In this document: positions 1-64,000 of the stretch, in pieces | Layout of the letters: every line of letters starts with the position of its first letter | Position numbering within the stretch: position 1 is the stretch's first letter | IMG/VR virus record: IMGVR_UViG_3300002092_001548 | Location: 32,001-96,000 of that record | Direction: 5' to 3' (one strand) | Length of the DNA stretch: 64,000 nt | DNA from: a virus | Notes under the pieces: generated by a model | Databases searched by the model: none | What the model was told of the DNA's origin: nothing | Seen by the model: only the letters and a program-made list of their open reading frames with translations | Position numbers and translations under genes: made by a program

Positions 1-97
1 AATGTTGGGAAATTGGGGTGTTAAATGTTATTTTGATATAACTGCGCCTGATAATTTAAAGAAAAAGAGTAATGATTTTGTGGCAGTGCTGATTTAA
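1..97 (+). CDS. 3' end of probable terminase large subunit (partial)
   Basis: Frame from nt 2 reads MLGNWGVKCYFDITAPDNLKKKSNDFVAVLI* with stop at 95-97. It lies directly upstream of the portal, so the call is mainly syntenic. Confidence 0.5.
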   Translation, partial: MLGNWGVKCYFDITAPDNLKKKSNDFVAVLI

Positions 98-134
98 AAA
101 AAGATTTAAGTGTAATAAACTTTTATAATATATA

Positions 135-2129
135 ATGAGAAAAAAGGCAACAACGGTAAAAGGAAAGGATTTGGAGATAAAGGCATCTGAAGGTAAACCC
201 AAAAAGAACCTAACTATCCCTGAACCCTCATTAATTGCTGGATCTACAACTCTGGATGATATGACGCAGATTAAAGCTGATGCGTCAAATGATTTTTATA
301 ATACCGATACCTATTCTCAAGTGCCGGGCACAAGACGTAGTCGCGCCTCTACTATTACTCGTACATCTCAATATGCTAATATTGAGGGCGGTATTGTTCC
401 TTTTATCTATAGTGGCGGAAGGGGTAATTATACTTCAAATGTTAGTATTCGTGATGGTATTATTCTCTGTCAGAAGGCTTATTATAATTATTCTGCTTTC
501 CGTAATACTATTGATTTAATGACAGAGTTTGCCTGCTCTGCTATTTACTTTAGTGGTGGGAATGCTCAGTCTAGAAGATTCTTTGATGCTTGGGCTGAAA
601 GGGTTAATCTTTGGAAGCTACAAGATAGTTTTTTTAGAGAATATTTTAGAAGCGGTAATGTGTTCATGTATAAATTGAATGCTACCTTTAAGAAAGAGGA
701 CATGATGACCATTACGCAGTTAATGGGGGCAACAGAAAAAGATATTCCAATTCGTTATGTTGTTTTAAATCCTGCAGATATTCAATCTATCGGGTCGGCC
801 TCGTTTATTGCCCCAAGATATGTAAAGGTTCTTAATGATTTTGAAATGCAGTTGTTAACAAATCCAAAAACGGATGAGGATAAAGAATTGGCAACAAAAA
901 TTCGTGAGTTTGCGCAAATTCAAGATACTGTAAAAATTTCTCAAGCGAATGCTTACTTGGTTTTCTATTTGGATCCAGATAAAGTTAAGGCAGTGTTTTA
1001 TAAAAAGCAGGACTATGAGCCATTTAGTGTTCCGATGGGTTTCCCTGTTTTGCGTGATATTAACTGGAAACAAGAGCTTAAGAATATTGATATGGCAATT
1101 AGTCGTACTGTTCAACAGGCTGTTCTTTTAGTAACAATGGGTAATGATGAAATCGGAATGCCAAGTAAGGCTCAGATTCAAGCTCTAACAAATATTTTTC
1201 AAAATGAAAGTGTTGGAAGAATTCTTGTTGCGGACTATACAACAAAGGTTCAGTTTGTTATACCAGAAATTGGGCATATCCTTGACCCCAAGAAATACGA
1301 AGTAGTTGACCGAGATATTAAAGAGGGACTTAATAGTATTCTATTAGGGGATGAGAAGTATGCCAGTGCGCAATCAAAAGTAGAGGTATTTCTTTCTAGA
1401 TTAAAGCATTCTAGAGAGGCGTTCATGAATCAGTTCTTATTTCCAGAAGTAAAAGAGATTGCAAAAGAACTTGGATTCAAATCTGTTCCAACTCCAAGAT
1501 TTAAAGATGTTGATTTTAAAGATGATAATGTTCTTGCCCGTGTATATTCAAGACTAATAGAGATTGGTGTACTAACTCCAGAAGAGGGCGTTACAGCTAT
1601 TGATACTGGCAGATTGCCAACCCCAGAAGAGAGCGTTGAAAATCAGCGTAAACTTGCTGAATATCATAAGGAGGGACTATATCAGCCAGTTCTTAATAAT
1701 CCTAATTTGGTCATACCCGGTGGCGAAGGCGCTGGTAGGCCATCTGGAACTGGCGGAACTCCTAAGTCGCCGCCATCTAAGATTACGCCAGTTGGTAAGG
1801 GGAATTCTGCACCAAAAAATAAAATTTCAGCAACTAGGGTCGCAGAGAACTTGTCTAAATTTGACCTACTAGCTACAACAGTAGAAAATACATTAAAAGA
1901 TAAATTCAATAAAAAGAAATTGTCTAAAGAGCAGAAGAAAATAGTGGGAGAGGTCGCAGAAACTATTGGTATCAATGAGTCTCCCGATAAATGGTTAGAA
2001 AGTATTGCTGAATATATTAATAGTCCAGTTCAATTAACTGAAAATTTTACAGAAGTTCAAAATATTGCCGAGAAGCATGGTGTTGATACTAAAACCGCAT
2101 TAATCCTAATGCATAGTGAAATAGAATAA
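135..2129 (+). CDS. portal protein
   Basis: 664 aa, first gene of the head module. Portal-like segments (FRNTIDLMTEF, FFREYFRSGNVF, YEPFSVPMGFPVL) and a G/P-rich GAGRPSG tail. Confidence 0.75.
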   Translation: MRKKATTVKGKDLEIKASEGKPKKNLTIPEPSLIAGSTTLDDMTQIKADASNDFYNTDTYSQVPGTRRSRASTITRTSQYANIEGGIVPFIYSGGRGNYTSNVSIRDGIILCQKAYYNYSAFRNTIDLMTEFACSAIYFSGGNAQSRRFFDAWAERVNLWKLQDSFFREYFRSGNVFMYKLNATFKKEDMMTITQLMGATEKDIPIRYVVLNPADIQSIGSASFIAPRYVKVLNDFEMQLLTNPKTDEDKELATKIREFAQIQDTVKISQANAYLVFYLDPDKVKAVFYKKQDYEPFSVPMGFPVLRDINWKQELKNIDMAISRTVQQAVLLVTMGNDEIGMPSKAQIQALTNIFQNESVGRILVADYTTKVQFVIPEIGHILDPKKYEVVDRDIKEGLNSILLGDEKYASAQSKVEVFLSRLKHSREAFMNQFLFPEVKEIAKELGFKSVPTPRFKDVDFKDDNVLARVYSRLIEIGVLTPEEGVTAIDTGRLPTPEESVENQRKLAEYHKEGLYQPVLNNPNLVIPGGEGAGRPSGTGGTPKSPPSKITPVGKGNSAPKNKISATRVAENLSKFDLLATTVENTLKDKFNKKKLSKEQKKIVGEVAETIGINESPDKWLESIAEYINSPVQLTENFTEVQNIAEKHGVDTKTALILMHSEIE

Positions 2130-2130
2130 T

Positions 2131-4041
2131 ATGGCTTTAAGTTTAATTAATAAAACACAATTAGCCCCTAACGTATCTGATTTAGTTAGTGGGTATGGCG
2201 TAAACTTTTTTTATCCACTATCTAATCCTAGCGGGTTTGCGGGTGCTGGTAGCTTCCTAACCACTGGGCAGTCTGGGCTTTTTTATTCCGCTACAAATCC
2301 AAGTGGGTTTTTACAAACTGGTACTGCAAGTACTACATATGCTACTATTACTAATTTAGCTTCGACTGGCTCAATTTTAGCCTCCTCAATTAGGACGCTA
2401 AGTGGTTTTTCAGCTTCGACCTATGCAACAACTGGAAGTCTTGGTGCCAATACTTCTGCGTGGGGCATAATAAACCCAGTTGCATTTGCAGAGTCATTAA
2501 GAGCTAATGTTAAAATAAATGGTGGCGGAACTCTTTCTGTTTTTGCGTTTACCGCTACTGCTTATGCTGTAAATTGGACTTCTAGATTCATTGTTGTTTC
2601 TAACGGCAATGGCACTAATTTTGCTAATGGTGGTTATTATGATATAACTATTCCCGGTAATGGTGCAGTTATAGCTGGCGTAGGGGGGGCAAATAATGCA
2701 TCCGTAGCTGGCGGAGTGCCCTTGGAACCATGGCAGGCACTTTATTATATTTTACCAATTGGAGGTAGTAATGTATCAGTAGAATCATATTATAGAATTG
2801 TTGATTATACTAGTTCATTAGATATTCCTTATAATTGGGTACTAATTGCTCATCGTAATGGTGATAATGGAGTAGTTTATTTTCCAAATGGTATTAATTT
2901 AAAAGTTGGGCAGAGTTATGATAACTCATATAATTTATCAGATTTGGTATCAATTGCACCCGTTATTTATAATACTTCTGGTCAGTGGATTACAAAGGCA
3001 TCGGGCAATAGTTCATATGCCACCATTACAAATCTTGCTTCGACTGGATCAACTCTTTACTCACAAATTACTGGACTAAGTGGTTATAATGCAAATACTT
3101 ATATTAAAAATAATAGCAGTATTAATTTAACTATTAGTGGCACTGGAAATTTTCAGGCAGTTAATATTAATTCTACCGGATCGAGTTCCGCATATAACGT
3201 ACCTTTTATTACAGTTTCTGGATCTGCAAGCGGATCCGTGTTTCAACAACTACAGAATACTTATACTGGAGTTACGGCAAGTACTGACATAAGTCTTTAT
3301 AATGATTTAGGAACAGCTTATCTTGATATTGGAATTAATAGTAGTAAGTATAGTGGCGCGGCTTACTCGCCACCTTTCACGGTAGTTGGGCCGAGCGATG
3401 CTTATGTTTATGCTACTGGAGGAAATTTAGCTATAGGTGTTACCAATCAGGCTAATATTAATTTCTTTGCAAACGGGGTTCAGAGTGGAAATATTGTAAT
3501 GGCTGTCAATAGTACGGGAGTATATATAAATAAAAATCCAGTATTAACTAATCAAAGTTTTTCTGTAAATTATCACAATACTGCAGATGCTCTAGCAGCG
3601 GGTTTTGTATATATTGGAACAATAGATCTTGGTATTGGTAATGCGACAACCGATAGGGCAATACCAATTCTTAGTAATTGTGTATTATCTAGGGCTTCAG
3701 CTGGTTATTATGCTGGAGGTAATGCTATTGCCCCTTATAATACTATTACTGGATACTTTATTAATGTAACGAAAGGTATTACTGGATTGGCTATAACTGG
3801 GACGGTCAGTAGCACCAATACATTTTATACATTTAGCACTGGACAAATACTCACATATTCTGGTGCGGGTGGCTTACCCCCTGCCGCGACCGCTTCTCCG
3901 CTTGCTACTGGAATGCCAGTTAGCAACGGAGACTTGGTATGTTATGGTATCAGATCTCCTGCTGGAGGTACTACTAGCCAATATTTAAGTGGATTTAGGT
4001 CAACTACTATTGCGTACTTTACACAAACTGGACAATTTTAA
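2131..4041 (+). CDS. virion fibre/appendage-like structural protein
   Basis: 636 aa, S/T/G/N-rich beta-type composition. Internal repeats FYxxxNPSGF (x2) and YATITNLASTGS (x2). Confidence 0.55.
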   Translation: MALSLINKTQLAPNVSDLVSGYGVNFFYPLSNPSGFAGAGSFLTTGQSGLFYSATNPSGFLQTGTASTTYATITNLASTGSILASSIRTLSGFSASTYATTGSLGANTSAWGIINPVAFAESLRANVKINGGGTLSVFAFTATAYAVNWTSRFIVVSNGNGTNFANGGYYDITIPGNGAVIAGVGGANNASVAGGVPLEPWQALYYILPIGGSNVSVESYYRIVDYTSSLDIPYNWVLIAHRNGDNGVVYFPNGINLKVGQSYDNSYNLSDLVSIAPVIYNTSGQWITKASGNSSYATITNLASTGSTLYSQITGLSGYNANTYIKNNSSINLTISGTGNFQAVNINSTGSSSAYNVPFITVSGSASGSVFQQLQNTYTGVTASTDISLYNDLGTAYLDIGINSSKYSGAAYSPPFTVVGPSDAYVYATGGNLAIGVTNQANINFFANGVQSGNIVMAVNSTGVYINKNPVLTNQSFSVNYHNTADALAAGFVYIGTIDLGIGNATTDRAIPILSNCVLSRASAGYYAGGNAIAPYNTITGYFINVTKGITGLAITGTVSSTNTFYTFSTGQILTYSGAGGLPPAATASPLATGMPVSNGDLVCYGIRSPAGGTTSQYLSGFRSTTIAYFTQTGQF

Positions 4042-4043
4042 AT

Positions 4044-4607
4044 ATGAATAAATTAACCCTACTATTACTATCACTATTCTTTATTAGCGGATGTACGGTT
4101 TATACAGAGAAACAAAGCGAAGCGGTTTCTCAAAATGTTTATGCGACAAGCCAATCACTCGGAAAGGCTCGTGTAGACTTAGCTTGTTTTTATTCAAATG
4201 AAACTACAAAGTTCATTAAACCCCCAAAACATCCCATAAAAATAGATTCTATCTACCAGCAATCAAAGACTAAGCAAAGGGTTGTAGTTGTTCCTAATCA
4301 ATACAAGAATGATAAGGTTGTTATTGTTGGATCGGCGGAATACACTCAATTGCTAAAAGATAGTCAAATAAAAAAACAATTGGAAAAGGACGCGCAATTA
4401 ACGGCCAAGCAAATTGAATCTGATAATAAGGAATTGATTAAACAAAAAACCATGTCTGATAAAATGGTTATTGACCTAAATAAATATAAGGAGTTAGTAG
4501 CAAAAAAAGATTTAAAGATCTTATGGTTAAGCATTGTTATTGTGGGACTACTTGCTCTTGATGCCGTTTATTTTTACCTTAAAGCTAACGGGTTATTCTT
4601 TTTATAA
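4044..4607 (+). CDS. lipoprotein with C-terminal TM helix, candidate unimolecular spanin
   Basis: N-terminal lipobox (LLLLSLFFISGC), coiled-coil region, C-terminal hydrophobic helix (ILWLSIVIVGLLALDAVYFYL). Sits in a cassette with an endolysin. Confidence 0.6.
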   Translation: MNKLTLLLLSLFFISGCTVYTEKQSEAVSQNVYATSQSLGKARVDLACFYSNETTKFIKPPKHPIKIDSIYQQSKTKQRVVVVPNQYKNDKVVIVGSAEYTQLLKDSQIKKQLEKDAQLTAKQIESDNKELIKQKTMSDKMVIDLNKYKELVAKKDLKILWLSIVIVGLLALDAVYFYLKANGLFFL

Positions 4608-4608
4608 T

Positions 4609-4776
4609 ATGAACGAAGAAACAATAGTGAGTGAAATTAAAAAGGATGAGGTAATTATTAAACAGAAGACCGTACTGGTTGCGACAGCCCTACAAATTTG
4701 GTCGCGCGCGAATCCAGTTAAAGCCGCCTTTATCCTTGGTGGAATTGTTGGTTTTATTTTAGGCACTATTATTTAG
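4609..4776 (+). CDS. small membrane protein (holin/antiholin-like), 55 aa
   Basis: Likely ATG at 4609, just after the previous stop (MNEETIVSE...). C-terminal TM segment AAFILGGIVGFILGTII. Confidence 0.5.
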   Translation: MNEETIVSEIKKDEVIIKQKTVLVATALQIWSRANPVKAAFILGGIVGFILGTII

Positions 4777-4789
4777 TGTAATAAGTTAT

Positions 4790-5254
4790 ATGTGGCAAGG
4801 TATTGCTAATGTAACTCAGGCTGCACTTGCGTTCTTACAGAATGGCAAGGCGCCCCCTAATACGCCCCCGGAGCTTGAGAAACAAATGGAGGATACAAAT
4901 CACCTAGCTTCTAAGAAATTCTTTGTGGTGATGACCTCACTACTGATGATTGTTTCAATGTTCTTCGTGGCGGTTGGTATTCTTTTTGTTATTCCCAAAG
5001 ATCATGATATTGTTATTACAACTTATGCTACTATTTTTACTAAAATCATGGAGCAAGTAGCTCTTGTTATATCTGTTTATTTAGGCGCACAGGGCTTAGT
5101 TGATTTAAGATATAATAGTTCGTCAAGCGTTGGGGTTCAGGGAGTTGCCCAATCATCTAATATTAATGAGAATAAAAATGTTAATTTAAATGAACAAATA
5201 TTAACTAACAACGCAAAAGAAAGTGATTATAATATAACGGAGAATAGTCTATGA
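4790..5254 (+). CDS. holin-like membrane protein
   Basis: Two hydrophobic segments following SKKF; its stop overlaps the endolysin start. Confidence 0.55.
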   Translation: MWQGIANVTQAALAFLQNGKAPPNTPPELEKQMEDTNHLASKKFFVVMTSLLMIVSMFFVAVGILFVIPKDHDIVITTYATIFTKIMEQVALVISVYLGAQGLVDLRYNSSSSVGVQGVAQSSNINENKNVNLNEQILTNNAKESDYNITENSL

Positions 5255-5865
5255 AAAATCCATCTGCAAAAGTACTATCTTTGATTTTGGAATATGAGGT
5301 TGGTGGTGGCCGGGCCTATTACGAAAAATATTTAAATGGGCCGACTTGGCCGGGCGGTGCAAGTGGCATGACTCTTGCTATAGGTATAGACTGTGGATAC
5401 TATACACCTACTGAATTACGCGAAATTTTTAACTTCCTACCTGATAACCAGATCAAGGCTATACAAGGGGCATCTGGCAAAACAGGACAGGCTGGAAAAG
5501 AATATACAGGGTCTATTAGAAATTTAGGCATAAAAATAACATGGGATCAAGCCGTTGAAATATTTGATAAATACACTTGGACAAAGTTCGCAAAACTGGC
5601 TGAAAGAACCTTTCCCGGTTTGGATCAGTTATGTGATAACGCATATGGTGCTATCGTCTCTTTGGTATTTAATCGTGGGTCTAGTTTGGTTGGGGATAGT
5701 CGTAGTGAGATGAGAGAAATTAAAAATTTAGTTCCTAAAAAAGACTATCGTTCTATCTCGCTAGAAATACAAAAAATGAAAAGGATATGGCAAGGCAAAG
5801 GGCTAGACGGCCTGTTAGCAAGAAGGGATGCAGAGTCTGCACTGGTATTAACTTGCGCTAATTAA
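5251..5865 (+). CDS. endolysin, lysozyme-like (GH24/pesticin-type muramidase)
   Basis: LILEYEVGG...WPGGASGMTLAIGIDCG; AIVSLVFNRG; GLLARRDAE C-terminal motif typical of phage lysozymes. Confidence 0.8.
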   Translation: MKNPSAKVLSLILEYEVGGGRAYYEKYLNGPTWPGGASGMTLAIGIDCGYYTPTELREIFNFLPDNQIKAIQGASGKTGQAGKEYTGSIRNLGIKITWDQAVEIFDKYTWTKFAKLAERTFPGLDQLCDNAYGAIVSLVFNRGSSLVGDSRSEMREIKNLVPKKDYRSISLEIQKMKRIWQGKGLDGLLARRDAESALVLTCAN

Positions 5866-5903
5866 TTTAGTTTTAGTGTATTATTATTAATACTATTTAT
5901 TAT

Positions 5904-7826
5904 ATGACAATATTCGAAAACTCTCCCGAAAAGTTTGATCTAAGCAGTCTAGAATATCGTCCCGGAAAGCAAGTTAACTTATGTGCTTTTAATATCGAAA
6001 GTGAAAATTCTGAACACAAACTTTCCGTAGCGTCAAGACTAGAAAATATTGCACCCATCGAGGAGAACGGTGTAAAACTTACTATGCACGATAAATTTAA
6101 ATATCATTCCATCTTTGACGGTATCATTGTTCAGGCAAAGATTGCGGAAGAAGAGGATCGGTATTTAGCAACAGCTTCTATTAATCAATTAAAGAAGTTC
6201 TTACCTACACACGTTAATCTTGATGTTAACAAGGATTTGCTTGGAGTTGCTTTTGATGCTTTCGTTGTTAATCGCGGAAATAAAAATGGACATATTATTG
6301 GTAATGATGTTGCACTAGCAATGATTCCTAATTTTATTAATAAGCCTTTTAATATTGAGCATAACCGCAAAACAATTGTTGGATTCTGTACTGGTTATGG
6401 ATTTAGTGCTTTTGGTTCTAGTACGCCGCTGACACTCGAAGAAATTCAAAATACAACAGATCCATTCAATGTTGTTCTTTCTGGTTTTGTTTGGAAAGTT
6501 GCGAATCCAGAATTTGCCGCAGAGCTTGCCGAGAGTAGTGATCCAAGTTCTGGCAAATATCTTTCTGTTAGTGCAAGTTGGGAATTAGGATTTAATGAAT
6601 TCAATATTGCACAAGGTAGTAAGAATTTAAATGAGGCAACAATAATTGAAGATGAGGAACAGCTTTTAGAAATGAAAGATTGTTTAAAAGTTTTTGGCGG
6701 TAGTGGAATCAATGCGTCTGGATCCCCAGTTTACCTTAATTTACAGGGTAATGTTCTTCCGTTAGGAATTGGTTTTACAAATAATCCAGCGGCAGAAGTT
6801 AAGGGTGTTATTGTTCGCGATGAAGACTCTGACTATAAGGCCGATGCAAATTTAAATGATATTAATAACAAAAAAAGTGTCCACTCTAATACGGAGGATG
6901 TAAAAAACAACATGCAAATCAACAAGCTTGAAGATATCACCGACGAGGCTATCAAGGAAATTTCCGCAAATGCAGTGAGAGAATTTATTTCTAATAAGAT
7001 CGCTGAACATGCAAAAGACTGGTCAGCCAAACTAAACGAAAAAGAAACTTCATTAGAAGCAGCCGTTGCTGAGGCAACAGCGCTAAAGACAGACCTAGAG
7101 TCAATCAAGAGTGAAGTGGCTGCTATGCAAAGTGCTATCAAGGCTAATGAGATTGCTGGAAATTTCCAACGTAGAATGAGTCTCATTGATGAGGAGTTCA
7201 ACCTAACTGATGCAGATCGTGAGATTATCGCTGAAGACTTGAACGCAATTGAGAATGACGAAGCCTTCACAAAGTGGTATAATAAGTTCTCCGTTCTTGC
7301 TTCTGGCAAAAAGAAGTCAGAGCGTGATTCCGTTGATCAGCAAGATACAGTTCAGGGCCGTAGTAAGGTAAAGCCTGCTAAAGTTGCATCCGAACCAGAG
7401 GCTGGAAAAATTAAGAACGATAAAGACGTAAGTGCTGATGAAGATGAGATGAGCGCAGAAGAAGTTGTTGCTGATGATAACAGTGAATCTGACGACATAG
7501 ATAAAGTTAAAGACACTGGCCCGGTTTCAGCATCAAGTTTCAGTGAGGACAATAGTTCAATTTCAAAGAAAACAGCTGACAAAGTCGGAGCAAAGACTGG
7601 GTCATTTGCAGAGTCTAATGTCGAGGGTCTTAAGGAATATTCTTCTCAAGAGCACAATGCAATCAAGGCTGGCGAGCAAGCAATTACTTCCGAAGTTGAA
7701 AAGATTGTTGCTTCCGTTAAGGTTGAAGAACAGCTTATTCCTAACTCCATGAGCCCCGCTCAGGATTCACTTCTACAGAAAATTAGTGCCGCTTTCAACA
7801 AAAGCAGTGTAAAGTTCACTAAGTAA
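5904..7826 (+). CDS. prohead maturation protease fused to scaffold
   Basis: Protease-like motifs NKPFNIEHNR, SASWELGF, GIGFTNNPA, followed by a coiled-coil acidic C-terminal half. Lies upstream of the capsid genes. Confidence 0.75.
   Translation: MTIFENSPEKFDLSSLEYRPGKQVNLCAFNIESENSEHKLSVASRLENIAPIEENGVKLTMHDKFKYHSIFDGIIVQAKIAEEEDRYLATASINQLKKFLPTHVNLDVNKDLLGVAFDAFVVNRGNKNGHIIGNDVALAMIPNFINKPFNIEHNRKTIVGFCTGYGFSAFGSSTPLTLEEIQNTTDPFNVVLSGFVWKVANPEFAAELAESSDPSSGKYLSVSASWELGFNEFNIAQGSKNLNEATIIEDEEQLLEMKDCLKVFGGSGINASGSPVYLNLQGNVLPLGIGFTNNPAAEVKGVIVRDEDSDYKADANLNDINNKKSVHSNTEDVKNNMQINKLEDITDEAIKEISANAVREFISNKIAEHAKDWSAKLNEKETSLEAAVAEATALKTDLESIKSEVAAMQSAIKANEIAGNFQRRMSLIDEEFNLTDADREIIAEDLNAIENDEAFTKWYNKFSVLASGKKKSERDSVDQQDTVQGRSKVKPAKVASEPEAGKIKNDKDVSADEDEMSAEEVVADDNSESDDIDKVKDTGPVSASSFSEDNSSISKKTADKVGAKTGSFAESNVEGLKEYSSQEHNAIKAGEQAITSEVEKIVASVKVEEQLIPNSMSPAQDSLLQKISAAFNKSSVKFTK
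6876..6903 (+). promoter_or_regulatory. putative late promoter AGTGTC-N16-ATGTAA, internal to protease gene
   Basis: Same hexamers and spacing as 15634-15661; in-frame ATG at 6912. Confidence 0.6.
7785..7812 (+). promoter_or_regulatory. putative late promoter AGTGCC-N16-GTGTAA for decoration/major capsid operon
   Basis: Matches the bipartite consensus. Followed by hairpin AGATAA-TTCG-TTATCT (7834-7849) and an A-rich leader. Confidence 0.6.
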
Positions 7827-7884
7827 AGATTTCAGATAATTCGTTATCTAAAAACAAACAAAACAAATAAAATAACAAAAATTT

Positions 7885-8454
7885 ATGCCAAACCTAAAAC
7901 CATTCAGAGATTACGATGAAAGCAACGTAATTAATCTATTCACGGTAACAGGACAGACCTTCCTATCGAAGGGTACGTTCGTTACTGCCGCTTCAAGTGG
8001 TGTTAACCTAAGAGATGATGAGACTGTAAATAACTTATCAATCTACGGTAACTCCGTTTCCGCCCTATTCACACCAGCTTGGTCATTAGCTACTGCCCCC
8101 TCTGGCTCCCTAAAGAACACAGTTATCGGTGCAACTCTAAAAGACTTCCGCACAACGGATGAAAACGGCGAAGTTCTACTTTTCCACCCTCGCAAGGCTG
8201 CTGAGATGGATGTGATCATCAGTGGACAGGCAATGCCTGTTATCACAAAGGGTATATTCCTTTACAGTGGTATCAGTACTGGTACTTATGGTAACCCAAG
8301 CTTCGGCTCTGGTTTCGCTGTAGCTGATGCTGGTGACGGATCAATCAAGGTTGCCCCTTACGCAACAAGTGGATCAATCAATGCTAACGTGCTTGGTAAG
8401 TTCCTAGGTGGAATCAACCAAGATGGCTATGCTCTTATCAAGATCGAGCTATAA
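7885..8454 (+). CDS. capsid decoration/cement protein
   Basis: 189 aa beta-type protein between scaffold and major capsid genes; codon usage resembles a highly expressed gene. Confidence 0.6.
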   Translation: MPNLKPFRDYDESNVINLFTVTGQTFLSKGTFVTAASSGVNLRDDETVNNLSIYGNSVSALFTPAWSLATAPSGSLKNTVIGATLKDFRTTDENGEVLLFHPRKAAEMDVIISGQAMPVITKGIFLYSGISTGTYGNPSFGSGFAVADAGDGSIKVAPYATSGSINANVLGKFLGGINQDGYALIKIEL

Positions 8455-8482
8455 TCTTAACCACTAACCGAAACAAATTTAT

Positions 8483-9661
8483 ATGAAAATTCAATTCGAA
8501 AAAAACCCAGAGCAAATCGAGCTTATCAAGGCTCTTGCATCTGAAAATAAAACAGTTGCAATGCAGGCTCAGGAGGCTTTCGCCGCTTTTATTAGTGACG
8601 TAGTTCTTCAGGTTCTCTTACAGGCTGGTACAGCTAGCATGATCTATCGTGACATCGAGTTCGATGAGGACGATTCTCCATCTATCCCTCTTGACCTTTA
8701 CTATGGACAGGGCGAAGGAACAATCAGCGTCTGGAGTCAGACAGTTGGTGGCGGTCTTCCTTCTAACCTACAACAGGGTCTACAGGAAATGAAGCTTAAC
8801 ACCTACCGCTTAGACAGTGCTATCTCTATGGAGAAGCGCTATGTCCGCCGCGCACGTCTCGACGTTGTTGCTGCTGGTCTTGAGCGTATGGCGAACGAGC
8901 TTCTTGTTAAACAAGAGCGTAATGCATGGGCAGTTATCCTAAAGGCGCTAGCCGAAGCCTCCACAACAGTGCAGGGTTCAACAGCAGCTACTGGCGGAAC
9001 AACTCACCTTATCCGTTCTGCCAATGATGGTGTCTTTGATATCGATACACTTAATAGACTATGGACAAAAGTTCGTAGAATTAATGCTGCTTACACAGGC
9101 GGTACACCTCTAAACCTACAGGCTCGTGGTCTTACAGATATCTTTGTAAGTCCTGAAGTCAAGGAGCAGATCCGTGGTTTTGCATATCAGCCAATGAATA
9201 CTCGTGGTGCAAACGGTGCAACTGGATCTCTTTCATCTGCTGGTGTTTTAGGTCTTCCTAACGGTGTTCGTGAAGAGATCTTCCGTGGCAGTGGAACACA
9301 GGAAATCTTCGGTGTTACAATTCACGAACTGCTTGAGCTTGGTCTAACTAGAAAGTACAATACACTATTCGGTACGTTTGCAACAGCAGCGAGCCTTAGT
9401 GTTAGTGCCCCTCAGACTGGTAATGCTAACAATAGTGGAACAACTTGGAGTACAAGTAATGATGAGCTTGTTATCGGTATCGATGCAACACGTAACGCAT
9501 TCCTTCGTCCAGTTGCAATCCAGAGTGAGAGTCGTGGACAGGTCAAGGTTCTTCCTGATGACCAGTTCCTAGCTCGTAGTCAGAAGGTTGGCTTCTACAG
9601 CTATGTGGAAGAAGGCCGTGTCTGTACTGACGCTCGTGCGGTTGTTGGTGTTATTGTCTAA
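8483..9661 (+). CDS. major capsid protein (HK97 fold inferred)
   Basis: 392 aa; position, biased codon usage, a strong terminator immediately after, and a C-terminal VGFYSYVEEGRVCTDARAV strand pattern. Confidence 0.8.
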   Translation: MKIQFEKNPEQIELIKALASENKTVAMQAQEAFAAFISDVVLQVLLQAGTASMIYRDIEFDEDDSPSIPLDLYYGQGEGTISVWSQTVGGGLPSNLQQGLQEMKLNTYRLDSAISMEKRYVRRARLDVVAAGLERMANELLVKQERNAWAVILKALAEASTTVQGSTAATGGTTHLIRSANDGVFDIDTLNRLWTKVRRINAAYTGGTPLNLQARGLTDIFVSPEVKEQIRGFAYQPMNTRGANGATGSLSSAGVLGLPNGVREEIFRGSGTQEIFGVTIHELLELGLTRKYNTLFGTFATAASLSVSAPQTGNANNSGTTWSTSNDELVIGIDATRNAFLRPVAIQSESRGQVKVLPDDQFLARSQKVGFYSYVEEGRVCTDARAVVGVIV

Positions 9662-9682
9662 GACTAATAGCAAATAAATTAG

Positions 9683-9715
9683 AAAAGCCCCCAGAAATGG
9701 GGGCTTTTTCTTTTT
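9683..9715 (+). terminator. rho-independent terminator
   Basis: AAAAGCCCCCA-GAAA-TGGGGGCTTTT followed by a T-rich run. Confidence 0.9.
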
Positions 9716-9762
9716 ACTGGCTAATTTATTATATTTTTAATTAATTTCGTAATATAATCTAT

Positions 9763-10137
9763 ATGGCAACTAAGAAAACCAAGAAGACAATTACTTTAGA
9801 AGCAACTACACAGCTTGACGGAAAAGTGCAAGATCATGGATCTCAAATGCCGGGAACATTAGATCAAATTATGAATGAATCTATGGCCACTTATAGTGCC
9901 AGAAGCTCGGAAGAGTATATTTCCCAACTAGCAGAAATGAACCAGACAGACTTGCAATCTCATGCTTATAAAGTTGGACTGATTCCTATTGAGGATAGAA
10001 AGGTTTTAGTTGAGAGATTAACCCAAGAGTTTCGGGCATGGGCATCTAGACAGGCGCCAGTTAATACTCAAAATACTACAGTTAATTCTAGCAATATTTC
10101 AGACGAAGTAAGAAAGATTCTTCGTGAGGGTGCTTAA
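9763..10137 (+). CDS. hypothetical protein (post-capsid)
   Basis: 124 aa ORF filling the gap between terminator and neck genes. Confidence 0.6.
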   Translation: MATKKTKKTITLEATTQLDGKVQDHGSQMPGTLDQIMNESMATYSARSSEEYISQLAEMNQTDLQSHAYKVGLIPIEDRKVLVERLTQEFRAWASRQAPVNTQNTTVNSSNISDEVRKILREGA

Positions 10138-10162
10138 TACCGCTATCTGTGTAAAATAGTAT

Positions 10163-10708
10163 GTGAGCGACCCATTTACATACTTTGTTACTAATGTTTA
10201 TAGAGAGTTAGATTATCCAGTTGATTATACTCAGACGAGGATAAGCGGATGGTTTCTTGACTCAGCAAATATTGGCCAGTTAAATAATTTAATTGGTACA
10301 AGCTATACGCCCGGCGCAGTATACGATAATAACGGAACACCAACTGGTTGGTCTATTAATCCAACTATTAGTGGTAATGAATTAGGCATCTATAAGATGC
10401 TCTTTAATTATAACTATTATTCTCACCTTGCCCGAACTGTTGCCGTGAGCGCAACGCGCGCTGGCCAAGATTGGGTAAGTATGCAAGAAGGCGATAGTAA
10501 GATTACTCGCGTTAATAAAAATGAAATTAGTAAGAACTTACGTGCACTTGCAAAAGATGCAAAAGAAACTTTAGACAAGTCTGTGAAAATGTATCTCAAA
10601 TATGGTGCCGTTCCAATGCAGATTGCTGGCGATGATTATATTGGTATTAGCAATTATATATCTTTAAGTCATGATCGTAATCTAGACCGAAGTGATTATC
10701 AGTACTAA
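10163..10708 (+). CDS. head-tail adaptor-like protein
   Basis: GTG start; WVSMQEGDSKITRVN beta-hairpin typical of adaptors; synteny. Confidence 0.5.
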   Translation: MSDPFTYFVTNVYRELDYPVDYTQTRISGWFLDSANIGQLNNLIGTSYTPGAVYDNNGTPTGWSINPTISGNELGIYKMLFNYNYYSHLARTVAVSATRAGQDWVSMQEGDSKITRVNKNEISKNLRALAKDAKETLDKSVKMYLKYGAVPMQIAGDDYIGISNYISLSHDRNLDRSDYQY

Positions 10709-10718
10709 TTATTAAAGA

Positions 10719-11150
10719 ATGAACTATTTAACTAGAGAAGAAAAAAATGCTTATAGTAAAGTATTCTATGATATTCATGATACTTTTTCTCGTAATATAG
10801 TTGTCTGGAGGCATGCAAATACAACACTAATTTCTACAACTCCAGATTATAATTTTTTATACTCTCAAGTTCAGCCTTCTATTTCTGTACAGTATACTCC
10901 AACTAGTGGAGTTTTCTCTGCGAGAATTCAGTGGGAACATGGTTGGAAAATTAATGATGGTAGAGATATTCGCCCCACAATTCGTGGTAACTACTGCCGT
11001 ATTAAAGTTAAGGGCAATGCTCTTCCATATATAAGTGGCGCCGACCGTATTGAGGTAGATGGCAGGCCAATGAATTGGATTGGCTCTTCTGAAATACATG
11101 GATTATTTACTGGGGATTTCTTTCATCTATACCTAAAGGAGAGCGAATAA
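10719..11150 (+). CDS. head closure/stopper-like protein
   Basis: 143 aa beta-rich protein with ADRIEVDG; synteny. Confidence 0.45.
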   Translation: MNYLTREEKNAYSKVFYDIHDTFSRNIVVWRHANTTLISTTPDYNFLYSQVQPSISVQYTPTSGVFSARIQWEHGWKINDGRDIRPTIRGNYCRIKVKGNALPYISGADRIEVDGRPMNWIGSSEIHGLFTGDFFHLYLKESE

Positions 11151-11151
11151 T

Positions 11152-11733
11152 ATGGCAAGTGGATCAATTGATTTAGATCAATTTGTTGCCGAGCTTCTTT
11201 CTACCGATGAGGTTCTAAGGGCTGCTAGGCAAGAGGCTGCTAATGTTTTAGAACAACAAAAAGAAATTTTATTGAGGGAATTTGATAATCATCCAGTCAC
11301 TAAGGAAATAGAGGCCGGGCCAGAAGCGGCCAATCTCTCTGGAACATTGGGGGGTAAGGGTAATTTGTTTTCTTTTATTGGCTTTGATGATGCTGACACT
11401 CCAGTAGCCCCTGTTAAAGAACTTTTAAATGGTATATCATTGGGATCAATGAGACGAAACAATGCGATGGGGGTACTAAATTTTAAAGTTAACATGCCAT
11501 CCGAAGAGGAGTTTGAGGCTATCAGTAAAATGCCTTGGGAGACTGGTCGTAGCTGGTTATTTGAAATTGAGCGAGCAATTTCTGGTCTTGGAAATTATAT
11601 TTATGGGCAGTTCAAAAATTCAAGATCCGGAACTGGATATGAAGCTAGTTCACCAGTTGATACTAAAACTTTTTCTCCTGTCCCATATTTTAGAACGATG
11701 CTAGAAAAATTTGTAATTAAACTTAAACAATGA
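11152..11733 (+). CDS. neck/tail-completion-like protein
   Basis: 193 aa; C-terminal PVPYFRTML; synteny. Confidence 0.4.
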   Translation: MASGSIDLDQFVAELLSTDEVLRAARQEAANVLEQQKEILLREFDNHPVTKEIEAGPEAANLSGTLGGKGNLFSFIGFDDADTPVAPVKELLNGISLGSMRRNNAMGVLNFKVNMPSEEEFEAISKMPWETGRSWLFEIERAISGLGNYIYGQFKNSRSGTGYEASSPVDTKTFSPVPYFRTMLEKFVIKLKQ

Positions 11734-12602
11734 ATCCTACCTATCTAACAACTTTAATGCCGAGTTTTTATTTATGGCTTGACCATGAAATACTTCAGCG
11801 CGGAAATGCGTTTACAGTATTTAGTGGACAAATGTATTCTGGTGCAGATTATAACTATGGAAACATGGTTACATATACATCGCCATTTCGCCAGTGGGTC
11901 TCTGACTCTAGTGTTACGAATGCGGTAATTCCAAGTGGCGTGTATGTCGGCGGGAACTTTGTTGGAAGAGGTACTAGCGGCCTTTCATTAAACTTTAATA
12001 AGGCAGAGGCCGTATTTACTGGGGGAATGGTAGCTTCTAATTTAAAAAATATAACCGCGCAATATTCTGTAAAGGATTTCAATCTTTATTATACAGATGA
12101 AAAAGAAGAGAATCTCTTATTTGAGAATCGAAACTATTTGGCGCCAAAGTTTAATCATGTTACTGGCGGATTATCTCCCGACGATCAGCCTTATCCATGT
12201 ATTTATATTAAAAATACATCCTATGAGAACAAACCGTTTACATTCGGGGGGCAGGAGCAGACAAAAACAACAATTCGTTGCGTTGTTATTGCTGATAATA
12301 TTTTTCTATTAGATGGAGCTATTTCTATAATGTCAGATACCGTTAGAAAGATATTTCCTATTATTCCAAATTCACAGATTCCGTATAATTATTATGGAGA
12401 TTTTAAATCTGGAACATCTTATAGTTATACTGGATTAGCCTACTCCGCACAGCAGGCCGCGCCCGGTAATAATGTATATATTGATCGTGTCACCGTATCA
12501 AGAATGGATGAAATTCGTAACAAACATATTAATCTAAAAACCGTTGCTGCTATGGTTGATTTTGACTTATGGCAAGGTAGATATCCTAGAATTTACTCTT
12601 AA
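11730..12602 (+). CDS. tail terminator-like protein
   Basis: 290 aa; YPCIYI motif; directly precedes the tail tube genes. Confidence 0.45.
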   Translation: MNPTYLTTLMPSFYLWLDHEILQRGNAFTVFSGQMYSGADYNYGNMVTYTSPFRQWVSDSSVTNAVIPSGVYVGGNFVGRGTSGLSLNFNKAEAVFTGGMVASNLKNITAQYSVKDFNLYYTDEKEENLLFENRNYLAPKFNHVTGGLSPDDQPYPCIYIKNTSYENKPFTFGGQEQTKTTIRCVVIADNIFLLDGAISIMSDTVRKIFPIIPNSQIPYNYYGDFKSGTSYSYTGLAYSAQQAAPGNNVYIDRVTVSRMDEIRNKHINLKTVAAMVDFDLWQGRYPRIYS

Positions 12603-12620
12603 AGGGGGGTATAATTATAT

Positions 12621-14819
12621 ATGGCGTCTCCGCGTGGATCAATTCCAAGTACAAGAAATCGTGTTATTTATAATGCGTTAAATTTGTACGTGGGACAAAC
12701 TGATGCTATATCTGGTGATCATACTAGTTTAGGATCGGTTCGTCAGTTAACTCGTGTACAGAGTTTTGATGAAGATTTTTCTCGTAATTTAGTTGACGTT
12801 AATCGTTATGGACAATTGGCTGCGGTGGATCGTATTGATTCGCAGTCACCAATCGTCAAGGCAAATTTTTCATATTTATTAACTGATGCAAGTAATGAGT
12901 ATTATATGGGATTAACAGTTGGTAATTTATTTTCCGGTATATATCCAGCCTCTTGTATTTCTGACATACTTAATGGAAGTACTGATTCTAAAAATTATTT
13001 TTTAACTGTAGCTGATGATGGTAATGATGCAATTAAATACAAGGGAATGAATACTGGAGTAATTGGTATAGGTAATGCATGTATTACAAATTATTCAGTT
13101 GAGGCCGCAGTAGGTCAGTTACCTAAGGCAGCAGTTTCTTTGGAAGGATTTAATATTAATGTTCTCTATCCGATGCAGGGTAATGGTTATGATCAACTTC
13201 CGTCAGTTGATCCTAATAGGGGAAGTTCTGTAGCTGGCGGCTTTATTATTCCCGTGGGGTCGGGGAGTAATTCTGTAGACCAAGTTGCGGCACTCCAACC
13301 CGGTCAAATGACACTTTCGTTAAGCGGTATTCTTGGATTTAGCTCCACTGATCTCAAGATCCAAAATTTTAAGCTTAATATTCCATTAAATAGAAAGCCA
13401 ATAATAAGAGTTGGAAATAAATTTCCCTCATATCGCCCTATAGAGTTTCCCGTTAAAGCTACCATATCAATTGATGCGGAACTAGGGTCATTATATGCTG
13501 GTGGCGCGCCATATAACGCAACTCCATACAGTGGGCAGCTTAATGTTACTGGTGTTCCGCCTTGGTACTTGAACCCTAATGAAGGCAATACTAGCGTAAA
13601 TAATTTTGATAATATACTATGTGATACTGGTGTTTATAATTTACAAGTTGCATTTAAAAATCCAAACTGTGCGGCAACAGGATCAAATGCATTATTGTAT
13701 CAATTTAATAATTGCCGACTATTGAACCAAAAAGTTTCTACTGCAATTGGATCAAATGCCAAGTTAAGTGCGGAGTGGGAAATGCGCGTGGGCGCGCCAG
13801 AAGATTTAACTAATGGAGTTTTTATATATGGAAATGTTATTAATACGCGCCCTTACACTATAACAACCCTTTTAGTAGGGGGTGGAGGAGGAGGAGATGA
13901 TATTGCTTTTAATAAACAATCATTTCTTAATTACCATTTTAATACAGGAGTTGCAAATGGTGGTGATGGTGGACAGGTAGTTATTGGAAACCTATCCTTA
14001 CAACCGAATTCCACATATGGAATATATGTTGGTCCGGGGGGCGCTGGTGCTGGAAAACAGCAAAATTTTGCTTCTACCAGTTCTGCCAGTACAAGCACTT
14101 CGTCATCAACTTCAACTTCAAGTAATAGTACGATGAACCATGCCATCCAATTTGCAACAGATGGTCAAAGTTCGTATATAAATCATAATGCTCAAACAGT
14201 TTTGTTAGCAAATGGTGGCAAAAATGGTTGTTATAATAATTATACAAGAAGTTATGCTGGGGGTGGTGGAAATTTTTCTTCAAACTTGAGCATGGGGGTA
14301 AATGGTGCACCCGGTTATTTTTCTAATATATTAGGAACTGGGACATATTATGGCGGTGGAGGTGCCGGATATTTAATAACAGGAAATATAACTGGGGTTG
14401 CTGGATCGGGGGTGTTAGGGCGAGGCGGTAATGGTGGTTATAATAATGGAAATGGTCGCTTTTATGGTCAACCGCAACATGGTTCTGATGGTGCCGTGAT
14501 TCTTTCTATACCAGCGTCACGATTCTCTTCGCAGTATGCTTTCGGATATGAAACATTTTTTGCACAAATTTCTGGAACTGTTCTTCATCTTATTCACAAT
14601 CCGAATAAATATGTTGACCTTCCTGTTGGATCGCAAATTACTGGACCTGGCGTTTCATCCGGAACTTATATAACAGCACTTCTTGGTAATGATAATTATT
14701 CTGTAAATATTTCACAAAACATTGGTTATGTATCAATGAATGCTACTTTGGGTAGTGTTTCAAGAAATGGTTCGAATGTAATTTTAACTTATCTATCGGC
14801 GGGAACATATACAGCATAA
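12621..14819 (+). CDS. tail tube protein paralog with C-terminal glycine-rich extension
   Basis: First ~405 aa are closely similar to 15686..16891, followed by a LLVGGGGGG...YYGGGGAG...GSDGAVILS glycine-rich domain. Confidence 0.7.
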   Translation: MASPRGSIPSTRNRVIYNALNLYVGQTDAISGDHTSLGSVRQLTRVQSFDEDFSRNLVDVNRYGQLAAVDRIDSQSPIVKANFSYLLTDASNEYYMGLTVGNLFSGIYPASCISDILNGSTDSKNYFLTVADDGNDAIKYKGMNTGVIGIGNACITNYSVEAAVGQLPKAAVSLEGFNINVLYPMQGNGYDQLPSVDPNRGSSVAGGFIIPVGSGSNSVDQVAALQPGQMTLSLSGILGFSSTDLKIQNFKLNIPLNRKPIIRVGNKFPSYRPIEFPVKATISIDAELGSLYAGGAPYNATPYSGQLNVTGVPPWYLNPNEGNTSVNNFDNILCDTGVYNLQVAFKNPNCAATGSNALLYQFNNCRLLNQKVSTAIGSNAKLSAEWEMRVGAPEDLTNGVFIYGNVINTRPYTITTLLVGGGGGGDDIAFNKQSFLNYHFNTGVANGGDGGQVVIGNLSLQPNSTYGIYVGPGGAGAGKQQNFASTSSASTSTSSSTSTSSNSTMNHAIQFATDGQSSYINHNAQTVLLANGGKNGCYNNYTRSYAGGGGNFSSNLSMGVNGAPGYFSNILGTGTYYGGGGAGYLITGNITGVAGSGVLGRGGNGGYNNGNGRFYGQPQHGSDGAVILSIPASRFSSQYAFGYETFFAQISGTVLHLIHNPNKYVDLPVGSQITGPGVSSGTYITALLGNDNYSVNISQNIGYVSMNATLGSVSRNGSNVILTYLSAGTYTA

Positions 14820-14820
14820 T

Positions 14821-15621
14821 ATGGCTATTTTCACACAACTCGATTCAAATAATATAGTCCGAAATCTTTATAAGATTTCTGGTGGTACGGCATCTACCGA
14901 AGAGGGCGGGGTTGCATTCTGTGAACAGATTTGGGGACCGGGCCAATACATTCAAACTTTTGAAGAAGTGGGCCCAAAAAATAAAAGGCATAAAAATGCT
15001 GAAATTGGTGATTACTATGATTCAATAACCGATGGTTTTTATAGCACACGTATAGCACAAAATAATCGTATGCCATCTAGATGGCTAAACCTTCCAAACG
15101 GAACTTCTTACTGTGTTAATTATAGGGTTGCTAGTAGTACATTTCTTTCACTTATTGTAAAACAATATTTTAATAATAATGAGCAGTCGTCACGGCCGCA
15201 TGATTTCGCGCGCACCAATGGCGTTGCTGCGCCAACTGGTACTCCATATGCGATTATTCGTGATCCGGTAAGCAGATTCATTTCTGCATATTCATTAAGG
15301 GTTCGTGGCGTACCCGGCTGGTATCCAGTAGACCAATTTATCGATTGGATGATTGTGCAAGATAAAACAAAATTAAATCCTCACTTCATACCCCAAGTAA
15401 ATCTAGTTGGATCTCCAGAACCATTGGGTATTACTTATTTTGATTTTGCCAAAGACTTTAGTCCCATGGCGGTTACGCTTGGGCTTCCAACGCCAATACC
15501 CCAAAGAAATAAAACTGACGTATCAAAAAAACCAGTATTAACTCTAGATCAAATAACAAAATTACAGAATTTCTATTCTGATGATATGGATTTATATGCT
15601 AGAGTAAAAGCCCAAACATAA
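14821..15621 (+). CDS. fusion of phage tail-accessory domain and sulfotransferase-like (Sulfotransfer_2-type) domain
   Basis: N-terminus MAIFTQLDSNNIV...IGDYYDSITDGF; C-terminus YRVASST, IIRDPVSRFISAY, NPHFIPQ, FYSDD. Confidence 0.65.
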   Translation: MAIFTQLDSNNIVRNLYKISGGTASTEEGGVAFCEQIWGPGQYIQTFEEVGPKNKRHKNAEIGDYYDSITDGFYSTRIAQNNRMPSRWLNLPNGTSYCVNYRVASSTFLSLIVKQYFNNNEQSSRPHDFARTNGVAAPTGTPYAIIRDPVSRFISAYSLRVRGVPGWYPVDQFIDWMIVQDKTKLNPHFIPQVNLVGSPEPLGITYFDFAKDFSPMAVTLGLPTPIPQRNKTDVSKKPVLTLDQITKLQNFYSDDMDLYARVKAQT

Positions 15622-15633
15622 AATATATTTAAT

Positions 15634-15661
15634 AGTGTCTGAATTGGCCTGTCTAATGTAA
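15634..15661 (+). promoter_or_regulatory. putative late promoter AGTGTC-N16-ATGTAA
   Basis: Intergenic, upstream of the major tail tube gene; hexamers identical to the 6876 site. Confidence 0.65.
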
Positions 15662-15685
15662 TTATAACTATAACCTAAAAAATTT

Positions 15686-16891
15686 ATGGCAATACCCTCT
15701 ACTAGAAATCGCATTATTTATAACGCTCTTAACCTTTATGTTGGTCAGGTTGATCCTGTTACCGGAAACCATACAGTTGCGGGAAATATGAGGCAGCTAA
15801 CTCGTATTCAGAGTTTTGATGAGGATTTTGCACGTAACTTAACTGATATTAACCAGTATGGACAATTAGCCGCTATTGACCGTATTGATCTTCAGGCACC
15901 TACAGTTAAGGCTAACTTCTCTTATCTATTAACAGACGGAAGTAATGAAGATTTCATGGGTTTGGATGTTAATACTGGTCAAGGCCAATATTCTTGTATT
16001 TCTGGTATTCTAAATAATACAAGTGATGCACTAAATTATTTCTTAACAATTGCCGATGAGGGTAATGATGCCGTTGGTTACAAAGGTGCAAATACTGGTG
16101 TTATTGGTATTGGAAATGCTTATCTAACCTCTTATGCGGTTGAGGCTGCGGTGGGTCAGCTTCCAAAAGCAACTGTTTCATTAGAGGGGTTGAATATTAA
16201 CGTTCTATACCCAATGCAGGGTAATGGTTACGATCAGCTTCCCTCAGTTAATCCTGCAAATGGAATTCCTGTTACAGGTGGTTTTATAATTCCAGCTGGT
16301 AGTGGTAATAACTCCTCAACTCAGGTTACAGCCCTCCAGCCCGGCCAGATGACTCTTGCTATTAGTGGTATTCTTGGTTTCTCCAATACAGATCTTAAGA
16401 TTCAGAACTTTAAACTTAACCTACCACTAACACGCAAACCTATCCTAAAATTAGGTAGTAAGTTTGCAATTTCCCGTGTTGTTGACTATCCAGTTAAAGC
16501 AACCCTCTCAATCGATGCTGAGATCGGTAATCTATATGCTGGTGGTGTGCCTTATAATACTGGTGCATATTCCAACCAGACTGGTGTTACTGGCGTTCCC
16601 CCTTGGTATCTTGATCCTACTGAAAATAACCAGAGTGTTAATAATCTAGCAAATGCTCTTTGTGATACTGGTGTTTACAACCTGCAGGTTGCATTCCAGA
16701 ATCCTAATTGCGCTGGAACAGGCACAAACGCTCTTATTTATCAATTCAATAACTGCCGTTTAATGAACCAAAAGATCACAACCTCAATCGGTGCCAACGC
16801 AAAGCTAACTGCCGAGTGGGAAGCCCAACTTGGCGGCCCTCAGGATCTAGTTAATGGCGTGTTTATCTCTGGAAGCTATCCTGCTCTCTAA
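15686..16891 (+). CDS. major tail tube protein
   Basis: 401 aa with its own promoter and terminator and biased codon usage; upstream of chaperones and tape measure. Confidence 0.75.
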   Translation: MAIPSTRNRIIYNALNLYVGQVDPVTGNHTVAGNMRQLTRIQSFDEDFARNLTDINQYGQLAAIDRIDLQAPTVKANFSYLLTDGSNEDFMGLDVNTGQGQYSCISGILNNTSDALNYFLTIADEGNDAVGYKGANTGVIGIGNAYLTSYAVEAAVGQLPKATVSLEGLNINVLYPMQGNGYDQLPSVNPANGIPVTGGFIIPAGSGNNSSTQVTALQPGQMTLAISGILGFSNTDLKIQNFKLNLPLTRKPILKLGSKFAISRVVDYPVKATLSIDAEIGNLYAGGVPYNTGAYSNQTGVTGVPPWYLDPTENNQSVNNLANALCDTGVYNLQVAFQNPNCAGTGTNALIYQFNNCRLMNQKITTSIGANAKLTAEWEAQLGGPQDLVNGVFISGSYPAL

Positions 16892-16916
16892 TAGATAAAT
16901 AAAACAATCAAAGTAC

Positions 16917-16946
16917 AGGGCACCTTCGGGTGCCCTTTATTTTTTT
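16917..16946 (+). terminator. rho-independent terminator
   Basis: AGGGCACC-TTCG-GGTGCCCT followed by a T-rich run. Confidence 0.9.
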
Positions 16947-16956
16947 ATAAGTGTAA
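16929..16956 (+). promoter_or_regulatory. putative late promoter GGTGCC-N16-GTGTAA overlapping the terminator
   Basis: Matches the bipartite consensus; would restart transcription for the chaperone/tape measure genes. Confidence 0.5.
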
Positions 16957-17000
16957 TAGAATTTGGTATAATAAGGTAATTAAAGGTTAAAGGTTTTATA

Positions 17001-17237
17001 ATGAATGTAGACATTAATAATTTTGTCGTTGCCGCTGTTACTGGCGAGATTAAAAAGCTGTATCTTTCTTTTCTTTATTCTGCTGAAGATTTAGTTAAAA
17101 CTGGAAAACTTTCCGAAGAAGATTACCAATGGTTAAGAAAACGTATTCTTGATTATGGGAATAATTCAATCCGAAATATTGACATTCAACTAAATAGTTT
17201 TGATTTTAGCTTTAGAAACAAAGAAAATAATATATAA
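17001..17237 (+). CDS. hypothetical protein
   Basis: 78 aa ORF with ATG after the promoter motif. Confidence 0.6.
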   Translation: MNVDINNFVVAAVTGEIKKLYLSFLYSAEDLVKTGKLSEEDYQWLRKRILDYGNNSIRNIDIQLNSFDFSFRNKENNI

Positions 17238-17241
17238 ATTT

Positions 17242-17952
17242 ATGGAAAACAAAAAATGGTACTATCAGTTTGATGCGGAACGAGAAATTAAGAATGAGGA
17301 CGGAACTTCTACAAAAGAAAGTTCAAAGTTCGCAATCTTAAAACCAAACCGCAGAACCCGTGAGGATGGTGAGTTATTTTATGCTAGTGAAACATCTCGC
17401 TTTGCGAAGGCAGGAGTTCTTCCAAAGGCTGCATGGAATACAATTCTTTCTAATGGCGGCGGCACTGTAAGTGATGACCAGAAAGAAGAATATGGTTCTT
17501 TGATTGTACAATTTCGTGATAAGAGTTTTGAGTTGCAGTCCTTATTGATTAAATCAGATGGCGAGCGTAGTACTGAAGAGAAGGCACGTTTAGACCTCTT
17601 AACAACTGAAATGGAAGAGGTTCGTCGGAAGATTCAATCTTTTGAGTCTGCGCAAATTAATATTTTTGAGAATACTGCCGAAGCTAAGGCCAGAAATCGC
17701 GCTATCCTTTGGTGGGTTGTTAACCTTGCCCATAAGAGTATTGACGGTAAATTTGTTCCCATCTTTGATGCTGAAAATTTTGAAGCAAATCTTGATAAGT
17801 ATGATGAGATTGAGCAATTGGAAGATGGTGGCTTTATGATGGGTATTCTTCGTAAGTTTACGTATTTAGTTACGCTATGGTTCTTGGGCCGGGCCGAAAC
17901 AGAAGAAGATTTCGCCACTTTCTCTAAGAACCTAGAATCTGGCACCGCATAA
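17242..17952 (+). CDS. tail assembly chaperone-like protein
   Basis: Probable start ATG 17242 (MENKKW); acidic helical protein between tube and tape measure genes. Confidence 0.5.
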   Translation: MENKKWYYQFDAEREIKNEDGTSTKESSKFAILKPNRRTREDGELFYASETSRFAKAGVLPKAAWNTILSNGGGTVSDDQKEEYGSLIVQFRDKSFELQSLLIKSDGERSTEEKARLDLLTTEMEEVRRKIQSFESAQINIFENTAEAKARNRAILWWVVNLAHKSIDGKFVPIFDAENFEANLDKYDEIEQLEDGGFMMGILRKFTYLVTLWFLGRAETEEDFATFSKNLESGTA

Positions 17953-17953
17953 T

Positions 17954-18985
17954 GTGCAAAAAGTCGAATATGGTAAAATTTTTACAGAGATAACAAACGG
18001 TTATTCTCAGGTTACCATTGATGGTAAAGACTATTTTTTTAAACACCCCAGTCAAGCAGAAAACTTTGAGATCTATGATAGATATAATTCTATCTATGCG
18101 TTTGCCAGATCAAGGGGTATTCAAACTGAAGAGGAAAAGGTTGCTACGGCAATAAAGGGCGGATGGTGGACGAAACAAAAAGAAGATGAGATAGAAAATT
18201 TAAGGGAGTTAAATAAAAGCCTTCGACAAACAAGGGAGAAACTCCTGTATCCATCTCAAAAAGCAGATATAGATAAACAAATCACCCGAAACGAGAGAAT
18301 ACTTGTTTTTAATAATAAGCAAAGAAGTGATGCCGTGGGCTATACTGTGGAACACTATGCTGGGGAAAGATTCCAAGACGAAACTATTATTCAGGTAACC
18401 TATAAAAATAAGGAATTAACAGAAAGGCTATTCTCGGATGATAATGAATATTACTATTTATCTGAGGACATTGTGGAGAAGATAAAGAAGGGTTATAACG
18501 CGCACTCTAACCTAATAACACAGAGAAGTATTAAATGTGTGGCTGCATGTGGCTTTTTTCAGAATTTAATCTTTGTGGCGGAGACGAAACCTTCTGACGT
18601 TTGGGGGCGCGCGGCGACTCAGTGTACAAAATACCAATTAGACTTGCTTATATACGGTAAGATATTTAAAAATTTAATTAAATACCGCGCAGAATCAGGT
18701 ACGCCATTGAGTGAAGAAGTTATTAATAGTCCAGAGAAGCTAGTTGACGTATCAGAACACGAGTCTGGAGGGTCAGCAACAAGACAGGAAACTGCTTCAG
18801 TTTCGAGTTCGGATGGGCAAAGCGAAACTAAGGTTTCTAGTTTTGTGGGCGCAACGAAAGAAGACCTAAAAGCGATGGGTGTTAAAGTTGCAAAGATTGG
18901 CGGTAAAAGCTTATTAGACCTAGCGAAAGAAAACGGTGGAAAGCTTGATAAGGGACAATATCTCGATGCGCGGTTAAAGATGTAA
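17954..18985 (+). CDS. second tail assembly chaperone-like protein
   Basis: GTG start; 343 aa helical protein immediately before the tape measure gene. Confidence 0.45.
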   Translation: MQKVEYGKIFTEITNGYSQVTIDGKDYFFKHPSQAENFEIYDRYNSIYAFARSRGIQTEEEKVATAIKGGWWTKQKEDEIENLRELNKSLRQTREKLLYPSQKADIDKQITRNERILVFNNKQRSDAVGYTVEHYAGERFQDETIIQVTYKNKELTERLFSDDNEYYYLSEDIVEKIKKGYNAHSNLITQRSIKCVAACGFFQNLIFVAETKPSDVWGRAATQCTKYQLDLLIYGKIFKNLIKYRAESGTPLSEEVINSPEKLVDVSEHESGGSATRQETASVSSSDGQSETKVSSFVGATKEDLKAMGVKVAKIGGKSLLDLAKENGGKLDKGQYLDARLKM

Positions 18986-19025
18986 CGTGTAAATATTACT
19001 GAGTGTTTCACTCGGCAAAAGGACT

Positions 19026-22000
19026 ATGGCTACAAACGCACAAATTAATGTAACAGCTAATACTAGCGGAGCTCAACGCGCGGTAGAGGCCATATTTAAA
19101 AAAGATTATAATCTTAATGTAAATATTAAAGGTGGGCAGCCTTTAGGGAGAATTACGGGTGACTTAAGTGAGTTTAATAAGTCGATGGAAGCAGCTAATG
19201 CTCGCGTTATTGCTTTCGGCGCTAGCGCCAGTGTTGTATATGGAATTCAAAAAGCATTTCATTCCCTTGTTGACTCGACTGTTGAGGTACAAAAAGCTCT
19301 AAACCAAATACAAGTTGTTCTTAATGTTAGTAATAAAGACATTACTCAATTTGGTGCTAATTTATTTAACGTAGCAAAGCAAACGGGGCAAAGCTTTGAG
19401 ACCGTTGCTGAGGCCGCAACACTTCTTTCTCGTCAGGGGTTAGGGATGGAAGAAACTTTAAAAAGAACTAATGATGCTCTGGTGCTTTCTCGTATTACCG
19501 GAATGGATGCTGCAAAGAGTGTTCAAGCCTTAACTGCTGCCGTTAACTCGTTTACAAGCCAAGCTGTTACCGCCTCTGAGGTTGTTAATAAATTTGCGAC
19601 AGTTGATACCCAGTTTGCTATCGGTGCCAAAGATTTGCCGGAAGCTATTGGTCGAGTTGGTTCTTCGGCGGCACAGGCAGGAGTCTCTCTGGATCAACTT
19701 ATTGCGCTTGTTACCGCAACTCAGGTTGCGACTGCTCGTGGTGGTGCCGTTATCGGTAACTCGTTCAAAACAATTTTTACAAGATTAGATCGTCCAAAAA
19801 CTCAGGCGCTATTGGAGAGTCTGGGGATTGGAACTACAGATGAAAATGGGAAAGCAAAAGGAACTATTGAACTATTACAGTCTTTGGCTGGTGCATATGA
19901 GGGACTAAGTAAAACTCAAAAGGGGCAAGTTGCAGAAAAGGTTGGTGGTGTATTCCAAATTAACATTTTAAAAGCAGCGCTAGCAGATTTAAATAAAGAG
20001 TATTCAGTTTATGGAAACGCGTTAAGGGTTTCTGCTGGTGCAACTGATGACGCTTATAAACGTAATGAGGCGTTAAATCAAACTTATTCGGCACAGTTAA
20101 ATGCCTTACAATTGAATGCAAAGCAACTTTCTGCAAATGTTGGCGAGAAGCTTTTGGGGCCATCAATGTCAAAATTAATTGGCGGCGCAAATTCTTTATT
20201 AGGTGGAATTAACGAGTCTGATTCAAATTCTGTCGGAGCTAAAATAGCAAACGGTATTCTTAGTGGCTTGGGCCAAGTCCTTTCGGGACCGGGGCTTGCA
20301 CTGATTGGCGGCGTTCTATTAAAACTGTTGGTTGACTTCACAAAATTTGCTGCTAGTGGAACAAAAGATTTATTGGGTCTAAATACTGCAACTAAAGAGC
20401 AGGCTGATTTACAAAAAAGTATAACAGCAATTCTTTCCAAGGATCCTTCAATATACAAGCAAATTGAAACTGGTGCGATGAGCGTTAATGACGTTTCTAA
20501 AGCACTTTTAGCTAATTTAAAATTACAGACCGCAGAATTAGAATTACAATCAAAGCTTTCGGCAGAAATAGCGAGTAAGGTTTTTGCTGGTGGCGCAAGA
20601 GTTAGTGGCGGTGTGGCTAGGGTTGGTAAGGCTAGTGGTTATATTCCTAATTTTGCAAGCGATGAGGATATGGAGGAGATGCATGCGAGAATGCTTGGTG
20701 CAAGGAACCCTCGCGCAAAAGAGGGGCGTGGAACTATTGGTGGCAAGAGGTTCCTAATGAATAGTGAGGAGGATGAGATTCCTAATTTTGGAAGTAATGG
20801 TGATTCGGCTGTTATTCCAAGATATGCCGGAGGTTATGTACCAAATTTTGCAGGACGACCAGCAAAAAGAAAGAGGCCATCGGATATATCTGCAGCTGAA
20901 AAAAAAGAGGCTAGAAGAGATGCTGGCCCACCTATAGACCTTGGTTTTACAAATGCTATTTCTTTGATATATGGAAGGAAGGCTGGTGTTTCAGATGCAA
21001 CTGGAACGTGGGAAGATAAAAATACATTCCAAAAATATAAATTAGGTTTTCATAAAGCTGGTTTGAAGTTGCCAGTAAACCCAAAGGAAGCAAATTTAGA
21101 AGATAGGCTTTTACAGTCCTTTATAGATGAAACTAATAATTATATTAAAATATTAGGATCAAATACAAGCATACAAAATGTTTCGCAATTTGCAAATACT
21201 GGATCTGTGAACTCAATGCTTGGTAACATATTTGAAACTGCTGTTAACTATGCGACTGGGCAAAATTTTATTGAAAGAGAGGGCGGTCAAGTTTCTGGGA
21301 TCGATTTTCCTGCTCCCCGCGATGAATTACGAGAATTATTTCATAATGCGCCTGGTCAATATGAAGCAAAACATAATGATTCTCAAAATCTTACGAACGA
21401 TGTTGTTAAAAAGGCTATTACAGCCGGATTGGTGCCAATACCTAGAAAGAGTCATGCTTCTGGCTATATTCCTAATTTTGTAGATGCACTACATGAATCT
21501 ATTTCCCGTGAAATTGGCGCCGGGGCCCCAAAGAGTGGAATCTATGTAAAACAATATTCTGAACTTGCCGGATCTGATAACCCAATGGGGCTTGGTGTTT
21601 TCAATTCTCGCGATGAGGGTTCCCCATCAAAAGAAAAGGGTGCAATTCGTCGTAAGGGTTACGCTGCTGGTTACGTTCCTAATTTCGCAGATGATTCGGT
21701 TTCGAGTGGTGGCGGTGATATGCGCGGCGCAACGACTGCGATGAGTGGAGAGTTGCTGTCTATGGTTACGATGATGGCTGTGGGCAATAAAGGTATAAAG
21801 AAATCATACGACGAGGAATTAGATAACAGAAGAAAAGCCACCGCGGAACTTATAACTGAAAATGAAAAAGAACTAGAAATAAAAAGAAATGCGGCATTAA
21901 AAGCTGTAGAAGATATTAATACTTGGACATCTCTTGAGGCGGAAGCTAGAAAAAGCGGGATAGCGGCAGATATTGAAGAAGCAGAGATGCATGTAAAGCA

Positions 22001-24908
22001 AAATTCTATTTTAAAAGCTGAATATACAAAAGAAGTAGAAGCACTACAAAAAGTACAAACCTCTCTAAATCAAGCTTCTGCTAAATTAGCAAATCCAAGT
22101 TTAAGTACGAAAGCATCGGTTGCTAGTGGTGCTTTTGGTCAGCAGGCTGCATTGGGTTTAACTTTTCTTGGGCCAATTCTTGCGCAAACAGTGGCGGCGG
22201 GTATCGATAAGACAACAAAATCTGGAAGAACTGACGCGGCAGTAGTTAAGGGTCTCGGAGATGTTGCTGCATATGCTGGTACTGGAGCTATGCTTGGGGG
22301 CGCACCGGGTGCCGTAGTTGGTGCTCTTATTGGGTCTTTCAGTGCGCTTAATGACGTAGTTAAAGAAATGAGCACGGATCTTCCTGAAGCAATGGCTAAA
22401 ACTAAAAAGGCATCAGAGGAAAAGACACAAACGCTTAATCAACAAAATACAGTAATGCCCTTACTAGAACAAATTCAAGATATTAGGAAGGGTGCTGGTG
22501 GAGTAGCTGGAACACAGCCAGAAATGGAAATTCGGAAAAAAGTTGATGAGGCTTTGGCTGGTAATGGTACTATGAGAGCTAATGTTGTTGCTAGTGATTA
22601 TAATTTTGATAATGTTAAAAACATATTTATTCAAGATGCAACTATTAAAGCTGATAATTTAAAACAAGCCCAATATGAGCAAACATTAACTGCTAGTTCA
22701 GAAAAAAGTAAAAATAAAGATTTTATTAGTTTTGGGAAGGACTTCAACACCGGTGGCGTAGCGCAGCTTAAGGTTGGAGTAGCAGATAAGGCAGAAAGTT
22801 TGCCGGTACTAGGAAATGTCGCTAAATTGGCAGAAGCGTTTAATTACGGCCCTTTCAGTGGCACGGCGGGAGCACGTCGCGCATTGAATGAAAAACAATC
22901 AAAAGCATCTGTTGAAACTGGGGAGAGTATTGGTGAACATATCATGTCTTCCATGAAGACTTTAGATGAAAAAAGTTTAATGGAAAAAGTGGAAGAAATA
23001 TCTAAGGCTAAAAATTTAACACAGTTATCTGCAGTTAGTGGTAGTGGTGTGTCTGGTGAAGAGCTGTATCGCCTTAACCAATCAGGTGTAAAAGATACGG
23101 ATGTTATTAATGGTGTTATAGATGCTTTCGGGAAGGCTGTGGTTTCTGCGAGAAATGCCGTCGCAAAAGCAAAGGAATTCGATGACGAGTTTGGCCCAAT
23201 CACCGCAATTCTTAAAAATAATAAAACTGCCCTAGACTCTGCTCTTAATGACTTCTCTAAATCATTGAAAATTGGTGCGGATCAAGTAAAATTTTCTGGA
23301 GAATTTTCTCGTGGACGGTCTGAGGCGAAAGAAAATTTTTACGAACAAACTGGGTTTTTGGGTTCCGCAAAAAAATTAGGAATTAGCAATACCTATAATG
23401 GTGTTATGGGTAAAGCTCACGATGAGAATGTTGCTGATATTGTTTCTTCTATTGCGGATGTTATTCCCCATATAACTGAAGGCATGAATATGGGGCCATC
23501 TACGTTTAGCAAGCCAGAGGCGGACGAGAAGGGGGTAAGACCTTCTGTGATTGGCGCGACTGTTGCGGATTTTAATAAAGCGGTTACTTCACAACAAGAA
23601 ATTACTGGTGGAGTAGGGGGTCTTGGTGACATGATTAGTGATATTTTAAGTAAAACAACCGCAACTAGAAATGTAAGTGGACTTGGAAATGTTAAGCAGT
23701 ACGATGTAGAGGGCGCTGTAAAGTCTTTTGAATCAAATCCTGCAATTGCTGGTATGAAAGCTAATGGAGATCAAAAGGAGTATGATAAATTGTTATCCGG
23801 ATTCAAGGGGAGTGTTGAAAGTGCAAATGATAAACTTATTGTTGCGCAGCGTGAGCTTGCAACACAAAGTGCAAAAAAGGTTGACGATTTAATTAAAGCT
23901 ACAATTGAAGGCTTTAACCGTTTTGGGGGTGGAATTCAATCTCTGCTTGATAATTCAAATCCAAATAAATCTGGAAATGATGTGTCTGATGCGGTTGGTA
24001 AACTAATGCTAACGGAAAATAGTAAGGGCGCTTCAAAAACAGATATTGCAAGGCAAGACTTGTCAGTTATCAAAAGTGTGAATACCATGATGGGTGGTAT
24101 TCCCGTATTTGATTCAAATAATCCAATATTTAAGGGACTCACTACGGGTACTCAAGAATCTTTAACAAAAAATTTAGACACGGCAGAGGCAAAGCTAAAA
24201 CAACAGGGACCGGGCGGAAAGCAAACAGTTATGGCCATGGAAGAGGAACTTTTAAAAACAACTGGTGCGGGCAATAGAAACGACGCGTTAAAAAGTATTG
24301 CTGAATTTCAATCTGTAAGGGCTACTGGTCTTAGAACAGATAATACTGATTTAGGTCAGAAGATGTATCAGAAACAAGTTGACGCTACAACCGCCAGATT
24401 AGAAAAATCTGGGCCAGAAGGTAAAGCAATGGCAGCGGCATACAAAGAATCCTCAAAAGCGGGATTAGACCCAACTACCGATGCTGTTTTGGGATTGAAA
24501 GTTAGTTATGATAGAATTGCGCAAAGCCAATTAGACGCTCTTAATAAGCTTACTGCAATAAATGATAAAAATATTGAAAGTAATCCTGAAAATAAAAAAT
24601 ATATGGAATCTAATTTAGATCCAGAAACTCAATCCTCATTTGATCGTATGAATAATCGCGCTAAAGTTAAAGGACAAATTGAAGAGCAGCAAGGCGGTAA
24701 TACACCAATTAATATTAATCCTTCCTTTACCATTAATCTTGCAAGTAATGCCCAAAACGTGCAGGCTAAAATGCCGGAATTTGAGAAGGATGTAAAGGGC
24801 GTAATACATAAACATTTTGGAGACCAAATGACTGCGGCGACAAATGTTGCAAAAAAAGACCCATCATTATATGGCGCGCCACAAACAAGTAAGCAATATA
24901 CAGCTTAA
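19026..24908 (+). CDS. tape measure protein with GY[IV]PNF-delimited inserts
   Basis: 1960 aa, Ala/Gly/Lys-rich helical. TP901-type N-terminal core (VAEAATLLSRQG...ARGGAVIGNSFKTIFTRL) and hydrophobic segments. Confidence 0.9.
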   Translation: MATNAQINVTANTSGAQRAVEAIFKKDYNLNVNIKGGQPLGRITGDLSEFNKSMEAANARVIAFGASASVVYGIQKAFHSLVDSTVEVQKALNQIQVVLNVSNKDITQFGANLFNVAKQTGQSFETVAEAATLLSRQGLGMEETLKRTNDALVLSRITGMDAAKSVQALTAAVNSFTSQAVTASEVVNKFATVDTQFAIGAKDLPEAIGRVGSSAAQAGVSLDQLIALVTATQVATARGGAVIGNSFKTIFTRLDRPKTQALLESLGIGTTDENGKAKGTIELLQSLAGAYEGLSKTQKGQVAEKVGGVFQINILKAALADLNKEYSVYGNALRVSAGATDDAYKRNEALNQTYSAQLNALQLNAKQLSANVGEKLLGPSMSKLIGGANSLLGGINESDSNSVGAKIANGILSGLGQVLSGPGLALIGGVLLKLLVDFTKFAASGTKDLLGLNTATKEQADLQKSITAILSKDPSIYKQIETGAMSVNDVSKALLANLKLQTAELELQSKLSAEIASKVFAGGARVSGGVARVGKASGYIPNFASDEDMEEMHARMLGARNPRAKEGRGTIGGKRFLMNSEEDEIPNFGSNGDSAVIPRYAGGYVPNFAGRPAKRKRPSDISAAEKKEARRDAGPPIDLGFTNAISLIYGRKAGVSDATGTWEDKNTFQKYKLGFHKAGLKLPVNPKEANLEDRLLQSFIDETNNYIKILGSNTSIQNVSQFANTGSVNSMLGNIFETAVNYATGQNFIEREGGQVSGIDFPAPRDELRELFHNAPGQYEAKHNDSQNLTNDVVKKAITAGLVPIPRKSHASGYIPNFVDALHESISREIGAGAPKSGIYVKQYSELAGSDNPMGLGVFNSRDEGSPSKEKGAIRRKGYAAGYVPNFADDSVSSGGGDMRGATTAMSGELLSMVTMMAVGNKGIKKSYDEELDNRRKATAELITENEKELEIKRNAALKAVEDINTWTSLEAEARKSGIAADIEEAEMHVKQNSILKAEYTKEVEALQKVQTSLNQASAKLANPSLSTKASVASGAFGQQAALGLTFLGPILAQTVAAGIDKTTKSGRTDAAVVKGLGDVAAYAGTGAMLGGAPGAVVGALIGSFSALNDVVKEMSTDLPEAMAKTKKASEEKTQTLNQQNTVMPLLEQIQDIRKGAGGVAGTQPEMEIRKKVDEALAGNGTMRANVVASDYNFDNVKNIFIQDATIKADNLKQAQYEQTLTASSEKSKNKDFISFGKDFNTGGVAQLKVGVADKAESLPVLGNVAKLAEAFNYGPFSGTAGARRALNEKQSKASVETGESIGEHIMSSMKTLDEKSLMEKVEEISKAKNLTQLSAVSGSGVSGEELYRLNQSGVKDTDVINGVIDAFGKAVVSARNAVAKAKEFDDEFGPITAILKNNKTALDSALNDFSKSLKIGADQVKFSGEFSRGRSEAKENFYEQTGFLGSAKKLGISNTYNGVMGKAHDENVADIVSSIADVIPHITEGMNMGPSTFSKPEADEKGVRPSVIGATVADFNKAVTSQQEITGGVGGLGDMISDILSKTTATRNVSGLGNVKQYDVEGAVKSFESNPAIAGMKANGDQKEYDKLLSGFKGSVESANDKLIVAQRELATQSAKKVDDLIKATIEGFNRFGGGIQSLLDNSNPNKSGNDVSDAVGKLMLTENSKGASKTDIARQDLSVIKSVNTMMGGIPVFDSNNPIFKGLTTGTQESLTKNLDTAEAKLKQQGPGGKQTVMAMEEELLKTTGAGNRNDALKSIAEFQSVRATGLRTDNTDLGQKMYQKQVDATTARLEKSGPEGKAMAAAYKESSKAGLDPTTDAVLGLKVSYDRIAQSQLDALNKLTAINDKNIESNPENKKYMESNLDPETQSSFDRMNNRAKVKGQIEEQQGGNTPININPSFTINLASNAQNVQAKMPEFEKDVKGVIHKHFGDQMTAATNVAKKDPSLYGAPQTSKQYTA

Positions 24909-24914
24909 TAACAT

Positions 24915-26558
24915 ATGGATTTCTCAAATGCTACATTAATAACTTCCAATTGGAAGAATCAGTTTCTTGGCGAAACAACTAGATATAAATCTATTCGTGA
25001 AATAAGTATAGAGGGATTGGTTCTTAATCTAACAAATACAGATGGGGCGAATGGAATTTTGGCCGCAACTACCCTTCTAGAAAGTGGTGCTCGCAACTGG
25101 GATCAAATTATTATTAATGGCTATAATTTTGGTTCTGGTATTGTTGACTCTTTTTCGTTTCCAGAGGGTAGGGATGTCCAGACAAAAACATATAACGCTA
25201 CAATAAAAATTCCACAATCTGGAGACTTTAGTTCTCTATCTTTAGCTTCGGGATATTCGGGTTTATCTTATAATTATTTTCAATATCTTGATGGCTTTTC
25301 TGAAACTAGTAATTTTAATAGGGGAATACAAAAAGAAGATTATTCTCAAAGTATTAAGTTTAGTTTAAAGGGGCCTTATACATTAAGTGGTGTTACTGCG
25401 GCACAGGCTATTGCCACTAGCTTCTTTAATAATAATTATCTTAATAATGTCTTAGGAACAAAGTATTCTGACAATACAGTTAAAAAATTCTATTCTGAAA
25501 GCTATGATTCAATTAATAATACTTTTGACTTTGCTAGGAATTTTGAAATAAGTACTGGTTCTAATTTGCAATATTCATTGTATCGTTCGCATACCTTAGG
25601 ATTTGATGCGGGTGGGGTTTCAAGAGTAACAGAGAAGGCTGATTATCTTGGGCATACAACTGTTCCATTTATTACTGTTTCACAACAGGCATTAGCTGAT
25701 ATGTCGGGTGCTTATGCAAGATGTACTGGTTTTTTTGGTGCCTACCAACAGAATGGTGAGGCTTCTTTATTAAGTCAGCCAATTGTTAAATCTGTTTCTA
25801 CCAATCCATTTAAAGCTACATTAGGCTATACGATGCAGTTTTCCAACTCTTTTAGTGTTCAATCTAGTGCATTTTGGGATTATACTATTGATATTAATGA
25901 ATCTCAGGGCGGTGTATTTACAGCAACAGAACAGGGCAATATTATTGGGTTTGGTCATATAGCAACGCCAGTTAGTCCAAAATATAATAATGCCTTAAAT
26001 TTTTGGCAGAATACAGTTAAAACTGGGGTTTCCGGCCGGGCCTCTAGTAGTTCATATTATACACCTTTTCCGTTATCTCAAAGTAAAACAATGAGGTTGG
26101 TAAATGACTCTCTTGTGCTAAATCAAATTGAGGGTAAAATAGATTATACTCAAAAGTTTTCAAATCAAGATTCAGTTTTATCAGCTACAGATATAAGAAA
26201 AGCCCTTGTAACAATTAGCTCTGAAAATACAAGGGGTTTAGTCAGTTATTTTAGTGTTCCAAACTATAAAGAAATTGCGCAAATTCAACCAAACGTAATT
26301 CCTAATTTAACTAACTATAGTGTTGCTCTAAATGGCCGTTCGGACGTTTCTATTTCAACATATTTATCAAAAGCCAGATCTTATCTTCCGGTTGGTTTTG
26401 GTGGGGGGTCTACACGCTCATCTTATGGACAGTATACTCCGCCCTCTGGTACGGTTGGTGCATCGGGGTATTGGTCGGATGCTAGTTATTCTTATAATCC
26501 CTTTGATAGAAGTTTTTCCCTAAATGCAACAATTACCTCTCTTCCTACCCGTAGTTAA
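24915..26558 (+). CDS. distal tail/hub-like protein
   Basis: 547 aa beta-rich protein, first gene after the tape measure. Confidence 0.5.
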   Translation: MDFSNATLITSNWKNQFLGETTRYKSIREISIEGLVLNLTNTDGANGILAATTLLESGARNWDQIIINGYNFGSGIVDSFSFPEGRDVQTKTYNATIKIPQSGDFSSLSLASGYSGLSYNYFQYLDGFSETSNFNRGIQKEDYSQSIKFSLKGPYTLSGVTAAQAIATSFFNNNYLNNVLGTKYSDNTVKKFYSESYDSINNTFDFARNFEISTGSNLQYSLYRSHTLGFDAGGVSRVTEKADYLGHTTVPFITVSQQALADMSGAYARCTGFFGAYQQNGEASLLSQPIVKSVSTNPFKATLGYTMQFSNSFSVQSSAFWDYTIDINESQGGVFTATEQGNIIGFGHIATPVSPKYNNALNFWQNTVKTGVSGRASSSSYYTPFPLSQSKTMRLVNDSLVLNQIEGKIDYTQKFSNQDSVLSATDIRKALVTISSENTRGLVSYFSVPNYKEIAQIQPNVIPNLTNYSVALNGRSDVSISTYLSKARSYLPVGFGGGSTRSSYGQYTPPSGTVGASGYWSDASYSYNPFDRSFSLNATITSLPTRS

Positions 26559-26580
26559 AGTGTAAAGTAAGAAGGTACTT

Positions 26581-28212
26581 ATGGTAAAGGTTTTATATAA
26601 TGGAATTGACGCTTTTGCGGCGAATGGTGCACAAACGCCATTTATCGCTATGTCTGATCAGATGATTAACTATGGTCAAAGATGGGGTGTGGCTAAAAAT
26701 ATTACCTTAAATGGTATGATTACTGGAAGCGCCTGTGGGTCTGGAGCGTATCTTTCTCTATTATCTAGTCAAACTGGAATTGTGGGCGCATTTTCACAAG
26801 ACTTTAAACCTTTAGTTATTCAAGATGGAGATGCAGTTTCTCTAAGTGGAAATTATATTAGGGTTAACTCTTTAGATTTTGATAAATCACCCTATTTTAG
26901 CGCGCTAAATTTTAAAATTGACTTAACTTATTATCCTCCAGAATTATTTACTGGAACATATGGAGTTACTGCGCCCGTATCAACAATAAAATATACGGAA
27001 CAACCTGATCGTACAGTTAATATTACTAGATCTTTTTCAGCAAAGGGTTTTAATACTGCTATTAATGGTCAAAATAATGCTCTAAATAATGCAATAAATT
27101 ATGTACAGTCCCTAACTGGTACTAATAATATTATATCTCCAGCTTTTATTCCCCTATTCGCCGCATCTGCAAATCCAAATGCGATTGCGTCTTCTAGTAT
27201 TTTACCAAGAAAAATTTCGGAAACAGTAAACCGAATGGACTCAACATATTCTGTTAATATTGATTATACATTAAGAGAAAATGCCCAAACATCAACTGTT
27301 CTGGGGTACACGGTTGACATAAACTATGATGAACAGCAGGGTTTTTATACCGTATCTTTTCATGGTACTTTAAATGGAACTCAATCAGAATCAATAGAGA
27401 GATTAAGACAAGAGTTTGCGCTATTGAATGTTTATCAGTTGACATATTATATATTTAATAACGCAACTCAATATCCATCTTTAAATCCAAATCCTCAATC
27501 CGTTAGTGTTAATGAAAATGAGCAAGATAACTTAATTGACTTTTCTTATACATACACAACAGACCCACAAACTGTAAAGTTTGATTATACAGTAACTTTA
27601 GATGGAGATAATCTCTCAGATAAAACTACAGTTGATTTTAACGGTACACTTACAGCAAAAGGCCCCCAAGCATTAAGGTTAGCCCAGTTAGAGTCACAAT
27701 TAGCAAATTTAAACGTTACTAACTTATGTCAGGTTGCTTATAACACAAATGCAAACAGCCCGGCCGTGATGAATCCTATCCCCAAGAAGTATAATATTAA
27801 AAGAAATTTGACAAATAATAATAATTCCTATAATATAAGTGCTAGCTTTGATAATTCTCCAATACCGCCGATTGCTGGGCTCAAGGCTTTTACTTGGGCA
27901 ATAGATGTAACGCCATCGCTTTTTGCCTATTATCCTATACAATTTTTAAATGGTGATAATGGATTATTTAATATGAACTACTATAAGCGTGGAAAAATAT
28001 CTATGAAGGGAAGTGCGCTTGCCGCAGATAATTCTGATTATAGTCAACAAATACTGTCACAAGCATTAAATATTTTTAATAACTATGCCGCATCTTTTTC
28101 TAATCGGGTTAGAGTAGAAAGCAAGATTACTAGAGATCAGTTTGCTGATGAAAATGGGTATAAATATAGCTTTGTGCTAACTGACACTTGCGAAACCCCA
28201 ATATTCTCATAA
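26581..28212 (+). CDS. distal tail/hub-like protein
   Basis: 543 aa; size and repeating strand pattern similar to the previous gene. Confidence 0.5.
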   Translation: MVKVLYNGIDAFAANGAQTPFIAMSDQMINYGQRWGVAKNITLNGMITGSACGSGAYLSLLSSQTGIVGAFSQDFKPLVIQDGDAVSLSGNYIRVNSLDFDKSPYFSALNFKIDLTYYPPELFTGTYGVTAPVSTIKYTEQPDRTVNITRSFSAKGFNTAINGQNNALNNAINYVQSLTGTNNIISPAFIPLFAASANPNAIASSSILPRKISETVNRMDSTYSVNIDYTLRENAQTSTVLGYTVDINYDEQQGFYTVSFHGTLNGTQSESIERLRQEFALLNVYQLTYYIFNNATQYPSLNPNPQSVSVNENEQDNLIDFSYTYTTDPQTVKFDYTVTLDGDNLSDKTTVDFNGTLTAKGPQALRLAQLESQLANLNVTNLCQVAYNTNANSPAVMNPIPKKYNIKRNLTNNNNSYNISASFDNSPIPPIAGLKAFTWAIDVTPSLFAYYPIQFLNGDNGLFNMNYYKRGKISMKGSALAADNSDYSQQILSQALNIFNNYAASFSNRVRVESKITRDQFADENGYKYSFVLTDTCETPIFS

Positions 28213-28216
28213 TACA

Positions 28217-30004
28217 ATGGCTGGAAATTCTGTACCATATTTTTTAAATTTATATAACGTTCTAAGCGGCGCGCTAGATATTTATTATGATTTTAAAACA
28301 ACTGGTACTTATATTACAAACATTACTGGGTCTAATTTAACTGGACAATTATCTAATACTAATTATAGTAGCTTCTGGCAAAATTCTGGAAGTGGTTATT
28401 TTTCTGGAACTTATGTATCAATTAATACATCTGGAGTTTCTGGCCTTAATTTAAGTAATACCACGTACTTAACTGTTTATCAAAAAACTACGCCATCTGA
28501 TGGTCTTTTAATTTCTACCGCATATACCGGAGTTGATCCTGTATTTGGTAAATATACCGGAGGGTTTGATTTTGGAGTAACAGCTAATAATTATTTATAT
28601 TTTAATTACTACGTTACTGGACAGACCCAAACATTTACTTCAGACGTTCCGTTGCCAGATAAGGTTTCCGCTTTCGTGACATTACAAAATAATTTAGTAT
28701 CTTTTGGTAATTATGATTATTATGCACAGCAATTTAATTCTGTTAATTATCCTATAAATTCTAACTACTTATTTAATCCTAGTGGTATTTATTTGGGCGC
28801 AAACCCTATAATGAATAATTCACGCCCATTTACTGGTTATATAGATGAGTTTTTGGTTTTTAGTCCTTCGGTATATCCTTCTTTAATAAAATATATTAAT
28901 AGCGGTTTTGCATATGACTATTCAGTCTTGACTTCCGGGCCGCTATCTGGACAATTCACTGGAGTTACTGGGACACAGGTTTATGTGACTGGATATTATA
29001 CAAATGTAACGGGTTATAATGTAATACCAACAGGTGTTATATATGATTATTTTGGTAATCAATATACAGGGGTTCAAGTTGTTCCATTAAGTTTAACTGT
29101 ATCTGGAACTGGATTACAACAATTAACTGGGGTAACAAGCCAGATTACGGGCTATTCTTCTGTAACAGCTTCTCTTTTTTATAATACTGGATATGTTGGT
29201 ACTTTTGGGAAGAGTACTATTAACTTATTATCTCCAATAATTAGTGGAGATGTTGTAGATATTAATTTGCCCACAAATGGTTATCCATTTGGTTATGAAA
29301 ATAATTTACGGTTGAGTTATAATACTATTAATGGTGGTTGTTTTAGTAACACATATTTAAAAAGTAATCCTAATTTAAATTATATAGTTTTTCAAAATGG
29401 TCTGACACTAAATTCTGGAGCTTATAGTGTAACAGGAACAGTTGGCAATAGTGGCATACGGTTCTCTAATGATTATTACATTGATCAAAAGAATAATATT
29501 TTCCTTGCAAATGGTTTTAATGGGCTTACAGATAATATTTCAGTTGCTTACGCAGATACATTTACTGGAGTTTATAATTCTGGTTTATATATACAAAATT
29601 TTAATATAAATAGTTTGGGTGGATCATCTGGTACTTATATATTACCTTGGAATGCTTCTTCGTATAATATATTTTATAATGGGCAAAAATTAATTAGTGG
29701 ATTGCAATATGGAATTACTGGTGGCGGCTCATCTATTTATTTTAAGACGGGTAATATTTTTGATAATAATTCTGGACAGCTTTTTGCACTACCCAGAAAC
29801 TTCCAGACTGAAATAACTGGTGGCACGCAAACATTCTATAATTTACCCATATTTTATGATAATTTTTCAGAAGTTTATAAGAATGGCCAACGCCTAGCCG
29901 TCGAGCAAGATTATTTAGAACTCGGCCAATATGACATTAACTCTGGTCAGGGTATTTTTGATACTAAACCTTATTTATTGTATAATAATAGTGATCTTTT
30001 CTAG
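28217..30004 (+). CDS. tail protein with LamG/concanavalin-like N-terminal domain
   Basis: IYLG...FTGYIDEFLVF motif typical of LamG-like domains; very rich in [ST]G. Confidence 0.55.
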   Translation: MAGNSVPYFLNLYNVLSGALDIYYDFKTTGTYITNITGSNLTGQLSNTNYSSFWQNSGSGYFSGTYVSINTSGVSGLNLSNTTYLTVYQKTTPSDGLLISTAYTGVDPVFGKYTGGFDFGVTANNYLYFNYYVTGQTQTFTSDVPLPDKVSAFVTLQNNLVSFGNYDYYAQQFNSVNYPINSNYLFNPSGIYLGANPIMNNSRPFTGYIDEFLVFSPSVYPSLIKYINSGFAYDYSVLTSGPLSGQFTGVTGTQVYVTGYYTNVTGYNVIPTGVIYDYFGNQYTGVQVVPLSLTVSGTGLQQLTGVTSQITGYSSVTASLFYNTGYVGTFGKSTINLLSPIISGDVVDINLPTNGYPFGYENNLRLSYNTINGGCFSNTYLKSNPNLNYIVFQNGLTLNSGAYSVTGTVGNSGIRFSNDYYIDQKNNIFLANGFNGLTDNISVAYADTFTGVYNSGLYIQNFNINSLGGSSGTYILPWNASSYNIFYNGQKLISGLQYGITGGGSSIYFKTGNIFDNNSGQLFALPRNFQTEITGGTQTFYNLPIFYDNFSEVYKNGQRLAVEQDYLELGQYDINSGQGIFDTKPYLLYNNSDLF

Positions 30005-30016
30005 CAATAATATATT

Positions 30017-32620
30017 ATGAATCAAGGCTTTGTAACTATACCTCAAATTAATGGAGAATTTTTTAATGCTTTGCCCTATTCGGTAAATTGGAATTTTAAT
30101 GATGGGACTAGCCCGTCTACATTAACGGTTAATCTCATTAGAGAGGATGGGGTTTATGATGTTGGTGGTATCGAAGCGTCTCTTGGGTATTCAAGAATTT
30201 ATAATATTTCTATAGGCAATGGTTTTAATTTTGTTGGGTATTTAACAGATTATTCTATAGAAAAAACGCCTGAACAAAAATTATTAACATTAGAATATAC
30301 AGATTTGGGCGCAGATTTAGATAGATATTATGTTGGATTAAATAAAAAGTATGGCAATAAGTCTAATAATTTATCGCCTAATTTAATTCTTGTTGGTAAA
30401 GAGTATCATCCATGTGATCCAAATTTAGATTCTAGCGTACCATATAGCTCTACTGCTGGGCTGGCAGTTGATCCGTGTGATCCTTGTCCGTTTATGCCTA
30501 AAGATAAATATAAGTTGGCATGTGACCCCGGTATGGCTAGTTTTAATATTTACGAAGTTTTTTATACATTTAATGAGTTGATAACTCAACTGCCAATTGC
30601 GGCAGACTCCAGTGGAATAATAGTAGATAATCAATTTAGAGCCCAGCATGTTGGAAAATTAAAGGATGTGCTGAGTGCATGGTGTTCTGCTTTAGGGTAT
30701 GCTTATTACTGGGATCCACTTCGGAATCAGTTAATTTTTATAAATCGAAGGTTACCCATTTCAATTCCAGATCCAAATTATACCCAACAAGCAAATGCTA
30801 GTATTATTGATTTTAAATATGGAGCAACGGTAAAGTCTACGTATTCCAGAGGATTTTTAGGATATTTTTCAAAAGAAGGGGCGGTTCATGATTATACATG
30901 CGCTCTAGATCCGTATGATAGTTTTGTGGATACGAAACCACTTACACTGCTAGATATAATTGATACTTCTGATGGTGGAACTGAATTCTCTGGTGGTGGA
31001 TATACTTATGCAGATAAAGTTCAAATTACTACAGCGCTATCTTATTATAGTAGGGCATTAAGGGACTCTTGGTTATGGTTTGAGTATTGGGGTATTACAG
31101 ATGATAGTTCCGCACAACAAGCAGCAGGAAAAACTTTGACAGATTTTGGTAATATGGTTATTAAGGATGTTTTTTCTCCAAATGCAAAATCCAATGTTTA
31201 TGTAAGGCTAACCTCTCCTGACGTTTTAAGCATAGCACAATTAACTTCGCTAGCTGGTAAAAATTTTTATTTTATTGTTGCAAAACAAGATGATGATCTT
31301 GCAGAGAAGCAATTTCACAATGTCGAGGGTGTTGCAAAAGGATTTTTAGGAAAATATTGGTATGCCTATTATAACACTCCTATTCCCGGTGGTTCAAATG
31401 ATAAATCAAATATTACTGCTGAAACGGCAGACGGAGGAAGCGCTGAGTGGCATTTAGCCGGAACAAATATTACATCTCTTCCTATTTTTGGTTTTGGGTA
31501 TAAACCATCGGGTAACTCTAAATTAGGACAGTTTGCAAAACAAGTGGCTGCTGATGAATCTGCTAATAATAATACAATTCAAAATCTGCAATCTCAGGGG
31601 GGAAATAACCAAACCGGGCCGCAAGATATCGCACTTACATCTTTTATTTTAGCCCAAAGAGATGCGAAGTGGTCTCCATCCGATGATCAAATTAGTTGGT
31701 ATCAGTCATTATTTCAATGGAATCAAGATATGCTACCCAAGATAGTTGGGGTTGATGGGCGTCCAGATATTTTATTTGATCCAGATATTGCACCCTATGC
31801 CAAAACCGATACTTCAATAAAGTTATTTTTAGTGGTAGAGTATCCGGGTAATTATACATTTTCGCAATCTAACGCTCAACATCCGAATGAGTATACTTCT
31901 CCAAAAAAGAAAACAAAAGTAGAGCAAGATTCTTTGGGTAATCCTATTACACTTTATTATGGGAATTATGGGCTTCGTAATCCTACCACAACACAGATTA
32001 CCGTACCGGGCATGACAATAACTCTTCCCGTGGGGGCTTTTGGGACTTCTGACAGTCCAAACATAACTGCGGCCGCAATGGGAAGTTGGAGTAATCAATC
32101 TTCATCAAGTCCTACTTATACAGTGTTTGTAAATGCTAGCCAATCATTTAAAAAGGTTCTTCCAAAGATTGAAGTTAGCGCGGGATGGGCAGCAGAAACA
32201 ACAAATGTTGCGCAAATAGATTATCATTATAAGGAGGCAAGAGAAGACAACTTGGATTTAGTCAATGGTGGTAAATTATGTACGCCAGCAAATGATAATA
32301 TTTATAAATACTTTGAGCCATTAGCTAACAATGCAGTAACTTCGCAATCCAGTCCTCAAAGAAAAATGTCGTTTAAGCTGCCGGGCATATTTCCAGCACA
32401 ATATTCAGTAGGAGAAGGTTTGGTTGGAATACAAATATCTTTAACAAGTAATGGATTTTTTACTAGCTATTCTTTTGAAGATAGGATAATTCAGCCACCT
32501 AGTGATGAATATATTATGGAAAGCGTTATTGCGAAAACTATTGCTAGGGGGCATAAGGGCGATAGTCATGTCGTGGGAAACAATTCTCAAATGGTTGGGA
32601 GGTCTCTAGGGTTCGCATAA
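30017..32620 (+). CDS. tail tip/baseplate hub (Tal-like) protein
   Basis: 867 aa; PSTLTVNL, FVGYLTDYSIEK, LKDVLSAWCSALGYAYYWD are hub-like segments. Confidence 0.55.
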   Translation: MNQGFVTIPQINGEFFNALPYSVNWNFNDGTSPSTLTVNLIREDGVYDVGGIEASLGYSRIYNISIGNGFNFVGYLTDYSIEKTPEQKLLTLEYTDLGADLDRYYVGLNKKYGNKSNNLSPNLILVGKEYHPCDPNLDSSVPYSSTAGLAVDPCDPCPFMPKDKYKLACDPGMASFNIYEVFYTFNELITQLPIAADSSGIIVDNQFRAQHVGKLKDVLSAWCSALGYAYYWDPLRNQLIFINRRLPISIPDPNYTQQANASIIDFKYGATVKSTYSRGFLGYFSKEGAVHDYTCALDPYDSFVDTKPLTLLDIIDTSDGGTEFSGGGYTYADKVQITTALSYYSRALRDSWLWFEYWGITDDSSAQQAAGKTLTDFGNMVIKDVFSPNAKSNVYVRLTSPDVLSIAQLTSLAGKNFYFIVAKQDDDLAEKQFHNVEGVAKGFLGKYWYAYYNTPIPGGSNDKSNITAETADGGSAEWHLAGTNITSLPIFGFGYKPSGNSKLGQFAKQVAADESANNNTIQNLQSQGGNNQTGPQDIALTSFILAQRDAKWSPSDDQISWYQSLFQWNQDMLPKIVGVDGRPDILFDPDIAPYAKTDTSIKLFLVVEYPGNYTFSQSNAQHPNEYTSPKKKTKVEQDSLGNPITLYYGNYGLRNPTTTQITVPGMTITLPVGAFGTSDSPNITAAAMGSWSNQSSSSPTYTVFVNASQSFKKVLPKIEVSAGWAAETTNVAQIDYHYKEAREDNLDLVNGGKLCTPANDNIYKYFEPLANNAVTSQSSPQRKMSFKLPGIFPAQYSVGEGLVGIQISLTSNGFFTSYSFEDRIIQPPSDEYIMESVIAKTIARGHKGDSHVVGNNSQMVGRSLGFA

Positions 32621-35619
32621 TGATAACAATCAATACGAAAAGATATAGGTCATTTTATCCACAAACTGGTGTTTCGTGGGGTGCGAATTTATTGCCCCAA
32701 AGTATTAATAATAGCTTTTCTTTTTCTTTTTCTGGTTCTAGTGGAACATGTAATATTTTTAACTTTGTTGGTAATAAAATATTTTCTCCAGATAATCTGT
32801 TAATTGGTTCTTACTCACAAAACCAGTCGTTATATTTTTCTGGAAACGTTGGAACGCAAACTGCTGACCTATATTTGAATTCTTCCCCTTTGTATCTTGG
32901 ATTACCGGTAAAAAATAATCAAGTTTTATCTGGAGTTTATTTGAATTCTAGCAATGGCGCGCCAATTAATTTAGTTAATTTAACAGTTAATGGTCAAACA
33001 ACTGCACCTTACTCGACAACCAACTCGTATAATTTATCTTATGGTCAATCATTTGTTCCTGTTAATTTTGTTAATAGCGGAAGTTATCCTGTTATTATCT
33101 TTTCGGGGTCTAGTTCCAATAGAAATTATGTAATAACCGGGACGTTTCCATTGTTATCTGTCGCTCCCGGCAAAACTGGAATTTTTAATTTAACCAATAC
33201 TGGACTGTTTGATTTAAGTTTATTAAGTAGTAATATTCCTATTACGCTTTCTACTAATTTAGGTGTATTGACTGGTCAAGTAAATGCCATTGGGGGAAGC
33301 ATTCCCTTGGGTTCTTCTTTTATTAATTTAATTCCAGAAGTTACTCTCTTACCAAGCGGTGGGGCCAATATTGTAACTCTTGTTATGCTGAATAATAGTG
33401 GTTCAGCATTAAATGTTAGTTTAAAATATGTTAGTGGATACACTGGAGTGGTTTATAATCCAGTTCAAGTTACTCAATATTATACTGAAAATATAAACGG
33501 AACTATTACTGGTGCTGCATATTTTGTTAAATATGTCTCTAGCCCAACAACTGGTGCTGGCCTTCCTCCATATTATGTTACTCAATATAATTCACTTTTA
33601 GGCGCAAATGAAACAACTGTAGCTAGTGGTATTTTAACAAGTGATATAATTTATGCTCCAGATATGGCTGTGGCTGGAACTGCAATTTTAAACTCATCTG
33701 GAATAGGAGATTTATATACTGGTTTTAATGGTCAAATATTTAATGGTAAAATAACTGGAAGTGGTATTACTGATGTTATACCATCATATGGTTATACTAA
33801 TTATATAACTGGAGGAATTTTGACCGGATACCTTTCGCCTGGCATGCCTCTTTATACTAATTTCTTTGGGCAGGCGTTATCTGGAATATATCAGTCTGGA
33901 GTAACTTTGTATAGCGTATATCAACCAAGTAATTATATATATTCACCTTTATCTGTATCACAGTATACTTCACAAGTATTATCTGCAACAAATAGTGCGT
34001 ATATAGTGGGAAGCTTCCTAGGTCTCTGGTCAACTACTGGTGTTGCTTCAGTAACGGGAGTTTTGGGCGCTGGAAATACAACTGGTACTATTAGTATTCC
34101 GATTACCATAACTGGAGCTTATCCTTATACAATCACTTCACAGTCTCAATCTGGAAGTTATAGTGTTACAAATGCTAAAGTTTCTGGATTCTTTCCAGCA
34201 AGTACATTTGTATCATATAATTCTCTAAATAATAATTTATTACAATATAATAATTCTTTCACAGTGGGTAATCCATGGTTTTATTCAAATGTTAATACGG
34301 GCTTAAGCACGGGTGTTGCCGGGCCATTTGTTCGTACTAGTGGTATACAATTTCAATCATCTGGAGATGGTGGAGGATATTTACAATCCATATCACTAAC
34401 AAGTGGTACTCAATATACTTTTTCAGTATATGCTAAATATATTTCTGGAGATAGTCGTGTTTATATTGGTAGAGATGGTTATGCTAGTATATATGATTTA
34501 GTTGCAGCTACTGGCAGTGATTCATCGGGCGTATCTTCAACTATTACACCAATAACAAATGGGTGGTATAATATTGCAAGTACTTGGTTAGAAAATATTG
34601 GGGGGAATCAAAATGTAGATATTTATGCATACCGTTCTGGTTCTGCTTTTCAAATTTTTAATGCGCAGTTGCTCTCCTATTCTAATTTATATTCTGCATA
34701 TGATCAATACGTAACTGGTATTATAACTAAAACATTTAACCCTATAGGGTCTTATACATTTTATAATACATTTACTGGTTATTTTTATAGTCCTAGCTAT
34801 CCGAATGTAAATAGTATTTATTTTAACGAGTCTATAACTTCTGTTGGGACGGGTATTGGGTTTATCACACATACTTCTACTAAAAATGTATATGTTGTTA
34901 TAGATCCAACAGCTATAGCTGCATGTTCAGGTCAGATTAATTCTAATCCATATATACAACAATTTATTTATTATCCTATAACTGGATTAATTTCAGCAAG
35001 TTTAACTGGAACAATATCGGGTGCCATAATTAATCTAAACGTTCCTATTACTATTACTGGAATGACTACTAATGGATACTATTCTGAAATAAATTCAAAA
35101 TATGTTACAACTACTGGAACAAGCATTGGACAAATATCAGCTTCATGTACAGACTCTAATGGAAATATTTTTTATCTTAATGATGGCAGATCTTTTAGTG
35201 TGACTGGTAATGTAACAGGAAGTTATTCTGGACTATTGGCAAGCACGATAGATGGAAGTTGGCCAGTTGCTGGTATTTTAACTGGAACGCTTTATCAATA
35301 TCAAGGCATTAGAACATATACTGGGAATTGGACTTTATCGAGTGGGTCAACTATAGTTAATCTAAATTATTTAGCAAATAGCGGCACAACTTCATATAAT
35401 AGTATATTAGGAACTGGTGTGGGATATAAATACCCATATGTTTCGCAATTACTTGTAGGATATAATGATATGTTTTCTGTTTCACTAAATAATGCAGGAC
35501 TTTCTGGATACTATCCGGGATATGATATTGTTAAATTAACGGTAACTGGGGCTAACTTTATTGGAATTGGTCGCGGTAGTGGATTAAATTTATTACTTTC
35601 GGGAGTGGGCGCAGTATGA
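32620..35619 (+). CDS. tail fibre/receptor-binding protein with carbohydrate-binding-like insert
   Basis: 999 aa, S/T/G/Y-rich; NLLQYNNSF...SGTQYTFSVYAK...ITNGWYNI resembles a CBM-like fibre domain. Confidence 0.55.
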   Translation: MITINTKRYRSFYPQTGVSWGANLLPQSINNSFSFSFSGSSGTCNIFNFVGNKIFSPDNLLIGSYSQNQSLYFSGNVGTQTADLYLNSSPLYLGLPVKNNQVLSGVYLNSSNGAPINLVNLTVNGQTTAPYSTTNSYNLSYGQSFVPVNFVNSGSYPVIIFSGSSSNRNYVITGTFPLLSVAPGKTGIFNLTNTGLFDLSLLSSNIPITLSTNLGVLTGQVNAIGGSIPLGSSFINLIPEVTLLPSGGANIVTLVMLNNSGSALNVSLKYVSGYTGVVYNPVQVTQYYTENINGTITGAAYFVKYVSSPTTGAGLPPYYVTQYNSLLGANETTVASGILTSDIIYAPDMAVAGTAILNSSGIGDLYTGFNGQIFNGKITGSGITDVIPSYGYTNYITGGILTGYLSPGMPLYTNFFGQALSGIYQSGVTLYSVYQPSNYIYSPLSVSQYTSQVLSATNSAYIVGSFLGLWSTTGVASVTGVLGAGNTTGTISIPITITGAYPYTITSQSQSGSYSVTNAKVSGFFPASTFVSYNSLNNNLLQYNNSFTVGNPWFYSNVNTGLSTGVAGPFVRTSGIQFQSSGDGGGYLQSISLTSGTQYTFSVYAKYISGDSRVYIGRDGYASIYDLVAATGSDSSGVSSTITPITNGWYNIASTWLENIGGNQNVDIYAYRSGSAFQIFNAQLLSYSNLYSAYDQYVTGIITKTFNPIGSYTFYNTFTGYFYSPSYPNVNSIYFNESITSVGTGIGFITHTSTKNVYVVIDPTAIAACSGQINSNPYIQQFIYYPITGLISASLTGTISGAIINLNVPITITGMTTNGYYSEINSKYVTTTGTSIGQISASCTDSNGNIFYLNDGRSFSVTGNVTGSYSGLLASTIDGSWPVAGILTGTLYQYQGIRTYTGNWTLSSGSTIVNLNYLANSGTTSYNSILGTGVGYKYPYVSQLLVGYNDMFSVSLNNAGLSGYYPGYDIVKLTVTGANFIGIGRGSGLNLLLSGVGAV

Positions 35620-37286
35620 GTGTTAATCCTTCTTTAGTTTGTACTGGTAAGACTTACTGGAATAATTGCTGGAATTATTGTGTATCATGCACTGGCCAGT
35701 GGAATGTTACTGGATGTGCGTGTCAGGGTAGTCCTGCCTCAATGTCTTATTCATCATACAATGGGGTAACAACCTTAACAGAAATTCCTGTTCTTAATTA
35801 TACAACGGTAGATACTACTGTTCCATCAATAATCACGGCGCTTCCTAATTACGAATATTTTCCTCCCGATATTCTTTTAATGGCAACTACAAAATGCGTA
35901 GTAATAAATGGAATCACTGGCGCGCAAACATTTCCATCATATATGATAAATGGCGGTGCTCCAAATATTAAATATAATGTTCAGTTAAATGGTATTGATG
36001 CAAGTAATAATTCTACATTTACATATCAAGGCTCCGTATCACCAAGCCAGACTGTTCAGGTTTTATCCGGATTGAGTTTTATTACAAATACAGCGGCCGC
36101 TGGAGGAAATTATCAATATGAGAATGAACAATTAAATGTTAGTGCTACATATGTTGATCCTACTTATGGGTATACATATCCAATGGGATATAACATTCCC
36201 TTACAAAATGTTACTTGGCTACCAGATTGTGCACATACTGGAGCAACATCGCAGACAACGGGTACTGGTGGTTTTATTTTTACTGCAAATAGTGGTATAT
36301 GTATTGGACCAGGTGGTTGTACTTATAGTGGGCAATTTAGTTTTGGCGGAAGTGGTAATGCTGCTAAATCTTATAGCGTGTCTATTACTGCTAATTACTC
36401 AAATGGTACATATGCTACTTTAACGTATCCTCGTGCAAATCCATCTATTTATAATTTTGAAGTATATACCGCTAATAATATTTACGACCAATATAATAAT
36501 TTATATGTTACAGGCAATCCTCCTAAAGTGCAATTAACTTTATATTATATAAATAATAGTGATTCTAACGACTATGGATATTTAGTAACTGGAATTATGC
36601 TTCCTATGTGTCAGGGTAATCCATATACTGTTACCGGTACGAGTACTAGTAATATTGCTTGTACTTATGGTTGTGGGGCATATAAATATCCTTATTATTA
36701 TTTAAATAAAACTTCTTTTAGAAAAATTAATTTTACAACCGGATGGACAGGATATAATAGTAGTTACAATATAGATGCTTACGCGAACATTTCTGGCAAA
36801 TACCAGTCTTTGGAAACTGATGTTTATACTCCAAATGGAAACTATTGTCCCGGTGCCTCAATTACATATTCTGGAACTTCTAATTTTAGCGGAGATTATT
36901 TGGCGGTAGATACTAGTGCCGGATATCCACAGCCAGGAACCATTGAATATTCATTTAATTGCTATAGCGCACAAAAATCAAATGGAACTTGGACTGGACA
37001 TCTTACAATATTGAGTTATGTTGACGGGGGTGGGTACTTAACATATCCAACAGTGGTAGCCTCGCAGGATAGTAGTATTCTTCATCCTTGTCATTTATAT
37101 ACTGATTCTAATTGGAATGGGGTTAATTATTTAGAATCCTTCCAGGATAGCAATTTTGTTACACAAACTGTTGCGCCTTATCCTATAACTACAGCCCCTT
37201 CTATTGATACCTATACAAATCCCTGTCCATGCTTATGCCCCTCGCAATATACTGCAAGTGCTGGGCAATGTGTGTATGTTGGTTAA
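35616..37286 (+). CDS. Cys-rich tail/fibre protein
   Basis: 556 aa; Cys clusters at both termini (CWNYCVSC...CACQ; CPCLCP...C). Confidence 0.5.
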   Translation: MSVNPSLVCTGKTYWNNCWNYCVSCTGQWNVTGCACQGSPASMSYSSYNGVTTLTEIPVLNYTTVDTTVPSIITALPNYEYFPPDILLMATTKCVVINGITGAQTFPSYMINGGAPNIKYNVQLNGIDASNNSTFTYQGSVSPSQTVQVLSGLSFITNTAAAGGNYQYENEQLNVSATYVDPTYGYTYPMGYNIPLQNVTWLPDCAHTGATSQTTGTGGFIFTANSGICIGPGGCTYSGQFSFGGSGNAAKSYSVSITANYSNGTYATLTYPRANPSIYNFEVYTANNIYDQYNNLYVTGNPPKVQLTLYYINNSDSNDYGYLVTGIMLPMCQGNPYTVTGTSTSNIACTYGCGAYKYPYYYLNKTSFRKINFTTGWTGYNSSYNIDAYANISGKYQSLETDVYTPNGNYCPGASITYSGTSNFSGDYLAVDTSAGYPQPGTIEYSFNCYSAQKSNGTWTGHLTILSYVDGGGYLTYPTVVASQDSSILHPCHLYTDSNWNGVNYLESFQDSNFVTQTVAPYPITTAPSIDTYTNPCPCLCPSQYTASAGQCVYVG

Positions 37287-37298
37287 CTTTTAAATTTT

Positions 37299-38141
37299 AT
37301 GGCATACTTCAACGCTATTAGTGTAAATAATCAAGTCTCCTCAAGGGCACCCTTTACTTTATATTATTCTTCTGATGCTCAAGGAAATCCTGCTGTTGGT
37401 GTAACATATGGTCAGGTTGATGGTTTTAGTCCGAGGGCAACCAAACTTCCAAGTGCGGCAATAGATGCTGTTAATCCGGATTATATTCTTCCTGAAATAA
37501 ATGCAGACGGATTGTGGTCGGTGATTCTAGAAATTGACTTTATAAAATTTGGTATTGGTGCGTCTTCTAGTTCTGGCTCTACTAATGCCCCCTCTGCTAG
37601 TCCAAATTCAAATCAATCTAACCCCGAAAATCAATCGGTTAAAATTTATGCCCTCTTGACTCCTTTGACTAGTAATCTAGTAGACTCAAAGGGGACCGGT
37701 GTTAAGTATATTATACTTGGGACTGTTAAGGCAGTCAAGAATGTTCCAGGTGCTACTAATACCAATCCTACCTATACCTATACTTTTAAACAGTATTTTA
37801 CTGGAAATATTTTTACTGAACAGGCAATATATTTAGCTAATAAGCCTGGCACTACAGATACTTCAACTTTCTTTGCGGATCCAGAAAATATATCTATACA
37901 AGCAAAAGATAAGAGTGGATTAAATTATAATAATGCAAAAGGTCAACTCAATATATTTAATAAGGATGGGGCTTATATAATTTTAGATCAAAAAGGGCAG
38001 TTGCTGATGGGAGATGGAAAGGGCAAAAATTTAACTTTAGATTTTCCAAAAACTGATGGGACTGTTGGGTGGCAGGCGCTACAGGTATGTAACGGGTCTA
38101 GTACTCAAACTATGTATGTTTTTGGTACTGCTCCTATGTAA
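37299..38141 (+). CDS. putative tail tip/spike protein
   Basis: 280 aa; short beta repeats near the C-terminus (GQLNIFNKDGAYIILDQKGQLLMGDGKG). Confidence 0.4.
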   Translation: MAYFNAISVNNQVSSRAPFTLYYSSDAQGNPAVGVTYGQVDGFSPRATKLPSAAIDAVNPDYILPEINADGLWSVILEIDFIKFGIGASSSSGSTNAPSASPNSNQSNPENQSVKIYALLTPLTSNLVDSKGTGVKYIILGTVKAVKNVPGATNTNPTYTYTFKQYFTGNIFTEQAIYLANKPGTTDTSTFFADPENISIQAKDKSGLNYNNAKGQLNIFNKDGAYIILDQKGQLLMGDGKGKNLTLDFPKTDGTVGWQALQVCNGSSTQTMYVFGTAPM

Positions 38142-38145
38142 TTAA

Positions 38146-38631
38146 ATGGCTTTTTTATTACCACAATATTCTACTATTAAAAGTAATTGCGTGTGTTGTT
38201 GTGTGCAATGTGGTAGCTTGGGGTATTTAGATAAATGTCCAGATAACGTAAAAAATACTACCCCCAAAACTGCCGCAATTAAAGTTAACGGTACGGATGT
38301 CAATCTATCCCAAGAGGAGATTGATAATACTGATTTTGCTTATGGTAAGCAGCCTGGGCCAAGGGGTACAGATGAGACTCGCCTGATTCCAAGTATTGGA
38401 GATAATTTTGTTGGGGGCGGATCATCTACGGGGCCATCTGACAGTGGTGGGGGTGGTACCAAGCCTAAGGGTGGAGGAAATGTTCAGTCTAATACTATAA
38501 CATGTAAATCAATTTCAGTTGCTTGCCCCACAAACCCAAGTTACCAATTAACGTGCTGCGCATGTACTCCCTCTAATAACTCTGAGGGTGGCGGTGGCGG
38601 TGTGGGTCCAGTTCCTTTTTCCTACTATTAA
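38146..38631 (+). CDS. Cys/Gly-rich hypothetical protein
   Basis: 161 aa; CVCCCVQC and CCAC motifs. Confidence 0.55.
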   Translation: MAFLLPQYSTIKSNCVCCCVQCGSLGYLDKCPDNVKNTTPKTAAIKVNGTDVNLSQEEIDNTDFAYGKQPGPRGTDETRLIPSIGDNFVGGGSSTGPSDSGGGGTKPKGGGNVQSNTITCKSISVACPTNPSYQLTCCACTPSNNSEGGGGGVGPVPFSYY

Positions 38632-38689
38632 AAGTAATTGCGTGTGTTGTTGTGTGCAATGTGGTAGCTTGGGGTATTTAGATAAATGT
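38171..38689 (+). repeat. perfect 68-bp direct repeat (38171-38238 and 38622-38689)
   Basis: ctactattaaaagtaattgcgtgtgttgttgtgtgcaatgtggtagcttggggtatttagataaatgt occurs twice, 451 bp apart. Confidence 0.95.
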
Positions 38690-38729
38690 ATGATTTTAGA
38701 TTAATTAAAATTCTAATTATATAATAGTT

Positions 38730-39206
38730 ATGTGCAACCTTACTGATGACCAATTAATGCAAATTGTTCATGCTCTTACAGCAAAAAGAAAACCACAAAA
38801 TTATCAGAGGTGGATTCAAGGTGGGTTTAGAAAAGTAAGTGCAGACCGTCTTTTTATTTACTGGAAAAACAAGATTTCCCAATCATTACAAATGCACGAA
38901 TTAGCCTGTAAGATATTTGAGGAATATAAGAAAAATTTAGAACAAAATAAGTTGAATCAGCCTTCTCCAGCAGAAATGGCAAGAAACCTCGCCGCAAGTA
39001 TGGCTAACTGGGTTAAATCTGGTTTTAAAGTAGTATCAAAAGAAGTTTTTGAGCAGCGGATGAGTGTCTGTAATACGTGTGAATTTTGGGAACAAAATGC
39101 AATTGGTGGCCGATGCTTGAAATGCGGGTGTTCAACTCAGGCAAAATTACGTCTCGCGCACGAAAAGTGTCCAGAAGGTAAATGGCTTCCGGATTCTAGC
39201 GACTAA
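38730..39206 (+). CDS. DUF6171-like Cys-rich protein
   Basis: RMSVCNTCEF...RCLKCGC...KLRLAHEKCPEGKW. Confidence 0.65.
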   Translation: MCNLTDDQLMQIVHALTAKRKPQNYQRWIQGGFRKVSADRLFIYWKNKISQSLQMHELACKIFEEYKKNLEQNKLNQPSPAEMARNLAASMANWVKSGFKVVSKEVFEQRMSVCNTCEFWEQNAIGGRCLKCGCSTQAKLRLAHEKCPEGKWLPDSSD

Positions 39207-39430
39207 ACACTTTTAAATTTGTCGCAATTTAAGCAGTGCTTCTCCATTAATAGGGGATAAATATCTTTTAATTCGCACTTAAAAGCATAGGTTTGTTGTG
39301 TTGAGCAACAGCTTTTCGAAACTATCTCACTAGTTGATCTATGCGCGCAGTTATTAAACCTATTGAGAGCTTCCTCATTAACAGGATTATAGTTATTTAT
39401 AACTGGCGGCGTTAAACTATTTTTTTGCAT
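39203..39430 (-). CDS. small Cys-rich (zinc-binding-like) protein
   Basis: Likely start MQKNSL at 39430; CAHRS...CC...FKC...CLNC; resembles 51759..51953. Confidence 0.5.
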   Translation of the reverse strand: MQKNSLTPPVINNYNPVNEEALNRFNNCAHRSTSEIVSKSCCSTQQTYAFKCELKDIYPLLMEKHCLNCDKFKSV

Positions 39431-40202
39431 TTTTACTTTTAATTCCGCTAATAATTGAAAAGATTGACAGGGGCGCAATATCATCACAATCATTCCAAAT
39501 TTCTGCTCCGCCAATGCCTTTCTTTATTGCCCCTTCTTTAATTTGAAGGAAGGTTAAACCATAATCTTTCATTGTTTTCTGCAGTAGGGCTACTGGGTTA
39601 GAAGATCCAGCGACTTCTTCTTCTGCGGCCTGTGGCGATTTGGATCCACCACCCATTTCATCACTACCAACAATATTCACCTTTAGGAAGCTTCTTACTG
39701 CGCGAACAAAGGCGCGATTCTCGGCAATTGCCATTAAGAAGTTCTTTGCAAAGTTGTGCGTATTATCCCAATGGGCATCTGCTAGTGCTGAAAAAGTCAC
39801 TGGTTGAAAACCAGTTTCATAATTAGGGGTGAAATTAATAGTACATTTTACAGAAACGTAATCAGGTCTTGATTCGAGAACATCATAATTTACAGAAGAA
39901 AATCCTCTAATTTGCGCTAGTTCTTTAATTCCAGCCAAAAGAATTAGGAGTTGGTTATCGGCCAGAGTTGTTACATCGAGTTCTTTTAGATTAAGATCTG
40001 GTTTATTCTTAAAGGAGTCACGGTTTGGAACAAGGTAATCTGGACGAATCATCGCGCGCCAGTTAATTGTATTGTCCTCATTAAAGACGTACTCTACCGA
40101 GTTAATAAAACCATTTAAATCCCTAGAAAACCCAGATACCCTGTCGATATACCTTGGGGCATTTAGGATTTCTACAGTTTCTATTTTCTTTTCTTTTACC
40201 AT
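39417..40202 (-). CDS. ssDNA annealing protein, Rad52/Sak-like
   Basis: LAGIKELAQIRG, VSVKCTI, MAIAENRAFVRAVR and GSDEM pattern typical of phage annealases. Confidence 0.5.
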   Translation of the reverse strand: MVKEKKIETVEILNAPRYIDRVSGFSRDLNGFINSVEYVFNEDNTINWRAMIRPDYLVPNRDSFKNKPDLNLKELDVTTLADNQLLILLAGIKELAQIRGFSSVNYDVLESRPDYVSVKCTINFTPNYETGFQPVTFSALADAHWDNTHNFAKNFLMAIAENRAFVRAVRSFLKVNIVGSDEMGGGSKSPQAAEEEVAGSSNPVALLQKTMKDYGLTFLQIKEGAIKKGIGGAEIWNDCDDIAPLSIFSIISGIKSKNAKK

Positions 40203-40233
40203 TTATTAATGGTATTAGAATTTGTATACTCTG

Positions 40234-41421
40234 TCAAGACTGTTCTGAGTAAATATAGCAATACTCTATATCTTCTTTAAATTCTTCCAGTTGGACTATT
40301 TTAGATAAATCTTGTCCAGTTGTAGAATCCGTAACTGAAAGGTCTAAAAGTTGCGCCGCCCTGCTAGGGTAAATTTTTTGATTAGCTAAGATGATTCTAT
40401 TGCTTCTATACTTTAAATTACTATCGGTTAAATTTTGTGGAATATCTTTTGGAACTGTATTTATTTCTTGCACATCACAATATTCCATTAACTGCTCGCG
40501 AACCTGTTGGACTGTTGATTCTTTCTTTTTTGAAGAATTGAATATGCAAACATATTTAATCCCTAATTGTTCCATCTTTTTAATAAATTGAATATCACAT
40601 CCTGAAGTCACATCATAAATAACACATGATAAGTTTGCTTTATATTGTGCAAGAAGTTCTATTGAAAATGATTTTTCGGTAACTATTGAGCAAGGCCTTA
40701 GTGATAAATTTTGCGCTGCATGATTTAAATCAATTTCTTTCTCTGCAAAGTCAAAACGAATATTTAATACTGACCCTTTAAAAAATTCAGGATGTATAAC
40801 CTGATCTGGCATTGTTTCAATAACTTTATCTAGATAGCGTTTTCCCAAGTATATAGTTGAAAGCTTCTGAACTGACTCAGGAAAAAGAATGCTTTCACAG
40901 GCGTTAACTACATCTTCAATTTTAATTTCATTTACTTTTTTGGGTGATTCGTTTGGATTGAAGCTGGGCTTCCAATTTGGAGGAATTAAAGTAATTTGTT
41001 TTTCATTTTTCCAATAAGGCCCGGCAATTTCTGGTGAAGTAATGTTATAAAGTGCTACTAATGGAATATTAAAAGCACTAGCCATATGTACAGCAAAGCT
41101 ATCATTTCCAACGTGTAAGCATGAATTATCAATAATATATGCAGTTTGATTTATTGTTGTTTTTCCTTGTAAGTGAATTGCTCCCTCTATTGGCTTATCT
41201 TCTGCGCCGCCAATTTGAACTACGCTGAATCCATTCTCATTTAATTTATAAGAAAGAAAATTAATAACTTCTTGAAAATAATCATATGACTTGCCCGGCA
41301 TACCGCTACTATTTTGTAGGGTAATATATTTCTCACAAGGAACTGGGAAGAACTTTTTTAAAATTTGTGGCTTTGCAATTTTGCTACCCGTAGATAGCGC
41401 GTATTTTTCTATAAGATGCAT
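40234..41421 (-). CDS. GT9 (heptosyltransferase-like) C-terminal domain plus unknown domain
   Basis: VVQIGG, LQGKTTINQTAYII, HVGNDSFAVHMASAFNIPLVALY. Confidence 0.7.
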   Translation of the reverse strand: MHLIEKYALSTGSKIAKPQILKKFFPVPCEKYITLQNSSGMPGKSYDYFQEVINFLSYKLNENGFSVVQIGGAEDKPIEGAIHLQGKTTINQTAYIIDNSCLHVGNDSFAVHMASAFNIPLVALYNITSPEIAGPYWKNEKQITLIPPNWKPSFNPNESPKKVNEIKIEDVVNACESILFPESVQKLSTIYLGKRYLDKVIETMPDQVIHPEFFKGSVLNIRFDFAEKEIDLNHAAQNLSLRPCSIVTEKSFSIELLAQYKANLSCVIYDVTSGCDIQFIKKMEQLGIKYVCIFNSSKKKESTVQQVREQLMEYCDVQEINTVPKDIPQNLTDSNLKYRSNRIILANQKIYPSRAAQLLDLSVTDSTTGQDLSKIVQLEEFKEDIEYCYIYSEQS

Positions 41422-41422
41422 T

Positions 41423-43351
41423 TTAATTATTTAAGTTAAGGTCAATTTTGTCAATACTATTATGCATGTAATCTAATAATCTTTGAGTACCAAAGTATGG
41501 GTAATAGGCAATATCACAAATACCCTTTTCATCCCCAACACCCTCCATGAATATAATATTATCCATCTGTTGGTCATATGGTATCCACTTGTCAATATAA
41601 GGATTACCGTCAATAATTTCTTGATACTGTGGTTTTGTTGCTACATATATTTTATGTGTTTCTTTCGGGTATCTATTTCTCAGCGATTCAAATAGTGATG
41701 TGATTAAAAATACGTCACCAAGGCTTTCTGGTTGAATTAAGACCACTCTTTTAAAATTCTCATCTTTGTCCATCAAATCATTAATTGATATTTGTGATTT
41801 TTTAGCTATATCTTCTTTAGCTACGTTTCTGAAGTAGTCTTCAATGTTTTTTCTGGGAATATTTGCTGCTAACTGTTTTTCCCAATGATGTAATCCTTCA
41901 TCTTCATCGGTAACTTCTCTATTTAGAATAAGGCTATATAAAGATTTAACCCATTGTCTATTATCTTTAATATCTAGAATAATAGCGTTTGGGTTTGAAT
42001 TACTTTCTTGAGATTTAAATTCAAAAACAGATTCGTCCAATAAATGTAAAGAGTCAATAAATTCTTCTATTTTACTTCCATTGACTTTTATTGAATAATT
42101 ATCTAAAGCCCATTGTCTAGATAGCGCGCCCAACTTTTGTCTATTATCTAGAGACATTTCATAAACTTTTTTAAACACATTCGCCATTGCTGAAGTGGAT
42201 GGTTGGGACTTTAAGAACTGTGTTCCATGTTCGGTATAAAAACTAAATTTATAATCAAAGCTGCCCTTATTAAGTTCAATAATATCCTCACCAAACGAAT
42301 AGGGACAGGTTGCTACTATTTTTTCTGTTAGAGCGGCTTCTACGCATGGTAGCTCACATGCCCCAGATGTTGCTGGGTGCGAATAAAGGCTAAAAATATT
42401 GTAAATTTCATTTAATTGTTCGTCGCTTACTCCATAACCAATATTGGGTGTTATGAGGGTTTTTTGTTTTGTCCTAGGATTTTCAATATCTTGGCCTCCA
42501 AATGGCGCAATAAAATATTCTCTTGTCTCTTTACAGACATATGTACAAAGAACCTCTTTACGGTCTACTCCATACTGGTCACAAAGGCGAAGAATATCCC
42601 ACCCCTCTCCGTAGTGAGTATGAGTATAAAGAAAGGTATTTTTTACATGAGGATTCTGTTTTTTAAATTGTGCATACGCTTCAATCTGACTATTGATTAA
42701 CTTACGAAGTTGATTTCTAAAAACAAAACCAATAATAAAGCTATCTTGTGGTAATCCAAATTTGTTTAAAATTTCAGATATTTTTTCTTTTGGCAGTTTG
42801 TAAAAATTATCCGTATTAACAAGTGGATACTGGTTTTTAACGTGAGTATGTCCAAGTTTATGTAGTTCTTTTCTTGCGAAATCGCTCCAAGTCCAATAGT
42901 GTTTAATTTTTGTTGCTTTTTCTATCGTATCTGGAAGCAGTGGTAATGAATCAAACGTGTTCCAACATACAGTAGGAACTTTATCAAAGAAATTTTTTTC
43001 AGAAACAAATTGTGACCCCCATGTATCATTTACGGAAAATACGACATCAGGCTTAAAATCTTTGACAATATTTTCAATTTCAAGAGCTCCATATGCAGCC
43101 AACCTTCCAAGATTAGGGTCTTGGTTCATCATTGCAATTTTTTGTGGATCATTTGGAACTACTCCTACTGTTTTCCAAGGGTATCTGCGATTATTTTCCG
43201 TACCGATTTGTACACCCTGCGCTGCATTACAAATTTCGTATTTTCCAGTATCATAAAGATATTTCAATAGAAATTTACACTGCTTGCCGAATCCAGTAAA
43301 GGCTCCGGCGTAATCACTTAAAAATAATACGCGTTTCTTTCTTTCTGACAT
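41423..43351 (-). CDS. GT4-like glycosyltransferase + DUF4214-like segment + GT9 N-terminal domain
   Basis: Likely start MSERKKRVLFLSD at 43351; TGFGKQ, FRNQLRK, SGACELPCVEA; WVKSLYSLILNRE; C-terminal ESLGDVFLITSLFESLRNRYP. Confidence 0.7.
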   Translation of the reverse strand: MSERKKRVLFLSDYAGAFTGFGKQCKFLLKYLYDTGKYEICNAAQGVQIGTENNRRYPWKTVGVVPNDPQKIAMMNQDPNLGRLAAYGALEIENIVKDFKPDVVFSVNDTWGSQFVSEKNFFDKVPTVCWNTFDSLPLLPDTIEKATKIKHYWTWSDFARKELHKLGHTHVKNQYPLVNTDNFYKLPKEKISEILNKFGLPQDSFIIGFVFRNQLRKLINSQIEAYAQFKKQNPHVKNTFLYTHTHYGEGWDILRLCDQYGVDRKEVLCTYVCKETREYFIAPFGGQDIENPRTKQKTLITPNIGYGVSDEQLNEIYNIFSLYSHPATSGACELPCVEAALTEKIVATCPYSFGEDIIELNKGSFDYKFSFYTEHGTQFLKSQPSTSAMANVFKKVYEMSLDNRQKLGALSRQWALDNYSIKVNGSKIEEFIDSLHLLDESVFEFKSQESNSNPNAIILDIKDNRQWVKSLYSLILNREVTDEDEGLHHWEKQLAANIPRKNIEDYFRNVAKEDIAKKSQISINDLMDKDENFKRVVLIQPESLGDVFLITSLFESLRNRYPKETHKIYVATKPQYQEIIDGNPYIDKWIPYDQQMDNIIFMEGVGDEKGICDIAYYPYFGTQRLLDYMHNSIDKIDLNLNN

Positions 43352-43352
43352 T

Positions 43353-43799
43353 TTACTTTGAAAATAAGTTTTGGAGTGCAAGTTTCAAATATTCTCTTAA
43401 TTTGATTGATTCTACAATATTAAAAGCAATGCCTACCCCATCTATTTTAAGAACGTGTCCAATAAATGCACCGTCTTTGATATAAGGCTCAAAGAAAATA
43501 GGCGTTGTTTTTTCTCCATTTTTATGAACAGTAGAAAATTTCTTCTCACCACCAGACTCTAGTACGTAAAGAAAATTACAAAGCTCTAGATCATTAAGTT
43601 TGATTTTCTTGTGTTTTTCTGGGTTATTGACATTTTCTTTAAATGAGCCATTTTTTGTCTTATCGTCCCACGAATGCTGCTTTAGCAAGTTTACATAAAA
43701 GCCATTCTTTTTTGGATCCTCAAGAGAGGTTACGCAATCAAAAGTTGCGCAAGTTCCCGTACCAGACTTTTGGGGCTTATAAAATTCAATTCTTTTCAT
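43353..43799 (-). CDS. hypothetical protein (possible nucleic-acid-binding beta protein)
   Basis: 148 aa ORF in the leftward operon; function not recognised. Confidence 0.55.
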   Translation of the reverse strand: MKRIEFYKPQKSGTGTCATFDCVTSLEDPKKNGFYVNLLKQHSWDDKTKNGSFKENVNNPEKHKKIKLNDLELCNFLYVLESGGEKKFSTVHKNGEKTTPIFFEPYIKDGAFIGHVLKIDGVGIAFNIVESIKLREYLKLALQNLFSK

Positions 43800-43817
43800 C
43801 CTACATAATCGGAGATA

Positions 43818-44213
43818 TTAGAACTGTTTTAAAAAAAACTTTAATAAATTATCAACTAGTCTAGAAAAAAAGAAAATTACCCCCATATAAAGAAGGTTGC
43901 CACAGGCTATAGATGCAAATAATGATAACCAAGTAGTAAAGCAAATTGGGCATGATACCAGCTTTAAGAAAAAAAGTAATACTTTATTATCTGAGAATGA
44001 ATATTTCTGATAAAGATAAAAAGAATAACTCATTTTCAACTCTTCTCCTGATCTAAAATTAAACTCGTCTATCAAAAGGAAAGAATAAATTGATTTTGGT
44101 ATGAATTTCTTGAACAGCGTGGCATAAAGCGTAAAGAAGTCAGTAAAATACCATAGGTGGCATAAGAGACCAATTAAAAATACTTCCTGAATTAATAAAA
44201 TTAAAATTGACAT
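43818..44213 (-). CDS. DUF1360-like membrane protein
   Basis: Hydrophobic segments and LVSCPICFTTWLS motif. Confidence 0.5.
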   Translation of the reverse strand: MSILILLIQEVFLIGLLCHLWYFTDFFTLYATLFKKFIPKSIYSFLLIDEFNFRSGEELKMSYSFYLYQKYSFSDNKVLLFFLKLVSCPICFTTWLSLFASIACGNLLYMGVIFFFSRLVDNLLKFFLKQF

Positions 44214-44227
44214 GGGTTTAAAAATAT

Positions 44228-44339
44228 ATTCATAATTACCGAAGCGGAAACAGCCATTGCGAACTCCGTTCCTTCGTTCACAATATTTACTCGTAAACTC
44301 GTAAATGTATTTTTATTCACTGCGTTCATAAATATGAAT
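44228..44339. other. multi-hairpin (cloverleaf) structured element at the divergence point; candidate origin or regulatory element
   Basis: Closing stem ATTCATA/TATGAAT encloses four hairpins, three of them with TC..TC (GA..GA on the - strand) internal loops. Confidence 0.6.
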
Positions 44340-44375
44340 TATTATATTAATTGTAAAAAACAAATCAAATTTAAT

Positions 44376-44404
44376 TTGACTATTATATAAAAATAATATA
44401 CTCT
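44376..44404 (+). promoter_or_regulatory. sigma70-like promoter for the sigma factor gene
   Basis: TTGACT at 44376 and TATACT/TACTCT at 44397-44404, shortly before ATG 44412. Confidence 0.45.
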
Positions 44405-44411
44405 TAATAAG

Positions 44412-45014
44412 ATGAACCCAGAATATAAAAACTGTGAAGATGAAATGCTTATACAGAATATAAAAAACAACTCTTGCAACTCTAGCCTATTAGAGCTAAT
44501 AACTCGACACAGTGGAATCTGTTTTAGTATAGGAAAAAAGTTTTCTAATTATGGAGGAGTAGACCTAAACGAGATTAATGACAATAAAGATTGGATAATT
44601 TATTCTGCCGCACTATCGTTTAAAGGCGATAAAGGGTCAAAGTTTTCAACTTGGCTTGGCAATCAGGTAAAGTATTACTGCTTAAATCTAAAAAATAAAA
44701 CCTCAAGATATATAGGTGCAGAGGATTCAACCATTGAATTTTTAATTAACCAATACTACAATGATACAAAATCTTCGGACTCTAAAAAAGAAACCTTAAA
44801 CACAATTAGTGACCTACTAGACCAAGTAAAAGATAAAAATATTAAGCAAGCCATTCATTATAGATATTTTTCAAATAAAAATAGAATTTTAAATTACTCT
44901 GAAATAGGTGAGATTCTGAATGTCACGCCACAAACAGTACTGAATTGGCACAATAAATTTATTGATCTTGCGAAAAAAAAGTTGACATCCTCTACCAATA
45001 CCGATATAATTTGA
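44412..45014 (+). CDS. phage RNA polymerase sigma factor (sigma70 family)
   Basis: Region 2 (FKGDKGSKFSTWLGNQVKYY) and region 4 HTH (LNYSEIGEILNVTPQTV). Confidence 0.8.
   Translation: MNPEYKNCEDEMLIQNIKNNSCNSSLLELITRHSGICFSIGKKFSNYGGVDLNEINDNKDWIIYSAALSFKGDKGSKFSTWLGNQVKYYCLNLKNKTSRYIGAEDSTIEFLINQYYNDTKSSDSKKETLNTISDLLDQVKDKNIKQAIHYRYFSNKNRILNYSEIGEILNVTPQTVLNWHNKFIDLAKKKLTSSTNTDII
44982..45010 (+). promoter_or_regulatory. consensus sigma70 promoter TTGACA-N17-TATAAT
   Basis: Perfect hexamers at 44982-44987 and 45005-45010; ATG at 45021 implies a very short leader. Confidence 0.8.
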
Positions 45015-45020
45015 TACGTT

Positions 45021-45299
45021 ATGGAAAACACAAACACACAAGGCGACAAGCCAAAGCTAGAAGAGGCTGGAGCACTTTGGAAGCGCACCAGCAAGGCCGG
45101 TAACACCTACCTAAATGGTAGTTTCAAGACAAAGACTGGAGAAGAGGTAAAGGTTCTTATCTTTAGTAACTCCTCAAAGCCAGAGGGCTCTAACCAGCCA
45201 GACTATAGGGTTTATTTCGATAAGCCGCTTGATGGTCAGGCACCGACCGCCTCGGTCAAGAAGGCAGTAGTAAACAAGAACGACGAGATTCCCTTCTAA
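45021..45299 (+). CDS. small ssDNA-binding protein (DUF736-like) with SSB-type acidic tail
   Basis: GALWKRTSKAGNTYLNG, NQPDYRVY and C-terminal DEIPF. Confidence 0.7.
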   Translation: MENTNTQGDKPKLEEAGALWKRTSKAGNTYLNGSFKTKTGEEVKVLIFSNSSKPEGSNQPDYRVYFDKPLDGQAPTASVKKAVVNKNDEIPF

Positions 45300-45301
45300 T
45301 C

Positions 45302-46393
45302 GTGAGTATCGCCCTACATCTGCCGCTTAATTCAACGTCATTAGGGCAAGTATCCTTTTCTATCCTGCGAGAAATTTACTCTCGCGGGATAGAGACGGTT
45401 CTTTTTCCAATTGGAGATGTTGATGCATCTACGCAACAACAAGATCCAACTTTCTTTGCGTGGATTCAGCAATCCATCCAATCTGCGCAAAAAACCCATA
45501 ATAGAAAAAATCATATTTTTAAACTTTGGCATCTCGCGGGAAGCCTAGAAAGTTTTTCTGAAAAACAAGTTCTTCTTAGTTTTTATGAGCTAGACTCTCC
45601 AACCCAAACCGAAATCAATATTGTAAACAATAACGCAAAGGTTCTTCTTTCTAGCAACTATGCTATTAGTGCATTCAATAATTTGGGGTGTACAAATTTA
45701 GAATTCATACCCCTTGCTTTTGATTCTACACACTTTAATGTAGACCCTAATCGTCCTAAAGACAGAACAGATATCCATTTTGGACTATGTGGAAAGCTTG
45801 AACCACAACGCAAGAGACATTTAAAAGCACTTCAAGCTTGGGTAAAGCAATATGGAAATAAGCCGGGCTATTTCTTAAATTGTGCCATCTTCAATAAATT
45901 TTTAGATCCGAATGTTCAGTCTAACATTATCGGACAAGCCCTACAGGGGCAAAGATATTGGAATCTAAACTTCTTGCCCTTCATGGAAAGCAATGAGGCT
46001 TATAATAAATTTATTAATAATAATGATATTATTCTTGCAACTAGCGGTGGAGAAGGCTGGGGGCTTCCAGAATTCCAAAGCGTAGCGATTGGAAAACACT
46101 GTGTTGGTATAAATGCGCATGCGTATAAAGATTGGATGACAAATGAAAATTCTGTACTAGTCAATCCTAATAGCAAAATTCCAGTTTACGATGGAATGTT
46201 TTTTCACCAAGGGGCAGAAATAAATCAAGGTAATATATTTGATTGGGATGAGAATGACTTTATTAAAGGCATGCAAGAAGCCGAATCTAGATTCAGAAAA
46301 AATCCAGTAAATACAGCAGGACTAGAACTTCAGTCTAAATTTACTTATCCTAAAATGGTAGATTCGATTCTACAAATTATGAATAATCTATGA
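45302..46393 (+). CDS. GT4-like glycosyltransferase
   Basis: GTG start; CGKLEPQRK; SGGEGWGLPEFQSVAIGK. Confidence 0.75.
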   Translation: MSIALHLPLNSTSLGQVSFSILREIYSRGIETVLFPIGDVDASTQQQDPTFFAWIQQSIQSAQKTHNRKNHIFKLWHLAGSLESFSEKQVLLSFYELDSPTQTEINIVNNNAKVLLSSNYAISAFNNLGCTNLEFIPLAFDSTHFNVDPNRPKDRTDIHFGLCGKLEPQRKRHLKALQAWVKQYGNKPGYFLNCAIFNKFLDPNVQSNIIGQALQGQRYWNLNFLPFMESNEAYNKFINNNDIILATSGGEGWGLPEFQSVAIGKHCVGINAHAYKDWMTNENSVLVNPNSKIPVYDGMFFHQGAEINQGNIFDWDENDFIKGMQEAESRFRKNPVNTAGLELQSKFTYPKMVDSILQIMNNL

Positions 46394-46554
46394 GTGACGA
46401 AGATTTAAAATTAATTAATGGAGCTAGCGCAGAATTAAATAAACTAAAATTCAGTGATGGAACAGAATACTTTAGAATGCCAAACGGTACTCTAATAAGA
46501 TCAACTCCTCGTGCCCATAAGATTAGAAAAAGAAATAAATTAAATAAAAAGTAA
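46390..46554 (+). CDS. small hypothetical protein (54 aa, not in ORF track)
   Basis: MSDEDLKLING...KRNKLNKK*; start overlaps the upstream stop and stop overlaps the next ATG. Confidence 0.55.
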   Translation: MSDEDLKLINGASAELNKLKFSDGTEYFRMPNGTLIRSTPRAHKIRKRNKLNKK

Positions 46555-46991
46555 TGCCGCTTTATACATTCGAGCATCCAGAAACCGAAGAAACTCGTGA
46601 TGTCTTTTTTAAGATGAACGATGAAAAGAAGTTTATTGACCAAGAGGGGGTTGAATGGAAAAGGGTATTTTATCCCCCTACTTTTGCGTTTGATACCATG
46701 ATTGATCCACATGATGAAAAAGCTTTTACGCGTAAAACAGAAAGAGGTGGAACCGTAGGTGAGCTTTTTGATATGTCAAAAGACATGAGTGAAAGGCGCG
46801 GTGGAGCAAAAAATGATGAAATTAAAGTCAAATATGACAATCAAAAGAAAAAAGAACTTGATGCTCAAGCTTTAAACAATTTAAAAACAGAACGTAAAAA
46901 ACAATTTGAAGAGTTTAAAAAATTAGATAAATCAAGAGTAAAAGTAAAAAAAACAGCGCGGCAAACCACAAAAACTAAACGCGCCAATTAA
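46554..46991 (+). CDS. FmdB-like regulatory protein lacking Cys ligands
   Basis: MPLYTFEHPETEE...WKRVF N-terminus. Confidence 0.45.
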   Translation: MPLYTFEHPETEETRDVFFKMNDEKKFIDQEGVEWKRVFYPPTFAFDTMIDPHDEKAFTRKTERGGTVGELFDMSKDMSERRGGAKNDEIKVKYDNQKKKELDAQALNNLKTERKKQFEEFKKLDKSRVKVKKTARQTTKTKRAN

Positions 46992-47065
46992 ATTTTCATT
47001 TCTGAATATTTTAGTTTTAATGGGGCACAAGATGTTGTAATATACTAGCACAACGCTTTTAAATT

Positions 47066-48037
47066 ATGATATTCGAAGAACAAATTTCACGCAAACCTAA
47101 CTCATACCCTTGGACAGAAGAATTCATTGAGGCAATGCATAATGGCTTCTGGACGGATAAGGAGTTCTCTTTTAAATCGGACATCCAGCAGTTTAAAGTT
47201 AATCTTAACGATCAAGAAAGAGAAATTATTGTTAGAACTCTTTCTGCCGTTGGTCAGATTGAAGTAGCAGTTAAAACCTTTTGGGCAAAACTTGGTGAAA
47301 ATTTGCCGCATCCGGCACTACAAGATCTTGGGTACGTTATGGCAAACGTAGAAGTTATTCATAATAATGCCTATGAGCGACTATTATCTGTTCTAGATTT
47401 GGAGGAAGTTTTTGAAGAAAACCTTAAACTTGAATGGATTCAAGGCAGGGTAAACTATCTGAGAAAGTATACCCATCGTTTTTACAAAGATTCTAAAAAA
47501 CAATATCTTTATGCTCTTATCCTTTTTACGCTTTTTGTTGAAAATGTTAGTTTATTTAGCCAGTTTTATGTTATTAATTGGTTTGCAAAGTTTAAAAATG
47601 TTCTTAAAGATACCGACCAGCAAGTTAGATATACAAGAAATGAAGAAAATATTCATGCCCTTGTTGGTATTAAAATAATCAATACAATTCGTCAAGAATA
47701 TCCAGAGCTATTTGACGCAGAACTAGAAGAAAAGATTATTTTTGAGGCAGGAGAGGCGCTTAAATCCGAATCTAAAATTGTTGACTGGATGGTAAATGGA
47801 ATTCAAGAAGATGGATTAAATGCGCCGCTTCTCAAAGAATTCATTAAAAATCGTATTAATGATTCATTAACTCAAATTGGTTTTAGAAAAGCTTTTGAGG
47901 TTGATAAGGAACTATTAAAGAAAACCTTATGGTTTGAAGAAGAGCTATTGGGTAATAATATGACAGATTTTTTCCATTCTCGTCCAGTAGAATACTCAAA
48001 GAAAAGTCAATCATTTGATGAATCAGACTTGTTTTAG
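47066..48037 (+). CDS. nrdB: ribonucleotide reductase class I beta subunit (class Id-like)
   Basis: QIEVAVK, EVIHNNAY, ENVSLFSQF, EENIH, DFFHSRPVEYSK. Confidence 0.9.
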   Translation: MIFEEQISRKPNSYPWTEEFIEAMHNGFWTDKEFSFKSDIQQFKVNLNDQEREIIVRTLSAVGQIEVAVKTFWAKLGENLPHPALQDLGYVMANVEVIHNNAYERLLSVLDLEEVFEENLKLEWIQGRVNYLRKYTHRFYKDSKKQYLYALILFTLFVENVSLFSQFYVINWFAKFKNVLKDTDQQVRYTRNEENIHALVGIKIINTIRQEYPELFDAELEEKIIFEAGEALKSESKIVDWMVNGIQEDGLNAPLLKEFIKNRINDSLTQIGFRKAFEVDKELLKKTLWFEEELLGNNMTDFFHSRPVEYSKKSQSFDESDLF

Positions 48038-48068
48038 TTTTCAAATAGTATTATAGTTATAATAACTT

Positions 48069-49742
48069 ATGAGTGAGACGACAGAGACTGATATTTATTG
48101 GCTTAACAAAGATTCTCGGAAGTTCCTGCAAAGGGGCTATCTTTTAGAAGGGGAGACACCAGAACAGAGAATTAGTGATATTGCAAAATCAGCGCAAAAA
48201 CTTTTAGTGGATTTTACTGGAGACACAAAGTTTGCAAAGAAGTTTGAAAATTATATGCATCGTGGATTTTATTCACTAGCTTCTCCAATTTGGGCAAATT
48301 TTGGCAGAGACCGTGGGTTGCCAATTTCTTGTTTTGGGTCTCACATTCCAGACACTATGGAAGGCATTCTAGAAAAAGTTTCCGAAGTTGGAATGATGAC
48401 AAAAGGCGGCGGCGGAACATCTGCATATTTTGGAGAATTACGTGGCCGTGGAGAGCGTATCTCTTCTGGCGGAGAGTCAACTGGCGCAGTTCACTTTATG
48501 GAGCTTTTTGACAAGCTAATGAATGTAGTTTCTCAGGGAAATGTTCGTCGTGGTAGTTTTGCCTCCTATCTTCCAGTTGACCATAAAGATATCGAAGAGT
48601 TCTTAAAAATTCGGTCGGAAGGCAATAGTATTCAAGATTTATCCATTGGGGTAACAGTAACAGATGAATGGATGAAGTCAATGATCGAAGGAGACAAAGA
48701 AAAACGCCGAATTTGGGGGTTAGTTGTGAAGAAACGTTTTGAAAGTGGGTATCCGTATATTTTCTTTACAGATAATGTTAATAATAACGCCCCAGAAGTA
48801 TACAAGAAAAAGAAGATGAAAATTAATCATTCCAATCTTTGCACTGAAATTATGTTGCCCAATAGCGCAGATGAATCATTTGTTTGCGACCTCTCCTCTA
48901 TGAACCTTGATCGTTGGGAAGAATGGAAAGATACGGACGCAGTAGAAACAATGATTTATTTCTTAGATGCCGTAATGACTGAGTTTATTAATAAAACTGA
49001 AGGAATGCAGTTTATGGACGCACCTAGGAAGTTTGCAATGCGCCATCGTGCCCTAGGGCTAGGCGTTCTAGGCTGGCACTCTTTACTACAATCTAAAATG
49101 ATACCATTTGAATCAATGGAAGCAAAATTCCTTAATTCTACCGTATGGAAGACAATTCGCGAAAAAGCAGATAAGGCCACTACCGAGCTTGCAAATTTGA
49201 TTGGAGAACCAGAAGTATTAAAGGGATACAATCGTAGAAATACTACCACCCTAGCCGTTGCACCCACAACATCTTCTTCTTTTATTCTAGGGCAAGTTTC
49301 TCCAAGCATTGAACCGCTTGAAAGTAATTACTTTGTTAAAGACCTAGCTAAAGGCAAGTTTACACACAAGAATCCTTATCTTAAAAAGCTTTTGAAAGAC
49401 AAGGGCAAACATAATGACGATATTTGGATGGATATTTTAAAACATGGCGGGTCAGTTCAACATTTAGACTTTTTAACTCAAGATGAAAAAGATGTATTTA
49501 AAACATTCGCAGAAACTTCGCAGCGTGAAGTTGTAATTCAAGCGGCCGCTCGTCAAAAGTATATTGATCAAGGACAGAGCTTGAACCTAATGATCCCCGC
49601 CGGGACTGCCCCTAAAGCTGTTAATGAATTAAATATCTTTGCTTGGGAACAAGGTATTAAGAGCCTTTATTACCAACGCTCAAGCAATCCGGCAAAAGAT
49701 CTAGCACGTTCAATCATGACCTGTAAATCTTGCGAGGCGTAA
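48069..49742 (+). CDS. nrdA: ribonucleotide reductase class I alpha subunit, no ATP cone
   Basis: PISCF, SQGNVRRG, SNLCTEI, APTTSSS, LYYQRS and C-terminal CKSCE. Confidence 0.93.
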   Translation: MSETTETDIYWLNKDSRKFLQRGYLLEGETPEQRISDIAKSAQKLLVDFTGDTKFAKKFENYMHRGFYSLASPIWANFGRDRGLPISCFGSHIPDTMEGILEKVSEVGMMTKGGGGTSAYFGELRGRGERISSGGESTGAVHFMELFDKLMNVVSQGNVRRGSFASYLPVDHKDIEEFLKIRSEGNSIQDLSIGVTVTDEWMKSMIEGDKEKRRIWGLVVKKRFESGYPYIFFTDNVNNNAPEVYKKKKMKINHSNLCTEIMLPNSADESFVCDLSSMNLDRWEEWKDTDAVETMIYFLDAVMTEFINKTEGMQFMDAPRKFAMRHRALGLGVLGWHSLLQSKMIPFESMEAKFLNSTVWKTIREKADKATTELANLIGEPEVLKGYNRRNTTTLAVAPTTSSSFILGQVSPSIEPLESNYFVKDLAKGKFTHKNPYLKKLLKDKGKHNDDIWMDILKHGGSVQHLDFLTQDEKDVFKTFAETSQREVVIQAAARQKYIDQGQSLNLMIPAGTAPKAVNELNIFAWEQGIKSLYYQRSSNPAKDLARSIMTCKSCEA

Positions 49743-49750
49743 TATCAGTA

Positions 49751-50119
49751 ATGGATCCAAATAAAGAAAATAGGGATGGACTTGATTCTACAATAGAAGA
49801 AAAACTAATGGGAAACCTTCAGTGGTCTCTATTATTTTTCATGTTTAATACCCTTTGTGAATCTAGAAAGGACTCAAAACTAGATAAAGAATTTTTTAAA
49901 GGATGGAAGAAATTTGCATCACAGAACCTAATAGCAAAAGATTTAGAAACTATAAATACTGTATTAAACTCTCCTAAAAACATGTTTAACTCTCTTTTGA
50001 GAAATAAGGATGAGACTATAGAAAGTACAGAGATATATCAAGAAAAATACAATACAATAATGAAAGGTATTGAAAAATTTTACTTTAATAGCTTAAAAGC
50101 ACAAAATGACGATGATTAA
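49751..50119 (+). CDS. hypothetical protein
   Basis: Likely start ATG 49751 (MDPNKE), 122 aa. Confidence 0.55.
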   Translation: MDPNKENRDGLDSTIEEKLMGNLQWSLLFFMFNTLCESRKDSKLDKEFFKGWKKFASQNLIAKDLETINTVLNSPKNMFNSLLRNKDETIESTEIYQEKYNTIMKGIEKFYFNSLKAQNDDD

Positions 50120-50141
50120 TAATATAGTGTAATATACTGTT

Positions 50142-50633
50142 ATGGAAATCGTTAAGTCACAAAAGTTTACAACTGAAGAGGCTGCCATTGTTGACAGGGC
50201 GGTTAGTTCTGTTTTTAATGCTCACAACCAACCTCAAAGTGCATATTTTCCTAATGTTTCCCTATTCATCTCTTGCGATGTCAATGAACACCCTGATTAT
50301 ATAATAAATATAAATAGCTTAGTAGGTGACGCTAGAACACAAATGGTAGAATTATTAAGACTATCTAATTATATTTTTAGAGGCGCATATGTAGAACCAA
50401 GATATCTCCTTGCGTCATATGAACAACCACAAATCGATACGCCAATTACAATTCCCGCTGTAATAGTTGAGCCTATAGCAACAGAAACAATAGAAGAAAA
50501 AGCAGAAGAATTAAAACATGAAGTAACAGATGGGGAACAAGAAATTGCGCCACATACGGAAGTTAGCGATACCGAGCAATCATCGGTAGAAACATTTGCG
50601 CCAATTTCAGAAGGTTCAGTACAAACTAGTTAA
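50142..50633 (+). CDS. hypothetical protein with acidic C-terminus
   Basis: 163 aa; preceded by GTGTAA at 50127-50132. Confidence 0.55.
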   Translation: MEIVKSQKFTTEEAAIVDRAVSSVFNAHNQPQSAYFPNVSLFISCDVNEHPDYIININSLVGDARTQMVELLRLSNYIFRGAYVEPRYLLASYEQPQIDTPITIPAVIVEPIATETIEEKAEELKHEVTDGEQEIAPHTEVSDTEQSSVETFAPISEGSVQTS

Positions 50634-50680
50634 TTTAAAATATTTTTTGATTGATCGATATCTGGTATATAATACTAGAT

Positions 50681-51742
50681 ATGGACAATAATGTTAAAAA
50701 AGTCATTGTTACCGGAATTACTGGTCAAGATGGTAGTTATATGGTTGACTACTTATTAGAGAATACTGACTACCAAATTTACGGAATGGTTCGACGTTCT
50801 TCTACTATTAATACAATCAATATTAATCAATTTTTAAATAACCCAAGATTTACGTTAGTTACTGGCGATCTTTCGGACAGTCAATCAATTGATAACTTAG
50901 TTAGGGAAATACTTCCAGATTATTTTATTAATTTGGCGGCACAAAGTTTTGTTGGAAGCAGTTGGCAGATTCCAGAGCAAACATTTGATGTTGGCGCATT
51001 AGGTGTTTTAAGGTGTTTAGAAGCCATTCGGAAACACGTACCAAAATGTCATTTTTACAATGCAGGATCTAGTGAAGAGTTAGGAGATGTAGACTATTTT
51101 CCCCAAGACGAAAAACACCCACTAAAACCAAGGAGTCCTTATGGCGCAGCAAAGGCAGCGGCCCGGCACCTTGTAAAAGTTTATCGTGAGAGTTATAACC
51201 TATATGCAATCCAAGGATTACTATATAATCATGAATCAGAACGCAGGGGCGAAGAATTTGTTACTCGAAAAATTACGAAGGCAGTTGCAAGAATTAAAAA
51301 AGCAATAGATAATAACCAACCGTTTCAACCTTTAGAGTTAGGTAATCTTGATGCAAAAAGAGACTGGAGTCACGCTCAAGATTTTGTAGACGGCATTTGG
51401 AAAATGCTAAATCAAGAAAAACCACTGGAACACCTTCTTTCGTCTAATGAAACTCACTCAGTAAAGGAATTTGTTGAACTAGCCTTTAAAGAAGCAGGAC
51501 TGTTTGGAAATTGGGATTTTATAAACGGTAGAGAGAGTATAAATGAACAATATCTATATATTAACCATGATAGCCTAGCTTGCCTTGTTAGAATTAATCC
51601 AGAATTTTATAGACCAGCCGAAGTTGATTTTTTATGGGGTAACGCAGAAAAAGCAAGAAATGAATTAAATTGGCAACCTAAAATTAATTTTAATGAACTA
51701 GTATCACGAATGGTTCGTAATGATATTGCGCTTGAAAAATAA
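50681..51742 (+). CDS. gmd: GDP-mannose 4,6-dehydratase
   Basis: VTGITGQDGSY, NLAAQSFV, SPYGAAK, NHESERRG, GNLDAKRDW, YRPAEVD; likely start ATG 50681. Confidence 0.93.
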   Translation: MDNNVKKVIVTGITGQDGSYMVDYLLENTDYQIYGMVRRSSTINTININQFLNNPRFTLVTGDLSDSQSIDNLVREILPDYFINLAAQSFVGSSWQIPEQTFDVGALGVLRCLEAIRKHVPKCHFYNAGSSEELGDVDYFPQDEKHPLKPRSPYGAAKAAARHLVKVYRESYNLYAIQGLLYNHESERRGEEFVTRKITKAVARIKKAIDNNQPFQPLELGNLDAKRDWSHAQDFVDGIWKMLNQEKPLEHLLSSNETHSVKEFVELAFKEAGLFGNWDFINGRESINEQYLYINHDSLACLVRINPEFYRPAEVDFLWGNAEKARNELNWQPKINFNELVSRMVRNDIALEK

Positions 51743-51758
51743 ATAAAACCATAGTAGT

Positions 51759-51953
51759 ATGGAGTCTGAAAATGCAAAGTCAAAAATTGAAACATGTAGA
51801 TTCAGATCAGAAACAGAACACTCTAGATCTATTTCAAGATGTGCATGTCAAGGCGGCCCGTATACAGAAACGGGATTCCTTTGCTCTAAAAGACAAATCT
51901 TTAAAGTCTCAAAAGAAATCTGTAAAGCCTGCCCAGTCTACCAGCATAAATAA
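51759..51953 (+). CDS. small Cys-rich protein overlapping the next gene
   Basis: CRFRS...CAC...FLC...CKAC; same Cys pattern as 39203..39430. Confidence 0.5.
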   Translation: MESENAKSKIETCRFRSETEHSRSISRCACQGGPYTETGFLCSKRQIFKVSKEICKACPVYQHK

Positions 51954-52293
51954 GCGAGAATTTGTTTTAAAATTTGTAAAAGACTCAACAGCCATAGTTT
52001 GGCCTAAAGAGATGAAAATGGTTAATACACTATTTAAAATTGCTCCCAATGATGATTTTTGGAGATCATTAGATCTTGGATTTAAACTCAATAGTCTTTG
52101 CTGGTTCTTATCAGATGATGGCCGTAAATTACTCAATAAAGAATACAAGAGATTTAATTTTGAACCACAAAAGCCAGAAACATTCGAATTAGAAAATAAT
52201 AATATTGTAACTAGTGGCAAAATAGGCGAGACTGTAGGAGCGCCCCTAACAGTGCGAGAATTTTTAATATTATGGCAAAAGAAGACTCAGTAA
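51772..52293 (+). CDS. hypothetical protein
   Basis: 173 aa; K-rich N-terminus overlaps the previous ORF, globular-looking C-terminus (WPKEMK...FWRSL...LNSLCWF). Start uncertain. Confidence 0.55.
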   Translation: MQSQKLKHVDSDQKQNTLDLFQDVHVKAARIQKRDSFALKDKSLKSQKKSVKPAQSTSINKREFVLKFVKDSTAIVWPKEMKMVNTLFKIAPNDDFWRSLDLGFKLNSLCWFLSDDGRKLLNKEYKRFNFEPQKPETFELENNNIVTSGKIGETVGAPLTVREFLILWQKKTQ

Positions 52294-53366
52294 CAAGCAA
52301 AACAATCCTAGCATCCTTTCTCAAGGATACGAAAGGAGAACACTATAATTTTGAAGATGAAAAAATCTTTAATGTATCTACTGGATCATTATTACTTGAT
52401 TCTGAGATGGGTGGTGCCCTAGAGGTTCCAGCAATCTTGCGTTTTACCGGAGTAAGTGGCGGCGGCAAAACAAGCTCTGCGCTTCTTATTATGAAGAACT
52501 TCCTCAATACAGTTCCAAAAGGAAAGGGGTTTTTGGTTAAGGCAGAAGGACGTTTAAATTCAAATGTTAAAAATGTTTCTGGAGTAAAGTTTGTAGACAA
52601 ACCAGAAGACTGGCAAGAGGGTACATGTTTCGTTCTTCGTACAAATATCTATGAAAATGTAGCCACTATTATCATGGAGTTAATTAAAAATAATCCAGAA
52701 AATTCTAGGTATTATTTTCTTATTGACAGTATGGATGCGCTAATTGCAAAAAATGACTCACTTAAAGGTTTTGAGGATAGTCAAAAAGTAGCAGCCGGGG
52801 CCGTAATTAGTTCACATTTCTTAAAGATGATCATGCTACCACTATCAACCTTTGGTCACGTTTGCGCATTAATCTCACAAGTTCGTTCAAATGTTCAAAT
52901 TAATCCTTATGCAAAGTCAGACCCAAAGCTAACTAATAGTTCTGGTGGAAATGCGCTACAGCACTATGCGGATTGGATATTTGAGTTTCAACCGAGATAT
53001 AAGGCAGATCAAATTGTTGAGGATGGAAAAATCATTGGTCACTGGGCAAAAATTCTTTTACGCAAGACTACCAATGAAAAAGAAGGAACTGAAATTCTTT
53101 ATCCTATTCGTCATGGCAGAACTGGTGGAAATTCTATTTGGATCGAATACGAAGTTGCAGATATGTTAATTCAGTGGGGCTTTGCAAAGAAAGCTGGCGC
53201 TTGGATCAACTTTGATTCTGGGCTCCTAGCTGAAATTACAAAAGACACAAAACTAACTATGCCAGAAAAAATTCAAGGTATGGAACAGCTTAGAACGTTT
53301 CTAGAAGAAAATAAAGAAATTTGTTTATATCTTTTTAATAAATTTAAAGGGGCACTAGCAAAATGA
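52272..53366 (+). CDS. RecA/UvsX-like recombinase
   Basis: VSTGSLLLD, Walker A GVSGGGKT, FLIDSMDAL, ISQVR, SGGNALQHYA, KKAGAW. Confidence 0.85.
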   Translation: MAKEDSVTSKTILASFLKDTKGEHYNFEDEKIFNVSTGSLLLDSEMGGALEVPAILRFTGVSGGGKTSSALLIMKNFLNTVPKGKGFLVKAEGRLNSNVKNVSGVKFVDKPEDWQEGTCFVLRTNIYENVATIIMELIKNNPENSRYYFLIDSMDALIAKNDSLKGFEDSQKVAAGAVISSHFLKMIMLPLSTFGHVCALISQVRSNVQINPYAKSDPKLTNSSGGNALQHYADWIFEFQPRYKADQIVEDGKIIGHWAKILLRKTTNEKEGTEILYPIRHGRTGGNSIWIEYEVADMLIQWGFAKKAGAWINFDSGLLAEITKDTKLTMPEKIQGMEQLRTFLEENKEICLYLFNKFKGALAK

Positions 53367-53725
53367 AACGTCCACTAGAAAATATTGTAGAAAAATCTTG
53401 GGGTAGAGAGCTTTGGATAGTTAATAATCAAGAATTTTGTGGTAAAATTTTGGAATTTAATGCTGGATCTAAATTCTCAATGCATTTTCATATAGAAAAA
53501 AAAGAAACATTCTACGTATTCAAAGGCAGATTACTTTTAAATTATTTTAATTTGGAAAACGCAGACAAACATCGCGAAGAACTCAACGTCGGAGACATCG
53601 TTGATATTAATAGATTTTTCCCGCATCAAATTTCTGCTATAGAAGATAGTACTATTATTGAGTTTTCAACACAACATAAAGATTCAGATAGTTACAGGAT
53701 AGGAAAGGGAGATAGTCAAATATGA
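53363..53725 (+). CDS. cupin-domain protein (sugar isomerase-like)
   Basis: VEKSWGRE, SMHFHIEKKETF, PHQI. Confidence 0.7.
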   Translation: MKRPLENIVEKSWGRELWIVNNQEFCGKILEFNAGSKFSMHFHIEKKETFYVFKGRLLLNYFNLENADKHREELNVGDIVDINRFFPHQISAIEDSTIIEFSTQHKDSDSYRIGKGDSQI

Positions 53726-54663
53726 ATATAGCAGTAAGGCTGGAGGGAGGATTAGGTGACTGCCTGCTAGGTAACAGATTTGTTTCTGCTATTAAAGATA
53801 AGTATAAAAATGCTCAAGTTACTGCCTATATTGATAGCGAAGGAAAAACCTTCCAAAAAGAAGGCCTAGAGATTCTTTATCCATCGATGTATAAGGAAAT
53901 TAAGGTTATTGCAAATAAAAAATACAAAGAATTTTGGGTTGACTGCCAGTTTGGAATAGATAATTATTACGGCGCACTAGAAAACGTGCCCGATGATATT
54001 AGGAGTGAGATGGAATCATACGATAAATTCTACGATTTGCATATAGACTCTTTAAAGTGGACTAACTATGATTTTGATTGGTTAAAATATTATAAATTTT
54101 TTCCGACACCCGATCTAAAGTGCCCTAACGAACTAGGCGAGTATGTTGTCTTTCATTTAATTTCGTCAACATCAGTTGGGCATCGGCTAGAAAATTGGTA
54201 TATAGAATCTCTAGTAAAAGAAACCGCTAAAACACAGGCAGTATATATCATATCTACTGCAGATACTAATCACTTTTATAATAGCGTAAAAGAGCTAGAA
54301 AATGTCCATATAGTAAATGGAAGCATTGAAGATATATGCAAGCTCATCTCTAATGCAAAATTTATGCTGTCTACAGATAGTGGCTTCAGATATATAGCGT
54401 ATGGTTATGGAATTCCCACATTAACTTTTTCCAAGCATTCTGTCCAGCCTTTTACATCAATTCCCAGCCACCAAATTAGATGGCTAATGTTTCCAGAGAC
54501 ATGCTTCCCATTACATACGGACTATAAATTCATATGTGCATTAATTGATAAAATTATGATAAATAAAGCATATATTTTACTACCGTATTTAGAAAATTTT
54601 GAATTACAGGCAGTAAAAAGAGAATATGTTATCAACACGGAAAAATCTATAATAAATATATGA
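53722..54663 (+). CDS. GT9-like glycosyltransferase
   Basis: EGGLGDCLL; LISNAKFMLSTDSGFRYIAYGYGIPT. Confidence 0.7.
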   Translation: MNIAVRLEGGLGDCLLGNRFVSAIKDKYKNAQVTAYIDSEGKTFQKEGLEILYPSMYKEIKVIANKKYKEFWVDCQFGIDNYYGALENVPDDIRSEMESYDKFYDLHIDSLKWTNYDFDWLKYYKFFPTPDLKCPNELGEYVVFHLISSTSVGHRLENWYIESLVKETAKTQAVYIISTADTNHFYNSVKELENVHIVNGSIEDICKLISNAKFMLSTDSGFRYIAYGYGIPTLTFSKHSVQPFTSIPSHQIRWLMFPETCFPLHTDYKFICALIDKIMINKAYILLPYLENFELQAVKREYVINTEKSIINI

Positions 54664-55307
54664 ACTTAGAAAAATATGCTTTTGAAAACTTTATTAAAAA
54701 TAATACGGTTGTATATGATATCGGCGCACATATTGGTGAATTATCATTGGAAGCGGTAAGATTAAATGCAAAAATAGTACATGCATTTGAGCCATCAAAT
54801 TTTAATACTAACGAATTAATAGAAAATACAAAACAGTACGCAAATATTTATGTCCATAAAGTTGGCTTGCATGAAAAAATTTACGAATGCGATACTAGAT
54901 TTAAAGACTGTGCGGATAATCGTTTACCAGTTCAGCTAGATACTGAACAACATATAGTCTATACGGTTTTGGAAGAGTATATAAAACAAAATCAACTAGA
55001 ATTACCAGATTTTATTAAATTAGATATAGAAGGAATGGAGAGTATTGTTTTAAAAACATTTGAGTTCCTTTTTAAGGAAAAACGCCCAGTTATCTATACT
55101 GAAATTCATGCGGCAAAAAGAGGCAATTTAATTCAAAATTATGCAGATAATCCACACTGGGTATGGCCAGAACAAGGAGGGTTTGACTTTAATATATTAA
55201 AACAGTATAATTATAAAATCTCAAATACCACTGGAGAGATTGACGGATCTATAGATTGGAATCCTGCAGAGGAGACACATTCTGGACTACTTTTAATTCC
55301 AAATTAA
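54660..55307 (+). CDS. FkbM-family methyltransferase
   Basis: YDIGAHIG, HAFEP, FIKLDIEGME. Confidence 0.85.
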   Translation: MNLEKYAFENFIKNNTVVYDIGAHIGELSLEAVRLNAKIVHAFEPSNFNTNELIENTKQYANIYVHKVGLHEKIYECDTRFKDCADNRLPVQLDTEQHIVYTVLEEYIKQNQLELPDFIKLDIEGMESIVLKTFEFLFKEKRPVIYTEIHAAKRGNLIQNYADNPHWVWPEQGGFDFNILKQYNYKISNTTGEIDGSIDWNPAEETHSGLLLIPN

Positions 55308-55308
55308 T

Positions 55309-55983
55309 ATGAATACAAAAATTTGCGTTTGCTCTATTGCAACTCCAGACATGGAGGAATTAACTAAGATAACTTGGCCGAATAAACAAGACTACTGCCA
55401 GAAACACGAGTATCATGGGGTACTGCATGTTCAAACGAAGGACTACCTTGGCTTCGATAAAATTATCTTTATTGAGTCACTACTATATACAAATCAATAC
55501 AACTGGATTTTATGGCTAGATAATGACACTCTTTTTACTAATTTTGAGAAAAAAATAGAAGAAATAATAGATGATAACTATGACTTCATTATTTGTGCGG
55601 ACTATGGTGGAGATGTAAATGCAGGAGTATTTTTAATTAAAAATTCAAATGGCGGAAGACAGTACTTACAGAAGATAAAGGAAAAAATGTATGAACTAGC
55701 CCCAGTTAATAAATTTTTATTTGGAGAAGAACAAACGGCTATACACGCTACATACAAAGAAGAACAATTCAAGGAAATTATAAAAGTTATTCCACAGAAG
55801 GTTATGAATGCGTATCCATATAGTGGGGTATATGGACACCCAAACGGCCTAAATGATTGGCTTGGGGTAAATGGAGACTGGCAAGAAGGAGATTTTATTA
55901 TTCATATACCAGGATTTGGCCCCGATCTTTTTCATAAAAGATTAGAACATTTTAGAAAATATAGCCAATTGGTTATAAAATAG
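55309..55983 (+). CDS. GT34 (GMA12/MNN10-like) glycosyltransferase
   Basis: NKQDYCQKHEY, WILWLDND, VNAGVFLIKNS, EQTA, WQEGDFIIH. Confidence 0.8.
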   Translation: MNTKICVCSIATPDMEELTKITWPNKQDYCQKHEYHGVLHVQTKDYLGFDKIIFIESLLYTNQYNWILWLDNDTLFTNFEKKIEEIIDDNYDFIICADYGGDVNAGVFLIKNSNGGRQYLQKIKEKMYELAPVNKFLFGEEQTAIHATYKEEQFKEIIKVIPQKVMNAYPYSGVYGHPNGLNDWLGVNGDWQEGDFIIHIPGFGPDLFHKRLEHFRKYSQLVIK

Positions 55984-55985
55984 TT

Positions 55986-56573
55986 ATGAATCCGGTAAAC
56001 AATCTATTAGCGTCATTAGAAGAAATATTAAAAAGTCGTGGACATATATACACAGCCTCTGTCGATCTATGTCATGGTCTATTCTTGTTGGGAGCACTCA
56101 CATCGGCAAAACCCCAAAATGTTTTAGAGCTAGGTATTGGCCCAGCATTTGCGTCCGAAATTCTTTGTGCGGGTGTTAAATATAACGGAATGGGGCAGTT
56201 AACATGCGTAGATAATCTCGCAGATTTAGGTGGAAATTTACCCCAATCTAAATTAGATTACCTAAAAGACAATGGGGTTAAGGTTGTTGCACCAATAGAT
56301 GAAAAAGATTTTGTCGAACAAGCGAGCGTTGAAGAATATGATTTTTTAGTCTCGGACGCAGATCATGGCAGGGCACATCTTTGGGCAGAAAGAGTATTCG
56401 ATATCATGAAGCCAAATTCGTTTATGTTTTTTCATGATGTTGGCGAGCACAGTAACCTTTTAAGATATAAACAGATAGCAGATGAAAGAGGCTATTATAA
56501 CCATACATTCTCCGGATCGTCTCGCTCCGACGAAAATTGTCATCGTGGGTGGCAATTTATTATAAAAAAATGA
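55986..56573 (+). CDS. class I SAM methyltransferase (Methyltransf_24-like)
   Basis: VLELGIG, TCVD, DFLVSDADH, FFHD. Confidence 0.75.
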   Translation: MNPVNNLLASLEEILKSRGHIYTASVDLCHGLFLLGALTSAKPQNVLELGIGPAFASEILCAGVKYNGMGQLTCVDNLADLGGNLPQSKLDYLKDNGVKVVAPIDEKDFVEQASVEEYDFLVSDADHGRAHLWAERVFDIMKPNSFMFFHDVGEHSNLLRYKQIADERGYYNHTFSGSSRSDENCHRGWQFIIKK

Positions 56574-57238
56574 TCAACTTAGATACATTTTTCAAAAGAT
56601 ATTCAAACGGTGATAGATCTTTAGGGTCTAGACTATCTACAATGAAGATAGCCGTCTCTCTCCTTAATCCATACATTCAAAATAATTTTGTAGAAACTGG
56701 AACGACAAGAAAGAATGAACTCACACACCCCCGGATACAAGATCGCGCCGCTGACGGATGTTCTACAGTTTTATTTGCCCACTATGCGTCCTTAACTGGT
56801 GGTAAAATCTGGACTTGTGATATCGATCCCCAGAACATAGAAAATTGTAAAATTGCGACAAAAGAGTATGCCGAAACTGCAACCTATGTAGTTGACAATT
56901 CCCTTGATTTTTTAACTAATTTTACCCAACCAATAGATTTTCTATATTTAGATTCTGTAGATAGCCATGTACCATTTGCGGCAGACCATCAATTAAAAGA
57001 AATTCAGTTTGCAATGAAAAATTTACATAGCAGATCAGTTATTGTTCTTGATGACCTAGGAGCCAAGACAGTTCTCTCGATACCCTTCCTCCAAAAAAAT
57101 AATTGGTGTCAAATTAGTTTAAATGTTCCATATCCCTCTAATTATAATGATATTAATCAAGCAGTATTTGTACATGAAACATTCCTATATACAGATCACT
57201 CTAAACTGCCGGAAAAGGAAAGATTTACAGAAAGATAA
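56570..57238 (+). CDS. class I SAM methyltransferase (Methyltransf_24-like)
   Basis: Likely start ATG 56570; VETGTTR, WTCDID, IDFLYLDS, IVLDD. Confidence 0.75.
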   Translation: MINLDTFFKRYSNGDRSLGSRLSTMKIAVSLLNPYIQNNFVETGTTRKNELTHPRIQDRAADGCSTVLFAHYASLTGGKIWTCDIDPQNIENCKIATKEYAETATYVVDNSLDFLTNFTQPIDFLYLDSVDSHVPFAADHQLKEIQFAMKNLHSRSVIVLDDLGAKTVLSIPFLQKNNWCQISLNVPYPSNYNDINQAVFVHETFLYTDHSKLPEKERFTER

Positions 57239-57942
57239 TGAAAGTAGCAGTACAATTAGCGGCTAACCCAAGATCCTTTAATAGGAATTACGAGTCTTTC
57301 AAAAAAAATATTCTACATACACTTCATCCAGATGTATTTATTCATACTTGGAGACTAGATGGAAATGAACGGCCAGAAGTCACAACAGATGGTACATGCG
57401 AAGAATATATAGAATTATACAATCCAGTTGCGCATAAAATAGAAGATTTAAAATATAACTACCAGCCACTACAAACCATGATTCCACATTTTACATCTAG
57501 ATATAGAGTAAATGAATTAAGAAAAAAATATCAAGAAGAAAATAATATTAAATATGATGTTATTATTATGGGCAGACCAGATATAAGATTAACAAATCCA
57601 ATTCCCAATAATAATTCTGCGGTTATAGGATCTGAATTTATGCCAGAATATGCAGCGAAAGTAAAAGAAGATGAAATATGGATACATCATTTTAAAGATG
57701 GACTACCAGCAGATTATTTATTTTACTGCTCACCAAAATGGATGGATATTGGAATTGAAGGGTGCTTCAATAATCTAGATAAATTAAATATCTACAATCC
57801 CGGCTCTGAGAGGTTATGGTGGCATGTTCTGAAAGAGAAGGGTTTTAATAGAAATGGATTTAAATATTATGGAAATTCCATTCATGATACGGAGCATGTG
57901 GACAATTCTTTTAGATTTTTTGATATCGAATGCGTACGATAA
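57238..57942 (+). CDS. putative glycosyltransferase-like protein
   Basis: MKVAVQL...PDVFIHTW...YDVIIMGRPD pattern commonly seen in phage glycan clusters. Confidence 0.45.
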   Translation: MKVAVQLAANPRSFNRNYESFKKNILHTLHPDVFIHTWRLDGNERPEVTTDGTCEEYIELYNPVAHKIEDLKYNYQPLQTMIPHFTSRYRVNELRKKYQEENNIKYDVIIMGRPDIRLTNPIPNNNSAVIGSEFMPEYAAKVKEDEIWIHHFKDGLPADYLFYCSPKWMDIGIEGCFNNLDKLNIYNPGSERLWWHVLKEKGFNRNGFKYYGNSIHDTEHVDNSFRFFDIECVR

Positions 57943-57945
57943 TTT

Positions 57946-58593
57946 ATGGAAAATATTATAACAGAATTTTATAATGAGAATATTGGTCAAGGGTTTAATG
58001 ATTATGAAAAATCGCATCTTGCGCGCTTTAATTTTCTTGTTGAAGATTTGAAACTAAATGAAATAAAGAATTCATCCATTTTAGATGTGGGTTGCGGTTA
58101 TGGCCCAATTTTCCAAAGGTTAGATAAAGAAAATAATAACGAGCTTGTTGGTATAGATGGGGCTGGACTGAGTAATGATTTTGAATATCATATTGCAGAT
58201 TTACAGTACGATTTTTTCTCCGAAAAATTTCGGGAGAAGAAATTTGATTATATTTTCTCTTTTGAGACTTTTGAGCATTTAAGCAATCCATATCATTGCC
58301 TTTTAGAGATTAAAAAATTGATGCATAAAGATTCAATATTTTATTTATCAATTCCACACCAAGATATTACGCATAATACGATATATCCATCCCTACTTTA
58401 TCCGGTTGATAACTTTAAAACATTCCTAGATCAGTGCGCAATGGAAGTCGTAGCACAGACGGTGCATGACAAGGCTTTTAAACAGAACGTGTTTACACTA
58501 AAAAGTTTAGATTGGAATAACTCAAAAATGCTTTGGTATAAGCAAGAGGATAAATTTAGAAATATACCCCCACATATTGCTATTAATTTGTAG
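57946..58593 (+). CDS. class I SAM methyltransferase
   Basis: ILDVGCGYG, FDYIFSFETFEHL. Confidence 0.85.
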   Translation: MENIITEFYNENIGQGFNDYEKSHLARFNFLVEDLKLNEIKNSSILDVGCGYGPIFQRLDKENNNELVGIDGAGLSNDFEYHIADLQYDFFSEKFREKKFDYIFSFETFEHLSNPYHCLLEIKKLMHKDSIFYLSIPHQDITHNTIYPSLLYPVDNFKTFLDQCAMEVVAQTVHDKAFKQNVFTLKSLDWNNSKMLWYKQEDKFRNIPPHIAINL

Positions 58594-59399
58594 TGAAAAA
58601 GATCATTGGTTTCAATCAGGGTCAATACGGAGACCTCTGCATGAATGTAGTGGCATGTCGTGCGGTAAAAAGAGACCATCCAAATTCAGATCTTTATCTT
58701 GGGATAAATAAACGATATCAGTCGTTAAAAGAAATTTTTCTCTATAATAATTTAATAGATAATATTCATATTTGGGATCAATACAATAATTGGCCATCGG
58801 ATATAGATAAAGAGTATTTACGGGAGCAAAAATTTGATATGGCATTTAACCCGATGCCGAAACATTCAAGTGAGGACTGGTATTTATATCGACATCAAAC
58901 GGAAGAAGTTTGCCTCATGCATGGCATTATACCCCCAAATGACTTAACAGTAACATTTAATAAATATTTCGAAACAAAACGATATAATAAATATGTCGCT
59001 GTTAATCTTTTTGCGGAAACCAGATCTTCAGATAAAACACCAGATTTACAACAATCTATAAATATTGTTAATTTAATTAAATCACTTGGATATATTCCAG
59101 TTCAAATAGGGTTACCGGAACAGCCGCAAATATGCGACAATCAATTTTTTGGATCATTTTTCGAAACCATTAAATTTGTTTTATCTTGTAATTTTCTCGT
59201 TACCGTAGATTCGGCAATTGCTTGGATTGCCTCTGGGTATTCATTTCCAGTAGTTGGAATCTACGCTTACTCATACTATACTGGAGCTACGACTTCAAAA
59301 AACTGGCAGCCTATCAATAAAAATGCCCTTTATATCGAAAAATATAGAATATCAGATATTACAACATATGATATAGAACAGGCTATACAACTTATATGA
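58593..59399 (+). CDS. GT9-like glycosyltransferase
   Basis: GTG start; GQYGDL; PVQIG; LVTVDSAIAWIASGYSFPVVGIY. Confidence 0.7.
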   Translation: MKKIIGFNQGQYGDLCMNVVACRAVKRDHPNSDLYLGINKRYQSLKEIFLYNNLIDNIHIWDQYNNWPSDIDKEYLREQKFDMAFNPMPKHSSEDWYLYRHQTEEVCLMHGIIPPNDLTVTFNKYFETKRYNKYVAVNLFAETRSSDKTPDLQQSINIVNLIKSLGYIPVQIGLPEQPQICDNQFFGSFFETIKFVLSCNFLVTVDSAIAWIASGYSFPVVGIYAYSYYTGATTSKNWQPINKNALYIEKYRISDITTYDIEQAIQLI

Positions 59400-60196
59400 T
59401 TATAGATTGCTTTCCATTTTTCAATGAATTAGATGTACTAGAGTTAAGACTAAATATTTTAGACTCAGTTGTCGATAAATTTGTTTTAGTGGAGGCCTCT
59501 AAAACACAATCCCTAATAGATAAACCATTTTATTTTGAGGACAATAAAGATCGATTTGCGAAATTTTTACATAAAATAGTTCATATTAAAGTGCAGGATT
59601 ATCCAAATGAGGGTGGATGGGCAATGGAAAATTTTCAAAGAAACTGTATATTAAGAGGGCTAAAACATCTAGACTTGAATACACATGATATAGTTGGAAT
59701 TTCAGATGTAGATGAAATTTGGAATCCCGATATAATTACCCATATACAAAAATCGATGAATGGGCTAGTTGACCGTCTTGCCATTGAGATGAAATATCTA
59801 GTTTTCTATTTAAACCTAGAGACACAAAATAAAAGCTGGATAGGAACTGTTTTTTCTACATATGAAAATATATTAAAAACTAGCCCACAAAATATTAGGG
59901 CATCTAAAGACAATTGCGCTAAATATATAAATGCGGGTTGGCATTTTGGATACCAAGGCGGCGCAAATAACATTTATCAGAAATATTTATCTTGTATCGA
60001 ACCAATCGATAAGTCGCTACTACCAACAAGAGAAATTTTCACACAGGAATTCCATCGCAGAATTAAAGATGGGGGTTCATTTATATTTTCCGACAACCTA
60101 TCAGACGAGTCAATCAAACTAAAAAAAATTGATACGGATCTATTGCCAGACTATATCACGAACCATATCGACGAGTATAGACATATGATTTATTAG
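59396..60196 (+). CDS. GT17-like (beta-1,4-GlcNAc transferase) glycosyltransferase
   Basis: IDCFPFFNELDVLELRL, FVLVEA, ENFQRN, SDVDEI, GWHF. Confidence 0.8.
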   Translation: MIIDCFPFFNELDVLELRLNILDSVVDKFVLVEASKTQSLIDKPFYFEDNKDRFAKFLHKIVHIKVQDYPNEGGWAMENFQRNCILRGLKHLDLNTHDIVGISDVDEIWNPDIITHIQKSMNGLVDRLAIEMKYLVFYLNLETQNKSWIGTVFSTYENILKTSPQNIRASKDNCAKYINAGWHFGYQGGANNIYQKYLSCIEPIDKSLLPTREIFTQEFHRRIKDGGSFIFSDNLSDESIKLKKIDTDLLPDYITNHIDEYRHMIY

Positions 60197-60206
60197 GATA
60201 AAAACC

Positions 60207-60235
60207 TTGACTTTATATTAATATTGTTTTATAAC
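60207..60235 (+). promoter_or_regulatory. sigma70-like promoter TTGACT-N17-TATAAC
   Basis: Near-consensus hexamers, 6 nt before ATG 60242. Confidence 0.6.
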
Positions 60236-60241
60236 TTATTT

Positions 60242-61546
60242 ATGCCCAGTAGAAAAGAAAAAATATTATCCTTTATCTCCACGCTAGAATCAGAAGAAAA
60301 TTTATCAATACCACAGTTTTGTTACAATACCAAGACTAATTCTGATCCTAAAAAAGTTTTTTATGGCGGCCCTTCTTACAGTAAAGAAGAAATCACGGAA
60401 GCTATCGATAGCCTGTTATTTGGTAAGTGGCTAGTTAGCGGAGAAAAAGTAGCTAAATTTGAAAAAGAATTTTCTAGTAAAATAAATCAAAAACATTCAG
60501 TAATGGTAAACTCTGGCAGTTCTGCCAATCTGGTTATGATTGCGGCACTCAAAAAATATTTAAAATGGAATGAAAATGATGAAATATTAATTTCCGTAGT
60601 TGGTTTTCCCACCACATTGAACCCAATCATTCAAAATAACTTAAAACCAATTTTTGTCGATATTGAATTCAATACATTGAATTTTTGCCTAAAAGATTTA
60701 GAATGTAAAATTACAAATACGACCAAAGCAATTTTTATTTCTCCAGTATTGGGCAACCCCCCAGATATGGATCTATTGATTAGCATATCACAAAAATATA
60801 ATATTCATCTAATTTTAGACGGATGCGATAGCTTCGGTAGTAAATGGAATGAAAAGTATTTAAATGAATATTGCATTGCATCCAGTTGCTCATTTTATCC
60901 CGCCCACCACCTAACTACTGGCGAAGGAGGTATGGTATCATCAAATATTGAAGAGATTGTTAATATATCGAGAAGCCTAGCTTGGTGGGGTAGGGACTGT
61001 TATTGTATTGGTAGCTGTAACCTACTAGCAAATGGATCCTGCAATAAAAGGTTTTCCAACTGGATTGCAGAAATACCGTATGAAATAGACCATAAATATT
61101 ATTTTACTAATATTGGCTATAATTTAAAACCCCTTGACCTACAGGGCGCAATAGGATTAGTACAACTAGCAAAAATGGACGAATTCGAAACAATTAGGAA
61201 AAATAATAAACAAAGAATTCAACATATCTTATCAAAGATTAATGGAATTTCTTTCCCCAATACATATCCACAATCAGATGTTTCTTGGTTTGGGGTTCCT
61301 ATTATTTGTGAATCGTTTGCAATTAAATGCAAACTAGTATCATTTTTTGAAAAGAATGGTTTACAAACAAGAAATTATTTTGCTGGAAATATTTTACTAC
61401 ACCCCGCATATAAACATTTAGACAACTATGTAAATTATCCTAATGCTAATCAAGTTTTAGAAAAAGTGTTTTTCATTGGTTGCTCGCCAACAATAAGTAC
61501 TGTAAATATAAATTATATTGCAGATCTTATTAAAACTTATGAATAG
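60242..61546 (+). CDS. rfbH: RfbH/E1-type NDP-4-keto-6-deoxyhexose 3-dehydratase (DegT/DnrJ family)
   Basis: VNSGSSANL; SFYPAHHLTTGEGG with His at the usual Schiff-base Lys position; WGRDCYC...C cluster motif; YDHKY-like IDHKY. Confidence 0.8.
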   Translation: MPSRKEKILSFISTLESEENLSIPQFCYNTKTNSDPKKVFYGGPSYSKEEITEAIDSLLFGKWLVSGEKVAKFEKEFSSKINQKHSVMVNSGSSANLVMIAALKKYLKWNENDEILISVVGFPTTLNPIIQNNLKPIFVDIEFNTLNFCLKDLECKITNTTKAIFISPVLGNPPDMDLLISISQKYNIHLILDGCDSFGSKWNEKYLNEYCIASSCSFYPAHHLTTGEGGMVSSNIEEIVNISRSLAWWGRDCYCIGSCNLLANGSCNKRFSNWIAEIPYEIDHKYYFTNIGYNLKPLDLQGAIGLVQLAKMDEFETIRKNNKQRIQHILSKINGISFPNTYPQSDVSWFGVPIICESFAIKCKLVSFFEKNGLQTRNYFAGNILLHPAYKHLDNYVNYPNANQVLEKVFFIGCSPTISTVNINYIADLIKTYE

Positions 61547-62372
61547 TAAAATAGATCTTTTTGGTGGCACGGGATTTATTGGAACAAAGTTTCTTGACCT
61601 GTATGGGACTATAACACATCTTCATGATCGTGAAGACAACGTGCCGTTAACTGGGGAATATGAAAATTTACTATACATGATAAGTACTACTGATAATTAT
61701 AATGTACTAACTAATCCACATCTTGATATAGACACCAATCTTACTAAATTAATAAAAGTACTAAATAACTGTAAAAATTCTGGCATAATATTTAATTATA
61801 TTAGCACATGGTTTGTATATGGGGACTCAGAGGTTCCAGCGAGAGAAGGCTCACCCTGCAACCCAAGGGGGTTTTACTCTATAACAAAAAAATGTGCTGA
61901 AGATTTAGTTATTAGTTTTTGCAAAACTTTTGATATAAAATATAAAATATTACGCTTAGGAAATGTTTATGGCACAAATGACAAAAACGTTTCGAAAAAG
62001 AAAAATGCGCTTGGTTATTTAACCAATGAAATAAAAAACAATAGAGATATTAATTTATATTTTAATGGAAACTTTATTAGAGACTATATACACGTAAGCG
62101 ACGCATGTAGAGCTATTAAGCTGTGTATAGAAAAAGGAGAAGTAAATTCTATTTATAATATTTCAAACGGAGTACCATTAGTATTCAAAGACTTAATAAA
62201 TTATATTATATCAAAAACACAATCTACATCGAAAATAACCCCTATAGATCAACCTAAATTTCATAAAATTGCACAAATTAAAGATATGTATCTTAATTCT
62301 GAGCGTTTATTTAGTCTGGGATATAAACCTAAAATTGATATTTTTAAAGGATTGAATATGTTGTGTAAATAG
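61539..62372 (+). CDS. NAD-dependent epimerase/dehydratase
   Basis: Likely start ATG 61539; GGTGFIG, YSITK, LRLGNVYG, RDYIHVSD. Confidence 0.85.
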   Translation: MNSKIDLFGGTGFIGTKFLDLYGTITHLHDREDNVPLTGEYENLLYMISTTDNYNVLTNPHLDIDTNLTKLIKVLNNCKNSGIIFNYISTWFVYGDSEVPAREGSPCNPRGFYSITKKCAEDLVISFCKTFDIKYKILRLGNVYGTNDKNVSKKKNALGYLTNEIKNNRDINLYFNGNFIRDYIHVSDACRAIKLCIEKGEVNSIYNISNGVPLVFKDLINYIISKTQSTSKITPIDQPKFHKIAQIKDMYLNSERLFSLGYKPKIDIFKGLNMLCK

Positions 62373-62387
62373 ACTAAAATAAAAGTC

Positions 62388-62801
62388 ATGAAATTCAAAA
62401 ACATTTACGGCAGAGAAGTAAATAAAAATATTACTCCTTATATTACAGACTGGAACGAAGTAAAAGGAAGCAAAGCGCAATTTAACGTAAAGAAATTTTT
62501 TGAACAATATTGGTCTGGACAAGTTATTTGTGAAGAATTTCCCGTGGCCGGGTCGAGAATGCGTTGTGACCTCATTAATTTTACAAAAAAGATTGCCGTA
62601 GAAACGCACGGACAACAGCACGACAAGTTCGTACCCTTCTTCCACAAGAACAGAACAAACTTTAAAAACAGCTTTAAACGCGACCTAGTCAAATATAACT
62701 GGCTGGAATTAAATGGTTTTACAGTAATAGAAATATTTGATAATGAAATCAAGGATTTGTCTCGTGAATGGATAAAAGAAAAGTTTGGTATTGAAATTTA
62801 A
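62388..62801 (+). CDS. Vsr/DUF559-like endonuclease
   Basis: EEFPV...RCDL...IAVETHGQQH...RDLVK...NGFTVIEI. Confidence 0.7.
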   Translation: MKFKNIYGREVNKNITPYITDWNEVKGSKAQFNVKKFFEQYWSGQVICEEFPVAGSRMRCDLINFTKKIAVETHGQQHDKFVPFFHKNRTNFKNSFKRDLVKYNWLELNGFTVIEIFDNEIKDLSREWIKEKFGIEI

Positions 62802-62825
62802 TTAAAAATATTGTACTATAGAAGG

Positions 62826-63434
62826 ATGAGTACCTTTTATATTGGAGTAAGTGGGGTAGCAAGGGCTGGCAAAGATAGTTTTACAAACGCTCTTCTGCAA
62901 ATCATTAATAATGACGGTTTTAATGCAAAGCGTTTTGCTCTGGCTGAACCTCTGAAAAATGATTGTAAACAATTTATACACGACAAATTAGGCCTAGATG
63001 TCTGGACGGACAATACGGAAGAAAAATCTATTTTCAGAGAACTTCTAGTCTGGTACGGAAAAGTTAAACGCCAACAAACCCAAGGAAAGTATTGGACATC
63101 GCTTTTAGATGAGCATGTAAGTCAAGTTAAACCAAAGGTTTGTATTATCTCTGATATTCGTTACCAACAATATGACGAAGATGAGGTTCACTGGCTTAAG
63201 AATAAAAAAAATGGAATTTTAATTCATATTGAAAGAACAGATATTGAAGGTAAGGTTATTCCCCCGGCCAATATGGACGAAACAATTAATGATTCGATTG
63301 TAAAAGAACACGCCGATTACAAAGTATGTTGGCCTACAGTTGGTGTAGAGGATCTTTATCTTCTCGACACTTACGCAAAAAACGCTTATGATTCAGTAGT
63401 CCGAGAAAAACTATATGCAACAAAAAATTCGTAG
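62826..63434 (+). CDS. deoxynucleoside monophosphate kinase
   Basis: Likely start ATG 62826; GVSGVARAGKD, ALAEPLK, ISDIRY. Confidence 0.8.
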   Translation: MSTFYIGVSGVARAGKDSFTNALLQIINNDGFNAKRFALAEPLKNDCKQFIHDKLGLDVWTDNTEEKSIFRELLVWYGKVKRQQTQGKYWTSLLDEHVSQVKPKVCIISDIRYQQYDEDEVHWLKNKKNGILIHIERTDIEGKVIPPANMDETINDSIVKEHADYKVCWPTVGVEDLYLLDTYAKNAYDSVVREKLYATKNS

Positions 63435-64000
63435 TGTCAATGTAGAGAAGCACGTTCTAGCGGGGTTCATCAAGCACCCGCAGTCGTATCACGATGTAGC
63501 TCATTTTATCAATGAGCAAGACTTTACTAATGGTCATAAGACTATTTTTGGGGTTATCAAGAATCAGATTATTCACAATCAGCCGCTTGACGCAGTTATT
63601 ATTGCCGAGAAGATGAAGAATCTTGGTATTAACTTCAATAAGCCTGATTTTAATATTTTTGACTACGTTGAGAGTCTTACTTTCCTCAAGATTAGTGAGA
63701 AGTCACTACTGGCATCATGTAAAGAGCTAAAAACCGTAACGATCAGAAGAGAAATTTCCGAAGTTTCCTCGCAAATTCAAGAAGCGATGGCTGGCGCTGG
63801 CGACCAGAGTCCAGATAAGATTATTAGTCTTGCTGATAAAATGTATAATGATAAGATTAGTGCATATGATTTAGATGTTAAACCTGAGGATTTATTTGCT
63901 AATATCGAGCAGATGATTGAAGAGAGGGCTAACGCGCCAGTTAGTGAATTAGGATACGTAACCCCTTATAAGAACTTTAATCAGATGTATGGTGGGCTAA
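63415..64000 (+). CDS. DnaB-like replicative helicase, N-terminal part (runs off window)
   Basis: Open frame MQQKIRSVNVEKHVLAG...QDFTNGHKTIF...GYVTPYKNFNQMYGGL; DnaB N-domain pattern. Confidence 0.75.
   Translation, partial: MQQKIRSVNVEKHVLAGFIKHPQSYHDVAHFINEQDFTNGHKTIFGVIKNQIIHNQPLDAVIIAEKMKNLGINFNKPDFNIFDYVESLTFLKISEKSLLASCKELKTVTIRREISEVSSQIQEAMAGAGDQSPDKIISLADKMYNDKISAYDLDVKPEDLFANIEQMIEERANAPVSELGYVTPYKNFNQMYGGL

What the first reader, a model, noticed from the sequence alone, without database searches (positions are those of the whole stretch)
2131..37286. Candidate virion glycosylation system: [S/T]-G sequon enrichment in virion proteins plus a large phage-encoded glycan toolkit
Seen: in 28217..30004 I hand-count about 41 SG/TG dipeptides, so roughly 60% of ~69 Gly are preceded by S/T (e.g. 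QFTGVTGTQVYVTGYYTNVTGYNVIPTG). Similar enrichment is visible in 2131..4041, 32620..35619, 35616..37286, the decoration protein and the neck/tube proteins. The 867-aa hub (30017..32620) has only about 4. The same genome encodes about 8 glycosyltransferase-like genes, 4 methyltransferases, Gmd, RfbH, an epimerase, a cupin and a sulfotransferase-like protein inside the tail module. Known: Ser-Gly is the acceptor motif for eukaryotic proteoglycan O-xylosylation, and some phages glycosylate their virions. Inference: [ST]G is an O-glycosylation sequon on exposed virion surfaces, giving a methylated, possibly sulfated, deoxy-sugar coat.
Basis: partly seen in the sequence, partly recalled or inferred. 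Interest (0 to 1): 0.88.

Follow-up and report, generated by a model that had tools for sequence, protein, structure and literature searches.

The report
Ser/Thr-Gly tag on phage fibre proteins
The tail-fibre-like proteins of this uncultured lake phage and its many relatives carry two to three times more Ser-Gly and Thr-Gly pairs than chance, and the same phages always keep a set of sugar-transferring enzymes, so the pair may be a sugar-attachment site, though no chemistry has been shown.

Summary
The count is right. 28217-30004 has 41 [ST]G among 69 Gly (13.6 expected, z 8.7). 32620-35619 has z 7.5 and 2131-4041 z 4.4. G[ST] shows no excess. TG and SG are the top two of 400 dipeptides, and NG, DG and [ST]A are not enriched.

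The excess is at protein level, spread over unrelated fibre-like proteins, and present in all 32 members of the 28217 family. It also occurs in seven fetched relatives with GC 0.30-0.49. None of 54 structural proteins of T4, lambda and S-CBS4 reaches z 4.

Ser and Thr interchange freely, and sites turn over while their density is kept. In the model, 19 of 41 sites lie inside strands, not turns.

A core of two GT4 enzymes, a split GT9 fold, Gmd and four unknown genes is kept in all seven relatives. The methyltransferases, GT17, GT34 and RfbH branch vary.

Not upheld: the enrichment of capsid, neck and tube proteins (control range) and the "sulfotransferase".

No known protein-O-glycosyltransferase family was found, and no relative lacking the enzymes exists to test. 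Glycosylation is plausible (about 0.45) but unproven. A lineage-specific structural motif is the main rival. The scan noted related, but different, motifs on other phage DNA.

The parts
2131..4041 (+). 636-aa fibre-like protein, [ST]G-enriched. It shares short segments with two enriched proteins outside the window (genome 118912-120639 and 121612-122805, minus strand).
   Evidence: 32 observed against 17.5 expected, z 4.4. KRDE 5.5%. Residues 150-250 hold 15 Gly and 0 [ST]G; the BLAST segments are in the same call. No Pfam or PHROG hit.
28217..30004 (+). 595-aa distal tail protein, the most enriched. It has an N-terminal ConA/CBM40-like lectin jelly-roll, a long beta hairpin at 239-316 with 7-residue V-T-G periodicity, and C-terminal beta domains.
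   Evidence: 41 against 13.6, z 8.7. All 32 family members score z 4.5-12.3. Model pLDDT 79. Fold matches. Mapping on secondary structure.
30017..32620 (+). 867-aa conserved protein between the two most enriched genes ('hub' by position only). It is depleted in [ST]G.
   Evidence: 4 against 10.9, z -2.3. The 11 orthologues score z -3.0 to +1.3. No family or PDB match.
32620..35619 (+). 999-aa fibre-like protein, strongly enriched along its whole length.
   Evidence: 62 against 28.8, z 7.5. Orthologues or positional equivalents score z 6.5-16.3. Weak CBM_4_9 hit at E 0.0098. No PDB relative.
35616..37286 (+). 556-aa Cys-rich (20 Cys) distal protein, moderately enriched.
   Evidence: 20 against 11.7, z 2.9. 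Cys count. No homologue in seven relatives.
39417..40202 (-). 261-aa clade-core protein of unknown function, the first gene of the conserved glyco-module.
   Evidence: 43-66% identical in all seven relatives. Virus-only clusters in the ESM Atlas. No Pfam, PHROG or NCBIfam hit.
40234..41421 (-). 395-aa protein: the C-terminal (nucleotide-sugar) half of a GT9 fold plus DUF6734. Clade core.
   Evidence: PF01075 E 2.7e-13, model positions 105-240. WaaF 1psw residues 214-308. LPS heptosyltransferase models at about E 1e-9. Present in 7 of 7 relatives.
41423..43381 (-). 652-aa protein: GT4-type GT-B domain (about 16-445), DUF4214, then the N-terminal half of a GT9 fold (542-605). Clade core, found in at least 560 viral contigs.
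   Evidence: Pfam. 3tov residues 7-68. Model pLDDT 84.8. The top Foldseek match is chlorovirus NY-2A GT 3oy2, followed by MshA, GlgM, HepE, BshA and PimA. Spread over contigs.
43353..43799 (-). 148-aa clade-core protein of unknown function.
   Evidence: 33-54% identical in 7 of 7 relatives.
44412..45014 (+). 200-aa clade-core protein of unknown function.
   Evidence: 30-58% identical in 7 of 7 relatives.
45302..46393 (+). 363-aa GT4-family glycosyltransferase. Clade core.
   Evidence: Weak PF00534 hit. ESM Atlas score 0.99 to viral GT4 clusters. 46-67% identical in 7 of 7 relatives.
46554..46991 (+). 145-aa clade-core protein of unknown function.
   Evidence: Among the 22 ORFs with a hit in all seven relatives.
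50651..51742 (+). GDP-mannose 4,6-dehydratase (Gmd). Clade core.
   Evidence: PF16363 E 3e-109. TIGR01472 E 6e-109, 364 bits, below the 415-bit equivalog cut-off. 57-72% identical in 7 of 7 relatives. Present in 7 of 10 related records.
53363..62372 (+). Variable glycan-tailoring block: cupin 53363-53725, unknown 53722-54663, FkbM MT 54660-55307, GT34 55309-55983, MT24 55986-56573 and 56537-57238, unknown 57238-57942, MT 57946-58593, weak GT9-like 58593-59399, GT17 59396-60196, RfbH-type 3-dehydrase 60224-61546, SDR 61518-62372.
   Evidence: Pfam. NCBIfam RfbH E 6.6e-110, 368 bits, below the 423-bit cut-off. Each gene is present in 0 to 3 of seven relatives.

Best explanation
Hydrophobic-[Ser/Thr]-Gly is a recognition and acceptor site for a clade-specific post-translational modification of the fibre and distal-baseplate proteins. 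The most likely modification is O-glycosylation carried out in the host cytoplasm by the phage's own soluble enzymes.

Proposed steps, all inferred. Gmd turns host GDP-mannose into a GDP-4-keto-6-deoxyhexose. The clade-core transferases (the GT4 domain of 41423, the GT9 fold split between 41423 and 40234, and the GT4 45302, with the unknown core proteins) start and extend a glycan on the Ser/Thr hydroxyl. The variable block (GT17, GT34, the RfbH/SDR 3,6-dideoxy branch, cupin, four methyltransferases) then decorates it in a strain-specific way.

Shown: the motif statistics, their spread across the clade, selection on the hydroxyl plus Gly, and the conserved enzyme core. Not shown: any sugar on any protein, which enzyme touches protein, or surface exposure of the sites.
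For: The excess is large and specific. TG has z 11.9 and SG z 8.2, the top two of 400 dipeptides in the enriched set, although that set was chosen on this statistic. G[ST], NG (0.99), DG (0.91) and [ST]A (57 against 55.6) are flat.

It is a protein-level effect: NNT, NNC and NNG codons all take part.

It is protein-class-specific. 36 of 406 proteins of 150 aa or more reach z 4 in the first genome set, and 32 of 457 in four further genomes. All are fibre-like. The tape measure, portal-like protein, capsid protein and 30017 are not enriched.

Bulk composition does not explain it. Equally low-charge, Gly-rich proteins of the same genomes score z -0.8 to -2.7. GC does not explain it either (0.295-0.494).

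It is not general to fibres: 0 of 54 control proteins reach z 4, and the maximum is 2.6.

It is not a turn motif in the model: 19 of 41 sites are strand-strand and 11 are coil, whereas 19 of 28 other Gly are coil.

The hydroxyl is conserved. Ser/Thr in [ST]G is retained 82% of the time against 58% elsewhere. Changes are S<->T swaps in 40% of cases against 18%. 16 of 26 conserved columns use both residues.

Sites turn over while their number is kept. Homologues at 27% identity share 14-16 sites and have about 30 private ones.

At least four sequence families without mutual BLAST similarity are enriched in this one genome, though 35616 only at z 2.9.

Eight of the 22 ORFs conserved in all seven relatives form one glyco-module.

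No large multi-pass membrane protein is encoded, so there is no Wzx, Wzy, WaaL or oligosaccharyltransferase candidate. No ThyA-family hydroxymethylase is present for DNA glycosylation.

Precedents: TibC, a GT9-fold enzyme, hyper-glycosylates Ser on a folded beta-helix in the cytoplasm, and one of its two mapped sites lies in an S-G context (PMC4358343, passages). Mycobacteriophage virions are glycosylated (as cited in PMC12619734, passages).
Against: There are no chemical data.

Co-occurrence with the GTs holds inside one clade only, so it amounts to a single evolutionary observation. No near-complete genome lacking the GT was found for a contrast, and four of the six complete or near-complete genomes examined were selected through the GT itself.

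No known protein-O-GT family was detected. TIGR04414 (Aah/TibC), GT41 and Maf were each absent from the genome.

GT4 and GT9 enzymes mostly act on lipids, sugars or small molecules, and the fold search names no acceptor.

Soluble GTs could equally work on host lipid-linked intermediates.

About half the sites are positionally conserved (mean 0.52). Twelve of the 41 sit in a periodic V-T-G beta segment that looks like a structural repeat.

Across genomes, the enriched proteins link by single linkage into two mosaic superfamilies, so shared domains may carry part of the signal.

The monomer model of a probable trimer is least confident (pLDDT 60-73) exactly where most in-strand sites lie.
Confidence: 0.45

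Rival explanations
1. Structural grammar. Hydrophobic-[ST]-Gly is a lineage-specific building block of these beta-rich, probably trimeric fibre domains, for example corners or kinks of beta-helix or beta-prism segments and strand starts. It is kept for folding or assembly. The glyco-module serves something else.
For: Mean positional conservation of the sites is 0.52, above the family's overall identity, and some columns are invariant (S229-G230, T251-G252). There is a 7-residue V-T-G periodicity at 248-272 and a hydrophobic residue at -1 and +3, as expected for alternating in/out strand positions. Thr predominates at in-strand sites and Ser at coil sites (14 T and 5 S against 5 T and 6 S, read). 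Enriched proteins of different genomes link into mosaic superfamilies.
Against: Known fibre, beta-helix and baseplate folds show nothing of the kind: T4 gp5, gp10, gp12, gp34 and gp37, lambda J and the S-CBS4 fibres score z -2.4 to 1.2. The Asx equivalents NG and DG are not enriched, as a generic turn or capping role would predict. About 30 of 45 sites are private in distant homologues while the total is kept, with the caveat that alignment error at 27% identity inflates this. The excess recurs in proteins with no BLAST similarity to each other, and some Gly-rich domains have none.
Confidence: 0.33
2. The motif is read by something other than a phage glycosyltransferase. Candidates are a host enzyme, or a different chemistry on Ser/Thr such as phosphorylation or phosphoglycosyl or other O-linked groups. 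Another possibility is a chaperone or assembly factor that recognises the dipeptide.
For: Selection acts on hydroxyl plus Gly. No recognisable protein-O-GT is present. Four clade-core proteins of the module have no assignable function.
Against: No kinase or other Ser/Thr-modifying family turned up in the Pfam scans of all 58 window ORFs plus the open-ended 63415 ORF. Hosts across a clade spanning GC 0.30-0.49 would all need the same enzyme.
Confidence: 0.12
3. The excess is a by-product of composition, repeats or nucleotide-level bias, with no function of its own.
For: The enriched proteins are extreme in composition (KRDE 3-8%, N+S+T+G+Y above 50%). There is a codon-junction bias: NNA is avoided before GGN.
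Against: Shuffles preserve composition. G[ST] is flat. Similarly composed proteins are not enriched. No internal repeats appear in self-BLAST of 28217, 32620, 35616 or 2131. Three of four third-base classes of codon take part. The excess persists at GC 0.49.
Confidence: 0.05

Closest known systems
Mycobacteriophage virion glycosylation (Che8, Corndog, Myrna; Freeman et al. 2023, Cell Host Microbe)
   Same: Phage-encoded glycosyltransferases would modify the phage's own structural proteins in the cytoplasm before release.
   Different: As cited in PMC12619734 (passages), the glycans there sit at the C-termini of capsid and tail-tube subunits. Here the capsid and tube-region proteins are not enriched, and the candidate sites are dispersed dipeptides on fibre-like proteins. 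The original paper is not held, so details are recalled or second-hand. No homology between the enzyme sets was tested.
Bacterial autotransporter heptosyltransferases (BAHT: TibC/Aah acting on TibA/AIDA-I)
   Same: Cytoplasmic, multi-site O-glycosylation of a beta-rich surface protein by a GT9-fold enzyme. One of the two mapped TibA sites lies in an S-G context (PMC4358343, passages). This phage has a conserved GT9 fold.
   Different: The TIGR04414 model finds nothing in the genome. In that paper BAHT modifies Ser and not Thr, whereas here S and T are equal. The other mapped TibA site is S-A, and [ST]A is not enriched here. The GT9 fold here is split over two genes. No heptose pathway was seen in the window's Pfam scans.
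Chlorovirus (PBCV-1 type) autonomous capsid glycosylation
   Same: A virus-encoded Gmd, several soluble GTs and sugar methyltransferases acting without a host secretory pathway. The best structural match of the core GT4 domain is a chlorovirus NY-2A GT (3oy2, E 3.7e-16).
   Different: By my recall, not from a call, that system is N-linked to Asn of the major capsid protein of a eukaryotic virus. Here NxS/T is not enriched and the capsid protein is not a candidate. The 3oy2 match is at fold level, among many GT4 enzymes.
Eukaryotic proteoglycan xylosylation at Ser-Gly (XylT, GT14)
   Same: A Ser-Gly dipeptide as an O-glycan acceptor.
   Different: The xylosyltransferase consensus needs flanking acidic residues and uses Ser only (recalled). 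Here acidic and basic residues together are 3-8%, Thr is as frequent as Ser, and no GT14 (Branch) family appeared in the Pfam scans of the window.
Motif-plus-GT findings of this scan on other phages ([S/T]-G-x-T, S-[G/A]-x-T, G-x-T-[G/A])
   Same: A short Ser/Thr-Gly-containing motif concentrated on outer tail and fibre proteins beside phage GTs (AI notes).
   Different: Tested here: [ST]G.T (20 observed against 30.2 under a dipeptide-preserving null), S[GA].T (7 against 9.3) and G.T[GA] (10 against 8.9) are not enriched. The motif here is the bare dipeptide with a hydrophobic residue before it.

Membership tests
BAHT (TibC/Aah) protein O-heptosyltransferases | Match to the family model TIGR04414 (hepto_Aah_TibC) | tested here: not met
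   0 matches in G000 at E <= 0.01. 40234 matches only the LPS heptosyltransferase models at about E 1e-9.
BAHT (TibC/Aah) protein O-heptosyltransferases | GT9-type GT-B fold | tested here: inconclusive
   Both halves are present but on two polypeptides: the N-half at 41423 residues 542-605 (E 0.002-0.011) and the C-half at 40234 residues 30-157 (E 2.7e-13).
BAHT (TibC/Aah) protein O-heptosyltransferases | Ser-only acceptors; iron-finger; dodecamer; ADP-heptose donor | tested here: not met
   Ser-only is not met: T:S is 22:19, 32:30, 17:15 and 13:7 in the four window proteins. The iron-finger, oligomer and donor were not tested.
Mycobacteriophage-type virion glycosylation | Glycans on the C-termini of capsid and tail-tube subunits | tested here: not met
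   The putative capsid protein 8483-9661 scores z 0.5, and its orthologues -0.4 to 0.7. The tube-region genes are within control range. Actual glycans are not testable here.
Virus-encoded autonomous glycosylation (chlorovirus-like) | Virus-encoded nucleotide-sugar enzyme(s) plus several soluble GTs and methyltransferases | tested here: met
   Gmd, RfbH-type enzyme, SDR, six GT-like genes and four MTs. No large multi-pass membrane protein is encoded.
Virus-encoded autonomous glycosylation (chlorovirus-like) | Glycan demonstrated on a structural protein | not testable with these tools
   Needs mass spectrometry or glycan staining of virions or recombinant protein.
Proteoglycan Ser-Gly xylosylation (GT14) | Acidic residues flanking Ser-Gly; GT14 enzyme | tested here: not met
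   KRDE 3-8% in the enriched proteins. No GT14 family in the Pfam scans of the window.
O-glycosylation sequon in general | Motif over-represented after composition correction, specifically on outer virion proteins, with the hydroxyl residue conserved | tested here: met
   Controls.
O-glycosylation sequon in general | Sites solvent-exposed on the folded or assembled protein | not testable with these tools
   The structure tool returns secondary structure and pLDDT only, and no coordinates.
GT41 (OGT/HMW1C) and Maf flagellin glycosyltransferases | Match to PF13844 or PF01973 | tested here: not met
   0 matches in G000 for either family.

The most novel reading that the evidence does not exclude
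A very large clade of uncultured aquatic phages, seen on at least 560 viral contigs, glycosylates its rapidly evolving tail fibres at a minimal two-residue sequon, hydrophobic-[Ser/Thr]-Gly. It would do so with a clade-core cytoplasmic machine built from two GT4 enzymes and a GT9 fold split over two polypeptides, none belonging to a known protein-O-glycosyltransferase family. Strain-specific tailoring enzymes would then diversify the glycan. This would be a bacterial-virus counterpart of the chlorovirus and mimivirus self-glycosylation systems, and a new protein O-GT specificity.
Probability: 0.3. Interest if true: 0.85.

Novelty: new variant of a known kind. Interest (0 to 1): 0.62.

Why it matters
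Virion glycosylation has been demonstrated only in a few mycobacteriophages, and there on capsid and tube ends.

A simple, countable sequon on receptor-binding fibres, tied to a conserved enzyme core in hundreds of environmental phage genomes, would have three consequences. It would make phage self-glycosylation a widespread trait. It would give a sequence rule for predicting glycosylated phage proteins from metagenomes. It would also point to an unrecognised protein-O-glycosyltransferase type (GT4 and/or split GT9).

The idea is directly testable by co-expressing one fibre protein with eight genes.

If the motif turns out instead to be structural, it defines an unusual fibre-building rule absent from model phages.

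Tried and rejected
A beta-turn explanation is rejected as the sole cause. Sites are mostly in strands in the model, and NG and DG are flat.

Composition, GC and repeats as causes are rejected.

A DNA-level motif is rejected. Only NNA codons are avoided before GGN; the other three third-base classes take part.

An extended motif is rejected for this phage: [ST]-G-x-T, S-[G/A]-x-T, G-x-T-[G/A], D-[ST]-hydrophobic and NxS/T are not enriched.

Naming the virion proteins failed. Pfam and PHROGs are nearly blank. The PDB sequence searches of 14821, 32620 and the 30017 profile gave nothing.

No cultured relative was found. The phage collection holds none for the 28217 protein, and only distant GT4 N-domains for 41423.

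The search for a natural knockout failed. Baits from the fibre, the 30017 protein, the GT and the portal-like protein all returned the same clade. Records without Gmd or the GT were fragments of 30-60% completeness.

Four literature searches found no paper describing an [ST]G sequon on phage fibres. That covers the held library only. Freeman 2023 was not readable, and no supplements were consulted.

Surface exposure could not be computed because no coordinates are returned.

Full report
WHAT THE WINDOW IS. The window is bases 32001-96000 of a 138,208-bp virus record. It is an uncultured phage with GC of about 0.35. Pfam and PHROGs recognise almost none of its structural proteins. The exceptions are a lysozyme (5251), a tape measure (19026-24908, PF10145), a Gly-rich domain (12621) and a weak portal hit (135-2129).

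THE OBSERVATION. With 1000 composition-preserving shuffles per protein:
- 28217-30004 has 41 [ST]G among 69 Gly, against 13.6 expected (z 8.7).
- 32620-35619 has 62 against 28.8 (z 7.5).
- 2131-4041 has 32 against 17.5 (z 4.4).
- 35616-37286 has 20 against 11.7 (z 2.9).
- 30017-32620 has 4 against 10.9 (z -2.3).

The reverse dipeptide G[ST] is flat everywhere.

Genome-wide, over 173 ORFs, three more enriched proteins lie outside the window:
- genome 121612-122805, minus strand, with 34 [ST]G among 45 Gly (z 7.3);
- genome 118912-120639, minus strand (z 4.1);
- genome 112320-112718, minus strand (z 3.4).

In the enriched set, TG (z 11.9) and SG (z 8.2) are far ahead of the other 398 dipeptides. 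The set was chosen on this statistic, so this shows mainly that both residues contribute. Before Gly, T is 2.39-fold and S 1.98-fold over expectation. N is 0.99 and D 0.91, while Y, F, Q and P are depleted. [ST]A is not enriched (57 against 55.6). The only extension of the motif is a hydrophobic residue at -1 ([ILVF][ST]G, 97 against 70.8 under a dipeptide-preserving null) and weakly at +3. NxS/T is not enriched.

The enriched proteins have 3-8% charged residues, against 24% in the rest of the genome.

NOT AN ARTEFACT. Ser and Thr codons ending in T, C and G all take part. Only NNA codons are avoided before GGN, which is a separate junction bias.

Self-BLAST shows no internal repeats in 28217, 32620, 35616 or 2131. 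Those four share no mutual similarity, apart from short segments linking 2131 to the two out-of-window proteins.

Some Gly-rich stretches inside enriched proteins have no sites: 2131 residues 150-250 hold 15 Gly and 0 [ST]G.

Relatives with GC from 0.295 to 0.494 show the same trait. They also contain low-charge, Gly-rich proteins with no excess, at z -0.8 to -2.7.

CONTROLS. None of 28 T4 structural proteins exceeds z 2.1. The fibres gp34, gp37, gp12 and gp10 and the gp5 beta-helix score -1.6 to 0.8. Ten lambda proteins reach at most 2.6. Sixteen proteins of cyanophage S-CBS4 reach at most 2.5, and a fibre with 186 Gly scores -2.4. So 0 of 54 control proteins reach z 4.

Their orthologues score 0.8-2.7.

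SPREAD. The 28217 protein has 31 homologues at 27-51% identity. All 32 family members score z 4.5-12.3.

Twelve related viral loci keep the same gene order:
- tape measure;
- 24915-like, neutral;
- 26581-like, neutral;
- 28217-like, z 6.0-10.5 in the 11 loci where the ORF was called;
- 30017-like, z -3.0 to +1.3;
- 32620-like or a positional equivalent, z 6.5-16.3.

Seven whole relatives were fetched. They share 42-72 ORFs with this genome where that was counted, and each has 4-11 proteins at z 4 or more. In total, 36 of 406 proteins of 150 aa or more reach z 4 in the first set, and 32 of 457 in the second. Many have no BLAST hit to this genome. Single linkage across genomes does merge most of them into two mosaic superfamilies plus three singletons, so they are not many independent folds.

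EVOLUTION OF THE SITES. Mean positional conservation of the query's 41 sites is 0.52. Some are invariant. Many columns mix S and T: 16 of the 26 columns that have [ST]G in at least 16 of 32 sequences use both.

Homologues at about 27% identity share 14-16 sites and have about 30 private ones, while their totals stay at 44-46. Alignment error at that distance inflates the apparent turnover.

At 55-95% identity, Ser/Thr in [ST]G is retained 82% of the time against 58% elsewhere. Changed residues are S<->T swaps in 40% of cases against 18%. The pairs are not independent, so these figures are descriptive.

STRUCTURE. The model of the 28217 protein has pLDDT 79.2 and pTM 0.72. It shows an N-terminal jelly-roll that matches ConA-like and CBM40 lectin domains, then a long hairpin at 239-316 (pLDDT 60-73), then C-terminal beta domains.

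Of the 41 sites, 19 are strand-strand, 11 are coil-coil, and the rest are mixed. Of the other 28 Gly, 19 are coil. Twelve in-strand sites lie in the low-confidence hairpin, where V-T-G recurs every 7 residues. That may be a genuine structural repeat of a trimeric beta-helix. Coordinates are not returned, so surface exposure was not tested.

THE ENZYMES. Confirmed at family level:
- Gmd;
- an RfbH-type 3-dehydrase;
- an SDR;
- a WbuC-like cupin;
- FkbM, two MT24 and one MT23/11 methyltransferases;
- GT34 and GT17;
- a GT9 C-half (40234);
- GT4 + DUF4214 + GT9 N-half (41423);
- a GT4 (45302);
- a weak GT9-like (58593).

The 41423 model (pLDDT 84.8) is a GT4-type GT-B fold. Its best structural match is a chlorovirus NY-2A GT, followed by MshA, GlgM, HepE, BshA and PimA.

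Only 22 ORFs of this genome have a hit in all seven relatives. Eight of them form one module: 39417, 40234, 41423, 43353, 44412, 45302, 46554 and Gmd. The tailoring genes occur in 0 to 3 relatives.

The 41423 family is on at least 560 viral contigs. The portal-like core gene is on at least 571.

All complete or near-complete records examined carry the GT: G002, G012, G013, G018, G019 and G021. Four of those six were selected through the GT itself.

No large multi-pass membrane protein is encoded. No ThyA-family hydroxymethylase is present, only ThyX. No Aah/TibC, GT41 or Maf family member is present.

The 'sulfotransferase-like' 14821 has no support.

READING. The data show selection for hydroxyl-plus-Gly on fibre-like proteins, clade-wide, alongside a clade-core soluble glyco-module. 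The simplest link is that the module, or part of it, glycosylates these sites. I put this at 0.45.

The main rival is a lineage-specific structural rule with an unrelated role for the GTs, at 0.33. Another reader or another chemistry gets 0.12, and artefact 0.05.

The link between motif and enzymes is one phylogenetically non-independent co-occurrence and nothing more.

KNOWN SYSTEMS. Phage self-glycosylation is established for mycobacteriophages. I saw only its citation in PMC12619734, because the original paper is not held.

TibC shows that a GT9-fold enzyme can hyper-glycosylate Ser on a folded beta-protein in the cytoplasm. Its two mapped sites are one S-G and one S-A (PMC4358343, passages).

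Neither family's defining features are met here.

This scan's earlier notes report [S/T]-G-x-T-type motifs in other phage lineages. That extended form is not enriched here.

Noticed in passing
window 40234-43381 (-): A GT9 GT-B fold is split over two adjacent genes. The N-domain lies at the C-terminus of 41423-43381 and the C-domain at the N-terminus of 40234-41421. The arrangement is stop, 1 nt, ATG, so the two are in different frames. The same split occurs in L003 and in all seven relatives.
   Followed up: partly
enriched genes of G000 (window 2131-4041, 28217-30004, 32620-37286, and two genes outside the window): Ser and Thr codons ending in A are strongly avoided directly before GGN: ACA 0.03 against 0.18, TCA 0.01 against 0.12, chi-square p 2e-14. 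This is a codon-junction bias, perhaps avoidance of AGG or AGGA.
   Followed up: no
window 12621-14819 and 15686-16891: Both ORFs hit the same single ORF in G002, G009 and G010 at 38-45% identity, so this phage has a duplicated tail-region gene. One copy carries an extra Gly_rich_2 domain, and the orphan 14821-15621 lies between the two.
   Followed up: no
alignments A3 and A4 (41423 family): Most family members carry a CxxC...CxxC motif, like a zinc ribbon, at about residues 283-305. The subclade of this window keeps only Cys283 (consensus lines).
   Followed up: no
L058:3001-4929: One orthologue of the core GT has an in-frame stop codon. I dropped it from the alignment.
   Followed up: no
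window 47066-49742: The class I ribonucleotide reductase pair is 76-81% identical in the otherwise most distant relative G010, but has no hit in G002 or G009. This suggests mosaic exchange.
   Followed up: no
window 35616-37286: This 556-aa distal protein has 20 Cys, clustered at both ends, in a genome whose other fibre-like proteins have 0-3. It has no homologue in seven relatives.
   Followed up: no
S-CBS4 (L162 9916-12282), S-EIVl, TJE1: Three cultured phages carry a distant GT4 relative of 41423, at about 25% identity over the N-domain. In S-CBS4, the only one whose annotation I read, it lies inside the head-gene region next to a methyltransferase. S-CBS4 structural proteins show no [ST]G excess.
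   Followed up: partly

Follow-up and report, generated by a model that had tools for sequence, protein, structure and literature searches.

A repeated connector peptide marks the sites of unit exchange in the tape measure protein of uncultured aquatic phages

The tape measure protein of the uncultured freshwater phage studied here contains four copies of a nine-residue connector peptide, and it is at this connector that whole units of the protein are added, dropped or exchanged among related phages. The connector is kept by selection on the peptide and not on the DNA. Since it is conserved as protein, we regard it as a cassette junction with a job at the protein level. With modest confidence, we propose that the tape measure acts as a cassette rack, in which units are joined by a standard connector that plays a role in their handling or delivery.

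The window, i.e., the whole stretch of viral DNA that was analysed, comprises 64,000 nucleotides (positions 32,001 to 96,000 of the IMG/VR record IMGVR_UViG_3300002092_001548). Its longest open reading frame (ORF) encodes the tape measure protein, P0001, and is located in a same-strand block of large ORFs. The features of the gene are as follows:

19026..24908, + strand: tape measure protein gene (P0001); 1,960-aa ORF, PF10145 match of 102.1 bits, ten PHROG tape-measure families on aa 6-536
19374..19949, + strand: PF10145 PhageMin_Tail domain (Pfam match), aa 117-308, within the conserved N-terminal ~535 aa
20253..20360, + strand: Gly-rich hydrophobic stretch, aa 410-445, ~90 aa upstream of the array; Kyte-Doolittle 19-residue mean up to 1.98
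20631..20657, + strand: motif 1, ASGYIPNFA, aa 536-544; motif scan, model residues 1-23 at pLDDT < 50
20658..20825, + strand: joint unit A, aa 545-600, modelled as one helix and four strands and holding EIPNF and VIPRY; model residues 26-78, block pLDDT 65-84
20826..20852, + strand: motif 2, AGGYVPNFA, aa 601-609, an observed exchange junction; motif scan, model, drop in identity to P0007, variant contig departure at nt 20855
20853..21455, + strand: 201-aa globular unit, aa 610-810; alignment of 18 sequences, stand-alone model with pLDDT 85.9 and pTM 0.78
21456..21482, + strand: motif 3, ASGYIPNFV, aa 811-819, an observed exchange junction; motif scan, model, variant contig departures at nt 21455 and 21485
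21483..21662, + strand: joint unit B, aa 820-879; R-E, N-P-x-G, N and D-E all invariant in an alignment of 34 sequences
21663..21689, + strand: motif 4, AAGYVPNFA, aa 880-888, end of the array; motif scan, model residues 360-385 at pLDDT < 50
22143..22364, + strand: second group of Gly/Ala-rich hydrophobic stretches (hydropathy), aa 1040-1113, downstream of the array

Judged by its sequence, P0001 is a TP901-type tape measure: PF10145, its sole above-threshold Pfam match, scored well over the gathering cut-off of 33.2 bits, and the best of the PHROG matches to its N-terminal part had an E-value of 2.2e-48. This part was 60-95% identical among the relatives that were compared with P0001. The placement of hydrophobic stretches was also shared. 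Of 256 relatives, 228 had one at most 200 aa before their first motif and 204 had one at most 350 aa after their first array, but only 12 had one inside the array. Upstream of the tape measure gene lie two ORFs (17200-17952 and 17954-18985) and an ORF taken to encode the tail tube protein (15686-16891). When 19 structural ORFs in the neighbourhood were scanned with PHROG and Pfam for a protease or chaperone, hardly anything matched: the hits were a weak one to a portal, Gly_rich_2 and two function-unknown PHROGs. P0001 itself has no HExxH or HxxEH, and Pfam scans returned no peptidase family.

The connector has the form A-x-G-Y-[IV]-P-N-F-[AV] in all four copies (aa 536, 601, 811 and 880 of P0001), with the core G[YF][IV]PNF starting at aa 538, 603, 813 and 882. 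The sequences and start positions of the full motifs given in an earlier note on this DNA proved exact in the motif scan, which also placed the partial motif, EIPNF, within joint unit A (aa 584, nt 20775-20789). The unit sizes in that note, roughly 55-60 and 200 aa, were confirmed as well, the segments between motifs being 56 (aa 545-600), 201 (aa 610-810) and 60 aa (aa 820-879) long. The same note had placed basic residues before each full motif. This holds for three motifs, where the net charge of the 12 upstream residues was +3, +2 and +4, but is weak for motif 2, which is preceded by one Arg at a net charge of 0. From the composition of P0001, 6.5e-5 copies of G[YF][IV]PNF would be expected by chance. 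A six-frame scan detected [YF][IV]PNF nowhere else in the window, and a looser pattern had only three further matches in the whole 138,208-bp contig, all of them chance hits that were interrupted by stops or on the opposite strand.

An AlphaFold2 monomer model covering aa 521-905 of P0001 predicted three folded units of 56, 201 and 60 aa, separated by unstructured stretches. All four connectors lay in stretches with pLDDT < 50 and were docked on nothing. Within joint A, EIPNF and VIPRY were modelled as neighbouring strands (model residues 62-68 and 73-78). Homotrimer modelling of aa 528-618 (three copies of motif 1, joint A and motif 2, run without controls) gave a score of 0.00, which is evidence neither way. 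Searches with the three-unit model by Foldseek (PDB) and VIA-align (48,161 chains) recovered helix hairpins alone, none of them beyond E 0.03 or Z 4.5. Against PDB sequences, neither the profile of joint B nor a single-sequence search retrieved anything at E up to 10.

The 201-aa unit carries what appears from an alignment to be a nuclease-like signature, without fold or Pfam backing for an enzymatic role. E737, D760, A781-K782 and K796 were invariant in 18 of 18 sequences, and position 780 was E or D, which gives the E ... D ... (D/E)-x-K pattern of PD-(D/E)xK catalytic sites. In the model of the unit, D760 and the ExK lie in very short strands with a helix between them. A fold search with this model recovered no nuclease or other family (best VIA Z 3.7; Foldseek E >= 0.036 against the PDB and >= 0.029 against BFVD), a result that does not show the fold to be new. 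Pfam at E up to 10 gave only a chance-level match to VNG_1110C, and the profile of the unit hit eight PDB chains at E 0.007 or weaker (lectins, a toxin), which we took as chance. ESM Atlas features for aa 610-810 pointed to no family, with a best score of 0.83, below lead level.

The connector is widespread. One search retrieved 796 matches and another 646 clusters at 50% identity, nearly all of them proteins of 1-4.6 thousand aa. Tape measures of uncultured aquatic phages, in their hundreds, have one to 11 units fenced by it, and the spacing between motifs ranges from 56 to >1,000 aa. When the inter-motif domains were catalogued, as the earlier note had advised, variable content was found: 263 proteins contained 988 units of 128 sequence families in 127 architectures. 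Arrays open and close with two conserved small joint units, and units that bear no relation to these joints are bordered by the motif too. The relatives include a GNAT unit with Pfam support, a unit family in which all 12 members (12 of the 263 relatives) bear HExxH, and two unit families with Walker-A-like motifs. Most unit families could be linked to no known family. The interpretation in the earlier note is thus supported in part: units vary widely within the group, but the array of the present phage is no expanded cargo set, its two small joints and near-universal 201-aa unit being the minimal and commonest architecture. Of the 263 proteins, 135 contain joint A, 201 the 201-aa unit and 214 joint B.

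The connector sequence itself is strongly constrained, at seven of nine positions, among them an aromatic, Pro and Phe. G, P, N and F were kept in at least ~90% of >600 sites, though the proteins are otherwise 25-40% identical. Even so, 51 of 600 G[YF][IV]Pxx sites (~8%) lacked Asn, which means that none of the residues is an absolute requirement at all sites. At 630 PNF sites in 120 relatives, K/R was the commonest residue or among the commonest at -10 to -6, and D/E was common at +4 to +7. In 77 viral loci, no motif was detected outside the tape measure ORF (about 1.2 Mb scanned overall).

Among cultured phages, the array had no match by megablast or tblastn in 50,697 deposited phage records. 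With the whole of P0001 as query, tblastn against the same records aligned nothing but aa 40-419, and identity was 24.6-27.4% among the matches listed. These searches therefore turned up no cultured model. Eight loci were located in GTDB genomes, all on MAG contigs labelled as Flavobacteriales (two), Proteobacteria, Paceibacterota, Bacillota, Neomarinimicrobiota, Halobacteriovorax and Nitrospinales. We read these as phage contigs binned into MAGs and therefore name no host.

Evidence that the connector is an exchange junction, as the earlier note had suggested, came from relatives whose flanks are 95-99% identical and which differ by whole units, with breaks within a few nt of the connector codons. 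P0007 is 95% identical to P0001 over aa 1-610 and unrelated directly after ...PNFAG, the identity falling from 97.5% (aa 561-600) to 25% (aa 601-640). P0003 and P0023 share the first unit with P0001 and have different units downstream; in P0003, joint A is 100% identical despite 78% identity in the flank. In five independent pairs of IMG/VR loci, nucleotide similarity began or ended within a few bases of the motif codons. In the pair L019/L022, nt 1-1781 were 97.3% identical, and the motif occupies 1762-1779. In L038/L046, nt 1-1893 were 96.2% identical and the motif occupies 1876-1893; similarity returned at 2691, the next motif starting at 2692, and unit by unit the identities were 99, 86, 22, 91 and 92%. 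L028/L059 had only two units in common (92% and 97%), in proteins otherwise 22-38% identical. Inter-motif segments that stay invariant across relatives, the outcome that would have told against exchange, were not what we found: whole units are replaced. With breakpoints resolved to a few nt, this is a clean natural case of domain shuffling.

Exchange was also visible in wild populations. Variant contigs in lake and freshwater metagenomes, from two studies other than the probable source, leave the P0001 sequence at nt 20855, 21455 and 21485, and their loose ends, by our reading of the translations, continue into units present in P0003 and P0007. One wild variant departs at nt 21799, ~110 nt beyond motif 4 and away from any motif. 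Two runs in this comparison had no cover over nt 21981-24541, a gap from which we draw no conclusion. A metagenome scan for DNA of P0007 returned 74 pattern matches, none of which was confirmed. Overall, 64% of HSP ends were at most 10 aa from a motif, compared to 5-11% by chance; this figure is inflated, as it is dominated by the right-hand ends of the conserved N-terminal block and as a conserved motif lets BLAST extend its alignments across it, so we rely on the pairwise comparisons. Whole-insert swaps exactly at the connector among close relatives suggest that the tail probably carries a variable complement of proteins into the host.

We envisage the cassette rack as follows. Behind the conserved N-terminal part and a hydrophobic stretch lies an array whose units fold on their own, and A-x-G-[YF]-[IV]-P-N-F-A, set in a flexible linker, connects neighbouring units. 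The tape measure would exit the tail ahead of the DNA, its hydrophobic stretches would go into the membrane, and the array, exposed to the cell, would present units that act there: in the present phage one with the nuclease-like signature, in relatives possibly also GNAT-type, HExxH-bearing and Walker-A-bearing units. The connector would serve as a common handling signal for all units. Recombination between connectors of co-infecting relatives, aided by short microhomology, would exchange units, and the survivors would be filtered, since only in-frame joins at the linkers would give a working protein. Among the points against the rack are that three copies of the folded 201-aa unit would have to fit the tail tube, and that the changeable cargo is seen in relatives, the present phage having only the core architecture.

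As to what the connector does, our tentative preference is for a maturation or release site at which the protein is cleaved, with docking or threading close behind. That no protease was found in P0001 or in 10 neighbouring structural ORFs counts against cleavage, as does the restriction of the HExxH unit to 12 of 263 relatives.

It is possible, if somewhat doubtful, that the connector is instead a structural, docking or threading element that is not cleaved, the units staying tethered to the tape measure after ejection. It might bind the lumen of the tail tube, a tail assembly chaperone or the protein's own N-terminal domain, or connectors might zip together as beta-strands, allowing folded or unfolded inserts to be carried in the tail without disturbing assembly. 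The constraint on seven of nine positions, with an aromatic, Pro and Phe, resembles that on a binding epitope, and the adjacent EIPNF and VIPRY strands of the joint A model suggest that the motif can form strands. Joints at both array ends and the lack of a detected protease in most family members fit this reading as well, and gp96 of phage P23-45 is described, in the part of the source consulted, as active while fused to the tape measure (PMC10770324). Against it, all four motifs are unstructured and undocked in the monomer model, a spacing of 56 to >1,000 aa cannot match a fixed tube repeat, and a candidate partner is not among our findings.

A narrower version of cleavage, in which the connector is a self-sufficient release site cut during passage of the tape measure across the envelope of the host, seems unlikely. 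The cutter would be a universal host protease, the protein's own N-terminal domain or Asn-driven self-cleavage between N and F, of the type carried out by Asn lyases. Such a plug-and-play injector would free strain-specific nuclease-like, acetyltransferase, peptidase and P-loop units ahead of the DNA and gain new ones simply via recombination at the connector. Signal peptidase, which prefers sites such as A-x-G, and prepilin peptidase, which prefers a basic leader and then G before F/Y, were considered as cutters; both were dropped as main readings, because no hydrophobic segment adjoins each site on either side.

We consider it very unlikely that the motif works chiefly as a recombination signal in the DNA, either a conserved nucleotide linker or the target of a site-specific enzyme, with the peptide as a by-product. 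Breakpoints do coincide with the motif to a few nt, and copies share 9-21 nt of in-register identity. However, the median shared run between connector copies was 9 nt, and codon identity between copies within a gene was close to that predicted from codon usage (381 observed vs. 353 expected, n = 735, z = 2.2). Synonymous codons differ among the four connectors of the window, and amino-acid conservation of the connector far exceeds nucleotide conservation. The motif thus does not qualify as a conserved element of the DNA.

That the repeats are functionless leftovers of an internal duplication of joint plus linker, with neutral passengers as inserts, is scarcely credible: joints A and B are alike in outline (a helix with R-E or E-E, then strands), so duplication did occur, but the retention of G, P, N and F in otherwise divergent proteins, the motif's presence beside units unrelated to the joints, its absence outside the tape measure ORF in the viral loci and the purifying selection seen on it all argue against this account.

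Tape measures are usually viewed as rulers and channel formers, occasionally with a fixed enzyme; in this large group of uncultured aquatic phages, the tape measure would be a rack of interchangeable units. A text search of the literature, with supplementary files outside its scope, found no description of a tape measure array with a repeated connector among the papers listed, and the motif strings matched only unrelated proteomics. The closest known cases belong to the same TP901-1-type N-terminal family (PF10145) and are long tail proteins that are ejected during infection. In T5 pb2, a cut after R1127 separates the hydrophobic stretch from the adjacent enzymatic domain (PMC10038345), and the Tmp of mycobacteriophage TM4 carries a peptidoglycan-hydrolase motif (PMC1796659). 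Each has one fixed motif or domain, and the portions of these sources consulted describe neither a repeated connector nor cassette exchange. In Thermus phage P23-45, the N-terminal part of gp96, a 5,002-aa tape measure, is a virion RNA polymerase that transcribes pre-early genes, i.e., a working enzyme that serves in the host directly upon ejection (PMC10770324). As described in the consulted part of that source, gp96 differs in carrying a single large fused enzyme; a repeated connector, an array and unit swapping are not mentioned there.

Polyvalent proteins (Iyer, Burroughs, Anand, de Souza, Aravind 2017) combine many unrelated effector-type domains, including GNAT, in one giant protein that is thought to enter the host with the DNA and is predicted to be processed into separate units, according to the parts of the sources consulted (PMC5512222; PMC7824862). 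By comparison, P0001 has one 201-aa unit and two joints, and several unrelated domains are found among its relatives, with their up to 10 units from 128 families. Polyvalent proteins, however, are packaged in the head or act in transfer (Iyer et al. 2017 has 0 occurrences of the word 'tape'), the consulted parts describe no fencing peptide for them, and their predicted processing relies on a zincin-like peptidase domain, which P0001, with neither HExxH nor HxxEH, does not have. If the units of the rack are delivered, the array would be a tail-borne counterpart of these head-packaged proteins and a rich source of early-acting effectors. The connector, already portable in nature, would lend itself to building chimeric tail cargo in phages of the laboratory.

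Two further systems resemble the array. Viral polyproteins have one short conserved protease-site peptide at every domain boundary; unlike for them, we know of no protease or cleavage for the connector array. Polymorphic toxin cassettes exchange alternative modules at a conserved junction. Their modules are C-terminal toxin tips with immunity genes, whereas the units exchanged here are internal to a structural tail protein.

The window corresponds to bases 32001–96000 of a single 138,208-bp contig with a G+C content of ~37%, on which nearly all large ORFs lie on one strand. No tRNA or tmRNA genes were detected in window positions 1–64000. The sequencing runs containing the window's sequence were labelled as freshwater or lake-water metagenomes. 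The window's tape measure protein (TMP), P0001, had a single Pfam match above threshold, to the TP901-type tape measure domain (PF10145, aa 117–308, 102 bits), which places it in that family, and its first ~540 residues were matched by ten PHROG tape-measure families. When 19 large structural ORFs (window 135–38631) were scanned against PHROG and Pfam, only four had any match: a weak portal match, Gly_rich_2 in 12621–14819, and two PHROGs of unknown function. This virion module is thus very far from described phages. Deposited phage genomes matched P0001 at aa 40–419 only (24.6–27.4% identity among the 25 matches listed), with no match in the array region described below. P0001 is the TMP of an uncultured phage that diverges deeply from those described.

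A pattern search located the nine-residue peptide A-x-G-[YF]-[IV]-P-N-F-A (hereafter, motif or connector), which fences a run of units (the array):

19026..24908, plus strand: TMP gene P0001, 1,960 aa
aa 410–445 of P0001: hydrophobic stretch upstream of the array
20631, plus strand: motif 1, ASGYIPNFA
20775, plus strand: partial motif, EIPNF
20826, plus strand: motif 2, AGGYVPNFA
21456, plus strand: motif 3, ASGYIPNFV
21663, plus strand: motif 4, AAGYVPNFA
aa 1040–1113 of P0001: hydrophobic stretch downstream of the array

The four motifs lie exactly where an earlier note, made from the sequence alone, had placed them, and the two ~55–60-aa units and one ~200-aa unit that it described measure 56, 60 and 201 aa (joint A, joint B and the 201-aa unit, respectively). 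Basic residues, said to precede each full motif, were found before three of the four. From its composition, P0001 should contain 6.5e-5 copies of G[YF][IV]PNF. No further copies were found in any frame of the window, and a looser pattern applied to the whole contig gave only three chance matches, in stop-interrupted or opposite-strand frames.

A word-index search with aa 520–900 yielded 796 proteins, and an exhaustive HMMER search yielded 646 clusters at 50% identity. Nearly all relatives were 1,000–4,600 aa long, with the N-terminal TMP part in common. PNF occurred 630 times in the 120 matches listed, versus ~19 expected, and the consensus residues were conserved among these matches (A 75%, G 93%, Y/F 88%, I/V 96%, and final A 74%). 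At sites anchored on G[YF][IV]P, with NF not required, NF was present in 549 of 600. The number of motifs per protein ranged from 0 to 11. Some long relatives carried extra copies far downstream (aa 1,800–3,250), often paired ~65–70 aa apart (e.g., P0033, P0052, P0086, L007, L020, and L067), which points to a second array near the C-terminus in some TMPs. Outside the TMP ORF, the motif was absent from 77 IMG/VR loci (part of ~1.2 Mb scanned in six frames), and it is thus no general tag on separate cargo genes. Motif-bearing TMP genes were also present on MAG contigs (loci L078–L085) assigned to Flavobacteriales (two), Proteobacteria, Paceibacterota, Bacillota, Neomarinimicrobiota, Halobacteriovorax, and Nitrospinales; these are most likely phage contigs binned with cellular genomes.

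The diversity of the units was assessed in 263 proteins of at least 1,500 aa, pooled from 229 database proteins and IMG/VR loci; 12 near-duplicate loci and every protein below this length were excluded. Cataloguing the domains between motifs, a check proposed in the earlier note, showed that they do vary: 988 inter-motif segments formed 128 sequence families, 73 of them singletons, and the proteins showed 127 architectures. The grammar of the array was constant: a small joint, one to several globular units, and the small joint B. The window's architecture was the commonest (60 of 263 proteins) and is the minimal form of the array. Hydrophobic stretches were found upstream of the array in 228, downstream in 204, and inside it in 12 of 256 proteins. 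Most unit types were without any family. Among the extra units of relatives, a GNAT acetyltransferase was supported by Pfam. HExxH was present in all 12 members of one family (P0054 aa 1530–1723 and 11 others) that had no Pfam match; this family may be a zincin-type peptidase within the array. Two families (P0003 aa 1059–1230 and P0141 aa 596–751) carried a Walker-A-like GPAG[VS]GK[ST]T, with only weak P-loop matches in Pfam (AAA_24, E = 0.035).

Exchange of units at the motif was seen in proteins, nucleotide sequences, and metagenome contigs. The relative P0007 was 95% identical to P0001 over aa 1–610 (97.5–100% at aa 481–600) and unrelated right after ...PNFAG. The P0003 version of joint A was 100% identical from motif 1 to motif 2, with a flank of only 78%; P0023 kept joint A, followed by a third, different unit. 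Nucleotide comparisons of independent pairs of IMG/VR loci gave 97.3% identity over nt 1–1781 for L019/L022 (motif 1762–1779), 96.5% over nt 1–1878 for L047/L051 (motif 1861–1878), and 96.2% over nt 1–1893 for L038/L046 (motif 1876–1893), in which similarity returned at 2691 and the next motif began at 2692. Two further pairs, L028/L059 and L016/L066, had single units in common, with similarity bounded by the flanking motifs. Per-unit protein identities (99-86-22-91-92% for L038/L046 and 97-24-96% for L019/L022) read as a plain mosaic, and L028/L059 had two units at 92% and 97% although their conserved parts were only 22–38% identical.

Variant contigs, which show presence only, came from lake and freshwater sequencing runs belonging to two studies, neither of them the likely source. 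One departed from the P0001 gene at nt 20855, 3 nt past motif 2, and continued with what translates as the start of the unit after motif 2 in P0007 and P0003. Another departed at nt 21485, 3 nt past motif 3, into the start of the P0003 Walker-A unit, and one joined at nt 21455, 1 nt ahead of motif 3, preceded by the end of that unit. In a 22.6-kb lake-water contig, the break was at nt 21799, ~110 nt past motif 4, and the whole C-terminal 2.9 kb was replaced (2,878 other letters versus 2,920 in window 21799–24720) before the sequences fitted again from nt 24720. Thus, not all breaks are at motifs, and close relatives can differ by replacement of the gene's C-terminal half as well.

An AlphaFold2 model of aa 521–905 (36 aligned sequences, mean pLDDT 70.8) contained three folded units. 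Runs longer than five residues with pLDDT <50 (model residues 1–23, 81–98, 289–298, and 360–385) each held one of the four motifs, which makes the motif a short linear element of flexible linkers, outside the domain cores. Joint A was modelled as one helix and four strands, with motif-like EIPNF and VIPRY on two strands. Joint B had invariant R-E, N-P-x-G, N, and D-E in an alignment of 34 sequences and no known relative. Modelled alone, the 201-aa unit was confident (pLDDT 85.9, pTM 0.78), with no noteworthy match among solved or predicted viral structures. In 18 aligned homologous units, G679, G733, F736, E737, D760, A781, K782, and K796 were invariant and position 780 was E or D, which matches the E..D..(D/E)xK signature that characterizes restriction-endonuclease-like nucleases. 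The topology of the model differs from the canonical one, and none of the family searches with this unit supports nuclease membership.

The analysis shows that the array combines a standard connector in flexible linkers, separately folding units, cassette-wise exchange at the connector, peptide-level selection, and hydrophobic brackets. According to PMC10770324 and PMC7824862, TMPs are expelled before the DNA and make up the channel through the envelope. T5 pb2 is reported to be cut at a point separating a hydrophobic stretch from the enzymatic domain (PMC10038345), and P23-45 gp96 shows that an enzyme located N-terminally in a TMP can work in the host (PMC10770324). By analogy with TMP expulsion and these two proteins, the array is predicted to become exposed to the cell, where its units would act. 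We tentatively regard the connector as a possible cleavage or release site. A non-cleaved docking or threading element is almost as likely. That the connector is a DNA signal is improbable: codon sharing between motif copies within one gene was about what codon usage predicts (over 735 comparisons, 381 observed vs. 353 expected; z = 2.2), the longest stretch identical in register between copies had a median of 9 nt (maximum 21), and the window's four copies differ at synonymous sites. It is therefore the peptide that is under selection, and the DNA offers microhomology only. The earlier reading of the motif as a processing or recombination junction for exchangeable cargo is partly supported, in that units are swapped as cassettes at the motif. 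Recombination at any point within or close to the connector, after which only in-frame joins located in linkers survive, best accounts for the sharp junctions. A connector without function is hardly credible.

Within the searchable literature, we found no description of the fencing peptide and cassette exchange. In its workings, the array resembles the polyvalent proteins of Iyer et al. 2017 (PMC5512222), but P0001 lacks their processing peptidase, and the array sits in a tail protein, a setting absent from that paper. The array is a variant of TMPs with embedded domains and of polyvalent proteins.
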